From Laetmonice hystrix (lineage: Eukaryota): 64,000 nucleotides of DNA. The translations under genes and the position numbers were made by a program. Shown piece after piece: positions 1-64,000 of the stretch (its first letter is position 1; every line of letters starts with the position of its first letter). The stretch lies in contig OZ249452.1 in NCBI GenBank assembly GCA_965235115.1, forward strand, positions 13,392,001 through 13,456,000, read 5' to 3'. The notes beneath the pieces are model-generated. The model saw only the letters and a program-made list of their open reading frames with translations. It was not told the DNA's origin and ran no database searches.

Positions 1-1290
1 ATTCGTTGTGCACCCTCTGTAAAGTTTCCTTGATATGGTGTAACGACAGAACAGATAACTACGAGCATATCTATGACCTCTTTAGTTGAAATCCGTGGCT
101 TGGTCTCAACCCAGGAGGGCAATCAACTTTCATGAGACGAAAGGAAGAGCATTGCAAATATAAAAGATGCGTTGACGGATGATAGCAAACTGTTGTCCAG
201 GTTTGTTTTCCTGAACATCCATCTGCCACCTGCCATTCCCAACTCAAACACCGACCTCCATAAAACCATAAACATGCCCACTTTGTTATACCAGTTGTCC
301 TCGTTTGGAGGGTACGGGCATTGGTCGGGGTTAGAGTTAGGGGAAGGGCTAGGCATAGAAATGCTGGTGAGATATTTTGGGAGGCCTCTATAGACAGAGG
401 TTAGAGGTTAGGGTTCCGGGTTGGGGCAAGGAATTTTGGAGATGTTACCATCGACCCATTCATCGCTTGTTTGGAACTCAACATATGCAAGACCTTTATC
501 CCTTATCACTCATTCAAGTTATCCTAACTGAGAATCTGCTGAAGTGACAAGAAATGGTTCCAATGTGACAGATTCAGTCTATTAGTTGCTCCTAGGCTCT
601 ACTTCCCCTCCGATAAGACGGGCCGACAAAATCAAACAAACGACGGTCCAGGTCGATAACAAGACCTCCCTCGCCTAAAATCTTATCTTACCTACCTACT
701 GCAAACCTCTGGGTCTCCCCATCGAGCTGCCCATCATGTCTCTGACCTCAGGACAACCTCTCGCTGCCCTCGCGATATCGTGACGTCATCGCGATAATAA
801 AGTTATCATATTTGCTCAAGTACTGGTGAAGGTTTACAAGGCACTTCCGGGGAGGAGGCCCGACAAAGGATTCTGGGATTTAATTACTGCTCTTCTGTCA
901 TGACACTTGATGTTCATAACAAGGTGATAAAATGAAGTGCTTGCAGTCTGCTGCGGTTATGGAGCACATCGCTTTCAGAGTTTAAACCTATCTCAAATCC
1001 TTTGAAGCATTAAAAAAATTAGAAAACTTTAAACAACCAGAAAATAATCGACAAAATGTTCAACTAGATACAGAAGTTCGCAAGTCTCATGTATCTTTTT
1101 AATAAACTTGCAATGGCTTCCAACATGGAGAACCCCCTATTTTAAATCATTACATTGGTACAGCAATTGATACATGAATGATGTTACTACACAAAGAATG
1201 GATTCTCGATGCTGAAAGTGGAACGACCCACGAAGGAGATCGATCGCGGGTATACATCTTGGCACGGAACGTGTTTCATTTAGTTTTGGT

Positions 1291-1307
1291 TGACCTGAGC
1301 TTGACCT
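1291..1307 (-). promoter_or_regulatory. DR5 element AGGTCA-agctc-AGGTCA
   Basis: Exact consensus; a third half-site AGGTCA at 1319-1324. Confidence 0.55.
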
Positions 1308-2007
1308 CAATCACACAGAGGTCATTAGTGTCACGAGGACTAATTGTGACGTAACATATAACATTTCATTGCGCCTGTGGTTCCTGCTGGTTCCCACGCT
1401 TTTGGAGTTGAGTGAGGTAAAGAGCCTGCAGGACCAAGGCGGGGGTCACTTGAGGGATTGCCTCGGTAGTGGTCAGTTGTATTGCTGTTTTAATGCAGGA
1501 AGATGAAAGGGGGCGGACAGAACAAGAGACAGACGGGCAGACAGAACATGTTGAGTTAGTCAGATCTGTCTCAACATGTGGTTAATTCGTGTCTTTTCCA
1601 GTCTTACAATAACTCACATCACCCCCATGTAGTATGACATTGTCGACGCTTTCCACCATCTGCGCGCTGCCAATTATACAAAGTTCATGCCAGCATTTCA
1701 TCCAGATGGCAACCCCAGCTAATTTACCCAAGGGGTTCCGCCAAACCGAACTATCCTTTCTTCACCCTTAACACCCCCAAGCACCCAGCATCTCGGGCCC
1801 CCTTCTCGTATCAATTCGGAACCGAATCCGACATGTTCAGTTTTCTTAACCACTCAACCACCTTCAAAATACCCGTGTTTCCGCCACTTTACGCATGCTC
1901 CAACTCCCTTCAAAGGAAGTCTTGTATTTTTTATGTTCCCGTGGAGGTCATAGCAAGTGGGCCGTAACGGTTCAGGTTACCCCCATGATAGCGCTCCCAC
2001 GAACCTG

Positions 2008-2160
2008 GAGGTAGGAGTTAGGGCCAGGAGCAGGGCTAGGGCTAGGGGTAAGTTTCTAGGGAGGTCCGGGTACTAGTAGTAGGGTTTAGGGTTGGGTTCA
2101 GGGCCAGAAATAGTGAAATATTTTATTGTTTACCAAAAGATTTTCCGGAGACGTTACCAT
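2008..2160. repeat. Degenerate (TTAGGG)-like interspersed repeat family member
   Basis: GGGTTAG/GGGCTAG-rich tract ending GAGAYGTTACCAT; a similar copy at 328-451 and related tracts near 38008-38100 and 38700-38750. Confidence 0.5.
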
Positions 2161-4793
2161 GATGTGAGGTGTGTGACGACCGGTTGGGTCGGCACATTAT
2201 GATGACAAGGCTGTCACGAAACGAACCATCTGACGACAGTCACAACTCCCCACGCCAATCACAGCACACGATGGCATAATCAGCCCCGCATACAAAATAG
2301 GCACACATAAAAAGAGAAAATTTGACCCCCGCCCCTAAAAGAAATCTACCTGGGTAACTTTTTTTAAAGGCTGATGTTTATTTGCCTCGGGTCCAACGCT
2401 CGGCTATCAGAATACCATCTTTATTGTTATAGCGTCCCTTTGAATCATTACCCGTATGATTGTTACCCGCTTTGCGCCATACCCCTCGTCACAAAACGTC
2501 CAATTGCGAAGATTGTGATCATGCGATAAGAGCGACAGTGGCGCCGCCACTCGGATTGTGGCGGCCTCTTTCTGAAGCTCTGGGAGTCACGCGGTGACAG
2601 ACGATGATTGACGAGATTTGAGGTGGCCCGACACGGTCAACCTACCGTCTTCTCGCTCCATTTCTTCCCCGTCCCTTTAAACTTTAAAGGCCAAAACGAA
2701 AACCTAAATTTGACCATGTGGCATGAGGGTCCGTCAGTGGCTAAGGTCAGACAGCGGCTAATAAGACAATCGCACGCTTTGCTATCATAAACTTTCTTGA
2801 TTCCAGTACAGGTTTGACAAAAGATTTCAGATCTACATTTAACGTTTTAACTACATTGTATCTTCCTTGGAATTGGCGACGAATGATGTCCTCTTGAAAA
2901 GTTCGGAAAGATATGTTCCTGTCCCTGTCTCCTTCTGAATGTTTAATAAACGTTTTCAACAGTCACAAAATAAGGAATGGTTATTGTGACATTTTTTGTT
3001 ACCTGAACTGTGCTCTGTTCTATATTACTCAGAAAAGAAAACGCTCCAAGAGTAGAGATCTTTGTTGCTTTTTTCGTTTTGGTGGGACAGAAACCCCCAT
3101 AGATATTCTTTGTTGAAAAGGAAAGGAAAACCTTTTTGGTACTAATAAATAAATAATGGAGATGATACTTCCATCGGGGTTAGAGTCTCTATCTTAATTC
3201 AAGTCATGCTTTGTTAGTCTTGCCAGGATAAACAGAGGCAGCTCAGTGACTGACAGTACAAAAGTCCATTGATTAAGATCGTGACAAACACAGAGTAAGC
3301 TGGAGACGCCGGCCCCCTGGTGGACACCCTTTGAAGTAGAAAAAGTGACACTTCACTGATCCAAACCTGATCCCAAACTGGACATCACGCATAATCCCGT
3401 ATCGCGTGATGACGCGAGATCCTTTGACGGCCGCGAGAAATAAAGGGGTCTTATGAATACGGATAGAGTCTCGCTTTGGTGTCTGAATGGGATGGCGCTC
3501 GCATGATCCTGTGCCGGATTATGAGATCTCGCTAAATCTCACGAGGTCACCAATGGTCAGTGTCATTGTTATTAAAAAAACGTCCAAAAGTGGAAACTAA
3601 ATATAACGCATTCGTTTCCATTTGTGTTTGAAAAGTGTAAAGCCTGAAAATCTTAAATAAATAGGGCTAACAGAGAAATCTGTAGAAAGTAGAATATTGC
3701 ATAAAAAGATTCAGGTGATCGGAGGCGTAGCACGGTATTTTTCTTACAAGTGCCAACTATCATTCTAACTGACCAGACTGTCAGTATACAGGGTCTGCAA
3801 CACGTTAAAGGACTTCAGATATTCTAATAAAGCAGTTATCATAGGATTCATGTTTACATTCTCAATATCAAATGAGATGCCTAAATTAAGAATTAATTGG
3901 TTAATTCACGTATCTAATAACTTATGGTACTTGCCATCGAAATCACCCTGACTCCAATCAGACAAGGGAGACAATAGTTGAGTCCTCCGGGGTTTGATGA
4001 CGTGGCGTCTGACGTCATAATGGAGACAGGTGCAGACGAACAGAAACGAGTAAGATTCTTCAGGACGTTAGACAACTACACCTGCCCATACCTGAAATGT
4101 GAAATAATTCCTCTTTAATCCAGATTGCTTAGATCCATAACTTTAAAAGTTTATTTTTATATGAAGTGCCAATAAACTCTAGGATCTTGGTCATATTTGG
4201 TCTTGTATTTAAGAGTTTTATAGCTTGCACAGTATGAACTGTAGAGCTAGACTCAGGAGATCATTCTTTACCAATGATTTATGAGCTTCTAGAGCTTGCT
4301 CCTTTTTGTGTCGTAATCGTTGCAACTGATTATAATGCTGCATACATGCTCTGACCATTCGTAATACCTATAGAATGAGTAGAGACTAAGCCATTGGGAC
4401 CGCAAGGCCTTTGACCTATGTCTCTAACTGATCTTAGCCCATGACCCGACCCTGGGGGGTCAAATTCTACAGGGGACCACAAGATCGCGGCCATATCGCC
4501 CGGCGCCGTCTGGGATGTTGAGTAAGGTTACATAACCTGGGTCCACCAATCCGTTCAGTGTCCTGGCGGCGGTCGGCCGACACTAACGGCTTGTTTACAA
4601 TGGGTCCGTGTATGTATTGTGTAGAGCTCAATGTATGCGCAGTGAATTACGGTATATTATGGCACGTGATAATGTGGTTCATATATCTAAGGGAATTATG
4701 GGAATCAATAAAGAGCAACCTTGGACGAATTATTGTGGAAGTCAGGGGTGGGCCAATCACCTTTTCTCCTATTGTGTCACGCCCAATGTAACT

Positions 4794-4946
4794 NNNNNNN
4801 NNNNNNNNNNNNNNNNNNNNNNNNNNNNNNNNNNNNNNNNNNNNNNNNNNNNNNNNNNNNNNNNNNNNNNNNNNNNNNNNNNNNNNNNNNNNNNNNNNNN
4901 NNNNNNNNNNNNNNNNNNNNNNNNNNNNNNNNNNNNNNNNNNNNNN
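4794..4946. other. Assembly gap (153 N)
   Basis: Run of N. Confidence 1.
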
Positions 4947-4954
4947 GCGCAAGC

Positions 4955-4962
4955 AAGAGAGA

Positions 4963-5017
<55 letters not shown>

Positions 5018-5060
5018 CGAGAGAGAGAGAGAGGGACAGAGAGAGTCAGACAGAGACAGA
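4955..5060. repeat. (GA)n microsatellite
   Basis: Directly visible, abutting the assembly gap. Confidence 0.95.
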
Positions 5061-5261
5061 TTTTTCTTTTCAAAACGGTGTTTCCTCTCACTAGTCCGTT
5101 ATTTTTGAGTACGGATTATAAGATATGCGTATCTAAGAATTCATATATTTCTACCACGTTCATACACCAGCTTGATGACGTAAGAGTGGCTTCATGCATA
5201 CTCACAGCTTATTAGCGGTATATGTGTGTATGTATGTGCCGATGTATGTGGCATGCATTAA

Positions 5262-5601
5262 AGGTGCTATTCGTGAACAAAAATTCATTTTTTTTATTTT
5301 TAATTTTGTTGACGTTTATGTGATCCCACCTATCATGGAAATAGATTCACAACAAAGGAAATCAAAATTTTTCATGGATAACGGCACAAATGGGGCTCTC
5401 TCAGAAGGCCTGTGGAGACCCTGACACGCCCCACCATAGGAAATGGCTCTATCTCGGTGCGCACCGAGATAGGTTTCAAATGCTGCACACAAACTAACAG
5501 AAGGTTTATCAGGCCAATGGTATCGGTAGGAATTTGTTCTAGTACTATGTGCACAATGTATGATAGGAGAAATGCCATTCTGTGCGAGACGAATAGCACC
5601 T
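5262..5601. mobile_element. Kolobok-type MITE, 340 bp
   Basis: Perfect 13-bp TIR AGGTGCTATTCGT/ACGAATAGCACCT, flanked by TTAA on both sides (5258-5261, 5602-5605). RR termini with a TTAA TSD fit Kolobok rather than piggyBac. Internal 24-bp perfect palindrome at 5449-5472. Confidence 0.75.
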
Positions 5602-6399
5602 TTAATGTATGCATGTAGCTATGTGTGGATTGTATTGTTTCTAAAGTGAAATCGATGTTACATATCTAGGTATAATTTCAGTCATGCCAAAATTTGATGA
5701 AATCATATAGGCCTAAAGCGGTTAAGCTCAATCTCAATGGTAGAAATTACCTAGAATTTATCGATGATGTATTAGTAGTTGTTTTGTCCAGCTGAAGGCA
5801 AGATTATAAAATCCTAATTCATAATGACAGTTTTATTATAGTATGTCACTCTGCAAAACTTCGCAGAAATCATTTGACTTTCATCCAAGGACCGACTAGC
5901 ATTCCATATCTCCTTTTCAAAGAGGATCATTGTCTGTAAACACACAGTATGGTTTCTACAGTTTAAAGTTTCCCAGACTCCTTCCGGTGCTGCGCACTCA
6001 CTCACAGCCAGCCCGATTACTGAGTGAGGCACCCACTATTATCCCCACCCGCCTCACCTTGAAACAGTCCTTCCAGGTTACCCACACAGGACACACCATT
6101 TACTATCCTGACTGGACACTGTCCACTCTGTGGTCACATACCACCCACCCCTCCTAAAGCCAAGTGACTCCGTCCTAGCGTTCTGTGCGCTAATTATTAC
6201 ATCATAGTCGGCGCCATATTTATCCAGGCATACCCTGTCAGGTCATCTGCCGAGTGGGTCGGTGTGTCTATCTGTCTGGGGACGCCAACGGCAGTAACGT
6301 CGGCGCCGAGCGCCCAAAAGTCCAATTTGGGAAAACGACTGCCCAAAGAATTTCATAACCTCAAAAAAGCAGCATTTTACTCTTGCTGGCTTGGGTGGG

Positions 6400-6589
6400 T
6401 TATTCTCAGAATATCTGTGCGTGTAGGTGCGTGCGTGTGCGTGTATGCGTGAGTTGCCGGGGAGGTCGTGCATTGTGAAGCTGGCCTCTGTGAGCGCCCG
6501 ACGGTCGGCAGTCGGCAGTCGGCAGTCAGAAGAGAGTCGGCTTCCCGGCAGGAACGGACGTAGCCATCTCCACCAAGACCCACATCAAA
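6400..6589 (+). promoter_or_regulatory. Putative TR 5' UTR / promoter-proximal region
   Basis: GC-rich stretch with (GTCGGCA)3 at 6504-6524 directly upstream of the candidate ATG; TSS not determinable. Confidence 0.4.
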
Positions 6590-6641
6590 ATGTCATCTTC
6601 TCCAGGATCTGGTGGGCTCGGACCTCATGAAAAGTCAACAG
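6590..6641 (+). CDS. TR: TR putative first coding exon ([17 protein letters not shown])
   Basis: aaaATG context, in-frame upstream TGA at 6476-6478, perfect donor CAG|GTGAGT, phase 1 matching the next exon; implies a 25.2-kb intron. Confidence 0.6.
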
Positions 6642-9600
6642 GTGAGTTTCACAACCATTTCCCTATCCTCTTGTGTTCCTAGTCGACTCCAAAAAACTGT
6701 TTTTTGATGGGAGTATTTCGGGTTTGGGAGGCGAGTCGGCCAACTTAAGCTGACTGGGCGGTCATGGCGGCCGCTCGTCCTGTCGCTTCGGCTCGGAGAC
6801 CCGATTGGGGACAAGTTATTTTCGGAGAGTGGCTGCTTGGTCTGACAGCTCTGGGTGTTTAATTGGTATTACGTAACAACTACTGATTACATTCTGCCTT
6901 AATAATACAAGAGGGATGAGGATTCTGAGGACTGAGTTGTCAATGAATCACATTCTTGGCCTTTGAGCACAAAATAGCCAGCTGTATGTGGTCGCGCCCA
7001 ACATATATAGGTCTCTTAACGTGGATTGGCAGCAACAACCTTGTAAAGAAACAACCAACGCCCGCTGAGAGAACTATGTAACAATATAGCGTTAACCAGA
7101 GTTAGTTCTAGCAATCAAGTCGTTCAGTTAACGTAGATTAACATCATGAAATCTGTGCCGAAGCCATTCAATAGCTGATGGTCGGGAAGGAAATCAACAT
7201 GCCATGAGAAATGCATTCTAAAAGCTTCCATAGACCTCGACAAACTCCTGGAACCATCCTTGAGCTAACAGTATGGGTGTAGACACAGCTCCAAAAAGAG
7301 TTGTAGTCACTCGAAACACCGTTATATTTCAACATTACTGATGAAAACGTAGCAGTCGGTATGTCGTACATGTTCCGTATAGAGTAACGGTGCCTCTGAA
7401 AACACCCCGTCTCATCCAAATTAAACATTTTCCTCCCAAACTAAACCTCAAGTCAGGATGTATAAATGATAACGTCATCTTTTATATCTTATGTTACCCG
7501 TACCGGCTGCAGAGAGAGCAGATTTCGTAGCTGAAAGAAGCTGGTGTTTCCCTAATGGTTCTGTTTTGCTGGGAGAAGCGACTGGCAGCCATCTTGTCTG
7601 TGGATGACCGAGCGATGAGATCTGGAGCACTGGGGTCATTCTATGTAGGCCACGGCCTGTCCGGATCGCCAACTGGCTCAACCGACGGGTCCACCTCAAC
7701 TTGAACATCTCAGCCCATTCAATCCTTAAAATAACACCTGGGATCCCTTGAACTATAAATTGTATTCATAGGCTGAGCAAACCACAGCTAGCAGTGAAAC
7801 CCTACCAGTTATCTTACTGGGTGCTGGCGAAGCCATTCATAGATTGTTGTGTATGCCTACATCAAAATGGCGACTTGCCACATTGAATCCTCGTTTTAGA
7901 TTCCTATGGCTCCCAAACCAAATGATTTCCAACAATACTGGAGAGGTGTAACCGAACTATACCTACTTAAGAATACCACAAGATCAGCTTATGTACAGTA
8001 GAGTTAATGGCTGAGATTAGAGACATAAGCTCAGCTAAGTCTGAGATCGGTACGGTACATTAATATTTGATATTATGCTGTTTACCGTGTATTCTAGGGG
8101 TCAGTATCTATCGGGGGAACAAACCAAGGTGTCAGAATGATGTCGCCAACCATCAACGTTTATTCCATTGCATATTCAGTGACATGATCATTAGAGCTTT
8201 GCGTGTATTGATCAGTGTTTAATTAGACATTGTAATGAATATTCGTAAATTAGCCTTCTGACTCTAAAATACCTAAAGAAAGGCAGTTTGTGCCTTTGCA
8301 TCAAAACCATTTTCTGCGTGAAAGGCGTTTGAATTGTATATTTTACGTTTTTCCTGTGCTGTATGATAATGTGCATTCTAAGGATTCTCTTGGTATTGTA
8401 GGCATATATCCGTCCTAATATGTTATGTTTCGACCGGCGTTGTTCCGTTTGAACGCTTTATTTTATTTCTCTATGTTTCTACCTATCAATTGGGGGATTA
8501 AAACTAGAGAACGCGTTAAATATATTACGGTTTCAAGTCTTCGTTATTTTAAAGGAATACTTCGTCATGAATGTGTGCTTGCTTACAGTCTGAGGTGGTG
8601 TAAAAATCATCATTACTGGCTCACTTAAAGGCCAAGTTCACGTGGATATAATATACTATATAATATACAAATAATTCAACCCCGATTGGTTCTGACTGCT
8701 GTAAACATGAAGTATTGTATTGTATATATTATAAGACGGTAGGTGCCTAAGTCTATTTAATTTAGCCTTGGATAGACAGGAGATAGCTTATTATGACCAA
8801 TGGTCAAAAGTCCGCTACTGTCTGTGTGTCCTGCCGGTTGCCTCAGTCGGCTCAAGGACGTTCTCGTATCCCGGCTGAGAACTCAGACCAATCAACAGCA
8901 GGCCGAGCTTCCCCGACAACCGAGCGGTAGTCGGGGGCATTCGGCATCACTCGGGTTTTTGACGTCACGGGTTCATCGGAAGTGGGTCACACCAGCCGGG
9001 TGCAAAAATAGCCGACCTGCATCGGCACAATGTCACGGCGGCCGTGGTGGGAGAGTTCATGGGTTGGGTGAGGGGGGTGGGTGGGTTGATGGAGGCGCGG
9101 TGGACTGGTGCACGATAGACCGGGGAGGGGGTGGGGTGGGTGGGTGTTCATACGTGTACACATGCGTGGTGAGGAGGTACATTCGCCTTGGCCGTGCGCC
9201 AAACACCTCGGTCCTTCTAGGCCTACTCGCTCGGAATGGCTGCCTGCCCACCCGCCGGCTACACAGAGCAACACGCCTACCCTATCTGCGGGTCGATTCG
9301 CTATATCTAAAACTTACCAAGCAAATCTATGCATGAAGAGGGCGGTAAATGTCTCTTAACAACGTATAAAAGACCCATCTCGTCTTCCTAATGCCCCTTT
9401 TTTCAAGTCATACCCAAAAGAAAACTCATTCGGTGAGTGCAACACTTAGTCCGACAAGAAAACCTATCCCACTTTGATGACGTTTGTGGATGACGTAAGC
9501 AGTCGTTTCGTACTGCACTTTAACCCGAGTTTAAGGGAAACTTCTATATACTACTGCTGTGGGGCGGCTTGTAACGTTATGTGTCCTGACTGTACGGGCC

Positions 9601-12600
9601 AAGATTTTTGTCGTGTTGGGAAGCTTGGCTGCCGACTCGGGAGTAAAAAAACAACTTCACTCAGGCAATCACGGTTGTAGGCACGGGCGGTACATAGACT
9701 CCCACTGGTCATGTACTTTAATGCAGACCTGCCAACCTACAGAGAGAAGAAACCGGGAGATTGGTGTCCAAAAACCTGGAAATTGGGAGGAAAACCGGGG
9801 GATTTTGGGGGGAAAACCTGGAGATGTTGTGGAAAAACCTGGAGACTACATTATGAAGCTGATATAGACCTATGAGTGGGGGAGAAACGTTAGTATGGAG
9901 CCACTACATTCTACACATGAAGTACACAACTTACATACCATCAGTTTAATAAATTTAAAATAAAAAATTGTCCTAAGACATCAGCTCCTTTATGTTGTTT
10001 CTTTTCTCTTAGGCCTATCCCTTTTTAGTGTTCTGCGTTGCATATAGATCTAGTTGCTACATGTATACTTAAAAACATACTCAATTGTCCAATCTATCTT
10101 TTTTCTTGTGTTTTGTGTACATTTGTGTGCATACGAGTTTTCAATTTACCGTGAGAAAATTGTGACATACCGGGGGGACGGGGGATCAGGTTAAAAACCG
10201 GGAGTCCCCCGGTGAAACCGGGGGACTTGGCAGGTCTGTTTAATGGCAATTCAACCAAAGGTTTGAGGTACAAATAACCCTTTTCAATTACCGTTATAAA
10301 GTTTCTTATGAAACGGAGTGGCAAGAATCCATTGAATATATAAATAGAGTCTAGGTTATCCTGCTAGTTCACAGTTGGGAGTAATGCCCCATAGATTGCG
10401 GGTTATTTCGGAGCCCGCATAGCACGTCCACCACTGACAGTCAGAATTGTACCTCTTCATGGTCCTTTTGTGAACGTTACGTAACCGATCGTCATGAGGG
10501 GTTGATGTTTATGAGCTCCTACCCTGCCCAAGTACCATGTCTCCAGGTGTCGCCCCCCCCCCCCCATGAGGTCAAGTGACCCGAGGCCCTGGAATCTGGA
10601 TAATTATAAGTGCGTTTTTAATTGCTCGGGTCGGGGCTCGATATCCCGTAACGTTTCAACAAGTACCGTAACGTTACGTAATCGTGTAACTCAGCTTGGT
10701 GGACGGATTCAGGGGCATGTTTTCGGAAAACATAATTTCCTTTCGACAATCTTGTGTACTTCATTAAATAAAGGACATGAACATAGAATAAAGGACATGA
10801 ACCTATAGAATAAAGGACATGAATCTATGATTTATCACTCAATCACTCAACCAGGTCTTTTAAATACGTTTACAATAAGTATAAAAGACAATATAAGAGA
10901 CAAAAACTAAAGCCCCTTTTGATTATATAGTATTGAAATCTTGCTTTCACACTGATGATGGTCTAACTTGCCGACATGACGTGAAACTATCAATACTCAC
11001 TCAAGCCCGTGCATAGTTGAGGAAAGGGTCCTTCTATCTGCCATTAATTTAACAAAACACCCAGATTGAAGGGCAGCTTGACGGTCTGTGTATCAGTAGT
11101 GTCTCCAAACGTTTGATCTGTATCACTGATGAAGTTTGAAGAATTTATTGCAACTTAAAGTCCACTTCATTGATTTTATGCGAATCACACACAAATAAAG
11201 CGTCAGATTAATCCGTTAAACTAATGTAGTTCATGCGAATTAAAGCACACACTGTGGACGTCAGTAATTAGTTGTTAGTCACAAATTCGGGACCCCTCGC
11301 ATTGCTAAGATCACATTCTTTGTCCAGCAATGTGGCCAGGCAATCGGAGCTTCCAATTTGCTTCGAAACAGATTAGTTTCTAAGAGGATAATGACATTAG
11401 TAAGAATAGAATGGTGTCTAAAGTTGATCAAGATTGTAACATTCGACGTTAAAATCGTTGGCGTCCCTCTGAAAGCGTCTTGTTATCGATATTTCCACAC
11501 GCGGAGGTCGCACGTGTGTATGTCAAAAGAGACAAGCTCGGATGAAGTCCGCGGGCGAGTTACTCACAATGTTTTCCTGAGTTTCGTATTTCGCCGGGGG
11601 CCTTCGTTTGGCGCCCTTTTTCCATGCGAATTACTATAACCAAATTGGACTTAAATGGATTTGACACTGGAGATAATCCGGCAAGGTTGAATGGCGTGGG
11701 CGGCCATTCAGGGCGAGTCGACCCAGGCCAATCTTGAACGCTGCCATTATCGGCGCTTGGGATGATTGAAAAACGTGGAAGAGAGATGAATGCTTGTATT
11801 TGAGCACACATGGAGGTCTGCCCCCTGAATAGCGAAACCTGCCCCGGAGCAGGGCAGAGCGGAGGATGTTGCAATTAGTGCATTTTATTTCGGAGCAGGT
11901 CATGGGGTGGAGGGGGTTCTCGTCAAAGAAGACAAACAGATATGACACAAGAGCGCCCTCTGGTGATAATGGAACTCCGCTGTGTGACGTCTTTGTGCAG
12001 ACGACATTTTAGCGTTCCGTGTTCTCCACTTATTGAGGTGACAATCGCTTGATATGATGCCTGTCAGAGTGGGGAACCTAAAACACTTGGAGAGGCTTTG
12101 TTCTGGGGCAGGGGCGGCAATCCTGACTGACAGGGACAACTCAGTATGGGTGCAGCACTTGTAAGAGATATAATCGCATTAGATTTTTGGCGTTTTGGAT
12201 ATGGGAGTTTGTGTGCCTCCCAAAGTCCAAAAAGATAAACACTCCTTTCGATCTCTGAAAGATTTCGACTGGTTATTGTGAAATATGCTCCCTAAATGTT
12301 AATTCGACTGCTTAACGGAAAAGGAAGATATCTATGAAAGTTTAGAACTTTTAAATTTTATTAATCTATGTCTTGGACCTTCATACATCTTGACAAATGT
12401 TTTAGAGGACTGAAGTGGGCTTTGATATAAGTTGGCCAATATGTGGGCCTCTAAAGCTAGTTTCAGGTCCGTCTGCATTTAGAGGGGGGCATTTCGAGGC
12501 CTGGGAGCTGTAACCAGGCTCTCAGCAGGCCTGTACTGACCACCGGTCAACCGTTGACCATCCGTTGGCCGGACTGTCCAGTTTGTTTAGGTCTGGCTGT

Positions 12601-15600
12601 CCATCACGAGAAGGTCAACACAGAGTGTTTGACCTTTAGTTTCGACCGTCATGTCATCCAGGCTTCCGAGACGACGGCCCAAACTATGACGTCATATCAC
12701 TGAAGCGTACAGGCGAACGTATATTATAATACGGTATATTCTTAGATTAAAAAAGTATAATCTCAGTCATTGATTGTGATAGATTAGACGCCTGGGCACG
12801 CGCCTCCCTGTCACTTACTGAAAACATCTAGTGTCACTCACTCGCAGTACACACAAAGGTCAATCGTATACTCAAGATAAACATCACTGAAGACATCTGT
12901 CTTTGATATGCTGTGAGANNNNNNNNNNNNNNNNNNNNNNNNNNNNNNNNNNNNNNNNNNNNNNNNNNNNNNNNNNNNNNNNNNNNNNNNNNNNNNNNNN
13001 NNNNNNNNNNNNNNNNNNNNNNNNNNNNNNNNNNNNNNNNNNNNNNNNNNNNNNNNNNNNNNNNNNNNNNNNNNNNNNNNNNNNNNNNNNNNNNTTTTGT
13101 ATGCTTTCACGCTGCAGAGCGCCTGCTCTTTTGTCCTGAGGAGCCTCTATTTTAGTTCAAAACTACAACGGCCTTATTTTTGTAAAAAAGGACATGCATT
13201 TGCTCGCTAGGAACACGCTATACAAAGTCCTGCAAATTGAAATACAGGATCTTAAATCGATTTTTACTGCATTGGTGCATTATGTGGTTGTTGTCCTGCC
13301 CCGAGCCTAAAAAGTTTAGAAGTAGCCTAGGTCCCATGGTCTGACAGATGCAAGCTTAAGAAACGCGGATGCAACCTCTACCCCGCAGAAGCTCTTGCAT
13401 TGGAACTGGCCGAAGCCAACCCGGTTCCCAGAGGACCTAGAGCTTGGTGTTTATCAAAGAAGAACCTTTGCCCTTCTCAGAGAGGGGCCCCTCTTTTCCC
13501 TGTCTGATCATATTGCACGGGCAGGTGCCTGGGAGGCCCAAGTATCTGACCACAAGCCTCTCACCCCAATTGAGGCGACCAACGCCCTCTGATTCGACAA
13601 TCCATCAAGTGCGGCTCCTAAGGCGTCAGCAACACCTTCTCAAGAACCTCAGACGCGCTTTGTCTCATGCCCCCGCTCGGGCGACAGGCGACCCTGGGGG
13701 TCACCTCATAGTTCTAGCTAAGGCCCCGAGTTGTGTAACTATACCCGACCCCTTGACCAGGGTTCTCCCGCCCCCAGTGGCCGTCTGCTATTAACGTGTA
13801 GCCGGGCAGGAGACAGGAACGCGGGTATTTTGGAAGCCTAGTCTGACCCGAGCAGAGGACGCACACCCTAACGTCATTTGTCAGTGTCAGCCATGACCAG
13901 TGGAGCATGACGTTCAGACCGGTCCTGGCCTCCGAAAACTTCGACACGGCGCGGTGCTGAAGTCATTACACCTATTATCGCCCACGATGGAAAAAACATG
14001 CACTTCAAACATCAAAGTCTCGTCATCGCGAGACTGAGCCTTGGCGACATGAAGCCAAGGTGGCATCCCGGCCGACGGGATGCACTTGCTTGTGTGCGAT
14101 TGTCCTCTCTTTACCCTACAATAATAGTTCAATTATAGTCTACCTATCTGTATGAAATTTTATCAGAGACTATGTTTGGCGCATGAATATTAGCCCATAT
14201 TAACATGGCGCCTGGGGAAGCGACTTAGGACTTAGATTTGACAGACAATTTGCAGCGGTCGCCATCTTGTCCTCGAGTTAGCGTTTCCCTTTCACCCCAG
14301 CCGGTCACACAGGACTGTACATACCCCAGATACACTACCGCCCAGCGGGGCGGCCTATTAACACTGCACTTCATGAATGGCCTGCCCCACTCGTGACCCC
14401 CTGCTGTCGGCGGGTTCAAGGACATAGTACAAGGATTGTCCACATCTGCCGCCAGGTGGACACACGTATCGGGCTGCGGGTGGGTGTTCGAGTGGGAGTC
14501 GTGCATGATATCACGTGAGGTTACGTAGCCAATACGCCCCTGCCGAGTGTTACGTTACAGACCCTGGCCTGGCTAGGACGACCAGGTGTAACACGCCCAT
14601 TCAGGTCAAACCTGAGAACTGTAGCGTTACATTTCCCTGTCCAAACCCAGGTGTAGGTAATGCTGAAACTCTTAGTTCTAACGCCCTCTCTCATATTGCG
14701 GGGCCGACAACGTATTCAATGATATACCAAACAGTAGCCTGTTGCTGAATAGAAACTGTTTGTTTATTTTGAACAAGGCTGTACTGTCTGCCATTTTTTG
14801 AGTTGAAAGGTGTCTTGTTGTGGCCTCTTCATATTGAGGCGACGTCCGGGCACTGGGAAGGCAGCCCAATGCTGCAACTAGCGATAAATTTATTGATCGA
14901 CAAGTCAGCGTCGAGATGGACCAAACAGAACGCTCCATGTCTGAGCCCCCCTCCACTTACACATGTTACACACATTACATACACCTGCTGTATGACTCGA
15001 ACAGGGAAAAGGGGGTGGCCTCCTCGGTAATGACCGAAAATATTTAAAATCCAAAATCTGACCTTGTAACGAAGTCCTACCAGACGTAGGCCTACTCTTT
15101 GACGCGCGAAAAATTAGGTATAGAGAGCCGATCGATTTCAACGGGTTGTGGACGATCATAAGTACTGAGTCGGAAGTGTGGTCTTCTGCAAATCGGTATA
15201 ATTAATGGATCATGTCAATTACAAAAGAGTTTTAGTGGCCCATAGAACATTTTTAATTCACAGAGGAAAAATAAAATTTTGTTAGGGAAACTGTTTTTGT
15301 GCACGTTACAGAGATTCCTGTGATTCTCTTGTTGGGGTCGTCCATTTTGAGGAGCTTTACCCGAACCTTCTGCCGTCGGGTTTCTTTGGTCGGGCTCGGC
15401 TATCCACACCACCATGTTGACTGTGAAAATATTTGTCAATCGATGTGCCGAGACGCAGGCTCAGCGAATGGCGGGCGCGAGTTGGTCGACCTCGTGACTG
15501 GTCGGAAAGTTACGTAATACACAGACGGTATTGATCGCAACCCACGCATGCGCAGAGACTTGGGTATATAAAACCTGGCTCGGTCCATTGTGCTTAGGTT

Positions 15601-18600
15601 GAAGTCGCAGTTCACATGACAACGCTTGGATACCAATGTCCTTGTCCTACATTATCGATCAGTTACTAATGGTAGGCCTATGGAGGTACGGTATAATTCA
15701 GCATATTGCCGCGCTATCATCAAGCGAGCGATAATGAAGGTTAACATAACACATTTCCACCCAGAAACAATGAAACGAAATGTTTCTCTCTTTGTGACGT
15801 CAGAGCTGTTTGCCGGTTTCACCACTACAGGCGTTCGTTTTGATCTGTTCTGTGACGGGATGGTGGGGTAAAACCTTTATGATGACCTTTACAATGGTCA
15901 ATAACCCCCCCCCCCCCTCCCACTACACAACACAGAACTATAACCCCTCACCCCTCACCTCCACCAGTAAATAATTCATAGGCCATGACTGGGGGCAGGA
16001 ATCCATGCTGACATTTCTCGTCTGCTTCCTGGATTAAACATTGATCCCGGATAAAATGCAGGTTGCTAAACTCGGGAATACATTTACATAAAATGACCGG
16101 TGGACTTTCAGCCATAATGCAAAGCGAGTGGCTGACCGGGAGAAATTGATCGGGATGGTTTAGTCAGGCATATTCAGAAACTCATCACTGAAACTCCAGC
16201 AGCTGTAACTAATATCACCTCCACAGAGGGTAGCAGACCTGAAGGTGAAGCGAACACGCACCTCTTGGCCACCCTCCAACAACCATAATACCGTGTGCAC
16301 CAGGCATGTTACGATTATAAGACATAATCCCATGGTGCAGACCAAGACAAAGGTTTGGGTGTATTACCGATCGCCCCCACCACCATACAGGTGCACTCAG
16401 GTGACCAACGGTCAAGGGATTGACTGACCAGTCGTGATGGTAGTGTTGTTGTTCGCCCACTCCCCACCCTTTTCCTAATGGTTAAAGGGTTGTGTTTTTT
16501 TGTGTCTCTCTTTCCGACTGCCTGCATGTTGATTACCTGTTGTGGAATACACTGAGGGCCGGTATCTGGAACTGGAGTATTGGTGATTAGACCACCATAC
16601 TGATAGAAAAACTGGTTGTATGTATACACAAGATGTAAATAAGTTCCTCTGTGAGAACTTCCTTGACTAAAACAATGTACAAGCGAGATACATATCAAAT
16701 CAAATCAATGCTGTGCGGCCCTAGGAGAGCCTCTGAACAACACGTTTCAGGTCTCAGAGCTAGTTTTGGTGGCTCGTAGTCTGAAGTCTTGGACCCGAGA
16801 GAGGTGGCTGACCGTACCAGGCCATCCGTGTGGTCACAAATAGTTCCCCCTTACGTCAGACCAGACGACCACCGTCCAGGTCAAACCCGGTTCACGTTAC
16901 GTCACAACAAAAACCGTTATACTCGACCTGATCCCATCTTAAATAGCTTGAACCTTGTACATAAGTCATTCACAACATCGCTGCCTTGAGTTTTCACTGC
17001 TGAAGACGGCATCTATATCGATTTATGTTGCCTCCTAGTTTAGTCGGAGACGGTTGTTACCAAAACACAGATAGGATAAGATTCCTGTCGGTAAACTAAG
17101 ATAAAGACCAGATTTGACAAGTTTGATACATGTTTAAATGTAAACTCCCGAGGGAGTGCTACATCCCGGACCAGCCCTCGTCTAGTATTTGCTCGGCTGG
17201 TTTCTAGCCAACACCACCCGCCAGGCCTGCACTGTTTAGTGGATATCGACAACATTCAGCTCGATAACAGCTTTTAGCGATACGCTAGGGTCAGGGAAAG
17301 GTCACCAAGTGGTGAAGTGTCTTTTGTGGATGAGATCTTTTCCTCCAAGAAGAAGTTAGAACATTTAGATAAATTATTACTTTATATGTCAGCCAGCATG
17401 AAGGAAGCGTAAAACGAGTTCCAGATTTTAAAAAAAGATTAAGTCAAATCCGAAATACCTTTTAGAAGCTTATAGTGCAATCCCCAGTGAAGTGGAATAT
17501 CGAGTTCATAAACTATTTTTTATCCATCTTATGATGCATATCATCATGCCATAAAAGCAACGCACGAATCGGTCACTGTGAATGGGAATTTCTGATGTGC
17601 AAGTTCAGTTGTTTGAAGTCCTCGATCAATTTGAGCTGATGTTCATTTAACTTTGGCTACTTTTCCTTAGATGATACCACTACTTTGCTAGTAGCAATAC
17701 ATTAGGACTCGCCTTACGACTGAGATTCTGTTACTAATTGTTTAATACAATGCTGTGACGGTCAGATTCAACAACCCCTATTATCGCCCAGGTATCACCA
17801 GTGTAGACCGAAAGGACTCCCTCTGAGCGGGATCATATTACAGGAGTTCATAAAAGGGTATGGCCCCTGTGGGTGGGTACCAGGGCGGTAGCGGGTGGGG
17901 TAGCGGATCGAGACCCCCTGTCGGGCCCGCCCGGCCGCCGTGTGGAAGGAGTAGCCGGCCAGCCCGGGAGGTCAGATTTCAAGGGCATTCAGTACAGGTT
18001 GAGGTGAGCCTTGAGGAAGGTTTCAGATCAAGTATGAATGGGCTGGACATGGAGGTGACGAATCCTAGGGTTAGTTTGGAGACTACCAACTTAATCCTGG
18101 TCACCTTTAAAACATGAGTGTCAAGGCGCGTATCTGGAGACTACTACCTCAATCCTTGTCACCTTGAAAACATGAGTTTCAAGGCGCGTACCTAGAGACT
18201 ACTACCTTAATCCTTGTCACTTTTATAACATGAGTTTCAGGGCGCGTACCTGGAGACTACTACCTTAATCCTTGTCACCTTTAAAACATGAGTTTCAAGG
18301 CGCGTACCTGGAGACTACTACCTTAATCCTTGTCACTTTTATAACATGAGTTTCAGGGCGCGTACCTGGAGACTACTACCTTAATCCTTGTCACCTTTAA
18401 AACATGAGTTTCAAGGCGCGTACCTGGAGACTACTACCTCAATCCTTGTCACTTTTATAACATGAGTTTCAAGGCGCGTACCTGGAGACTACTACCTTAA
18501 TCCTTGTCACCTTTAAAACATGAGTTTCAAGGCGCGTACCTGGAGACTACTACCTCAATCCTTGTCACTTTTATAACATGAGTTTCAAGGCGCGTACCTG

Positions 18601-21600
18601 GAGACTACTACCTTAATCCTTGTCACTTTTATAACATGAGTTTCAAGGCGCGTACCTGGAGACTACCACCTTAATCCTTTGTCACCTTTAAACCATGAGT
18701 TTCAAGGCGCATACCTAGACACTACTACCTTAATCCTTGTCACTTTTAAACATGAGTTTCAAGGCGCGTACCTGGAGACTACTACCTTAATCCTTGTCAC
18801 TTTGATAACATGAGATTTAGATGGGTGCATGTCACGGAGTTATCATGGCGGCTGTTGGTCAGTTTGCTGAAACCAGCTGGTTTGATGCAACAGCAGGAGC
18901 GCCTGCAGAAGTCAGCTGCAATACGTCAGTTGCAACAAGTCATCCAAATGTAGGTTTTGGTCAGGGCACTGGTGTAAAAACGTTAGGGTAGGGGTTACGC
19001 CAGTTAAGAGTGGTAAACTTAATAGACATCCCCCTTTTTAATACCGAATACAACAGTCAGCGCATAGTCGTAATAAGGTGAGGGGACCGCAGTTAGCAGG
19101 ACCTCTAGAATTTAAATACTATAGCCAATTAACATATTCAACGCCTGTACAATATAGCCATAGAGAGGAACACAACAGGTACCATAAAACGTCAGGGAAT
19201 AAATGACGGAGGACAGAGAAGGAACGATTTGGGTGAACAGGTCGAGCAGACAATATAAAGGGTAGTATCCAGAACCAGTTTAATTCCATTGAGATTGAAT
19301 TAGATGTTACACGCCATTAGTTAGTGCTTTATCACAGCAATTTCAGCCATCTTTCAGCTCGTCTCTTCCAGGAGAACTCATCCAGTGCCAGAGCTTACTA
19401 CCGAGATCCAAACTCAAAACTTTCCGATAAAGGAGCTTTGTCTGTCAATGTTTAGAAATGTTCCGTCAGATTTGGTTCCTGGAAGCTCCATTGTATAGTT
19501 ATAATATCTCGGGTAGCAGTCTCAGGTTGCATCAAGTGTATTTGCAATCTCAGACGTATTCTCTCAATGTATACCATTCACATGACCCATTGAGGACATG
19601 ATCCGTTACTGTTCAAAGTCCATCACAACGCGAGTTGATCGAACATCACAGAAGTAGGCTTCGTCCACGCCATATGATACGAAGTCCATATACAATCGAC
19701 CACCAACCACCCCACCATGTGCCCTGCTTGACCCACACTGAAAATGTGGGCCGTGACACATTTCTCTGTTCTGTATGGGCGGTTGGCTTCAGAAGTGCTG
19801 CATTATCGCCCATGATCACAAACCACGGCAAAAAATCGGGAGAATCGAGCATTAACATTTTGAAAACTGCGGAGGAACGTCGGGATGTGCCACTTGTTTA
19901 AATGCCATGGGAACGTCCCCGCACAGCCGTTTTTCCTCTCATTGCTCATAAAGAAATAAAGAAATCCCAAACATACTATACCTGGAATCAATGGGACTGT
20001 CCTCAGAGGTTGTTGATAAATGCACTTGAAGGTGGAGCCTGTATAAGCAGCAGCTGGCCTGCCAACCCCGTATTGTATTGACGACGTGTTTGTTACAGGG
20101 TGGTCAGTGTGAGTGTATACGTTGACAAGGTCAATGGGAGAGGCTGAGGAAGGGATGTACTTGGTTAATAATATTATTCTTAAACTCTGTCGGGAGGGTC
20201 TGTGAAAGATGACTACAAAACAGGGAGACAAAGGGTAGAATGGCGAGTGATAATGAAAGTCATTTGGCGAGCGGTGTTGAATGCACAGTGGTGTGCATTC
20301 AACACCTTTACCGAGTTGTCTGTCGTATAGTCGCACAGGTGGCCTTGTCTGGCATCTTATATCAGAGGTTCGGTTCCATTCAACGATGGTTTGGAGAACA
20401 GTGGTTTGGGATATTTGGGCTGGGGATGTGACAGTGCTGTCAGCGATGAGACATGTGCGATGGACAGGAGGTAGTTATTGTAAGGAGACACATTGATTGT
20501 CATTGTAACACTTCAGAATTAAGTGTTGAGCGCCCCAAATAATGCCTGATGTTTGTATTGGTGTCCCTCTCTATACTAAAGTTTATCTTCCATTCTGATT
20601 GAAGTATATTAGCTGGACCTTGTACCTGAGCAGAGATATACATTCCCAGGAATAGAAACCAGGGATAGAAATTTTTTGAGAGAGATTGTTTTTCTCCAAA
20701 CATTATGATATATTTCACAGCCTGCTCTATAATTTGCCCTTGGCAGTGGTATATTTTAAACTCACGTCCTGTTTCTGAGGACCACGATTTGTAATGGGTT
20801 CTACTCCTTGGCCCAGGAAAGAACGTTAGGAAGCGGTCATTCGGTCCACTGAGGTGGACTGACCGGTGGTCAAGGGGGCTCCAAGCTGACCCAAACACTT
20901 CAAGGGTTGCCTAGGGGTCTGGCACGAAGGGAACCCCCACCACCGAGCCTTCCAAGGCTCAGATGTCGCCAGGTGCGGTGAGACCCTGAAAGGACTCAAA
21001 GAAACACGGAAAACCGAGGAGTTTTACCGTACCCTTGTTTGCATAATCCACTGGACTAAAACTTCTCCACCCTTGGCCCGTGCCAAAAAGAGCTATCGGA
21101 ACAAAAAGAGATTGGTATAAGGGTGAGAGACCAATGGGTTTTGGTCAATGAAGGGACGACCATCTGGGCGACCTCCAGCCTCTTGTATAGTTAATGAATG
21201 ATGGTCAGTCTATGGTCTGGGCCGTGTTGACCACTGTGGTCAAGGGTGAGTAAAGGCGTTAAAAATGGTAAATAACCCGTTAATAAAACAACATTCAGAT
21301 TAGGCTTCAAAGAGGACTGCCGTGAGCAGCTGGTAGGCTTCCGTGAGCAGCTGGTAGGACTGGGGGTTGGTCAGTGCAAGGCAACAGGGCGAACAGCCTC
21401 AGCGGAGTCGTGTGATTCATACCGCGCGTGAAATCTGTACTGAATTACATAACAATTCTGGCGTCTCAGTTCCCACACACCTCTCTTGGTTAGACTTAGC
21501 AGTATTTTCTTACCGTAATACAAAATTTTCTTACCGTAATACAAAATTTTCTTACCATAATACAAAATTTTCTTACCGTAATACAAAATTTTCTTACCGT

Positions 21601-24600
21601 AATACAAAATTTTCTTACTGTAATACAAAATTTTCTTACTGTAATACAAAATTTTCTTACCGTAATACAAATTTTCTTAACGTAATACAAAATGTTCTTA
21701 CCGTAATACAAAAGGAATGACAAAAAAGTGAGATATCTACTTCATCTGAACATAACTACAGTATACTTCTTTTCCATAATCTGGTGGCATTCGAGTACAA
21801 CACATCTGGGGCTGCTTTATTGAACTTGGGCATCAGATTTATAATAAGTTTAGCTGTGATACCATGGAAATACCTATCCACGTATTTCTTTGGCGCCACG
21901 TACTGTATAGGTCAGAGATCTATTATAGGTAGGTCCGGTGAGTTATGTAGGTTTGAATGACGTAACCCACGTGTTGTTTATCAGGGCCGGGGCGGTACGA
22001 CCCGCTGGGAGGGGCGTGGTTTCCATCACTCAGCCAGCCTGATTGGAACACCCCACGGTCTCCATGGTAGCCACGTATCCATGGAAGCCACGGGCGGCAT
22101 CAGCAGGCTTCTGCTGGCCCTGGAGACAGGGGCCGAAGCTATACATCCGCCTGGCCAGGGCGGTGTAACAGCATGGTATCTCCCCTAGTAACAAAGATAG
22201 GTCGACTTGAAGCCAGCCATGACCGTTCTAATGGGTCGTTATCATGCCAGCCTGGCTGGTGGCCTCCCAAGAACTACAGCCGAGAATGTCTACAGCTCCC
22301 AGGCCCCTGCTTGCCTTTCCTGTAAAGAATTTAGCGCTGGACACGATGAGACCCTAGACGGGTTGGCAAGCCCTCGTCCTGGCATGTAGTGTTCCTTGCC
22401 AGCAAAGCCGTTATCATTGTTGCCGATAGTACACGCGCACCAACTCGTCCATATGGTTATCTAGTGAGTATTTCGGAAGAAGAGAACGGATAATGGAAAG
22501 ATAGATAAGTGTAGCAAGATAAAGATATAAGTGGACAGGGGTAAAAATCTCAAAGTAACAACAGAAATGTAAATATTTCTTTCCCATAATGACACCAGTA
22601 AAGATCTAGGAAGAGTCCTTGATTCCAGTTTCTCTCATCCAATCGAATTTAACGAAAATATTCACTGCAACAAATATCAAACATGAGGCGATTTTGTAGC
22701 AACTCGTCCAAGATGAGATGTATTGAGCCTTTTAGTCGACTAGCTTTCCATTGCTGCTTACAATACGTTATCGCGGACAAGGATGGTAAACAAAATTGAG
22801 GATTCAGCTGTGATAGCCATCAAAACAATGCCCCCTTCATACGGTGTAGAGCAGAGGCTTAGAGACATAACTTGACAAGAATATGAACAAGGCTGAATGA
22901 CCCAAACCACTGTAAAACCTTCGAGCATTTCCCGGAATCTGCTGTAGATGAACTCTTGAAACACCTCTATGGCTATTATTCACTGACACAGCTTGACTGA
23001 TAGCAATACTGAATGAATTGAGCTCAAAGTCCACCAAAGACGCGGTTTGAATCAGAAATCAAACTTTGCAAAATGTATGGCAACCTACATGAACCCTTCG
23101 GGCTAATGCTGGGTTGGAGAGGGTCGAAAACAAATAAGATCAAAGAAATGTTATGTGACTTGAACACCAATGTTCTTAAAGAAAAACCACGACAGCGCCA
23201 GGCAGGTTAGCTCAGGAACCAGCCAGGTTGCTGGGACGTCCTGCAGTGGCTAAGTAGGTCAATGTTGATTTATAATGCGCATGCGTGGTGACCGGCTCGG
23301 TGCAGGGGAGCGGCCACAACCGAGCGACACGGCTGAAGCCAAGCCAGTTGGTGGGTGGTGCAGTCTCTGACTCTGTGTCCCATGTAGGCCGACTAAACAT
23401 CAGCCATGGCTTCATAAGAAAAGGCAATCGAAGCCGAATCAACTGGCAAGCCTTCATGTGCAGTAAAACTTTCTTTTACAAAACTATTAAAATGTTATTG
23501 TTAAATGATTGCAATGCTTTGTGCAAAGGAATCTCTTCTTTTGGCCACAGAACATCCCACACCCAGGCAGGCGTACGGCTTACATGAACCGCATTTTAAT
23601 GAATCGATGCCAATCAATATTTCCCTACTGTCCTCAAAACAGAAACTCCGGTGTATTCCTATTTTAGTTTCATGCACCCATGTCCCTATAGTGTGTATAC
23701 GAGCTTCCATACAGAAGCCATACACCCGAGTCCTTGTGGTCTCTGACCGAGTGAAACGACAGGGTTCATGCTCGGTTCAAGGCCTACATTTGCGGCACTC
23801 GGGCCACATACTGGTTTATTTTATGGTCCACAGCGTTTGGGGACCGGGGAAAACACTGGTGTACTGACATATTGGTATGCACAACCCGGGTCGGCCACCC
23901 CATATCGGCCTCAATGGTCGCATACATTGAGCTCAACCTTACAGGCCTACATGTAAATTTACTCACTCGCAACCTGTATATGTTTCTCTGTTTTAACGGT
24001 GGTGTGTGGGCTCCTGTTTGGGGTTCTATATGCTGGGACATAGGAAATATCAGAGAAAGTATACTTGTTATTCTCATAGAGGGAGGCATGGTCAGATAGG
24101 TATGTAAATAACTAAATACAATTGGCACCAACCGTATTCTCATTCTTTCCTTCCCTCTCTACCTCATTCTCCCTCTCCAATTCTCTCTGTCTCTCATTCT
24201 CCCTCTCTAGTTCTCTCTGTCTCTAATTCTCCCCTCTCATTCTCTCTCTCATTCATTAATACACATGGGCCCTTCTGACCTGCACCTGACCGTGCTGTGA
24301 CCTAAGCCGGCCTCCTGAGAATTACATAACCGACGTTGATGCCAGATAACATATTGCCGGTGGATGGCAACCAGACCGAAGTCAGCCGCGGCCAGTACCA
24401 TTGTCGAGTCTCGGCGCCCTCCGACGTGGCTGTTTGCCAACACTAGCCTCCAACTACAGCCGTCAACCTACCGCTTCGACATTACAAGCTATGTATCATT
24501 CGACACAGAACTTATGAAACGCCCTACACATCAGCTACAAATACTGCAAAATGTCACAGACACATGATATCGGCATTAATGATAAGGTGGCGCCTAGTAG

Positions 24601-27600
24601 CAGAGCATGTATTCCTTATTCGCCGACACTTGATTGCATTACATGTGCCTGTCGAATCAATCCGGTGCTTGGCCCGCGACCTCTTGATGGTAATATTGAG
24701 CGAGCCGATGACGTAATGAGTATGTATGACGTAATAAGCGCTGAGGTGAACAGGAGGTCAACAAGGGTTTGTGTCAATACAGGTGTGTGCCTGTTATATT
24801 TGATCTTCTGAAGCAGGTAGATATGCTTCATGGACCATGAAAGAAACTTCAGACACTCCTTGGTGTAAACAACCTATAACACTGAGAAAATCCTCTAGAC
24901 TTAATGATGTATGCTCATTCAGGATGACGGAACAGTTTAAATTTTGATAAATTAGAAAATGAGGATTTTGGCAAGTCATTCCAATAGCTCTTACGTATGA
25001 ACCAACCCACAAATTGCAAACCTAGAATGGTAGAGAGAGAGAGGCCAAAGCGTGACTAAGTGGGAGGTGTTACGCGGTAGATTCTGGCCAGTCGGAATCC
25101 CAGTTCACATTTGCTGAAATCTAATTGCCTTTTGCCGCCTCCGTCCTTCCTCTGAGGTGGTAACGGTAAGACCCAGTCTCCACCCGCCGATTACGTAACA
25201 CCGGATTACGTAATCAGCATATGCGCGGTTGGTCGATAATACGAGACCTAAGTTCACTAGGGGTTGGTGCGTCTATCGAAGTAAATAGCAAAGGGTCTTC
25301 CAGTATTCACCTCTCACACAAAGAATTATGTCAGATAATAGTCATGCTGTATTGGTGAATCCTGCTATAATTGCGTTTTCACCATGTGCCAAAATCGTGT
25401 AAAGCCTCTTAAAAGCTGATGACGAATAGTGGAAAGTGGCGATTCCGAATGCAATGAACTCGTCCAATCACAAACACAGAATCCCTGGCACAGTGCCGTC
25501 TGCATTCTGTGCCAGGGGCTGCCATTTTTCTCCGCTAGAGGGACCCAGTGTGTCTCTCTCCCTCTTTGTAAACAAACATGGTGGGTATGGTGAAAAGTTC
25601 ACGGCCTAGAGACAGGAAGCACATATAGCCGGGGCCGGGCGCGCGGATCACTCGCCATTTCCCTGACCCAAGATCTGCCAGAGGTCCAGTCGAACTGGAG
25701 CACGCAAGGTCATAGAAACAGGAACGGCAATCGGAGCGTTCCGTAGCGATCAAGCAGACGACTTTTGAACAGCGCCGGTGGCCAAGGCTTGCAGTGCGCT
25801 CGCCATATAATCAGCTGGGTTCACGGATTTATATATAAACGGGCGGCGAGGAACGTGAGGAAAGGAGTGCCCTAAAGAATGAACGTCTTTGGTGAGATTC
25901 TTAATCTATGATAACCAACAGCAAACGCAAAGTATACATCGTAAGAGTCCTTCCAGCCCCGTGCCCGGCAGTTGACCTCTGAGCTAGGGGAGTTGAAATG
26001 GAACGTCCTCTCTCTGTTGTTTTTCTTCACCTTGAGTCGGTCGTTCATATTCCATATTATCAAGCTCAATGTAAAGTTACTGCGGCTCATTCCGACTTTT
26101 TGAAAAGTTTTAATCGGTGGCTGGAAGTTATTAAGTTATTAACGTACATGTGTATTAAGTTCCAGCAAGTCGAAGGGTGTGTAGCATCGTCTGTAGTGGG
26201 CCACCCGTTTACATTGGAACCTTTTAAAAAAGAAAACCAGAATTTACTGGCTCCTCAACAAGTTCCTTGTTCTACAATTTTTACTGCATATTTCTGTGAA
26301 TTCTGAAGTTATTTTTGTGTGTGTGGTTGGCACTTAAAGTTCAAGAAGGGGTATACCAAGACAAGGCGTGTGCCTGGCAAATGAAATGCCCGGATTCAGT
26401 AGCATAAAGTTATTTTAAAAGTTATGCAAGTTCAATGCCTATATCAATTAAGTCGCAAAAATAAAAAGACGCTTTCTATTAGAGGCAATAATAATTGTTA
26501 CATTGGACATGTCTGTCATTTGAGTTTTTGGGCATAACCTTTTGACAAAGCAGTTCTTTCATTTTCCCCATCCCATCAAAAAGCAAGAGGCGCCAGAGAG
26601 AATCTTGTGCTATTCTTATCGGTCTTTTGTTGTTGCCGTTTCATTAGAAAGCACCTTATCCCAAGTGGGTAGACTTGTCCTGTCCACAGCACGGGTTCCC
26701 CAGACGTTAATGACACGGTTGGACTGGGGTCCACCACTGTACACAGGGCGGCCGGTAAGTGGCCCGTTTCCCCCTGGGTCGAGATTTCAGTAATTAAGTT
26801 GGTGCCACGTTCACTTTCAACCTTGACCAGGTCATAATATGCGGGCCCCTCAAGACTTTCTCCTCGGTGGCGTGTCGGCCAAATGTAATGGGTGTTCTGA
26901 TGGATGTTTGGACAAATTCCTCTTGATGGCTGACTATTTGGCCATTCTGAAATCAAATTGACTCCTAAGTCGCCAGGGGTATGCATCAGGATATGAATTT
27001 TAGAGACACAGTTGCAGGTTCGTAGCTACAAGATGACAGTACCCCTAACAGGCCTTTGACAGTCCCATATGGGACACCCAGAGAAGCCAATGCAATTAGA
27101 GACTTCTCCCGCATTCCCTCATGTAATTCCCTAAAGATTAGCAAGGCTAGATGAAGATTAGTGTTCAGAGCTGATCTTGAACTGCTGTTCATGCACATGA
27201 ACGATCTCTGCTGAACATCGGCCAGGTTGGGTCTACCTCTTATCACTGCATGTGTTTATCATCCAAGGTGGATACATGGATACATCTTTCTCCTGCAGGG
27301 AATGTCATAATAATTATCAAGGTCAAAGTCCCTATTAATTGTCAACGTGTCAGTCTTGAATTATGAGCACGTAGACGGAGTTTTATGTCACTGGGGATGC
27401 CAGGGGGAATTATTGTGTTGGTATACTGCACACTCTAGTATGCATGGTTGTTGGTTGGTGGCAGTATTGGCAATTCTCTCTCTGGCAAGAGAATGAAAAG
27501 GCCTTGCTCACGCATAACATTGGGAATTAGAATAATTATGAAAGAGGTTTGCATGGAATATGATTCATTGTCCTCAACCACATTGGAATAGGGATGTTCA

Positions 27601-30600
27601 AACCAGTGGATAAGTAATGGCGATTTTACGCCGTGCCGTTAGCTGTAACGCCATCTTCGTGGCGAAAAGGTATTAAAAAGGACTTTCATGTCTCCTGTGT
27701 TCCCACTGGAACAAGCTGAGTGGAAGTAAATGCGGAGACCTCTATATACAATATCATATATCCTGTACACCATTATCAACACAAATCTATGTGATAGGAG
27801 AACCTAAACAACAAATAACTTCAAAAACGTTGAACATGACAGCTACCATTGCGTGTTATAGTGACCGGGAGTTGGTTTACATCAATTCTGCCTGTCTATC
27901 TGGGCAATCTGCTTGATTAGCCAAACTTCCCGTCCACCCAGCGGGACGCTAAGGCATCAAAGTAATATAAGGGGGCCAGACTCAGACAGCGTGACACTTT
28001 AGACAATTATGGTTAGACCCCTTCATTTGAGAGTAGCTCCGTAAAACAACAGCCAGTCGAGGTCCATAAGCCGGCGTTATATAAACCCATTAGTATCATT
28101 ATAACCTCATTTATCATCTTAATGTACATCTGGATTCTCAGAACATGGTTTATGGACATTTCGTCCTCTCCAAGGGCCTACAGTAATCGAGTTGCTACTC
28201 AGTTTAATGGCCACACCAAAGGAACCTGGAACATTTTCTTATCCACTGATACGACGGTTGCAATCTGTTCTGAGGCTGAGCAGGGACATTCACTAGAAGG
28301 TTCAAATGTAAAGGGGATGAGGGCAGGCACACCGAAACATCACAAGGAAATGCTTCCAGAAAATTTGAACCTAGGATAATGCAAATTAGTGGCAAAATCT
28401 CCCTGGTGACAATATACTTGAAAGCGCTTTGGATAACCGGTTGCATGACTTAATTTGGGTAAGAGTAGAATTCTGGTTTTATCAAGGCATTTGACAGGGT
28501 GCAACATACTGATACGAGGCCTCAAGCCAGGAGCCAACAGCCCGACCCCTTGAGACCACAGTGCGCCAGGAGGTTGTGGATTCGTGCCGCTTCACCCGGT
28601 CAGTCCCCTCGGGCAGGCCCGGGGCTGCGTGCCGGGGAGGCCGGGGAGAAGGCGGGTGGACGACCAGGGCCGGCTGGGAATGCCGCAGGCTCAGTGCGTG
28701 CATGTGTAGGGTAGTGATAACGTGCAATAAAGGGACTCGGACGGAAGCATCACTCAGGTGAATGGGCGGCAAAGGGGCAAGAAGAGAAGACGCCGAGCTT
28801 TGTGCCGTAGCTGGCGCGAGCAGCACCAAATTAGAAACTTCTCCCGCCTGGACAAAATGCAGGCCTTATCGCTTTAGTCCCTGCGTAAAGTAAACCATCA
28901 TTTCTGGTACGGTTCTTCAGGTCTTATAAACGGAGTACAGCACTGAACACGTCTTCTGACCATGGAGTTAAATTGTTTCCTAAATTTACTTTAAGGGAGC
29001 TATAAGTAAACTTATGCACCCAAGAGGACCAGATAGAGGTAGCTATGGACATGTCCGTGCTTGTGAAGGAATTGTCAAAATTTTATAAGTACCGGAACCC
29101 AAAGTATGCACAAGGGGAATGGCACAACCTTCAGCCGTCTGTCTCATTCCCTGGACTTTTCAAGACGGCTTCATTTTCTAACAAACAAAGAACCGATTTC
29201 CTATTTTCTCAACAACACACGTTGGTCGTTAATCAAGAAGTAAACAAAGTATTCCGTTTGCAAAGGGACCATATAGCGGCTAAATGCAAGGATGTATGGA
29301 CAAAAGAATTGGAATATTCCACACTTAGCACCCTCGATCATCTCAACATCATCAGTGCTATACGTGACTGGTCGGAGCGTGGGGTTGTTTCTCAAGTGAC
29401 AGTTCAACATTCTGCAGTACAGCCCAGTGTGGACAGACAGCATATGTGGATGGGATCTCTGAACAATGATGAGGTCCGCCCCGCCCAATACTAGTCCAAC
29501 GGAATTCCACCTTGTGTATACAAACCACACCAGGCCGCACTGGCTAGCGTCTCCTGAACCTACCCGATCCAACTGAAGAGAGTGGTTGGTGTCGGCTGGG
29601 GGTCAGCAAATGGACAACTCCTGAAGCGGGGGTGTTTGTTTTAAAAGGTCATCAAAAATAGGACGCAGGGCTGAGCCCTGATCTGACTCAGATTGGGAGA
29701 GAAGACAGCTGGTCCGGCTCGGTTCCATGATGGGCAACCAAAGGCCGGCTGCTCAAATACTGACCGCTGGTTGGTTTGCTCATATGGCGTGGCTAGAAAC
29801 ACTTGAGCCTCAATCAGTCCCACAAGGTGAAACAAAGGCCAGGGTGTTTCTCTTCTTGGGTTATGGTGCATTTTCAGTCATTCCTATCTTTATGTCAGCA
29901 CTTAAGCCAGACGGTCATTAAATTCTATGTTTAATACTGGTTATTAGTAGCTTCCCACTGAAGGACTTTAGGAGTACTCATTCGCAACCCAGCAGCCAAC
30001 ACTATAAAAAGAGAAATCATTACAAGCCATTTAGCTGACAAAATCAGTTGGAGATGAGGTTCTTTTGACAAGGTGATCACCCATTCACGCAAGGATGGGA
30101 CTAGCTCTGAAAAGCCGGATACACATGCCCCCAACCTTTGACCCCCAACTTGCCTCCAGCACCACGTAAAGAAATCAGTTGATGAGCGCATTGAGTCTGG
30201 CGATAGTTGTAGATTACTGAAGAGCCTGTTCATAGAATATGAAAACGTGCTTTTTGTTGAAGGCTAGTCGCCAGCACTCACACACGTAGGTTAGTCACCC
30301 AGCACTTAAACCCAACCACGTATTCTTTGTCCTTGGGTGTTTGGAGAAGGCCTCTAGAACTAGACAGAGAGGTTTCCTATTTCAGGGGTAGTCTCAGAGG
30401 CGGTAAGCTTCTCCAAGTCCTTGGAAGATGACCCTCTGTCAGCTCCCCTGAGCTGCTAACCTTGGGATGAACACTTGTGTGTCATGAGACTGTTGTCCGG
30501 ACATTCCTTCCTCGTTTGCGCCTTATCGCCGCGTGTCTCCCGCTCCACCTTTTCTCATGTCAGTCACGGAAGATTCCAATCAAGTCTGATGCAAGAGTGT

Positions 30601-33600
30601 AACAGATGCCAGTCTGTGGAATTCACAGTCAACCTATTGAACCTCTGCTGAGTTGTTTACAGATTGAAATATTGCATGCATTACCAGGATTTCCATTTTG
30701 GCTGCCAGGATTAGGCAGAGCGTCGTCGCCCTGTGATGGTTTGATAGGATGCAGACTGCAACTTGCAACACTTCAAAACTCTTGTTCTAAGTCAGGCCAG
30801 TCAACTTCTGACAGCAGTATCTCTATTTTCATAAATCCTTTATTGCCTCAATTCCCCATGCACGGATGTGGTTCTGGAGTGTGAGTGCTACTGTGCCCAT
30901 CCATCAAACCCCTGTTTGCACACCCCATCCAAATCCTATTACCGGTTTTTAATAGAGTCCCACCGCTGGCTTAGAAGGGTGGAAGCCAATGCAAATTTGT
31001 ATTTCAGAATCGTGCATGGATAATAGAACTGAAAACGCATATCTTGTACTGTGCGAACATTTCGCGTCAAGATATTCAGTGTGGGTGCCCTTGACCTGCA
31101 ATTTTAGAATTCGCCAGCTGGACTCGTGAAATATAAGTGGGATGGAATAGCCTTTTGTATGGCTCAAAAAAGGTGTAAGAAATTCGACGGGCAGAGCGGA
31201 ACAAGGTAGTTAACCCTGGGATTTTATTGTTCTGAATGAGGCTTGAAGTTTTGCGACGACTGTACCACATAACAATACCCAATAATGATGGTGCGTTGAA
31301 TGCCTTTCAAGGCCCTCCGCACGACCCAGACGGCCAGACCGGCAGCCTTGTCAAACACCTTCAAAGGCTCCAACTGGGCACCCCTGTGTCTGGGGTTGGA
31401 TGCATACACCACCAGAATAGGTTAGGCAATTGGGGGAGGGTGGCGGTATGGAAAAATCCCCAGCTCAACCCCGCTGGGTATTTGGCGGCCACGCATGTGT
31501 GGTGACATTCTGGGGGGAATCAAAGGAAAGACCTCTTGCATGCGATTCAAATCCAGGCGGGAATTCATTGTTCTGGTCCTACATAAACAAAATCTTAACG
31601 TTCTGTAACAACCCCACCCCCTTCCGCCAAAAAGTTCCAAAGTTTAAAATATCTAAGATCTTCCAGACTTGCAATTTTCATAATCTTTCTCCAGGTGCAT
31701 CGGATTTATGATGTTGATATCTCACTTCACAGTTTGACACGGACAATCAATTCCGAAGCCATGTGATGAGCCCCAGCTTTGGTGAGGTTTACCGATTTCG
31801 ATAATTGACGCTGTATGATCCAGTTTGTCAGTATATTGATTGTCGTTGTTGTGTGTGTTTCAGGTCCATGGCTGTCCAGCTCAGCGAGCAATGACTCTGA
31901 CTCATTCCCGGACACCTCAATGCGAAATGTACCTGATGGTATGTACATTTACTATACACTCACAAATTCCAGTAACTTAGCATATGAACAGGATCATCAA
32001 AACACATTAATGACTATCAAAGTAAATGCCCATTTGATGATACGGTAAAACTATATTTTGATTTTTAATTGTCTGTTTTATTCCACAGGGCTTCAATGGA
32101 TGGCCAACCTCGAGCGGGGTTATGAGTCCGACTCGCCCGACACATCAGCGAGCAGCGGTAGTAAAACCGACAGTACGTATCTTAAAGCACAACCTCTTTC
32201 TTTTCTTTTTCTTCTCTTTTTCTTTCTTTCCTTTCTTTGTATCCTAAGGTACAACACTAACCCATCAGTTACCACTCTCTGACACTGTTAAACTAATCAA
32301 AGTACTTGGTACATATTATTCTGAGTGTCAAACCCGTAAACCATTTTTTACCCGAGAAATGCCTCATACTACGTCCAGAAAATGGCAATGTTCACTGAAC
32401 TACATTTAAGGCCAGGCTAAGTTATGCCTCTAGTATATCACACCATGATAGGGCCCTCATCATAGGCAGCCAGAAAATACTGTGGAGTTGTATGAGGCGG
32501 ATAACATATATGATGTGTTGCTAAGCCTTAACCCGGGCGGTGGAGGTTGACCCCGTGGTCACAGTGACTGGTACAGCGTACCTGAGAATGATCATCTAGC
32601 GAGACCCGACATTAGAAACCTGGGGTTATCCCTGTTTTTGGATGGGATGCCCCCTCATCTCTAGGTTCAACCTTGAGACAGTTCGTCAATGTTCAGGCTG
32701 ACATGTCCTTTGGCCTTCCTAGTTCGTTGACCTTCAGTTGAGAGCGTTCATAAGATAAATATCTTTTGGATGTGATTGTGTGTGGTCCCCTTTTTCACGA
32801 TTGATGTCTGTTAGCCATGAAGGTTATGCTGGTACAGTAATGTACCACTGGCTTTTGTTTAGAAATCCATTACAAGTGTAAATTTGTTTGCTTGCAGAAG
32901 GACTTCGGAAAGGTGACCCAGGTACTGAAATCTTTATTTACAAATCTTATGATCTTTGAGTTAAACAAAAAGTCCACTGCAAGGGTATCGGTATAACCTT
33001 CAGGTACTAACTATTCGGAGAAGTGTCATTCCAAAGGACGAGACCTTTTTGGAAAAAGGTGCAGAGACTACTGGACTAAACGTAACAGATAATATGGTTC
33101 GATAATATATCTATGCACTGCAAAGTGTTCCAAGACATATGTGAAGTACTTCATGGTCACAAGAATTACTAAATAAAGAAGGGAGGTTTATTTTTTCTCC
33201 CTTGTTTCATCTTCTGCACAATGAGCCCAATTATCTGACCAGCTCTTGCTGAAAGGGTCTGGCGTGACCAGACGCATTCAGGCAACCCTAGGAAATGCCA
33301 CATTAGCTCTCAGTTCAGAACTTGAAGGTGTGCAACCTTGTCTCCTGTGACCTTTCCAAGTCCTTTTGCTCCACTCACCTGGAAGACTGTGTATTGACAG
33401 GTCCACACCGATACGGCTTATTAATATTGACCAGTGTGTTGAGACGACCCCTGGACTCTCCGGCTAAGTGGGTCAGATAGATGGCCCCCAGCTGGTGTTT
33501 GAGCACAGCCTGCTGTTGTGACAGACCCTTTTACCCACCGGGAGAGGTCATCTAGTGCAGGTCACCATGACGACCGAAAGATGGCGTAACACCTTGCGAG

Positions 33601-36600
33601 GGCCCTGAAAAAATAGGGCCTGCTTAGTCTGTTTGGGCGAAGTGACCTGAAGACAATATGCTTTGTGCTATTCCGGCACAGTCCCAACTAGGACACTTAG
33701 CTTAATGCTCAAAGTTTGACCTTGGGTTATATGCAAGCAGCCTCTTCCTGTTCTCAATATTTGTAAGGAGCTTACCAATAAATTTGCGCTTACCTTACAC
33801 AGTATAGGCTACAGTGCCTTAAGGTGGAATGTATGCAGTAGGCTTAAGTTAAGGCCTAAGAAGTACGAACAAGAAGACCCATGCAGTGCCTCCTGAAATC
33901 ACCTTCGAACTCTCATAGCTCGTTTCCACTAGATGCAAATACCACTAACATGCCAAAGAAATGCTTGCTGCTGTTCAGAAGTTTCAATCATGAGTCTTTA
34001 ATTGAAACACTTCCACTGATTTCATCTTCCCTCCAATTCTGTTATCAGAAAGCAGCAGATACTCCTGTGGCTCTCATGGTGTGGATGTAAAATTTAATGC
34101 CCATTTGGAAGAGGTTCCTATCTTAGTCCTCCTGAATAACAGTGTTTGGATAGGCGCCCATGCTGGCGAGGTGTCGTCAGATAAGAACAGATGGTCAGGG
34201 GATAAAGTTGAGCAGGGGTATGTCCCCCCGCCCGGCCTGTGGGCGGCTGAGGTCCCGGTCCGCAGCCTGACCGGGCCACCTGCATTCAACACCCTGGGCC
34301 ACCCTTTCACTGACGACCTCTGTTACATAATCTGGTATAATGGGGTGTAACCCGATTAGACTGTAGGGGGACCTAATCACTCCCCGGTGATATATGCCCG
34401 TTTTGACCTTTCCCCCTGTACTGTGCACCAAGGTCAAATTGCTAATGTTGAGTCAAACGCTCCCGGTCTTCTCCTATCTCTTCATTTGTAGCCATCAAAA
34501 CCCCAATGGCGCCGCCGTGCAATTAAGGCGCCGACTTAATTGCACCTGTTGTCCACAAATGGCTTCATGTTTTGAAATACATGTATATATTTTTTTCTCT
34601 GGCGGACAATTAAGGTGTTATTTTGAGCGAGTGCTTTAGGCGGTAGGTTTGTGGTCCTCTACGTACAAGGGTGTCGTGTATGGGACGGACACCCAGTCGC
34701 ATTCAGAGGAAAGGACCACGTTTGTCAACTTATCGACCAAGGCTAATGATGACTCTCTCTCTCTCTCTCTACTTCCTAAACCGTTACAAAGAGGTCGATC
34801 TCGATCTGAACATCGAACTATAACCTCGCCAGTTTCTTCTCTCTCCTTTTTAATAGGCCTATAAGATATTTAATATCAGATATCGTAAATAAAGTCCATC
34901 TACTTCCAGTCGCTTCATACTATTAACAAACCAATGATATTTTCCCATGTATAGCGATACTTATCGAGTGCCTGCCTGGGCACCTAATAAACTAGCGCAC
35001 TGAAACGTGTATTTAATGGGCAGCCACGTTTCAAGGAATGAAACTCGCCTTTCCACTTACCACCAAATTATCACAAAACAGTCCAAGATGATTGGCTATT
35101 ATGTTTTTTCCTCCCGCAAAAATCACAAAGGAAATGGGGGTCATATTTTCTGGGTCAATATCCAGTCCGGTTAGCACTAGGAATGGCTCATTACCTCGAG
35201 CCCACTGGACTGTCAGGTGCTGGGAACCTCTCACAGACCGTCGAGGGTCTGTCCCCTCTGTTCACAATCAGACGGAGGCCAATTAAAATCACGCATGCGC
35301 AGCTGTATAATCAATATTGACCACGCATTATGCCGATGGGTATTTAGGCTGCTCAGGTTCTGGGATATTCCAACCGGATGGGAGGCCCTTCTCTCCTAGC
35401 TAGTTACGTATGCCGACTGAAATATCTGCCCCGAGGTGAATTTGTACGCTGGATTTCGTTTCTCAGCGTGTTGGGAGTTCTCCTATGATGCTATTCCCCG
35501 GGACAGATGTGTAAAGGGCTGGTAAAAGCCTTCCAGTCAGACCACATGTGGTGTCAGATTCCAATAATTCTACTCACGCATATTTACATCAATCTTGTCC
35601 AGTATTATCTGCTCCCTAGTAAACGCCTACTATGAACATTTTGTGAACAGATGGACTTCATTCGTGCATGCGAATTATACTGTGAATATCTCCCTGCGTC
35701 TCGAATCATGTTAATTTAATCTCTCACTACTTATTCGGGATATTCCGTATTATACTTCTGCAAAAACCCGTAACAAAATCACCCCTTACCAAATCAAACA
35801 GATGCCAGACAAAAACTTCGTCATGAAAAGACAGAAAAGTACAGGACTAGACCAACAATGAGGTACCTTAGCCAGCTGCACAGTGCCACTACCATGTTGA
35901 AACCACCCAGAGACAAACATCATAGAGTAAAAACAAATCTGGCAGGCATGTGATCACATCACAGATCACCAGAGCATGTCAGATCCGACCATAGACCGAG
36001 GCACCATCATACACCATGTTATAATGATGTGTAGCTGCTATAGGCACCCGATAGAAGACTTGCTTCAGGTTTGGGAGTTATGAATACCCAGTACTCTGGT
36101 TACCTCCACGTCAACCTACCTGCATCTATGACCATAGATGCTATTGAGGCGAAACATACAAATTCAAACAGAAAGGCCATGTCACTCACCAGATGAACCT
36201 TATGCTGACGACAGTGAATGGCCTGTACATTGCTCTCAAATCGGTGATGCGTGAAGCACAATATATTATCACCACGTCATGGCTGGGGATGGGAGACAAA
36301 AGACGCAACAATACTTCACTTACAAATTTATTACACCAAACAATTGTCGGGCCTGTATATTTCCTCGTATAAAAGCCGCCCTGTAGGCCTCATGGTTGGA
36401 TTCCTAATGGTCTCTCTAATGAAATACTCAGGCTTCCCTCGGGTCACGCTAGCAAGGTCGATGCGTCTGGTTCATGCCGTCTAATGTCTGGCTTTTCACG
36501 ACAGCAGGCGGGCACAGCAGCGCCATCTCGTAGAAGGTCACGGTACTAAATAAGCTCACTCCGAATCAACGCCATCTTGTGCGGCAGTCAAGCAAGCACA

Positions 36601-39600
36601 AGTACCCTATGTGTGACTATAGCTTTGGCACATACAAAGCACTGGGAATATAGGCCTATTGCTAAATATACACTGAATCTAAAAGTTTCCAGAAATCTAT
36701 ACTGTGGCGCTGCCACTGCCAAGCCGTGTTAAAAGCAGGCCTTTAGAATTCAATCTACCAGTGTAGGCTAGAGCTATACCGCAGCCTATGCAATGATGAG
36801 CGTGTGTAGACTCTCTATACTGGAACATAAATGTGCCCTGATTTACCTAAGTGTGTAATCTTGCACCAAGTGAACTTGACCTCCATGTCAAACAACCAAA
36901 CTGACCGACGTGCGATGCACGTGTAGTAGTTCCAATGTCACACCGACATCGTGGACGCTGTGAAGATCCTGACGATCCGCTAACAGCGCTCCCCTGTCGT
37001 CTGCTTCCTCACGACGTAATGTTACGCAAGGTGTGACGCCGCTGTGGCCTGCAGATTGAGGACTACATCCTCCGCTCTGCTGAAGTGAAGTCACATGCGC
37101 AGTTAGCGCTGCCTTGCCTGAGTGTGTGTGGTGGCAGCCCGCCCGCCTGCCATACATACCCGCCCTCTGTTGGTCTTCAGCGAAATGTTATGGGATAAAA
37201 AAAACTGACCCGGCGAACGCAGCTAAAATCGATAGGTGGAGGGTCTGCTGCCTTTGGGGTATATTGGGGGGAATAGGTAGACTAACCTAGAGTCGGCCAC
37301 GTACCTTGAGTCGGCCACCCACATTAACACTGCATTGGTTGAGGCCAACCCATTACAAATTATGTCATCTGAAAGCCCATTTTTACCCTTTCTTGTGGTT
37401 CTTAAATTATCCACCAGAGGTCAGATGGTTTTTATTTAGGGTGGGTGGCCGACTCAAGGTACGTGGCCGACTCTAGGTTAGTCTACCTACTGGCTAATAC
37501 TCTTCAATATAGGTTTCGGCAATCCCAGCCGAGACAAAAGTACCAATGTTTTTCTCATAAGAGTAGTTAGTACCTAATGATTTGTGCAGTAAAACCTTTT
37601 TGGCTTGCATAATAATTAGATGGGGTTTCAATTGATAGAGATGAATAATTGGATAATTATTACATATATAAATAGCCTAAATGGCAAAAATGGTGATTAA
37701 AGGGGGAAAGATGAAGACAGAAACAATACGGATACATAATGTCTGTAATGGGTACGACATTTAAACCGGCACATCAAACATTTCGGCCTACATATGAAAC
37801 CATATGCTATAGCTGTGCATGCATGTACAGATGGCGATGTATAGGGATAGAACTATCCCCTATAGGCTGCACACATTGTAAGTATACTGTGAGCACCTGT
37901 GTGGTCAGATACAGTTCACACTGACCACCATAACTGTCTGGCCACGGGCCCTGCTGGGGATTCCCCCATGCTAGCATCCACACGAAATAAACATAAACTG
38001 GAAGTAGAGGTGAGGGTTAGGGACAGGGCTAAAGAAAGGGATAGAGAGTCTAAGTATTAGGAAATTATTGAGAGGTGGGGTTGGGATTAGATTGGGGGAG
38101 TAGGAAAATGATAGATTAAAACAAAAATCCTATACCATGCACCAAATTTGGTGGATATTTGATGACGGCGATCTACCGCCATGTTGACCCCCGCGGTCAC
38201 TCATGTCACAGTGTCCGTGCATGCCGAGGTCATCCGACACTCATTATCTAGAACAATGGCAGATTGAACCGTCAGGTCATTGAGTACAATTTGCTGGCCC
38301 GTGACATAGATTTGTTGACACTCACACGTCCCTCGGCGTGGTAATTACCGTCTGTGACGGCAAACGATCTGAATATTGTGTACGTCGATACGGTAACGGC
38401 AGCACCGAATAATGAGACACATTGGGCAAGCGTCGTTTAACACGTCAAACACAGGGAGAATTTCAAAAGTCACGTTTGTAAAGTATTTTCATGAATGTTT
38501 TAGCCTAATGGCAACATTTAGACTAGAAAAGTTAATACGCTTGCAAAGATGATGATATAGGGCGAATACATCAATATTTCATTGAAATCAAAATATTTAA
38601 GTGAGGCTGTGTCGATTTTGATGGTAAATAAAAAAAAGACGCACAAAGGAAGGAACCATAATCACTTGAGAAATTGGATGAATGTTGGAGTCCCAGGCAT
38701 TATACCTATGCCTTATTTATACCTAGACCTTATACCTATCCCTGTAGGCATGTAGGTGCTCCATCTCTGTGCCAGCAAACGTGCCATGTTACGATTTGAC
38801 CAAGTCCGTACCTCTTAAAATTGTTTATTCGACATTCCTATGGATGTCGTGTGCCTTCGAGTCAGCCTGTTGGTGGCCGGTTTGGTCACGTCAGACAACG
38901 CACTATAAGTCTACCTCGGTATTCATTATGAAGTCAATTAGGATAATTTATGGATGGAAGTAAATATTTATACTTTGTGGTGCTTCTGTAATGTAGGTAA
39001 TTTATGTGTGTGTGTAATTTGTGGGGTTGGGCCTATAATTTGTAGCACTTTGGTAATTTACGTAATTTATGTGTGGAAGTTTGAGGCCTACTTTGTAGCT
39101 CTTTTGTTCATTTGTGGAAGAAGCTAAAGTGAAAACAAAAAAAAATGTCTAAAACATGAACACCCATAGGCAACACTTTACCCCCCTTCTGTTGGTTTTG
39201 TCTGAAATCAAAATATACACAACTTTATTCATTAAATTAGCAAATCACTTATCCTTTTCTACTGCTGCTCTCTTCCGCATACCCCTCTTTCTCCCTAGTT
39301 GTCCCAGTTGTACCAGACGCTGACGTCAGCGTTCCTATTGTTGTTTCAGGGACGCCATACATCCCGAGTTATATGGACCTTAGTAACGGGCCCGAACCAT
39401 GTGTTGTCTGTGGCGACGCTGCTACTGGATACCACTACCGGTGTATGACGTGTGAGGGTTGTAAGGTACGTACCACACTCAATACTGCTACTACTATTAC
39501 ATGTACTACCTTATGTACTACAGTAGTACATACGGTAGTACATGTAATAGTAGAAGTCTATTCCATGTTGTACTACATGTTCACTGCTGTGTACATTCAC

Positions 39601-42600
39601 TTATAAACTACACCACCACCGGTGTATGTGAAGGTACGTCACATACTCAATACTGCTACCACAATGTACTCCATGTACTACTGCATGTACTACCACAAGT
39701 ACTACTACTACTGTAAAACTCCTACGAGCGAGGGAGGGAGTGAGCCATATAGGGGTCGGTATGCCAGCACACTTGTGGAGAGAAAGAAATTGAGAATGAG
39801 AGAGGGAGAGAAGAAAAACAAAGAGAGGCAGACAGAGAGTGATATAGAGAGATTAACCGTTATAGAGACTCCTATCCTCCCTTTTAAACTGCTTCTCGCA
39901 GGAACAATAACTTAATCAGGGTTATGATCTCCTACATCTTTGACAGCATTGCTCTCCTCAAGCGGTTTTAGTAAAGAACTACAAACCCTCGCTCCAATTG
40001 AATATTGGCAATGACTCCACAGATCAAATCTAGGCAAACCCAACTATGATGTCTAACACTGTATTATACATGTACATGCAAATGGACCAAACCGGGAGGG
40101 GCAGGATAGTGCAGTACTTTTCCAGCAGTATCTTGACCTCCAACGCAAATGGAAGGTCAATATTGATTGTCAACGTCGGAAAAGTGCGTCCCCGTGATAA
40201 GGCACAGTCTATGTGGTCAATATCCCCCTACAACCACTACGGCTCATCCTGGAGTTTGACAAGTAGGGGCCGTTGACCACTAGACACATGTCCAGTCAAT
40301 CATGTCTGTCAAGACACTCACACCCCTAGTGGTCAACACTTAGCCCTTTTCCGGTTGACCAGTCTGCTGCAGTCTGCATCATTAGGCTTTTAAGTGGATC
40401 AGTGGTGTTCGAATCTAGATCCGCAGGCTCGAGGCCAGGGTCGCGGTGGAGGCTTTTAAGGGGGTGGGGGCAACCTAAAATATAGGAAGGTCCAAAAGGC
40501 CAAATTTTTTAGACGAGATATTTATGGATATTTGGTCCTAAAATGATCGTGGACAAGATGTCAGCCTTGATTGCTACAATTATTCATGCAGTTTTAGTCC
40601 TGATTCTGTTAATATTTTGAAAAAGGTCCAAATCTCCCTCTCCACCCAGTATTATGGGCTGGCTAAGGGTCTTAAGGGAGAGGTTTTGTGCGAAAGAAGA
40701 CAGTGACGTCATAGCGGCATAGGACACATCTGTCCGACACACAGTTTCTTTGTCACCTCGATGCACATTTGACCAGAACTGAGCAGTCTCTCGGATAACA
40801 AGGGCCCGCCCTCGTCAGTGATTATAAGGTACAGGGTAATTGGTTGTCATATTACACATCCGGGGGTATTACCAGATCGGACGAATCAGAACGCACAGCA
40901 TGGTAGAAGGACAGAAGAATCGGTCAGACAGGTGAACTACAGTTACACCAGTGGCGCTTTTAAGTAAATGTTTCTATGGTGAAGCGTTGTAAGTAGTACG
41001 TCGAGTTGGGAGTAACGCTATAACATTGGGGCAGTACCTTGAGTCAGTTCTGGGATACAATGTGGCAATTCCCTTCAGTACCCGCCTCAATTATTGCTGC
41101 CCTGACCAGTGTATGAGTGCGCCTATTATTATGGATATAGTCATAGGGATGTAATTGTCCGCGACATGTGAATAGATGCAGTACAAAGCTGCTCCTGCCC
41201 CCATGACGGGCAGGGCTTGCTCCCTGAGCCTTTCACTAGTGACAGATGGCACTGCTGCTCACAGACAGTGTTAGGTTGGCTGACTTATATAATTGGACGA
41301 CTGGAACTGTGAGGATCTGTAAGCCCACCCCGATTAGGGACGGTCCAGTTTGATGTCCTGCCGTCGGAGGCGATGGTCATTAGGACCCTGATATGACCTG
41401 AGGGTCAGTCAAGGGGGCAGGACACGTCACCCAGTGGTCAGCAGGGCCTCGACCCCCCTGACACCAGGCCATAATGTTTCATCAGATTCGGTGGGCGATA
41501 ATCGATGGATTTAACACCAACCGATGGCGAGCTCCTGTCCTCGTAAATTGATTAATGCTCATCGCTACATTTGAGAGCATTTCATGTAGAAAATTGGACG
41601 GAATGTGCGTGTCACACAGTATGGCGTTATCATGAAGATCACAGTCTTAAAGAGGGAGAGAAAGAGACTACCCTTACAATAAATATTCCATGGCACAATA
41701 AAATATAGGCTGCGATCCACTGTTAAATCCTTCGGTTTGGTTGCTTCAGGCATTTTCATTGCAAAGTGGATTAACTCCATGGCTAATCAGTTTAAATAGA
41801 AATAAAATAAAGTGGTTCGCATTTAGAAATTGGTCCCCCTGGGTTGGTGGACGATTCTTGCCCACTCCCCTCTGTTCCAATCTCACTGCGGTATGGCTTG
41901 CCCTGAAAGTCTCAAGTTTCTGTGAGGTCTTACAAGGAGACTTTGGAAAGCGTAGCAAGCAGTTGGATATGTGTAGACTGATTAGCTCGATGAATTGAGA
42001 TAGAAGTCTAATGATGCTCCCTCTGATGGAGGTGTCGTCTCTCTCAAAGGACACCGCTATTTCTATCGGATACAGGGACTTGGTGATGACAGGTGGGGGT
42101 GTGCTTAGATTGGGTTTCATTTGTATACTTCGTTATTGGCGTGACTCCGGTGACACAGAGCCAACTGTTGTTGTTCTATAACGCAGGTGTTGTGATGCCG
42201 ATCTCGCCTCTCCTGTCCGGGTTTGGTTTGTCACGGTTGGGCCAATCAATTAACATGAAAAGCTCATCGGGCCAGAATAGGATAGGGGTTCCGACACGAT
42301 TCATTGTTAGCAGCTTCGGTTTCCGATAAATGACAAACCGCTGTTCATTTTATTAAAGCGTGATTTGAGAAAGCCATATCAAAGCTAAGATTCCACGTTC
42401 TTGGGATCAGTTGAAACAAGGGTGGTGGTGGTGGGTCGGGGCATGGGGTTACGTCCTATCGAGAACTGTTAGCCTTTTCCTTTTTTCCTGTCTGGAGATG
42501 ATGACATGAGATAGGAGAAACCCGGACACTTGATACAAGGGAATCTATATTCATAAAAGTCGTTTTACCCTTTATATCATGACTGTCATCGTTAAGACAA

Positions 42601-45600
42601 AGACTGTCTTGAAGTAGAACATTCAGATAGTTTAACAAAAGGGACCGGCGCCCATTGTCTGTGAGTACTGGTGTTGTATGTACACAACTGCCTACTGAGG
42701 GCATCATCTGTTACCTGTAGGTTCTGCTCGCGGTCAGTCCCCCCTGACCCTCCACGGGAGAACACCACAGGAGACAGCCATTTATGTCCTTCACACAAGG
42801 TCAAACGGTGCTTTCCTTGACCATTGCCCCCGCCATGTTAAATAGGGCACGTTTGTTTGACGGCAGATTTCCGCCGAGGTGTGTTTTGTCCGGTGTTTTT
42901 TACCCCTCCTGTCACGGCCTGGGTGTATGCCGAGGGTAAGAACCCCAGCTGGGGTATGGGGTTGACAAGCGGCTGCCTTGGCTGACCATTGTCAGGGTGC
43001 AACGCGAGCCTCACGACAACCAGGTGTTCGTCACGCGGCCGCAGCCGGGGGGAACGCTGACCATTGTGACGTCATGGAAGACAAACAAAAGCTTGGCACA
43101 CGACCACTGAGAACGGCACGTGCCGTGGTAGAGCCCCTGAAACGGCACGTCTGTTACGTAACAGACGACGGCCTCATTGTGGGAGGAAACAGGATACCCG
43201 GTTGACTAAATAAATACATACATTCATAAACTGATTTTAGCATGAGCCCTGCTTTACCTTCCTTCTCAAGGTAAATGATATGGGAATCCAGGGAGAGAGA
43301 GACAGAGGGACATAGAGAGACAGGCAGAGGCAGAATGAGGGACATACAGAGAGAGAAAGAGACAGACAGGCAGAGAGACAGATAGAAACAGAGATAGACA
43401 GAGCCGCCTTGTTGTTGTGGAGGAGGGGGTAAGGTGAGTCTAATAGAACAAAGAATGACACTGCCAGTGATCGAACGCCCCCTGGCGGTGGTACTCATCA
43501 GTTGATGGCCGCCATGGCCGGACATCGTCTGCAAGGTTTCTATCATCGCAAACTTCATCCGCCACCGCCGTACGTGCTCCCTCCGGCGCATTCCATTATC
43601 TCAACCCCCTTGTTGTGCCGGACAATGGTCAGTCTCACGGACAGGTGCAAGCGACTGACCAGCCAAGGTCACTGTCCTGAGCTCTTATGAAGGACGGACA
43701 GTCAGGCACCTGGGTTTGGCGACCACCACGCCCCTACCGGCCAAACGCTGTACTATCTTTGTGATCACAAAAAGCCACGCCAGACGTAACTTCAGTGTTT
43801 AGTTTCGTATTTTCCATTAGTTGTTTACGATGATTACGGTATGAAAAACCAGTTGGGCAGGTTGTAATTGTGAACCCGTATTTACACGTTTAAAGGTGTC
43901 AACCCCCCTTTTCCCCCACCGGTCGAAAATAATGAAATAATTATCAACGTCTGGCCACCTCAACTTCCGAAAATCAGTGGTGGTCAGTCTGAAAGGCCAT
44001 AGGAGTTGACAGTTCGGAAATGTAAGACAGGCATTAAACACCGGTATTGGGAAGCCTGGGCAGGCACCTATCTGACAACTGCGCCCAACGTCCGGTGCCC
44101 TACGCATGCCCCGTGGCCACCTGTCAATCAAGGGGACCCCTCCCAAAAATGCTCATTACCGGTAATGTCAATCAATGTCTATTTTAAAATTAGTTTTCAA
44201 CGTCCTCCCTGACGCCCCCTAAATTATTTAATCAAAAAGTCCCGGGGTTTCGTCTGCGGTCCTCTCAATCCGCGCGTTTATCTCATCAAGGCAGACGACT
44301 TTCTGACATGGCCTTTAACTAGCTTGGACAACTGGTGACCTTTCCCAACAAAATACGCTTCAAAGTTTCCCTTTGAATTAAGGAAACAATTCTTGTCAAC
44401 GTGTCATAGACTCTCACAGATGTCTGCTGAAAATGGTTGAACTAAAAGTGGAACTAAAAGAAGGGAAAACAAGGAAATCGACTAAATAAACAAAGCAGAC
44501 GCTGTTGATTGACACTCATTTCCATTCTTGTATTTCGGCTGTACTGCTGTTCTGTCATGTGAACATGTATTTTCCTGAATTTCACGAAGACATTTAAAAC
44601 CGATCATAGATCTGTCCCTGGTGAAAACAAGGGGACTGTCTGTCTCATAGGTAAACAGGATTTAACTTGAGCAAGACCTTTGAAACCTTCTCCATGAGGA
44701 GGATTCCACTTGAGTTAAAGGGCCGACGTTTTCAAGTCGGCTGATAAGCACCTCGACTGCAGACGATTAACCTTCTTGAGTAGTCCTGTCTGAGAACTTT
44801 CTGTTCGTGAGGCCAAGGTGGACTCCCTGATCATATAACTTAGATACGTCAGATTGACATTCTTGAGGTGAGCATTTGATGAACACACCTCCTTGCCTGT
44901 GACAGGTGTTCTTTTGGTAGGCCGTTCTATTCCTGAATTAATTGGAAATCAGTACCGTAACTGCTGTCTTTTTATAGCAACCGCTGAGTAGTGTTATATT
45001 CAGCACGCTACCCTGGGACCCAGTATGGGTTCTTCTGGCTTCTGCGGGTATTTTGAGAAACTCCACATTTCAGGATCATTTGTAGACATAACGGGCAGTA
45101 GTCATTGAGACAGTGCATAGCAGATCTAACATAGTCGGCCTAATGAAGTCAGAGTCCACTGGCAAATAAGGTGGTGTTTCTTGTTAGATGGACATATGTT
45201 CCCGCGATGAAGAAGATTTGCAATTGTAGCCTACGCTGTTTAGGCCTACTGAAAGCGGGCGCTAATATTAGGCTTAGACCAACATATAGGCCGAGGCAAG
45301 GCCTCTACTAGTAGGGGCGCTCATGGTTGGGGTTTGGGCCTAATGGGGGGTGGGGGAGAACTTCGTATTATTTACAAGACGTGGATCTCCTAACATGATC
45401 CCATTGGCCCTGGCGCCAACACAGTTCTCCCTGGCAATGTCCTTTAAAGATACCTCTTGCTCCAGTTGGAAAGAATGGGCGAGTGTTGATGGTTTACGCT
45501 CTGTCGGCATGTAAAGCCATCTTCACGACGACACCGTAAAAGGAATCAATTGTTTGCCCACAGGAAGCTCCCTTTGGAAACAAACAGACGAGATATAGCA

Positions 45601-48600
45601 TTCACTGAGGGAGTGTTGACCGTCCTTGACCTAGTTTGGTACAGAGTTCACGTCGCGGCCACTGAGCGAGTGGTGACGGCGAGAGGTTGAAGCTCTGGCA
45701 TGCAAGCGTCTCACTGACCGCCCTGACCCCTGGCGGCCGACTGGCAGCTGACATGATCCCAGCCCACTCAGAGCGTCCGGCCATATGTGACGTCATCACG
45801 ACACAGACGTATTTATGGGCCTGGTATACAACATATGTTGTGTCAAGGGACAGTAGGAGGACAGGGGAGTAGATCTCAACAAAACACGAAGCAGCAATTA
45901 CGCCAAGAGAACTCATCAGTGACCATTCTGCGCAACCTGAGAATCCCGACAGTGGATTTTAGTTGATGAGTCTCTCTAAGACGTTTATTTAAACACTCTA
46001 TTGAAACTCAAGTTCCCAAGGTAGACACTCCATTGAAAGTCAAGTTCCCCAGGTAAACACTCCATTGAAAGTCAAGTTCTCCAGTTAAAAACGCTATTAA
46101 AAGTCAATTTCTCCAAGTCCTTCATTCTGAGGATACTTTGATCTGAGCACCATTCGCAACACTTTGTAATATTTCCAAATAGCTAATTTTCTTGCCGGCC
46201 TAGTTTATGTAAAATGCTTAGTTTTATTGAGATTTGGAGCCAGTGACAAAAACACTGACACAACTTGGCCTAAGTCTTCCTAATAATTAAATATCCTATG
46301 AAATACTTGTATCTCGTACGAACGAACAAGGAATTTTAGAGGAAGGCGTGCCGGCAGCAGGCTATGTTTATAATTTGCCTTTGCCACACCACTCACAGAC
46401 TCGCAGTTTGCTAAGGTCAGCTCAAGGTCGCACACCAGAGAAAGCTGCGTTTAGAGTTATCATTAGGATTAGGGAATCACCCATAGATCCTGACACTAAA
46501 GTTGGAAGGATTTGGCAACACACCAACTGTCCCAAACCCGGGGAGGCCAAGCGTCCAGAGTGGGGGTTAGACCTGACCGTGCAGAGGGGGACCTGGGTAC
46601 CATGGTCTGAACAGCGTCATGGATCAATCCCGACCAGGAATGTTCAGAGTCGTTCACACAGGAATGTTCAATCCTGTTCACGAGGTAATCAGAGCGGCAA
46701 GACAAGGTAAATAGTCAGAATGAATGACTTTTTGAGCGATACGAATCGCTGCACATGTTTTATTTTCAGCCTTTAATGTGAAGCTCCTCATCTATCTTCC
46801 TGATGGATTCCTCTATGATTGTGTACTTGGTTTTTAAATGGTCGGAATCTTTTATTCATTTCCAAAAATTGATTTGTGATTGATTTACTATTAAATACCT
46901 TTCCCGGAACCCTGGCTCCATTAGTAACGGACTCTTACAGGTCCTGCAATATCCCAGGACAAATTTTCAAGAACTTTTAGAGACATTCCCAACACAACAC
47001 GTATAGTTTATATAGACGACCGCCTGATTTTGCCGACTGTCCCCCAAAGGTTCTACAGCAGGGGAAGAGTTCCTCGAGCTGGTACCCATGCCACCACTTG
47101 GCGACGTGTCGGTTGATCTGATTGAAGAACCGACTAAAACTTGACAAAGGTCAGTGATGGGTCAGGACTTTCCGCTCGAGTTGTCCGCCCCAGTCGCCCA
47201 CCACCACCACCGCCCGGGGGTAGGACACGCACCCCTTTGTGGGGTTGTGATCGGAGACACTGGGACGTGTATATCTTCGTAACCTTGGGACACAACCTTG
47301 TCATGCTGCCTCGGGAAGGTCCGGGGACGGCTCGTCCACGTCCCGACGGGACGCTCAGGCCTGGGGCTGGGATGAAGATCTTCCCAGACACAATTTCCCA
47401 TTCTACTCTTCAGCTGGTTTCTTGCCGTCTTTTGACTCTCACAATTGTACATCACAGCTAGGCTATCAACGTTGACTGAAACTATCCCCATGGCATGACC
47501 TCAGATGATTGCATGACTTCAAGAGTCACCTTTCAAAATAAAACAAAAATACTACAACCTGCCATTTAACACTCAACCTTGTTCGAGGCAAAAGAATCCC
47601 CGAGACCCTCTGCAAGCCATAGTATCTGATAGGAAACCATCGGCTATGGGCTCAATATCTCCCCTTTTCCTGTGTAGCCAAACAAGATGCGATTGTATTG
47701 GCCAATTCGGCACCGCGCTCCAGCCACCGTGGCGCCCCTCTGCGGACAAAGTACGCAACTATCCGTCACGTAACGCATGGCGACCTTGGCAATGACTGAA
47801 GAGGCCACAGAGGTCATGGAGGATCCGGGTCATGTACATGTAGGGTATAGGGTATACGTACATTGTCTCTGAGCGTTACCGTGTCGCCTGTTTGGGTGAG
47901 AGTAGACGCAGATGTCTGTCTGCAGACAGCAGGGTCGAAGGGGAAGGCGTACGGAAATGAAACGGTCTTGGCAGAGGTCATCAATGTAGGCTACGTCTAA
48001 TAATAGGCCTATTCATCATATCGTATCAGGGTGTCTGTGGGGGAGGGTGATTGCGAGTGCCTACTTGTTGTGGTTGTGAGTATGGTTGGGTATGTGGTTT
48101 GGTGAAGGGTGTTATGGTGACGTCAGATGGGGGTTATGACGTACAGATCTAACCCTGAAACCCACGTTCAAGAGGGTTGACTAATGTTATGAGAGGCACT
48201 TGTCAACAAGAACATATTTCTTCCAGTTTAAGCTGGTAAAAAACCCTTTTCCAGAATAACTAGGGGGAGGGGGCGGTTCCAATGTCCTCCATTGACAGTC
48301 TACAAGTTGTGATGCCAAAAAAGCTTAACAATAAATAAGCTAAATGGAATATAAATTAGTAAACTAACCTGGACATTTCTTTTCTGTTGACAGGGTTTCT
48401 TCCGACGAACGATCCAGAAGAATCTGCAGTACCACTGCAAATGGAACAACGGATGTGTCATTGACAAAAATACCCGTAACCAATGCCAACAGTGCCGCTT
48501 CAGGAAGTGTATATCGGTTGGCATGGCAACGGATCGTAAGTATTTACCGGAAAGCTGTTTCAGGAGGAATGTAACACGCTGCGCTGCAGTGAAGAATTAA

Positions 48601-50770
48601 ACAAAAATCAGAATTGAACAAAATAAGTGGTAATTTGGAGACCTTGGGGCCCTTTCCCGTGAGCTTTTCTAAGTGGGTATGTACTTTTCTAACTGTACTT
48701 TTCTAAGTTTATTAAGTGTACTTTGCTAAGTGTACGTTGTCCTCTTCCGCTTTAGTCGTACTCAACGAGAAACAACGAGTGGCCAAAAGGAGGCTAATTG
48801 AGGACAATCGCGAGCGCCGCCGAGCGGAGCAGACGAGAATGAAGATGAAACATGAGCAGTGTTACCACGACTGTTTGACTGACGAGGACCGATCCCTTAT
48901 CTCCGATATCGTGGCCGCCTACGAGCAGACATCAATCAAAATCACCAAAACATATACAATTGTAAGTCCAGCCTCGTCCTTCACTTGGGAAGGCAATGAG
49001 TCAGGGGAAATTGTCCTTTTCTGGGCGCCTAAAATCAGGCTTCTTTCCGAGCTTAGCGTCCCATTGCAGACTCCTTAATGATCTAAGTGGTGTAAGTCGG
49101 GTTGAGTCTTACCAGTATCATTTCTTTCACGGACTCTTCTGACCCGGAACATGTTCATCAAAGGCTTTGATATGTCCAGCCGTGTCTGTGAGACAGGATA
49201 GTAGAAGATCTCTGGGAACTTTTTGTAAAAGAGTAGGGAATTGCCTCCCAGTGGCAGGTTTCTTTCTCAGTTCATTCTCATATGGCTGAAATACTGCCGA
49301 AATACGTTCTCTTCACTTACTCGTCTTCTGTCTGTACACAGCCTGACCGGGAGAGTGTGAAGGACAAGATGGAGCGAACAGACCCCGAGGTGTGGCAACA
49401 ACTGGCCGAAGTCATGACCCCATCTATAGTGAAAGTTGTAGAATTCGCCAAGCGAGTTCCTAGTTTTATTCAGGTAGGTGCACATACGAGATGTAGTCTG
49501 GGTCACCTCTGTACACCTATTCTATATCACCCCTCTACTGCCTGCGTGTCACTCAGTGGTCGGGTTGGGCCCTTCTATGGTACGATTTATATCACGTAGT
49601 GATAGGCAATCAGTGGCTTTTGGCAGAAGGCGGGGAGGGCATTAGGCAAAGCCCCTCTAGTGTCTACAATACTAGATGCAAAAATACGACAAATGTGGTA
49701 AATACCCTCCATGATTTTAAACATCCTATATACCATAACATTCAGCCCTGATTTAGTTCTGATATTAACCTCTGTCAGCGGGGGTATTGGTGTAACATAA
49801 TTGTTGTGATGTAAGTTCTTTAGTTCTGATATTAACCTCTGTCAGCGGAGGTATTGGTGTAACATAATTGTTTTGATCTAATTGATGTATTTTCCTCTCC
49901 ACCAGTTGAACGTAGATGACCAGATCCTACTCCTCAAGTCGTGTTGCATGGAGATTATGTGTCTACGTGCTGCGTGCCGCTTCAATGTGGAAGATCAAAC
50001 CCTTACCCTGCAGAATGGCCTAGTCCTTAGTAAACCTCAGTTAGCCCAGGGAGGCCTGGGACTGCTAGTAGAACCTATATTTGAATTTGCTATGGGGTTA
50101 GCAAAGCTACAACTCGATGAAACTGAGATAGCTCTACTAGCGGCAGTTTTGTTAATGCAATCAGGTACGTGCGCATAAGGTTGTATGTAAATGTATACAC
50201 CTTCTGTAGGCTCGTAGTGAGGAAGGTGCTGCAAACGCTAGGTTTTTCCAGGTCAAGAACTATGAATTGCGTAGAGTTCTGATCACTTGTATAGACTAAG
50301 ACTATATGAAAGGGCAAAATCTAGTAAGTCCAAAAATGGGGCTAACTCAAATTGGACAAAAATTTGACTTACTAGGTTTTTCCAAATCACTGTAGATTTG
50401 AACTCAGACTCAAATTTATGTTAACCTTGGCATAACTTATATGAAGAAAGTCACAATAAACTCCAGTATATACCCTAGTGTAGCCCACTGTTGATAATCT
50501 GTTGTTTCTCTTGTTGTTGCAGACCGGACGGGTCTAAAAGAACCCGAGGCTGTAGAAAAAGTCCAGGACGCCATCCTGGGTGGATACAAACGTTACATAG
50601 CTGAACAACGTCCCTCTCAACCCGTTCACTGGGCCAAAATCCTCATGAAAGTCACCGACCTCCGAACGATCTCAACCCGCCACGCCGAGCGTGTGCTCTG
50701 TATCAAACTGGACTCACCCGGAGACATCCCACCCCTATTCTTGGAAATGTTCGACGAAGGTGGAAAATGA
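6590..50770 (+). CDS. TR: Thyroid hormone receptor (NR1A), spliced: join(6590-6641,31864-31938,32089-32172,32898-32921,39350-39465,48394-48535,48756-48961,49342-49473,49906-50164,50523-50770); 445 aa
   Basis: Joined exons total 1338 nt with one open frame. TR hallmarks: YIPSY before the DBD, P-box CEGCKG, T/A-box [29 protein letters not shown]5 [15 protein letters not shown]-2 PPLFLEMF. Exons from 39350 onward are secure; the four upstream exons are inferred from splice consensus and phase. Confidence 0.93.
9724..10238. mobile_element. hAT-like MITE, 515 bp
   Basis: 12-bp TIR CAGACCTGCCAA/TTGGCAGGTCTG; repeated subterminal AAACC(G/T)GG motifs at both ends; flanking direct repeat TTTAATG (7 bp; hAT normally 8). 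Confidence 0.7.
10767..10829. repeat. ~21-bp tandem repeat, 3 copies
   Basis: AATAAAGGACATGAA...TAG. Confidence 0.85.
12919..13094. other. Assembly gap (176 N)
   Basis: Run of N. Confidence 1.
16878..16894 (+). promoter_or_regulatory. DR5 element AGGTCA-aaccc-GGTTCA
   Basis: Exact RGKTCA-N5-RGKTCA, flanked by TTACGTCA at 16853-16860 and 16897-16904. Confidence 0.55.
17288..17304 (+). promoter_or_regulatory. DR5 element GGGTCA-gggaa-AGGTCA
   Basis: Exact consensus. Confidence 0.5.
18079..18814. repeat. 58-bp minisatellite, 12 full units plus partial ends
   Basis: Unit CATGAGTTTCAAGGCGCGTACCTGGAGACTACTACCTTAATCCTTGTCACYTTTAWAA starting at 18113, 18171, 18229 and on to 18751. Confidence 0.97.
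21504..21712. repeat. 21-bp minisatellite, ~10 copies
   Basis: Unit ATTTTCTTACCGTAATACAAA. Confidence 0.95.
23763..23779 (+). promoter_or_regulatory. DR5 element GGTTCA-tgctc-GGTTCA
   Basis: Exact consensus. Confidence 0.5.
31864..31938 (+). CDS. TR: TR A/B-domain exon ([25 protein letters not shown]), 75 nt, phase 1-1
   Basis: Acceptor tgtttcag|, donor |gtatgt, open in the TR frame. Confidence 0.7.
32089..32172 (+). CDS. TR: TR A/B-domain exon ([28 protein letters not shown]), 84 nt, phase 1-1
   Basis: Acceptor ttttattccacag|, donor |gtacgt, open in frame. Confidence 0.72.
32898..32921 (+). CDS. TR: TR candidate 24-nt micro-exon (KGLRKGDP), phase 1-1
   Basis: Acceptor tttgtttgcttgcag|, donor CAG|gtactg, frame-preserving; short, so a chance match is possible. 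Confidence 0.5.
37276..37487. mobile_element. TA-flanked MITE, 212 bp, with perfect 47-bp TIRs
   Basis: 37276-37322 is the exact reverse complement of 37441-37487; TA on both sides; GAGTCGGCCAC occurs twice within each TIR. Confidence 0.85.
39350..39465 (+). CDS. TR: TR DBD first zinc finger exon ([39 protein letters not shown])
   Basis: C4 finger with EGCK P-box; donor AAG|gtacgt; alternative in-frame acceptors give starts at 39299, 39308 and 39317. Confidence 0.97.
45991..46117. repeat. ~32-bp tandem repeat, 4 degenerate copies
   Basis: AAACACTCCATTGAAAGTCAAGTTCYCCAGGT-like unit. Confidence 0.8.
47148..47164 (+). promoter_or_regulatory. DR5 element AGGTCA-gtgat-GGGTCA
   Basis: Exact consensus, in the intron splitting the DBD. 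Confidence 0.5.
48394..48535 (+). CDS. TR: TR DBD second zinc finger exon ([47 protein letters not shown])
   Basis: Acceptor tttctgttgacag|, donor |gtaagt; canonical NR1A motif. Confidence 0.97.
48756..48961 (+). CDS. TR: TR hinge / helix 1 exon ([23 protein letters not shown]...KTYTI)
   Basis: Acceptor cttccgctttag|, donor |gtaagt; TR A-box motif. Confidence 0.95.
49342..49473 (+). CDS. TR: TR LBD helix 3 exon (PDRESVKD...[19 protein letters not shown])
   Basis: Acceptor tctgtacacag|, donor CAG|gtaggt; NR signature [11 protein letters not shown]. Confidence 0.95.
49753..49877. repeat. 58-bp direct repeat (67-bp period) just upstream of an LBD acceptor
   Basis: TTAGTTCTGATATTAACCTCTGTCAGCGG... 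at 49753 and 49820. Confidence 0.9.
49906..50164 (+). CDS. TR: TR LBD helix 4-8 exon ([18 protein letters not shown]...AAVLLMQS)
   Basis: Acceptor tttcctctccaccag|, donor CAG|gtacgt; DQILLLK and GGLG motifs. Confidence 0.97.
50523..50770 (+). CDS. TR: TR terminal coding exon, helices 9-12 (DRTGLKE...[12 protein letters not shown]...[13 protein letters not shown])
   Basis: Acceptor ttgttgttgcag|; TGA at 50768-50770; AF-2 helix intact. Confidence 0.97.
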
Positions 50771-53237
50771 GTTCTCTTCTTCTTAGTGCATTTTCCTTTT
50801 CATCCCATGCATTACATAACATAATCACACGGGTCGTAACTTTGCCAGCCGGCCTTGACTGGTCGGATCAAGGTAAAGGGGGGGGGGGGCTGATTCACAA
50901 ATCTGTAAAACCGGCCTGTATTTAAAACAGTCCCCTTTCAAACCTCACGTACATACCAACATGCATAATTTCCGCTAATACCATACGCTGACATCAGTCA
51001 ACATGAGACTGCGGTTATAGCAGAACAATGCCATCCTTCTCGTGTGTGACAGTATAGTAGTTCGCACGGTCACGTATCAAACGTAAAAAAATATCATATA
51101 TAACCATTGTCTCTAACTTCCATTGTAACTATTGCCCACCCACATCACACCGACAAAAGTTACCCAGAAAAAACAACTAAATGAAACTGTCGAAGTTAAT
51201 GCCCTGTAATCCTACGATTACAATCTCAAATCTTTGTGAAGTGTCTCATTTAGGGGCAAGACCAAGTAAGAAAAATTTCTACCCAGCTCTCCAAACCACC
51301 ATTATGGGGAAACGATTTGCAATTCTGAAAATTTCATATACTGAGGACTACGGGCTATTCGCAGGGACAAATTCGGTTGCGACACCATCATGGAAATTAA
51401 CACAGGGTCATTTATAATAATTGGCTTTCGATTGTAGAGTCAAATGTATGATAATTATTTCCAATGTAAACACTTTACACCTAACAATACGTTAGTATTA
51501 CCACATATCACCTAATCCTGTAGGTGGTACTAACATAACCTGAGCACGGGCACGAATACTTTCAGCGCCAAAGCAACATGCGGATTTCCCCGTGGCGCCA
51601 TCTGGATGTTGGGATACGAACAACCCTAGTTAGGGAATGAGATAGGAAGTAGTAACCAATAACGGATTGCTAGAAAGGGAAAAAAACATCGCAGCTACAA
51701 ATTTGTCAACATTCTGGGCTGCTTGAAACATAGAAGTATACAAAAAACGGCAAAAATGGGAAGTACGATATGCATGGCCTAAATTCATAATGAAAGCAGC
51801 CCCAGTTGACACGGTGGTCCGCATTGGACGCCACCTTGTGGCCAAAAGAAGAGTCTTGGTGACGGTGCCATATTTGTGCAGTTAGGGGGGTAGGCGGACG
51901 TAGAAAGATCAGTGTCCCCCAATGGCCCCCCTGCGGATTGCTTTGGCATTGATGGGTATTTGTGCCCCCACATTTCTGCAGGAAGTGTGTACAAAGTGGC
52001 ACCTGAGACCAGACTCAAGACTGCGTTGTTTTTTTCTTCCCTTTGTAGCACCACCAGTTCTGCTGGTTCAACTACTCCTCGGATCTCCCACGCCAACATA
52101 CACAAACCTTTAGTTGCCATTGGTTACAAGCAGAAATCCATGAAGTAAGCCTACGGGCACTGATTCGGGGCTGGATGTAAGACTTCCCGAACCGGCGACG
52201 CTGGTGACGTGGCTGTTGTTAACGTTGGTGACGTCAGTGACGTGCGTCCTCAGCGGTCGCCCTGGAAAAGGACGCAGAGACGTCAGCTATACCTTCGTTA
52301 TTCGGCCATCGACTCGCTAAGCTACTAATGATAAAACCAAACACTGATACAAACACTTCCATAAGGCTGTAAATTCCGTCTACATGAAAACCTGGGAGGA
52401 TGCAGAACACGTTAAATGGATGTGACGTCGGACCATTAGTGTCGATCATTGAAGTATGACGTCACGTATAGTTAGTTGTATGACGTCACATGTGGAACAA
52501 AAAACAACCTTAATTCTCATCACCAATAGATTTACATGCAAGTGGCCGGCAGCGGACATAGTCTATAGAACTACTAGTATTCCCAAACACGTGAAATCAT
52601 AAAAAGAAGAAAAATATATATTAATATATATGTTATCAATTATTATAGCACTCGATGTGGTGCATTGATGGAAAGATTGTGATGGCGACCTCTAGCGGAT
52701 GTGATCCAAAATGCACACGTTGTTGTTGATTGGTTGAATGCAGTCGCGTGAAATCTCGAGCGAGAAGAGGGTGGTTTCTGCTTATGGGTTTATGAATACA
52801 GCAATGAAAAATAATACTGCTTCCGTCAAGAGGTAATGAGGGCAGTTGGTTTGCGAGCATCTATACATGACTGTCCTAATGATTGTTCAAAATTTAAACC
52901 AAAATAGAGAGAGGGAGAGCGTGCTTATAACCCTATGTGTGCTGAATACAAGTGTGGAATTATGAACTTTTAATTGAAAGAAACACCCGTTCTACTCTTT
53001 TTGAATAGTTGTGACAAAACTCAATTATTTTGAAAGTGTAACTTGTAAGATATAACATGTTACAGGTGGTCAAACATTTATACAGGTATCGTGTGCAGAT
53101 GCAACTAACAAATGCAAAGAAATGTAGCTCTCCAGGATAGTGTATACAAACAAATCATATTTATTCGTTCATTCTTATATGAGGGAGTATGGCGTGTATG
53201 AGTTGCGAGTCGTTTTTCGCCTTGAGGCCAATAATTA

Positions 53238-53468
53238 TAGTACTTGTATAAAGAAGTGGGTCCGTGTACATACAAGGTGACGTCAGATAACGATGACGTC
53301 ACAGCACGTCACGTGATCGGCGGTGGTGAAATGTTGACTGACAAAACGTTACCTGCGGGAATTGTAGTACGTGTATAAAGAAGTGGCTGCGTGTACATAC
53401 AAGGTGACGTCAGACAACGATGACGTCACAGCACGTCACGTGACTGACAAAACGTTACCTGCGGGAAT
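53238..53468. repeat. Tandem duplication (~127 + ~104 bp) rich in TGACGTCA and CACGTG
   Basis: Copies start at 53238 and 53365; the second lacks about 22 bp. Confidence 0.9.
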
Positions 53469-56400
53469 CTATACCAATATTATGTCGTGTGTATGTTGGG
53501 TGCCACTTCTGTATGGATGGGAATGAGTTTGTTCGCGTAGACCAAGTGTGCTTAAATGTGTTTCATCTTTCCAGATATTTAAGGGCATTTTTCAGAACAG
53601 TTGTGGAGGGAGTTTAGGCTAAAAATTCGGTAGAGGTGAAAATTTGGTTCAGCCGAGTTTATTTTGGTTCAGATGGTGTTTGGTTCACCTTGTATGACCC
53701 GCCTGTCCTTCCATTCAGGTAGCACGCTACATAATCATTCGGTCTAAATGTGGGTCTTTAATACGAACACCGAAGGCTCAAGATCCTTGTAAAAAACTAG
53801 GTTTCATTCTGCATTGATCTGAATCCCAAGAGGGTGGGTTGTTTTACCCCTCTCACGATAGGTAGGGTAAATTTGCCTCTCCTTCACGCAATCTTGGCTC
53901 CACAACTGTGCTATATAGATACTCTCAGTCAAAACAGCACAATTTACAAGAATTTAAATAAAAATGTTTGGGACAGATTTATAACTTGGTTCACAACTGA
54001 ACACTGCGGTGTTTGTCTTAAAGGATGTGATTATACAATATGTAGATTTACTATTTCATCTATTGTCTTCATCTGATGAACCGATAATCCATGGTGGAAC
54101 ATTTCGGAATTCCTGTAAATGGCGCACAGTGAGTGTGTCATGTGAATCGGTCTTCTGGCGGCGTGTGTATGTGTGTTGACGATAAGTGATTGGATATGAC
54201 TGATAAAACGTCAATGGACTGACGTCATCGAAGGTGATGTCGTCTGCTCATTGTGGATCAGTGGTTGCTTGGCAACGGGACAAACTTATTGCTTTCAATG
54301 ATGTTACGTTGTACTGAGTCTTATCTCACAATGGTGAGACTGTACAGAACTATGTGAGGATTTCTTTCTAGGATAATATTGTATTATAACTGTATAAAGA
54401 CAATGTGTATAGATAATTTTGTTTTAATATCCCAAAACTTTTCATGAATAATTGTGTCACCCAACTTCTGCTCCTGTGGTGCTTACAGTGCTTCATTGTG
54501 CACAGATCCTTTTAATTTGCCACCAAACTGTCGCTTAAAGAGTGGTCGAGCAGATAGGGCGAATGGAAATGCGCTTAATGACACGAGAAAAAGAACGAAA
54601 CCAGAGATGCTTATGAAAGAGAACACGAAAATGTTAAGTGTTAATATACGAGTGTATGATATAACCAAAAGTTGGTATCCATTCCTGCAGCAGGCGCATG
54701 AAGAGACAACAGCTGACCCAAAACACATTAATTATAATGGCATTAAATATAAGTCAACGGTTTTTAGCAGCAGTGCTTTAAACAAAACCTTTTGCAAAGA
54801 GCTACCATTAGTGTGTCAGCGTTTATTTTGCCTTTTACGTCAGGCAAGAACAGTACGCGTCGCATACTTCTCAGTAAAGTGTGATGCCAAGCTATAGTTA
54901 TGCATCAAGAAGTAGTTTTTCAAAATTGTAAACTCCAGATATATCTTTAACAGAAGAATGACACATAGAGTGAGGAACTCTACTCAGGGATTAGTGGCTT
55001 TTTCTGTTTCACCTAAGTGTGAACTATTTGTCGTCCAGGGAACCTAACACTATGTTATTTTCCTACGTAAGATGTCAACTGACGGACATGCGTATTTAGT
55101 GCTCTACAGGTACCATACCTGGCATGTGACTTCACTTCCAAGTTTTTCTTAATAAGTAGCGTTTCCTAAAAAAAATGAAACAAGTGGAAAAAAGAAGAAA
55201 AAAAAAATAGTTGAAGTGATCGCTAAGAGTGAGGTGGTGGCGCTACCTTGCGGTGGTGACGTCACGTAAAAGCAGACGAGTGATTATTAATCTCTGTGGT
55301 GTTAGATGTCACCGTGGTTGATGTCGGGACGCAAGCAACCAGTCCCATGTCAACCTGTGTGACCAAGTTCTACTGATCATTACCGGTGAATTGTATGGAA
55401 TGATGACCAAATAATCGCCGGCCCAATATTGTGTTGATCATCCGGCCAGAACTGCAAATTATTCATCCACGGTGTCGTTCTCAAAACGTATCACCGGATC
55501 CAATCGAACCAGGGGGTTCTCAACTGTTTTTTCCTAAACGGGGGAGAATGACCAGAATAAGATGTTTTTGTTTTCTTACAACAAGTCACCTTGTAACGTG
55601 TTTCCTTTCTAGAACCAGTACTTATTGCTGAAATCATCCGTGATTATTTTTATTTCACGCTCTCTTTGTGCATGCCGTAGGATGGGGTCAGTTTTCTTTT
55701 TTCTTTTGAAATAAGAGACAACATTTTCCCTTTGATTTCACTGTGTAGATATAGACAAAACTGTACAACATGAGAGACATCTACACACATATTGTTCAAT
55801 GAATGGCACAACGGTTGGACTGTCACCCTTAAAGGAACACTGCCTGGACATAGGCCCAAACTTAAAGGATACCTTGTGGTCAAACATTGTCTCGCTCACT
55901 TCCTACAATATGTCGCTGCAGATGTCCACCAGGGGGTCGCTGTTTATAAAACAACCCCCCTGGTGGTGAGAGTTGTTACTAGTGTCACGCAATATTTGCT
56001 CCAAACAGTGCTGTAATATTTAATATCGGTTTTTGCTCCTCCTGCAGTGGAGAGCTTTATGAGAAGGACACGGCTGGTATGTGATATATCAACAATGAAA
56101 CCCTTATATGTATTAATTTCATGACATACAGAAGAAAATGGTAGCGACTATTAGGGATATGGCGTTCTCTTATTGTTTCAAACAAGTCATGTGACCACGT
56201 TATATATATGAAAAATATAATTATATATAGGTATAAACATTATATATTCCAAGAGACCTATGGGTCAGGATAACTGAACTTCTTGTATGTGACTTTAAGG
56301 CACTACTTTAAGGTGGTGACGTTGTATTTACGTTTAAAACTTTCTGCAACATTATTGTCACAGTCTCTTCTAGGATGTAATAAAAATGTTCTGTGTATAT

Positions 56401-58599
56401 TAGATTTTGTGAATGTTTTATGTTAGATTTACTGTTCTTTCGTCAGAAATCCTGTCTGAGTGTCAAAGTGTTCCTCACAGATCCCCCAAGAGATTAATTA
56501 ATTAATTACCTTCCAACATCCAAGTTATAGTCCATAGAATAGTCACTTGGAATGGTTAAACAGAGAACAAGATTTGTTCGTCATTTTGACACCCATTTAC
56601 TGAACAGGATATCTCTATTTATCAGTTAATTATCTTCCATATATTGGCCCAGAATTGACTTGGACAGAGAAATAGAGAAATAAAAGGAAATACATTGTAG
56701 TACGAAATCAGACGAAAAGAAGGCTCTCAAAGCGCCCTCTATCGTTACGTTGCCATCTAGCGGCGTGGAGCTCACGTACTTGCCCACATTTCTAAGATTT
56801 GCAAGATCGAGAAGCAAAGAGTAATTAGGAAGAACTATTAAGATAGCGACGAAAAGTATTAAAGAGAGAGAGGGAAGGAATGAACAGAGGAAGGAATGCT
56901 TGAACCCTCAGTTTGTTGCTCAATCTTAAATTTCCCTATGGTCTAGGCCCCGACTGCTCATCTATGCTGACGATAGGCTACATGTAACCCTATCAGACAA
57001 CATGGCCACTGATTACAGAGAACTAGGCCTACTTGAGGTTGCACGACCCAGGAAGTGAACAAAATAACAGCGGAACCCAAAATTTGAGAATAACATTTCC
57101 TCAGAAAGTGGGAACGTCCTCATGGAGTGTCCGGAGTTGGTTGACATTTAGTACTGACCCCTGGTGTTTTTCAGAAAATACATCCCACAGTCGTTATATT
57201 TGCCACCAGAGGGCGACTACGTGACCACGAGGTCTGGCTGGTTCCCTGCTCTGACTCCACTCGGAGATGTCCAATGAGAGGCAAGGAACCAGCCAGCCAC
57301 GACGTCTCCACAAGCATCAAATATTAACGATAGACGCCGCCACAAGTCTTCCTATAATTGAGAATTATCTCACCAAATTTAACCTAGAATAGCTTGTAGT
57401 ATTGGAAAATATGCGTTTGAAGTCTATGGGGGTTAAATTGGTTATGTTTACTCTACCGTTTGTAATACTGGTGTGTTTATTAGCATTATAATTATTCAGG
57501 GTAGACAGACCCGTCAACTGCCCGACCAGCAGCTACCTCAGTAGTTTTTTTATATAAACTTCGTATTGTCGAATCCTTACTGTATTAATTTATCATAATT
57601 CTTGGTTCCAAAGTGATGAAAATGTAATTGTACATATGTGCTTATAAATATTCAGCGGGGTTAGATTAGACCTAGGACCAAAATGTAATAATAGATTTAA
57701 TACCAGCATGTAAATGTTGAGAACATATTGATATGGGGTAGGCTAGGGATTTAGGGCCTACAGTTTTGCAACCTTTCCAACCTTTACTGGATCAACCCTT
57801 TTAAAGAAAGAAAGAGAAATATGCACCAAATAAACGGTTGAGCCATCACCGGTTCGCGGACTGATGAAGCGTAATACATGTTTATTGATCGATGAGCTGT
57901 CCAAAAAAACAAACCCCCCAAAAATCCGAAGGTACAATTTTTAAGAACACGATTGAGCATACTTCAAGGGTTCCCGTCTCGGCTAAAGGATAGATCTACA
58001 ATCATATTTACATACAGTACAGCTAGGACTATACAACATTGATGAACTGTATCCTTCCCTTATACAATGAATCGTGGCCTCTTGAATTGTACATTAATTA
58101 TTAGAAGTGGACCAGAATGTTAAAATGTACGCCTATATACATAGTAATGTCACGCTTGTATGTATCTTAGAGATGTATGCATGTCACGTATGTTTTGTCT
58201 CTTGTATTATGTATATTGTGTATGCTATGTGTGTTTATTTGTTATGTATGGGTGCACACGGAAATCTGTAGAGAAATCCCTCTGTCTCTGTTAATATATT
58301 ATAAAACAAAGTATTGCACATTTTATACAATATAACATGACGAAATATTTCCACATATGCACATCGCCATTACGTTTGGCCAACAGCACCAGTCGAAGAG
58401 ATTGAGAGAGGGAGAGATGATACATGAAGTGTCAAAGATTACGATCAGGTGTGTACACAATACAAGCACCCAGTACATCAAGTGAGCCAATCTCCGACTA
58501 ACCCGACATACGACACTTACTTGGATCACACAAATGACCAATTTAGCTTATTTGGTTGAATGTTAAATTGCTTCACATCATTAAATGCTGCCACACTGC

Positions 58600-59850
58600 C
58601 TTCATTCTGCAGTACTATATAAAACAGAAACCTTCAAGAAATCCTTTGTACTGTTAAGTACTAGTGTCACTTTTGTAGCTATTTCAAGGCTCCCTATCAA
58701 ATTTTATTTGATATTTTATTGAAATGGAGAACGAATGTTGAAAGGGTACAGGGAGTATGCCTTAGGATATTAGGGCAAAGTCTAGTTTTACAATGTTATA
58801 GCGGGTATGTTTGGGAGAGTGTTTTCCTCACCAGCTCACAAGGAAGTAATAGAATTATGGCGAGCTCATGTAACGCTTCCCCTGCAAACATGAAGCATAT
58901 TATGTGCTCCACTGTAGCAAATATTCAATGAAAACCTGCAAATATCCGAACTGCCTTCACCATAGGTTATTTAATTATCAAACTTAGGCCAAAAATTGTT
59001 CTACCACAAGAGCAACGGAGAAATACCTTAACCCAGATGGTCATTGACTGTAAAAGCTAGCCCTACTTCACAAATCTCGAAAACTGGTTCGTACATAGAA
59101 TATAATTTAGCAAGAAATTTTATTACATTAAATGCGTAGCATAAATTTAGAAAGTACAGTAGATTTATTCATTATTCAAGTCCAGATGGCATGCATCCCC
59201 TCCACAAATTCCATAAAGCATATTAAAACCGGTATTAAATATATATGGAAGATTTTGAATGCCATCTTGACGAGCTTTCTCGTGAACACTCGCGTGCCAT
59301 GAGACTATGACGTCACCATGTGTGGAAATCATGTCGTTACAGCTTTCGCCTCTGCAGAACTTCAAAACAGATTTTACCATCAAGTTATCAATGTTGCCCA
59401 GGTTGAGCCGCTCTATCTCTCTGCCTTTCCGACAGATAAATACAGTGCTTGAAGTCGATCCAATATAGAATCAAGCGTAATTAAACCAAACTTCAGCAGG
59501 TTCCTTTCACAGCTTAAAACGTATAGCACCTTGTTAATCAAAACAGAATTTTGACATCGTAAAAGATGGAATTCAATCCAAATTCAGGATTGTTGGGGTA
59601 GCTTCATCATAGGCTTTTAACGGTCTCTTTTTGGCGAAGTTATCTGATCTTGAATTCATTTCTTTAAAACAAAGATGCTCTGAGAAAAGAACAATTCTTG
59701 GGAACGCACACATTGGCGTCCCAAAAGTCCTCTAGCTGTTCAATCAATCACCATTGAAACATTGTCTTATGTTCGTAGTTCGCAACGGGTCTTAACCAAG
59801 TGAACGAGAGCGGATCATAATCACACAACATAATTCTTATTCTCTAATCA
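58600..59850 (-). pseudogene. Possible heavily decayed THAP-DDE transposase (PIF/Harbinger ISL2EU-like)
   Basis: Stop-riddled fragments in expected order: VLFSEHL...KRPLKAYDEATPTI (THAP-like end), LHELAIILLLPCELVRKTL (like WPSRE.VRKTMP), NSYKSDT (like SSYKSHT). By-eye resemblance only. Confidence 0.3.
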
Positions 59851-61711
59851 ACCAACAACCAGTAACGTTAACATTCAAATGTTTAAGTAACTCCTCACAA
59901 AACTTATGACCTTTCAAATAATTCCAAGACCAACCTTTGGCGTTTCTCTCACACTAACGCCCAGCGAGAGCAATGCATCACTTCAAACTTCACATTGTCC
60001 TTCATCGAGGCCCCTGCCGGAAATTACATACATCAAATGAGGCCTCACACAGTCCAGTATTCGTACACATGCTTTGCTTCACACAAAGTCGCCAAAGCCA
60101 GCAATCACATTAATCGTCACCTTTCGGACGCGATATCCGGTTCCTCACCTTTCCGCGAGTGCGCAGGCCCAACCGGAAGTACAATTCAAGCGTAGCGGAC
60201 CAGGCATTTGATCATAATCAAGTATTGTTCTCTAGTCTCACTAGACATCCACTGCCTCAAACTTCTTTCCATTAGAAGGTATCAACCTGATTTGTTCCCT
60301 GGCGCCTTCGTTTTTATGAGCAGCCTGTTCACGCACTTCACGCTGGAAAAGTAAAAATAGACCATATTAATCTTAACGTCTGGGTTACATCATTAAAGGG
60401 CCGTTGTGTTTACCCCTTGTTTTAACAGTAAATAAAGGTTAGTATAGACATGCCTATTTTAGGGTGGCTCATAATTATGTGGCTTCTTTTGCCAAACTCT
60501 CATCTCCGGAGGTATCCTATTTTAAACACAGCATCATAACCAGATATTTGTGTTGCGTTATTAAACGCAAAGGTCGCGTTTCCGAACGATAATTATTCCG
60601 ATAACATGGGCACCTCCGGAGAAGGCGAGTCATCAACGTGAGGCACCATAGTTACAGACCATCGGGGGGGGGGGGGGGTCACTATGCTTTCACCATTATA
60701 GACTGGTTATTACAGAAACCCCGACAAAAGTATCTTCAATGGGAACTGGGGAAAACGACTATCTACAAGTCCCGGACATCTTGCCAGAAATGTTGTTGTA
60801 CCGCCTGTGGTACCTGATAATACTTTGCGCTAGAGGTACTTTGGAACATTAGGGGAACTTTCATGCATGGTAGCTACTGGTTGGACGCTGGTTCGCAGCT
60901 ACTGGGTCGGAGCTAAAAGCGTCGGTGTACAACTGCCAGTATGTCAAACATTCCAGAACGCCAGGTATATTATAAACATCTACTTAAGCCTTCATGGATG
61001 TGGAATGCCTAAGAAGCATATTTTTATGATTAGCCAAACTATGGGGGCGTTGGTAAGACGCCCTTCTATCTATTGCTATGTGGGCGATAATATGATCTAT
61101 TGCTATGTGGGCGATAATATGATGTGGATATTATTGCTGGATGTCTTCATTCGTACCTTTCAGTTACTTACGTTGAAATACGTCAAGTCATGCGATCACA
61201 GATTCCCATCCCACCACTTACCTCTGCGCCCCCTCTACACAAAACCCACACTATCATGTCCGTTCAGTATTTTCATTGTCAAATGTTTTAAAGTATTCCG
61301 CTCATTTGTTATTTTCATGTCAATCTACAGCAATAGCAGCAAGATACTCCACAAACTGCATATGTTTCACCTTATAGTTCACTTATAACTTTTACTTGAT
61401 TGAGAAGCAGGACTAGCAAGGGGGTTTGTTAGGAAGGGTACTTGTCGATCAATCAATCACCCTCTCTATAACTATACCCTTGGATAAATCTTCCAACCTC
61501 CGCAACCAACACCTAGCCAACAAAAACGGTTCCAGGAGAGATTTAATCAAAGTAATGTCTCTATTTTCTAGCTTGGGAACATCTCAAGCGTCCCTGTTTT
61601 TTTTATAACTGCAAAATGTTTTTAGGACCTTATGAAAATACACTTATATTGTGTGCAACCTTAGAATAAATCGGTGCTGTGTTTGAATGTTATAATTCAG
61701 ACTACCAAATA

Positions 61712-61984
61712 TCAACAACACATGCAAAAAACAGGGATTAATTGAAGATTATTAACACCCAAAGTTAAAGAGCTAAGAAACCGAAACGAAACTATCGAAG
61801 AAAACCAGGCCCCTTGGAGACAGGAATAGCAGGATGCAGTGACGCGCAAGATCATTGGCGTATGAAGAGGAACTATAGAACAGCAAATAATTTGCATAAA
61901 TTTGCATAAATTCCTACGCTCGGGCTGGTTGGTTTGTATCCGTGTGTACTGCGTTGAATCGCCACTCCGGTTCGGGACTAGTTT
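61712..61984 (-). CDS. Candidate terminal exon of the channel-like gene (KLVPNRSGDSTQYTRIQTNQPE...)
   Basis: Acceptor tttcttcgatccaacctag| in phase 0, open to TGA at 61712. An alternative acceptor near 61872 would give FLFIRQ*. Unresolved. Confidence 0.3.
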   Translation of the reverse strand, partial: KLVPNRSGDSTQYTRIQTNQPERRNLCKFMQIICCSIVPLHTPMILRVTASCYSCLQGAWFSSIVSFRFLSSLTLGVNNLQLIPVFCMCC

Positions 61985-62526
61985 CTAGGTTGGATCGAAG
62001 AAATGATGAAATGAATAATAATTGTGACGTGTAATACGGAATCACTACCACTGCCTATACCTGAACCCAGTTACTACAAATAGTATTATTTGTGACAGGA
62101 AAACTAAAAGTGGACGTACTGTAAGTTTGGTGCAAATCGCCAGAACGCACAATACTAGACTACTGTACCAGGTTAGCTACACATATTTAATTAGGTTAAT
62201 GGTGTTTTTTCTAATGTCTGCAGTGTTCTCCGCAGACTATTTCACTACACAGAAGAACTTAACATTGAGACAATATAAAGTACAACACATAATACATAAA
62301 AACTTTGAGACAGTAGACGTATTAATACATGTGGTTAATGATGAGGAATAATAATAACCAGATTAAACGAGGTACACAAATGAGAAATGTAAATTACTCG
62401 TACAACAACACAGAAATCCATAATTTAGGTAAAGAGTGTGGGTGTTTCCTGTGGTCCATATATACAATGATAATATAACACCAAGGATCTGCAGGAGGAG
62501 GGGGGTTGTCTGGACAAAATACTTAC

Positions 62527-62574
62527 AACGTATTCTGCCTCACATTTCTTCATTTCTCGTCTGGTCTTGTAAGG
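62527..62574 (-). CDS. Next exon of the same channel-like gene (PYKTRREMKKCEAEYV)
   Basis: Acceptor cctctcttgcag|, donor |gtaagt, 48 nt phase 0-0; basic post-M4 tail. Confidence 0.7.
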
Positions 62575-62900
62575 CTGCAAGAGAGGCATACATTTTGCAA
62601 CGCTAACATTGAATAATACGACTAATATTACCTTCTTTTCTTCAGGTGTAAAATAATACTAAATACAAACATTGTTTAAACATATTGTGTTTACGTAAAG
62701 CGCCCACATTGGCCAAGGGACCAGTCTGATGGGTTTTATATCAGCATCCAGCGGAGAATCCAATGGTTAAACTTTACGATTAAATTAATTTTATTTAGAC
62801 GTCCCTGTTTCAGACTAGATGTATTTATAATGCCTGTTTGTACATAGCGTCGGTCAATGGGTTGATATGGGGCGATGGTCTTCACAAAGACACAAGCTAT

Positions 62901-63387
62901 ATGTTATGGTTGAAATTAGAATCCGGATGGATTCCGAATTTGACCGACTGAGATAGGAATTCCAATCTCAACCGGTTGAGACTGGAATTCTGGTGTGGAA
63001 ATGAATTATAATCTGAACCAACGCATCCAATTGAACTCAGGTGAATCAATTGGGAGTGGGGGTCCTTCTCAAAACACAATAAAGCTAACCCAATCATTTA
63101 ATCTATAACTATAACCCACCCCTCAGGAGGTTCTTGCTCTGCGAGGGGATTCCTGAAACTAACCTAAATCTCTAGATGGGTTCGTTAACCCATTCTTTAA
63201 AAACAATAAGGATGCCCTATCTTCTTGTCCCAAACTTTAACCCACTGTACTTGGTTGAAATAATAATTATAATTTCAATCTTGACATATAGCCTGTCAGA
63301 TTCCGGTCTCAGCCGGTTGAGATTGGAATTCCAATTCCAGCCGGTTGGATCTGGAATCCATGCAGATTCTAATCTCAACCATGATAT
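62901..63387. mobile_element. Foldback / MITE-like element with ~89-bp imperfect inverted arms
   Basis: 62901-62989 pairs with 63299-63387 (inner 34 bp match at 31 positions); no TSD recognised. Confidence 0.65.
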
Positions 63388-63498
63388 GCATATATTCATG
63401 TATAAATGTATGCCGGTACGGTGGGGGATCCAGTATTTTGATAAGGGGCTGGGGGGCCACCAGGATCCCCCATCAGGAATGACCATCAAAAGACTCAC

Positions 63499-63666
63499 CA
63501 CAAATAAAATTCTCAAGATGAACTGAACGTTGTAGCTAAAATAGAGTACGATTAGGATGATGAGCGCGATGTAGTCCTTCTCGTTGGCGGACGGGATGGC
63601 AGTCTGCATGCCGTGCCAGATACACACGGAGACCAGCGTGAGCATGGTGGCCAGTACGTACCGGTC
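63499..63666 (-). CDS. Internal exon of a multi-pass membrane protein, probably M3-M4 of a Cys-less (Pro-loop) pentameric ligand-gated ion channel
   Basis: Acceptor ttataacag|GAC, donor GTG|gtgagt, 168 nt phase 0-0: DRYVLATMLTLVSVCIWHGMQTAIPSANEKDYIALIILIVLYFSYNVQFILRILFV. Two hydrophobic helices, with a D(K/R)Y start of M3. Exon is solid; the family call is from recalled resemblance and needs an HMM search. Confidence 0.65.
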
Positions 63667-63880
63667 CTGTTATAATGATAACAGTACAGAGCGGGTCAGT
63701 ACGTACCGGTCCTGTCATAACGACAGCACAGAGCGGGTCAGTACGTACCGGTCCTGTTATAACGACAACAGTACAGAGCGGGTCAGTACGTACCGGTCCT
63801 GTTATAACGACAGCACAGAGTGGGTTATGACAGTACTGGTCCTGTCATACCGACAGCACAGAGCTTTAGGGTCAGTACAA
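63653..63880. repeat. 42/45-bp tandem array overlapping a splice acceptor
   Basis: Units alternate 45,42,45 bp and then degenerate; core CAGTACGTACCGGTCCTGT. Confidence 0.95.
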
Positions 63881-64000
63881 TCATAACGACAACACAGTCC
63901 ATGACTAACCATCAGCCTTCAAGGGCACCCTCAGGGGAAACCGTCTAAACACTGGGCCAGTTTAGCATTCCATGCATGGGAACCTACCTCTGATCAAATA

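What the first reader, a model, noticed from the sequence alone, without database searches (positions are those of the whole stretch)
1291..47164. Battery of DR5 (RARE-type) elements across an invertebrate thyroid hormone receptor locus
Seen: five exact RGKTCA-N5-RGKTCA sites (1291-, 16878+, 17288+, 23763+, 47148+) and five one-mismatch sites (24276-, 24287-, 24744+, 37902+, 46414+). Flanks are unrelated, so they are not copies of one repeat. I found no exact DR1-DR4 and no DR5 downstream of the stop. A rough independent-base estimate at ~42% GC gives about 0.1 exact DR5 per window. Known: DR5 is the classical RAR/RXR element, also bound by NR4A/RXR, whereas vertebrate TR/RXR prefers DR4. Inference: this TR may be a direct retinoid/RXR-heterodimer target, or autoregulate through a DR5-shifted specificity. 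Either would be a retinoid-thyroid coupling worth testing in an invertebrate.
Basis: partly seen in the sequence, partly recalled or inferred. Interest (0 to 1): 0.78.

Follow-up and report, generated by a model that had tools for sequence, protein, structure and literature searches.

The report
DR5 motif cluster at TR gene
Five perfect nuclear-receptor "DR5" binding words really do sit in single-copy DNA upstream of and inside the long introns of a thyroid hormone receptor gene. This genome is full of such words, so the excess is about 5- to 15-fold rather than 50-fold, and nothing yet shows that the sites work.

Summary
All five exact RGKTCA-N5-RGKTCA sites are at the stated coordinates, in single-copy DNA. 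No other spacing from 0 to 500 reaches this count in the window. Genome-wide, the pattern occurs 9,928 times, or 1.0 per 64 kb. In non-repeated DNA the rate is about 0.3-0.4 per 64 kb. DR1 and DR4 are commoner still. Poisson P(>=5) therefore lies between 4e-3 and 2e-5, before look-elsewhere.

I built a coherent 384-aa TR gene model with seven GT-AG exons. One site lies 5.3 kb upstream of the ATG, three lie in the 32.7-kb intron 1, and one lies in intron 2. One-mismatch sites are not clearly enriched. Half-sites do not cluster around the sites.

Eight other lophotrochozoan TR loci show no DR5-specific signal. No RNA data and no close relative's DNA were available.

Published work: the oyster TR promoter carries a weak "CgDR5"; invertebrate TRs bind DR0-DR5 without preference; annelid RAR/RXR binds DR1, DR2 and DR5.

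Verdict: a real, modest local excess. I put about 50% on a background fluctuation and about 45% on some sites being working response elements. This scan flagged similar receptor-repeat clusters elsewhere in this genome.

The parts
1291..1307 (-). Exact DR5 AGGTCA-agctc-AGGTCA, 5.3 kb upstream of the putative TR start codon and separated from it by the gap at 4794-4946. The word GTTACGTCACAA lies 36 nt upstream on the same strand (1344-1355).
   Evidence: single-copy flanks
16878..16894 (+). Exact DR5 AGGTCA-aaccc-GGTTCA in intron 1. It is flanked by CTTACGTCAG (16850-16859) and GTTACGTCACAA (16896-16907).
   Evidence: single-copy
17288..17304 (+). Exact DR5 GGGTCA-gggaa-AGGTCA in intron 1.
   Evidence: single-copy
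23763..23779 (+). Exact DR5 GGTTCA-tgctc-GGTTCA in intron 1.
   Evidence: single-copy (only the CT-rich stretch at 24138-24254 matches elsewhere)
47148..47164 (+). Exact DR5 AGGTCA-gtgat-GGGTCA in intron 2, 1.2 kb upstream of exon 3.
   Evidence: single-copy
24276..24303 (-). Three half-sites at 11-bp period, AGGTCA-cagca-CGGTCA-ggtgc-AGGTCA. This reads as two overlapping one-mismatch DR5.
24709..24760 (+). Two TGACGTAAT words (24709, 24727) directly upstream of the one-mismatch DR5 AGGTGA-acagg-AGGTCA (24744-24760).
37902..37918 (+). One-mismatch DR5 TGGTCA-gatac-AGTTCA. The other one-mismatch sites are 12846+, 14383-, 41383-, 46414+ and 55009-.
6590..6641 (+). Putative first coding exon of TR ([17 protein letters not shown] + first base of a Gly codon). 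It has a caaaATG context and a CAG|GTGAGT donor in the phase needed by exon 2. The 5' UTR and transcription start are unknown.
   Evidence: inferred, no RNA data
39350..39465 (+). TR exon 2: the TR N-terminal signature [15 protein letters not shown] plus the first zinc finger, ending at CEGCK.
   Evidence: signature as defined in PMC2045677
48394..48535 (+). TR exon 3: second zinc finger.
48756..50770 (+). TR exons 4-7 (48756-48961, 49342-49473, 49906-50164, 50523-50770 including the stop codon): hinge and ligand-binding domain.
4794..4946 (.). Assembly gap between site 1291 and putative exon 1. A second gap at 12919-13094 lies inside intron 1.

Best explanation
The five DR5 words are real sequence features of the non-coding DNA of a thyroid hormone receptor gene, lying upstream and in introns 1 and 2. 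Most likely they are not a dedicated, coordinated 'battery'. They look like a local fluctuation of a word class that is abundant throughout this genome, in which exact RGKTCA direct repeats of several spacings are 3- to 11-fold over-represented. At most one or two may be working nuclear-receptor sites. Shown: the sites, their uniqueness, their position in the gene and the genome background. Inferred: that no common function links them.
For: Genome background is 9,928 exact DR5, or 1.01 per 64 kb. DR4 numbers 13,048 and DR1 20,715, each far above its reversed-pattern control. Poisson P(>=5) at 1.01 is 3.9e-3, which predicts about 38 such bins genome-wide. In the first 10.9 Mb of contig C1, 1-2 of 171 bins reach 5, and one 69-kb stretch holds 4 separate sites plus a local cluster. 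The 100 kb just upstream of the window holds seven exact DR1 with unrelated flanks, so dispersed clusters of perfect DRs occur next door as well. One-mismatch DR5 number 9 against about 5 from shuffles, so they are not clearly enriched. There is no extra half-site clustering within 150 bp of the sites: 3 extra against 4.5 expected. CpG o/e around the sites is ordinary. Eight other lophotrochozoan TR loci (264 kb) hold 5 DR5 and 6 DR6, about this genome's background density and not DR5-specific. First-stage readers flagged other receptor-repeat clusters in this genome, which is a look-elsewhere effect.
Against: All five sites are in single-copy DNA, where the background is only 0.32-0.37 per 64 kb. 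That gives P(>=5) of 2-4e-5, or fewer than one such bin expected in the whole genome. Only spacing 5 is affected. The 200 kb of flanks hold a single DR5. The locus is itself a nuclear-receptor gene, and a published precedent exists for self-regulation (PMC4692385). Two exact sites share an adjacent 12-mer, GTTACGTCACAA, and a one-mismatch site has two adjacent TGACGTAAT words.
Confidence: 0.5

Rival explanations
1. TR self-regulation. TR, alone or with RXR, binds some of the upstream and intronic DR5 elements and represses or induces its own gene, as proposed for the oyster CgTR promoter and known for vertebrate TR-beta.
For: The sites lie upstream of and inside the TR gene's own long introns. 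Oyster CgTR binds a DR5-like element in its own promoter and represses that promoter. I located this element 1.3 kb upstream of the annotated gene start in the fetched oyster locus (PMC4692385). The local excess in unique DNA is strong.
Against: CgDR5 has two mismatches, and CgTR binds DR3 > DR2 > DR5 > DR0 > DR4 > DR1. Schistosome TR binds DR0-DR5 alike. No DR5 preference therefore explains a DR5-only profile. No binding, expression or conservation data exist for this species.
Confidence: 0.2
2. Retinoid or RXR-heterodimer input. RAR/RXR binds the DR5 elements, so that TR transcription responds to retinoids.
For: DR5 is the classical RAR/RXR geometry. Annelid RAR/RXR binds DR1, DR2 and DR5 but hardly DR0, DR3 or DR4 (PMC5821490). 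An RAR-like gene, with colinear DBD and LBD exons 51-77% identical to a nemertean RAR, sits at C29:6,299,118-6,304,152. The profile is spacing-specific.
Against: The window has no exact DR1 or DR2, which the same heterodimer also binds. Nothing links retinoids to TR in this animal. The ancestral RAR is reported to be a low-affinity sensor (PMC5821490). The same statistical caveats apply as for the main explanation.
Confidence: 0.13
3. The sites are response elements for another RXR partner or orphan receptor (NR4A/RXR or similar), acting in composite modules with a bZIP factor that reads TGACGTAA-type words.
For: GTTACGTCACAA lies within 40 nt of two exact DR5. Two TGACGTAAT words abut a one-mismatch DR5. 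By my post-hoc hand estimate, 3 of the 7 hybrid-word clusters in the window lie within 60 bp of a DR5(-like) site, against about 0.2 expected. That NR4A/RXR binds DR5 is my background knowledge, not tested here.
Against: The motif was chosen post hoc. The 12-mer is a common word genome-wide (1,156 copies, 6.7x the control). There is no general association of CRE- or PAR-type words with half-sites across 264 kb. The association is absent at DR5 sites in other species' TR loci.
Confidence: 0.1
4. The sites are copies carried by a transposable element or other dispersed repeat, or are an assembly artefact.
For: Many genome-wide DR4, DR5 and DR1 hits are repeat-borne. The same 16- or 17-mers recur in arrays, and the strand counts are asymmetric (3,348 against 6,580).
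Against: Stretches of 0.4-1.2 kb around all five sites match only themselves in the genome. The flanks do not align with each other. No site touches an N run.
Confidence: 0.03

Closest known systems
CgDR5, the atypical thyroid response element in the Pacific oyster TR promoter (Huang et al. 2015, PMC4692385)
   Same: It is a DR5-geometry element in the non-coding DNA of a lophotrochozoan TR gene, proposed to mediate TR self-regulation.
   Different: CgDR5 is one promoter-proximal element with two mismatches (TGATCA-cgggt-AGGTCA), supported by EMSA and a reporter assay. Here there are five perfect elements spread over 46 kb, one upstream and four intronic, with no experimental support.
Classical DR5 retinoic acid response elements bound by RAR/RXR (vertebrate RAR-beta2, Hox and Cyp26a1 are from my own knowledge; annelid RAR/RXR binding is from PMC5821490)
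   Same: Two RGKTCA half-sites in direct orientation with a 5-nt spacer, with several elements spread through a developmental regulator's locus.
   Different: No evidence of RAR/RXR binding, retinoid response or conservation. There are no accompanying DR1 or DR2 elements.
DR4 autoregulatory element of vertebrate TR-beta genes (the Xenopus TR-beta-A promoter, as cited in PMC4692385)
   Same: The logic of a receptor gene carrying its own response element.
   Different: The spacing is 5, not 4. The window has no exact DR4.
Repeat-borne nuclear-receptor site arrays in this same genome
   Same: The same word class: exact RGKTCA direct repeats.
   Different: Those recur as identical 16- or 17-mers in multi-copy elements. 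The five sites here are single-copy.

Membership tests
DR5-type response element (sequence definition) | Two RGKTCA half-sites, same orientation, 5-nt spacer | tested here: met
   Five exact matches
Functional RARE (RAR/RXR target element) | Bound by RAR/RXR, and the linked gene responds to retinoid | not testable with these tools
   No binding or expression data, and no RNA runs for this organism
Functional RARE (RAR/RXR target element) | The organism encodes RAR | tested here: met
   A colinear RAR-like exon series at C29:6,299,118-6,304,152, 51-77% identical to a nemertean RAR. RXR was not identified specifically.
Functional RARE / TRE | Conserved in orthologous loci | tested here: inconclusive
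   Only distant TR loci (about 70-82% protein identity) could be fetched. They hold 5 DR5 and 6 DR6 in 264 kb, with no positional homology.
TR autoregulatory element | Lies in the regulatory DNA of the TR gene itself | tested here: met
   The gene model places the sites 5.3 kb upstream of the ATG and in introns 1 and 2. The transcription start is unknown.
TR autoregulatory element | Bound by TR or TR/RXR with the matching spacing preference | not testable with these tools
   Published invertebrate TRs bind DR0-DR5 without a DR5 preference. This species' TR has not been assayed.
Vertebrate-type TRE (DR4) | 4-nt spacer | tested here: not met
   No exact DR4 in the window
Repeat/TE-borne receptor sites | Flanks present in many copies | tested here: not met
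   The flanks match only themselves
Thyroid hormone receptor (NR1A) gene | zf-C4 and Hormone_recep domains, the TR N-terminal signature (G/P)YIPSY(M/L)xxxGPE, and best matches to TR orthologues | tested here: met
   Pfam hits on the exons. [15 protein letters not shown] is present in exon 2. The 384-aa model is 80-82% identical to Capitella, Owenia and Lingula TR.

The most novel reading that the evidence does not exclude
A lophotrochozoan TR gene is controlled through several perfect DR5 elements in its upstream region and giant first intron. These would be read by an RXR heterodimer (RAR/RXR, or TR/RXR with relaxed spacing), some together with a bZIP factor on adjacent TGACGTAA-type words. 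That would couple retinoid or RXR signalling directly to thyroid-hormone-receptor dosage outside the chordates.
Probability: 0.25. Interest if true: 0.55.

Novelty: new member of a known kind. Interest (0 to 1): 0.3.

Why it matters
If some of these sites work, they would be candidate elements for testing how a non-chordate TR gene is wired: by self-regulation, as suggested in oyster, or by retinoid/RXR input. That bears on how thyroid and retinoid signalling were linked before vertebrates.

As it stands, the main lesson is methodological. In this genome, perfect nuclear-receptor direct repeats and CRE palindromes are several-fold commoner than composition predicts. Motif 'batteries' must therefore be judged against the genome's own background, not against base-composition or shuffle estimates.

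Tried and rejected
- **Repeat or TE origin.** Rejected. The flanks of all five sites are single-copy.
- **Another gene in the upstream 39 kb.** Ten of the longest ORFs outside the TR exons gave no Pfam match above threshold.
- **Half-site clustering around the sites.** None found.
- **Unusual CpG content at the sites.** None found.
- **General association of CRE/PAR/hybrid bZIP words with half-sites.** None across 264 kb. The association is limited to two or three DR5(-like) sites.
- **DR5-specific enrichment at TR loci of eight other lophotrochozoans.** DR5 = 5, but DR6 = 6, and the density equals this genome's general background. This is not TR-specific evidence.
- **RNA evidence for the transcription start and exon 1.** No RNA run holds the locus. 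Read laying was not used, because the only holders are contig sets of one study whose kind (RNA or DNA) is not on record.
- **Locus of a close relative** (exon 6 is 94% identical). The Owenia TR was not on record.
- **A TATA/CRE/DR8 stretch at 8.96-9.43 kb as the promoter.** Dropped as the main start once exon 1 was found at 6590. It remains only a possible internal promoter.
- **Continuity across the two N gaps.** Not tested, to avoid reading gap letters.
Full report
**Observation.** The pattern RGKTCA-N5-RGKTCA occurs exactly five times in the window: at 1291-1307(-), 16878-16894(+), 17288-17304(+), 23763-23779(+) and 47148-47164(+). There is no exact DR1-DR4, DR6 or DR7. There is one DR0, three DR8 and two DR10. 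One of the nine, 55009(-), lies downstream of the stop codon.

**Is it more than chance, judged inside the window?** Yes.
- Dinucleotide-preserving shuffles give 0.19 sites. None of 100 shuffles reaches 5.
- The window's own 179 half-sites predict 0.25 per spacing. Over spacings 0-500 the mean is 0.26, and the only values above 2 are 5 (spacing 5) and 3 (spacing 8).
- Among 720 column-permuted versions of the half-site, each at 16 spacings, the only other cells reaching 5 come from one tandem repeat.

- The 627-Mb genome holds 9,928 exact DR5, or 1.01 per 64 kb, against 2,908 for the reversed pattern.
- It holds 13,048 exact DR4 and 20,715 exact DR1. TGACGTCA occurs 92,376 times, about five times its control.
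- Words built on GGTCA/TGAC are therefore over-represented generally, partly through repeats. Identical 16- or 17-mers recur in arrays, and the strand counts are asymmetric.
- With a mean of 1.01, Poisson P(>=5) is 3.9e-3, which predicts about 38 such bins genome-wide.
- In the first 10.9 Mb of contig C1, 1-2 of 171 bins reach 5, driven by repeats.
- For non-repeated DNA the background is lower. There is one DR5 in the 200 kb flanking the window (0.32 per 64 kb). After setting aside recurring words by eye in the C1 list, the rate is about 0.37. That gives P(>=5) of 2-4e-5.
- The true excess is thus about 5- to 15-fold. A per-window probability between about 1e-5 and 4e-3 applies before allowing for the several spacings examined and the many windows read. 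Readers flagged other receptor-repeat clusters in this same genome.

**Not repeats.** Stretches of 0.4-1.2 kb around every site match only themselves in the genome. The sole multi-copy piece is a CT-rich low-complexity stretch at 24138-24254, which contains no site.

**What the locus is.** The window carries one thyroid hormone receptor gene on the + strand.
- Pfam zf-C4 and Hormone_recep hits mark the exons.
- tblastn with lophotrochozoan TRs, plus a splice-site search, gives exons 39350-39465, 48394-48535, 48756-48961, 49342-49473, 49906-50164 and 50523-50770.
- Exon 2 begins in phase 1 at the conserved [11 protein letters not shown] block, so an upstream coding exon is required.
- The only strong candidate is 6590-6641. 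It has a caaaATG context, encodes [17 protein letters not shown], ends in G, and has a perfect CAG|GTGAGT donor in the right phase. In length and start it resembles the Owenia N-terminus MSSSVSSS....
- The resulting model has 384 aa and six GT-AG introns. It is 80-82% identical to Capitella, Owenia and Lingula TR and 70-74% identical to mollusc TRs.
- It carries the TR N-terminal signature defined in PMC2045677.
- Exon 1 is inferred, because no RNA run holds the locus.
- Ten of the longest ORFs elsewhere in the window had no Pfam match above threshold.

**Where the sites fall in the gene.** Site 1291 is 5.3 kb upstream of the ATG. Sites 16878, 17288 and 23763 lie in the 32.7-kb intron 1. Site 47148 lies in the 8.9-kb intron 2.

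**Assembly gaps.** The two gaps lie between site 1291 and exon 1, and inside intron 1. No site touches them, but linkage across them rests on the scaffold. I did not test this, so as not to read gap letters.

**Finer anatomy.**
- Near the exact site at 23763 there is a three-half-site array with an 11-bp period (24276-24303, middle half-site CGGTCA). There is also a one-mismatch DR5 at 24744, preceded by two TGACGTAAT words.
- Two exact sites (1291, 16878) have the same 12-mer, GTTACGTCACAA, within 40 nt. That word has 1,156 copies genome-wide, 6.7 times its control. Across 264 kb there is no general association between CRE, PAR or hybrid bZIP words and half-sites. This is a post-hoc lead only.
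- The DR5 sites are not embedded in half-site-rich patches: 3 extra half-sites within 150 bp, against 4.5 expected.
- Their CpG o/e is ordinary.
- One-mismatch sites number 9 against about 5 from shuffles, so they are not clearly enriched.

**Surroundings.**
- The cluster is local: the 200 kb of flanks hold one DR5.
- The 100 kb upstream holds seven exact DR1, five of them RGGTCAAAGGTCA, with unrelated flanks.
- This shows that dispersed clusters of perfect direct repeats are not unusual in this genome.

**Other species.**
- I fetched TR loci of eight lophotrochozoans (oyster, Lingula, Capitella, Lineus, Lamellibrachia, Patella, Mercenaria, Liolophura), 264 kb in all.
- They hold 5 exact DR5 and 6 DR6, against 0.93 per spacing over spacings 0-500.
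- Only GGTCA-containing patterns reach such counts among permuted controls.
- However, 5 per 264 kb equals this genome's general density of about 1 per 64 kb, and DR6 is as frequent. This shows a general excess of receptor-type repeats, not a TR-specific DR5 signal.
- The sites share no positional or flank similarity with those in the window.

**Literature.**
- In the Pacific oyster, a DR5-like element with two mismatches in the TR promoter binds CgTR in EMSA, and CgTR represses its own promoter. CgTR binds DR0-DR5 in the order DR3 > DR2 > DR5 > DR0 > DR4 > DR1 (PMC4692385). I found that element 1.3 kb upstream of the annotated gene start in the fetched oyster locus.
- Schistosome TR binds half-sites and DR0-DR5 alike (PMC2045677).
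- Platynereis RAR/RXR binds DR1, DR2 and DR5 (PMC5821490).
- An RAR-like gene is present in this genome, 7 Mb away on the same contig.

**Interpretation.**
- For a shared function: the excess in unique DNA, its restriction to one spacing and one locus, the identity of the gene, and the oyster precedent.
- Against a shared function: the genome's richness in such words, the look-elsewhere effect, the lack of enrichment of near-consensus sites, the lack of local half-site clustering, and the absence of any DR5 preference in assayed invertebrate TRs. No conservation, accessibility or expression evidence could be obtained either way.
- My estimates: about 50% that the cluster is a background fluctuation with no common function. 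About 45% that at least some sites are working receptor elements (TR self-regulation about 20%, RAR/RXR about 13%, another RXR partner or a composite module about 10%). About 3% for a repeat or assembly artefact.
- If the sites are functional, this is a new member of a known kind (receptor-gene response elements, with CgDR5 as precedent), not a new kind of system.

Noticed in passing
window, 20 positions (e.g. 781, 4010, 8960, 39321, 52457/52481, 53278/53294/53405/53421); whole genome: The perfect CRE palindrome TGACGTCA occurs 20 times in the window. The genome holds 92,376 copies (9.4 per 64 kb), about 5 times the reversed-word control despite the CpG. The word is over-represented genome-wide, partly in tandem arrays.
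   Followed up: partly
whole genome (G000): Exact nuclear-receptor direct repeats are strongly over-represented genome-wide: DR1 20,715 (11x control, mostly AGGTCAAAGGTCA), DR4 13,048 (7x) and DR5 9,928 (3.4x). Many are carried by repeats, for example AGGTCAATCAAGGTCA arrays, or AGTTCACCCTAAGGTCA followed by AGGTCAAAGGTCAAAGGTCA.
   Followed up: partly
100 kb upstream of the window (C29:13,292,001-13,392,000; window-relative -81848, -56668, -48779, -36882, -20606, -17744, -2803): Seven exact DR1 with unrelated flanks, five of them RGGTCAAAGGTCA. This is about twice the genome-wide mean density.
   Followed up: partly
window 1344-1355 (-) and 16896-16907 (+); also 24709 and 24727: The 12-mer GTTACGTCACAA sits next to two exact DR5 sites, and two TGACGTAAT words sit next to a one-mismatch DR5. 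The 12-mer has 1,156 copies genome-wide (6.7x control), so it may be a common bZIP-type site.
   Followed up: partly
G000:C29:6,299,118-6,304,152 (+): A colinear series of exons 51-77% identical to a nemertean RAR (DBD and LBD). This is a candidate RAR gene on the same contig as TR, 7.1 Mb away.
   Followed up: no
window 8956-8989 and 9366-9440: TGACGTCAC is directly followed by a DR8 (GGTTCAtcggaagtGGGTCA). About 400 bp downstream there is a TATAAAAG and a GTGAGT donor, in a patch of high CpG o/e. This might be an internal or alternative promoter in intron 1, but that is speculative.
   Followed up: no
window 18077-18814 and 21504-21713: Two tandem arrays in TR intron 1: a 58-bp unit x 12.7 copies (92% matches) and a 21-bp unit x 10 copies.
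   Followed up: no
L009:2774-2815 (Liolophura sinensis, about 7.2 kb upstream of the TR gene start): A dense half-site cluster, GGGTCA-n6-AGGTCA-n5-AGGTCA-n3-TGACCC, upstream of the chiton TR gene.
   Followed up: no
window 63652-63864: A 45/87-bp tandem array, also noted by another first-stage finding (s1-351889). It is unrelated to the DR5 question.
   Followed up: no
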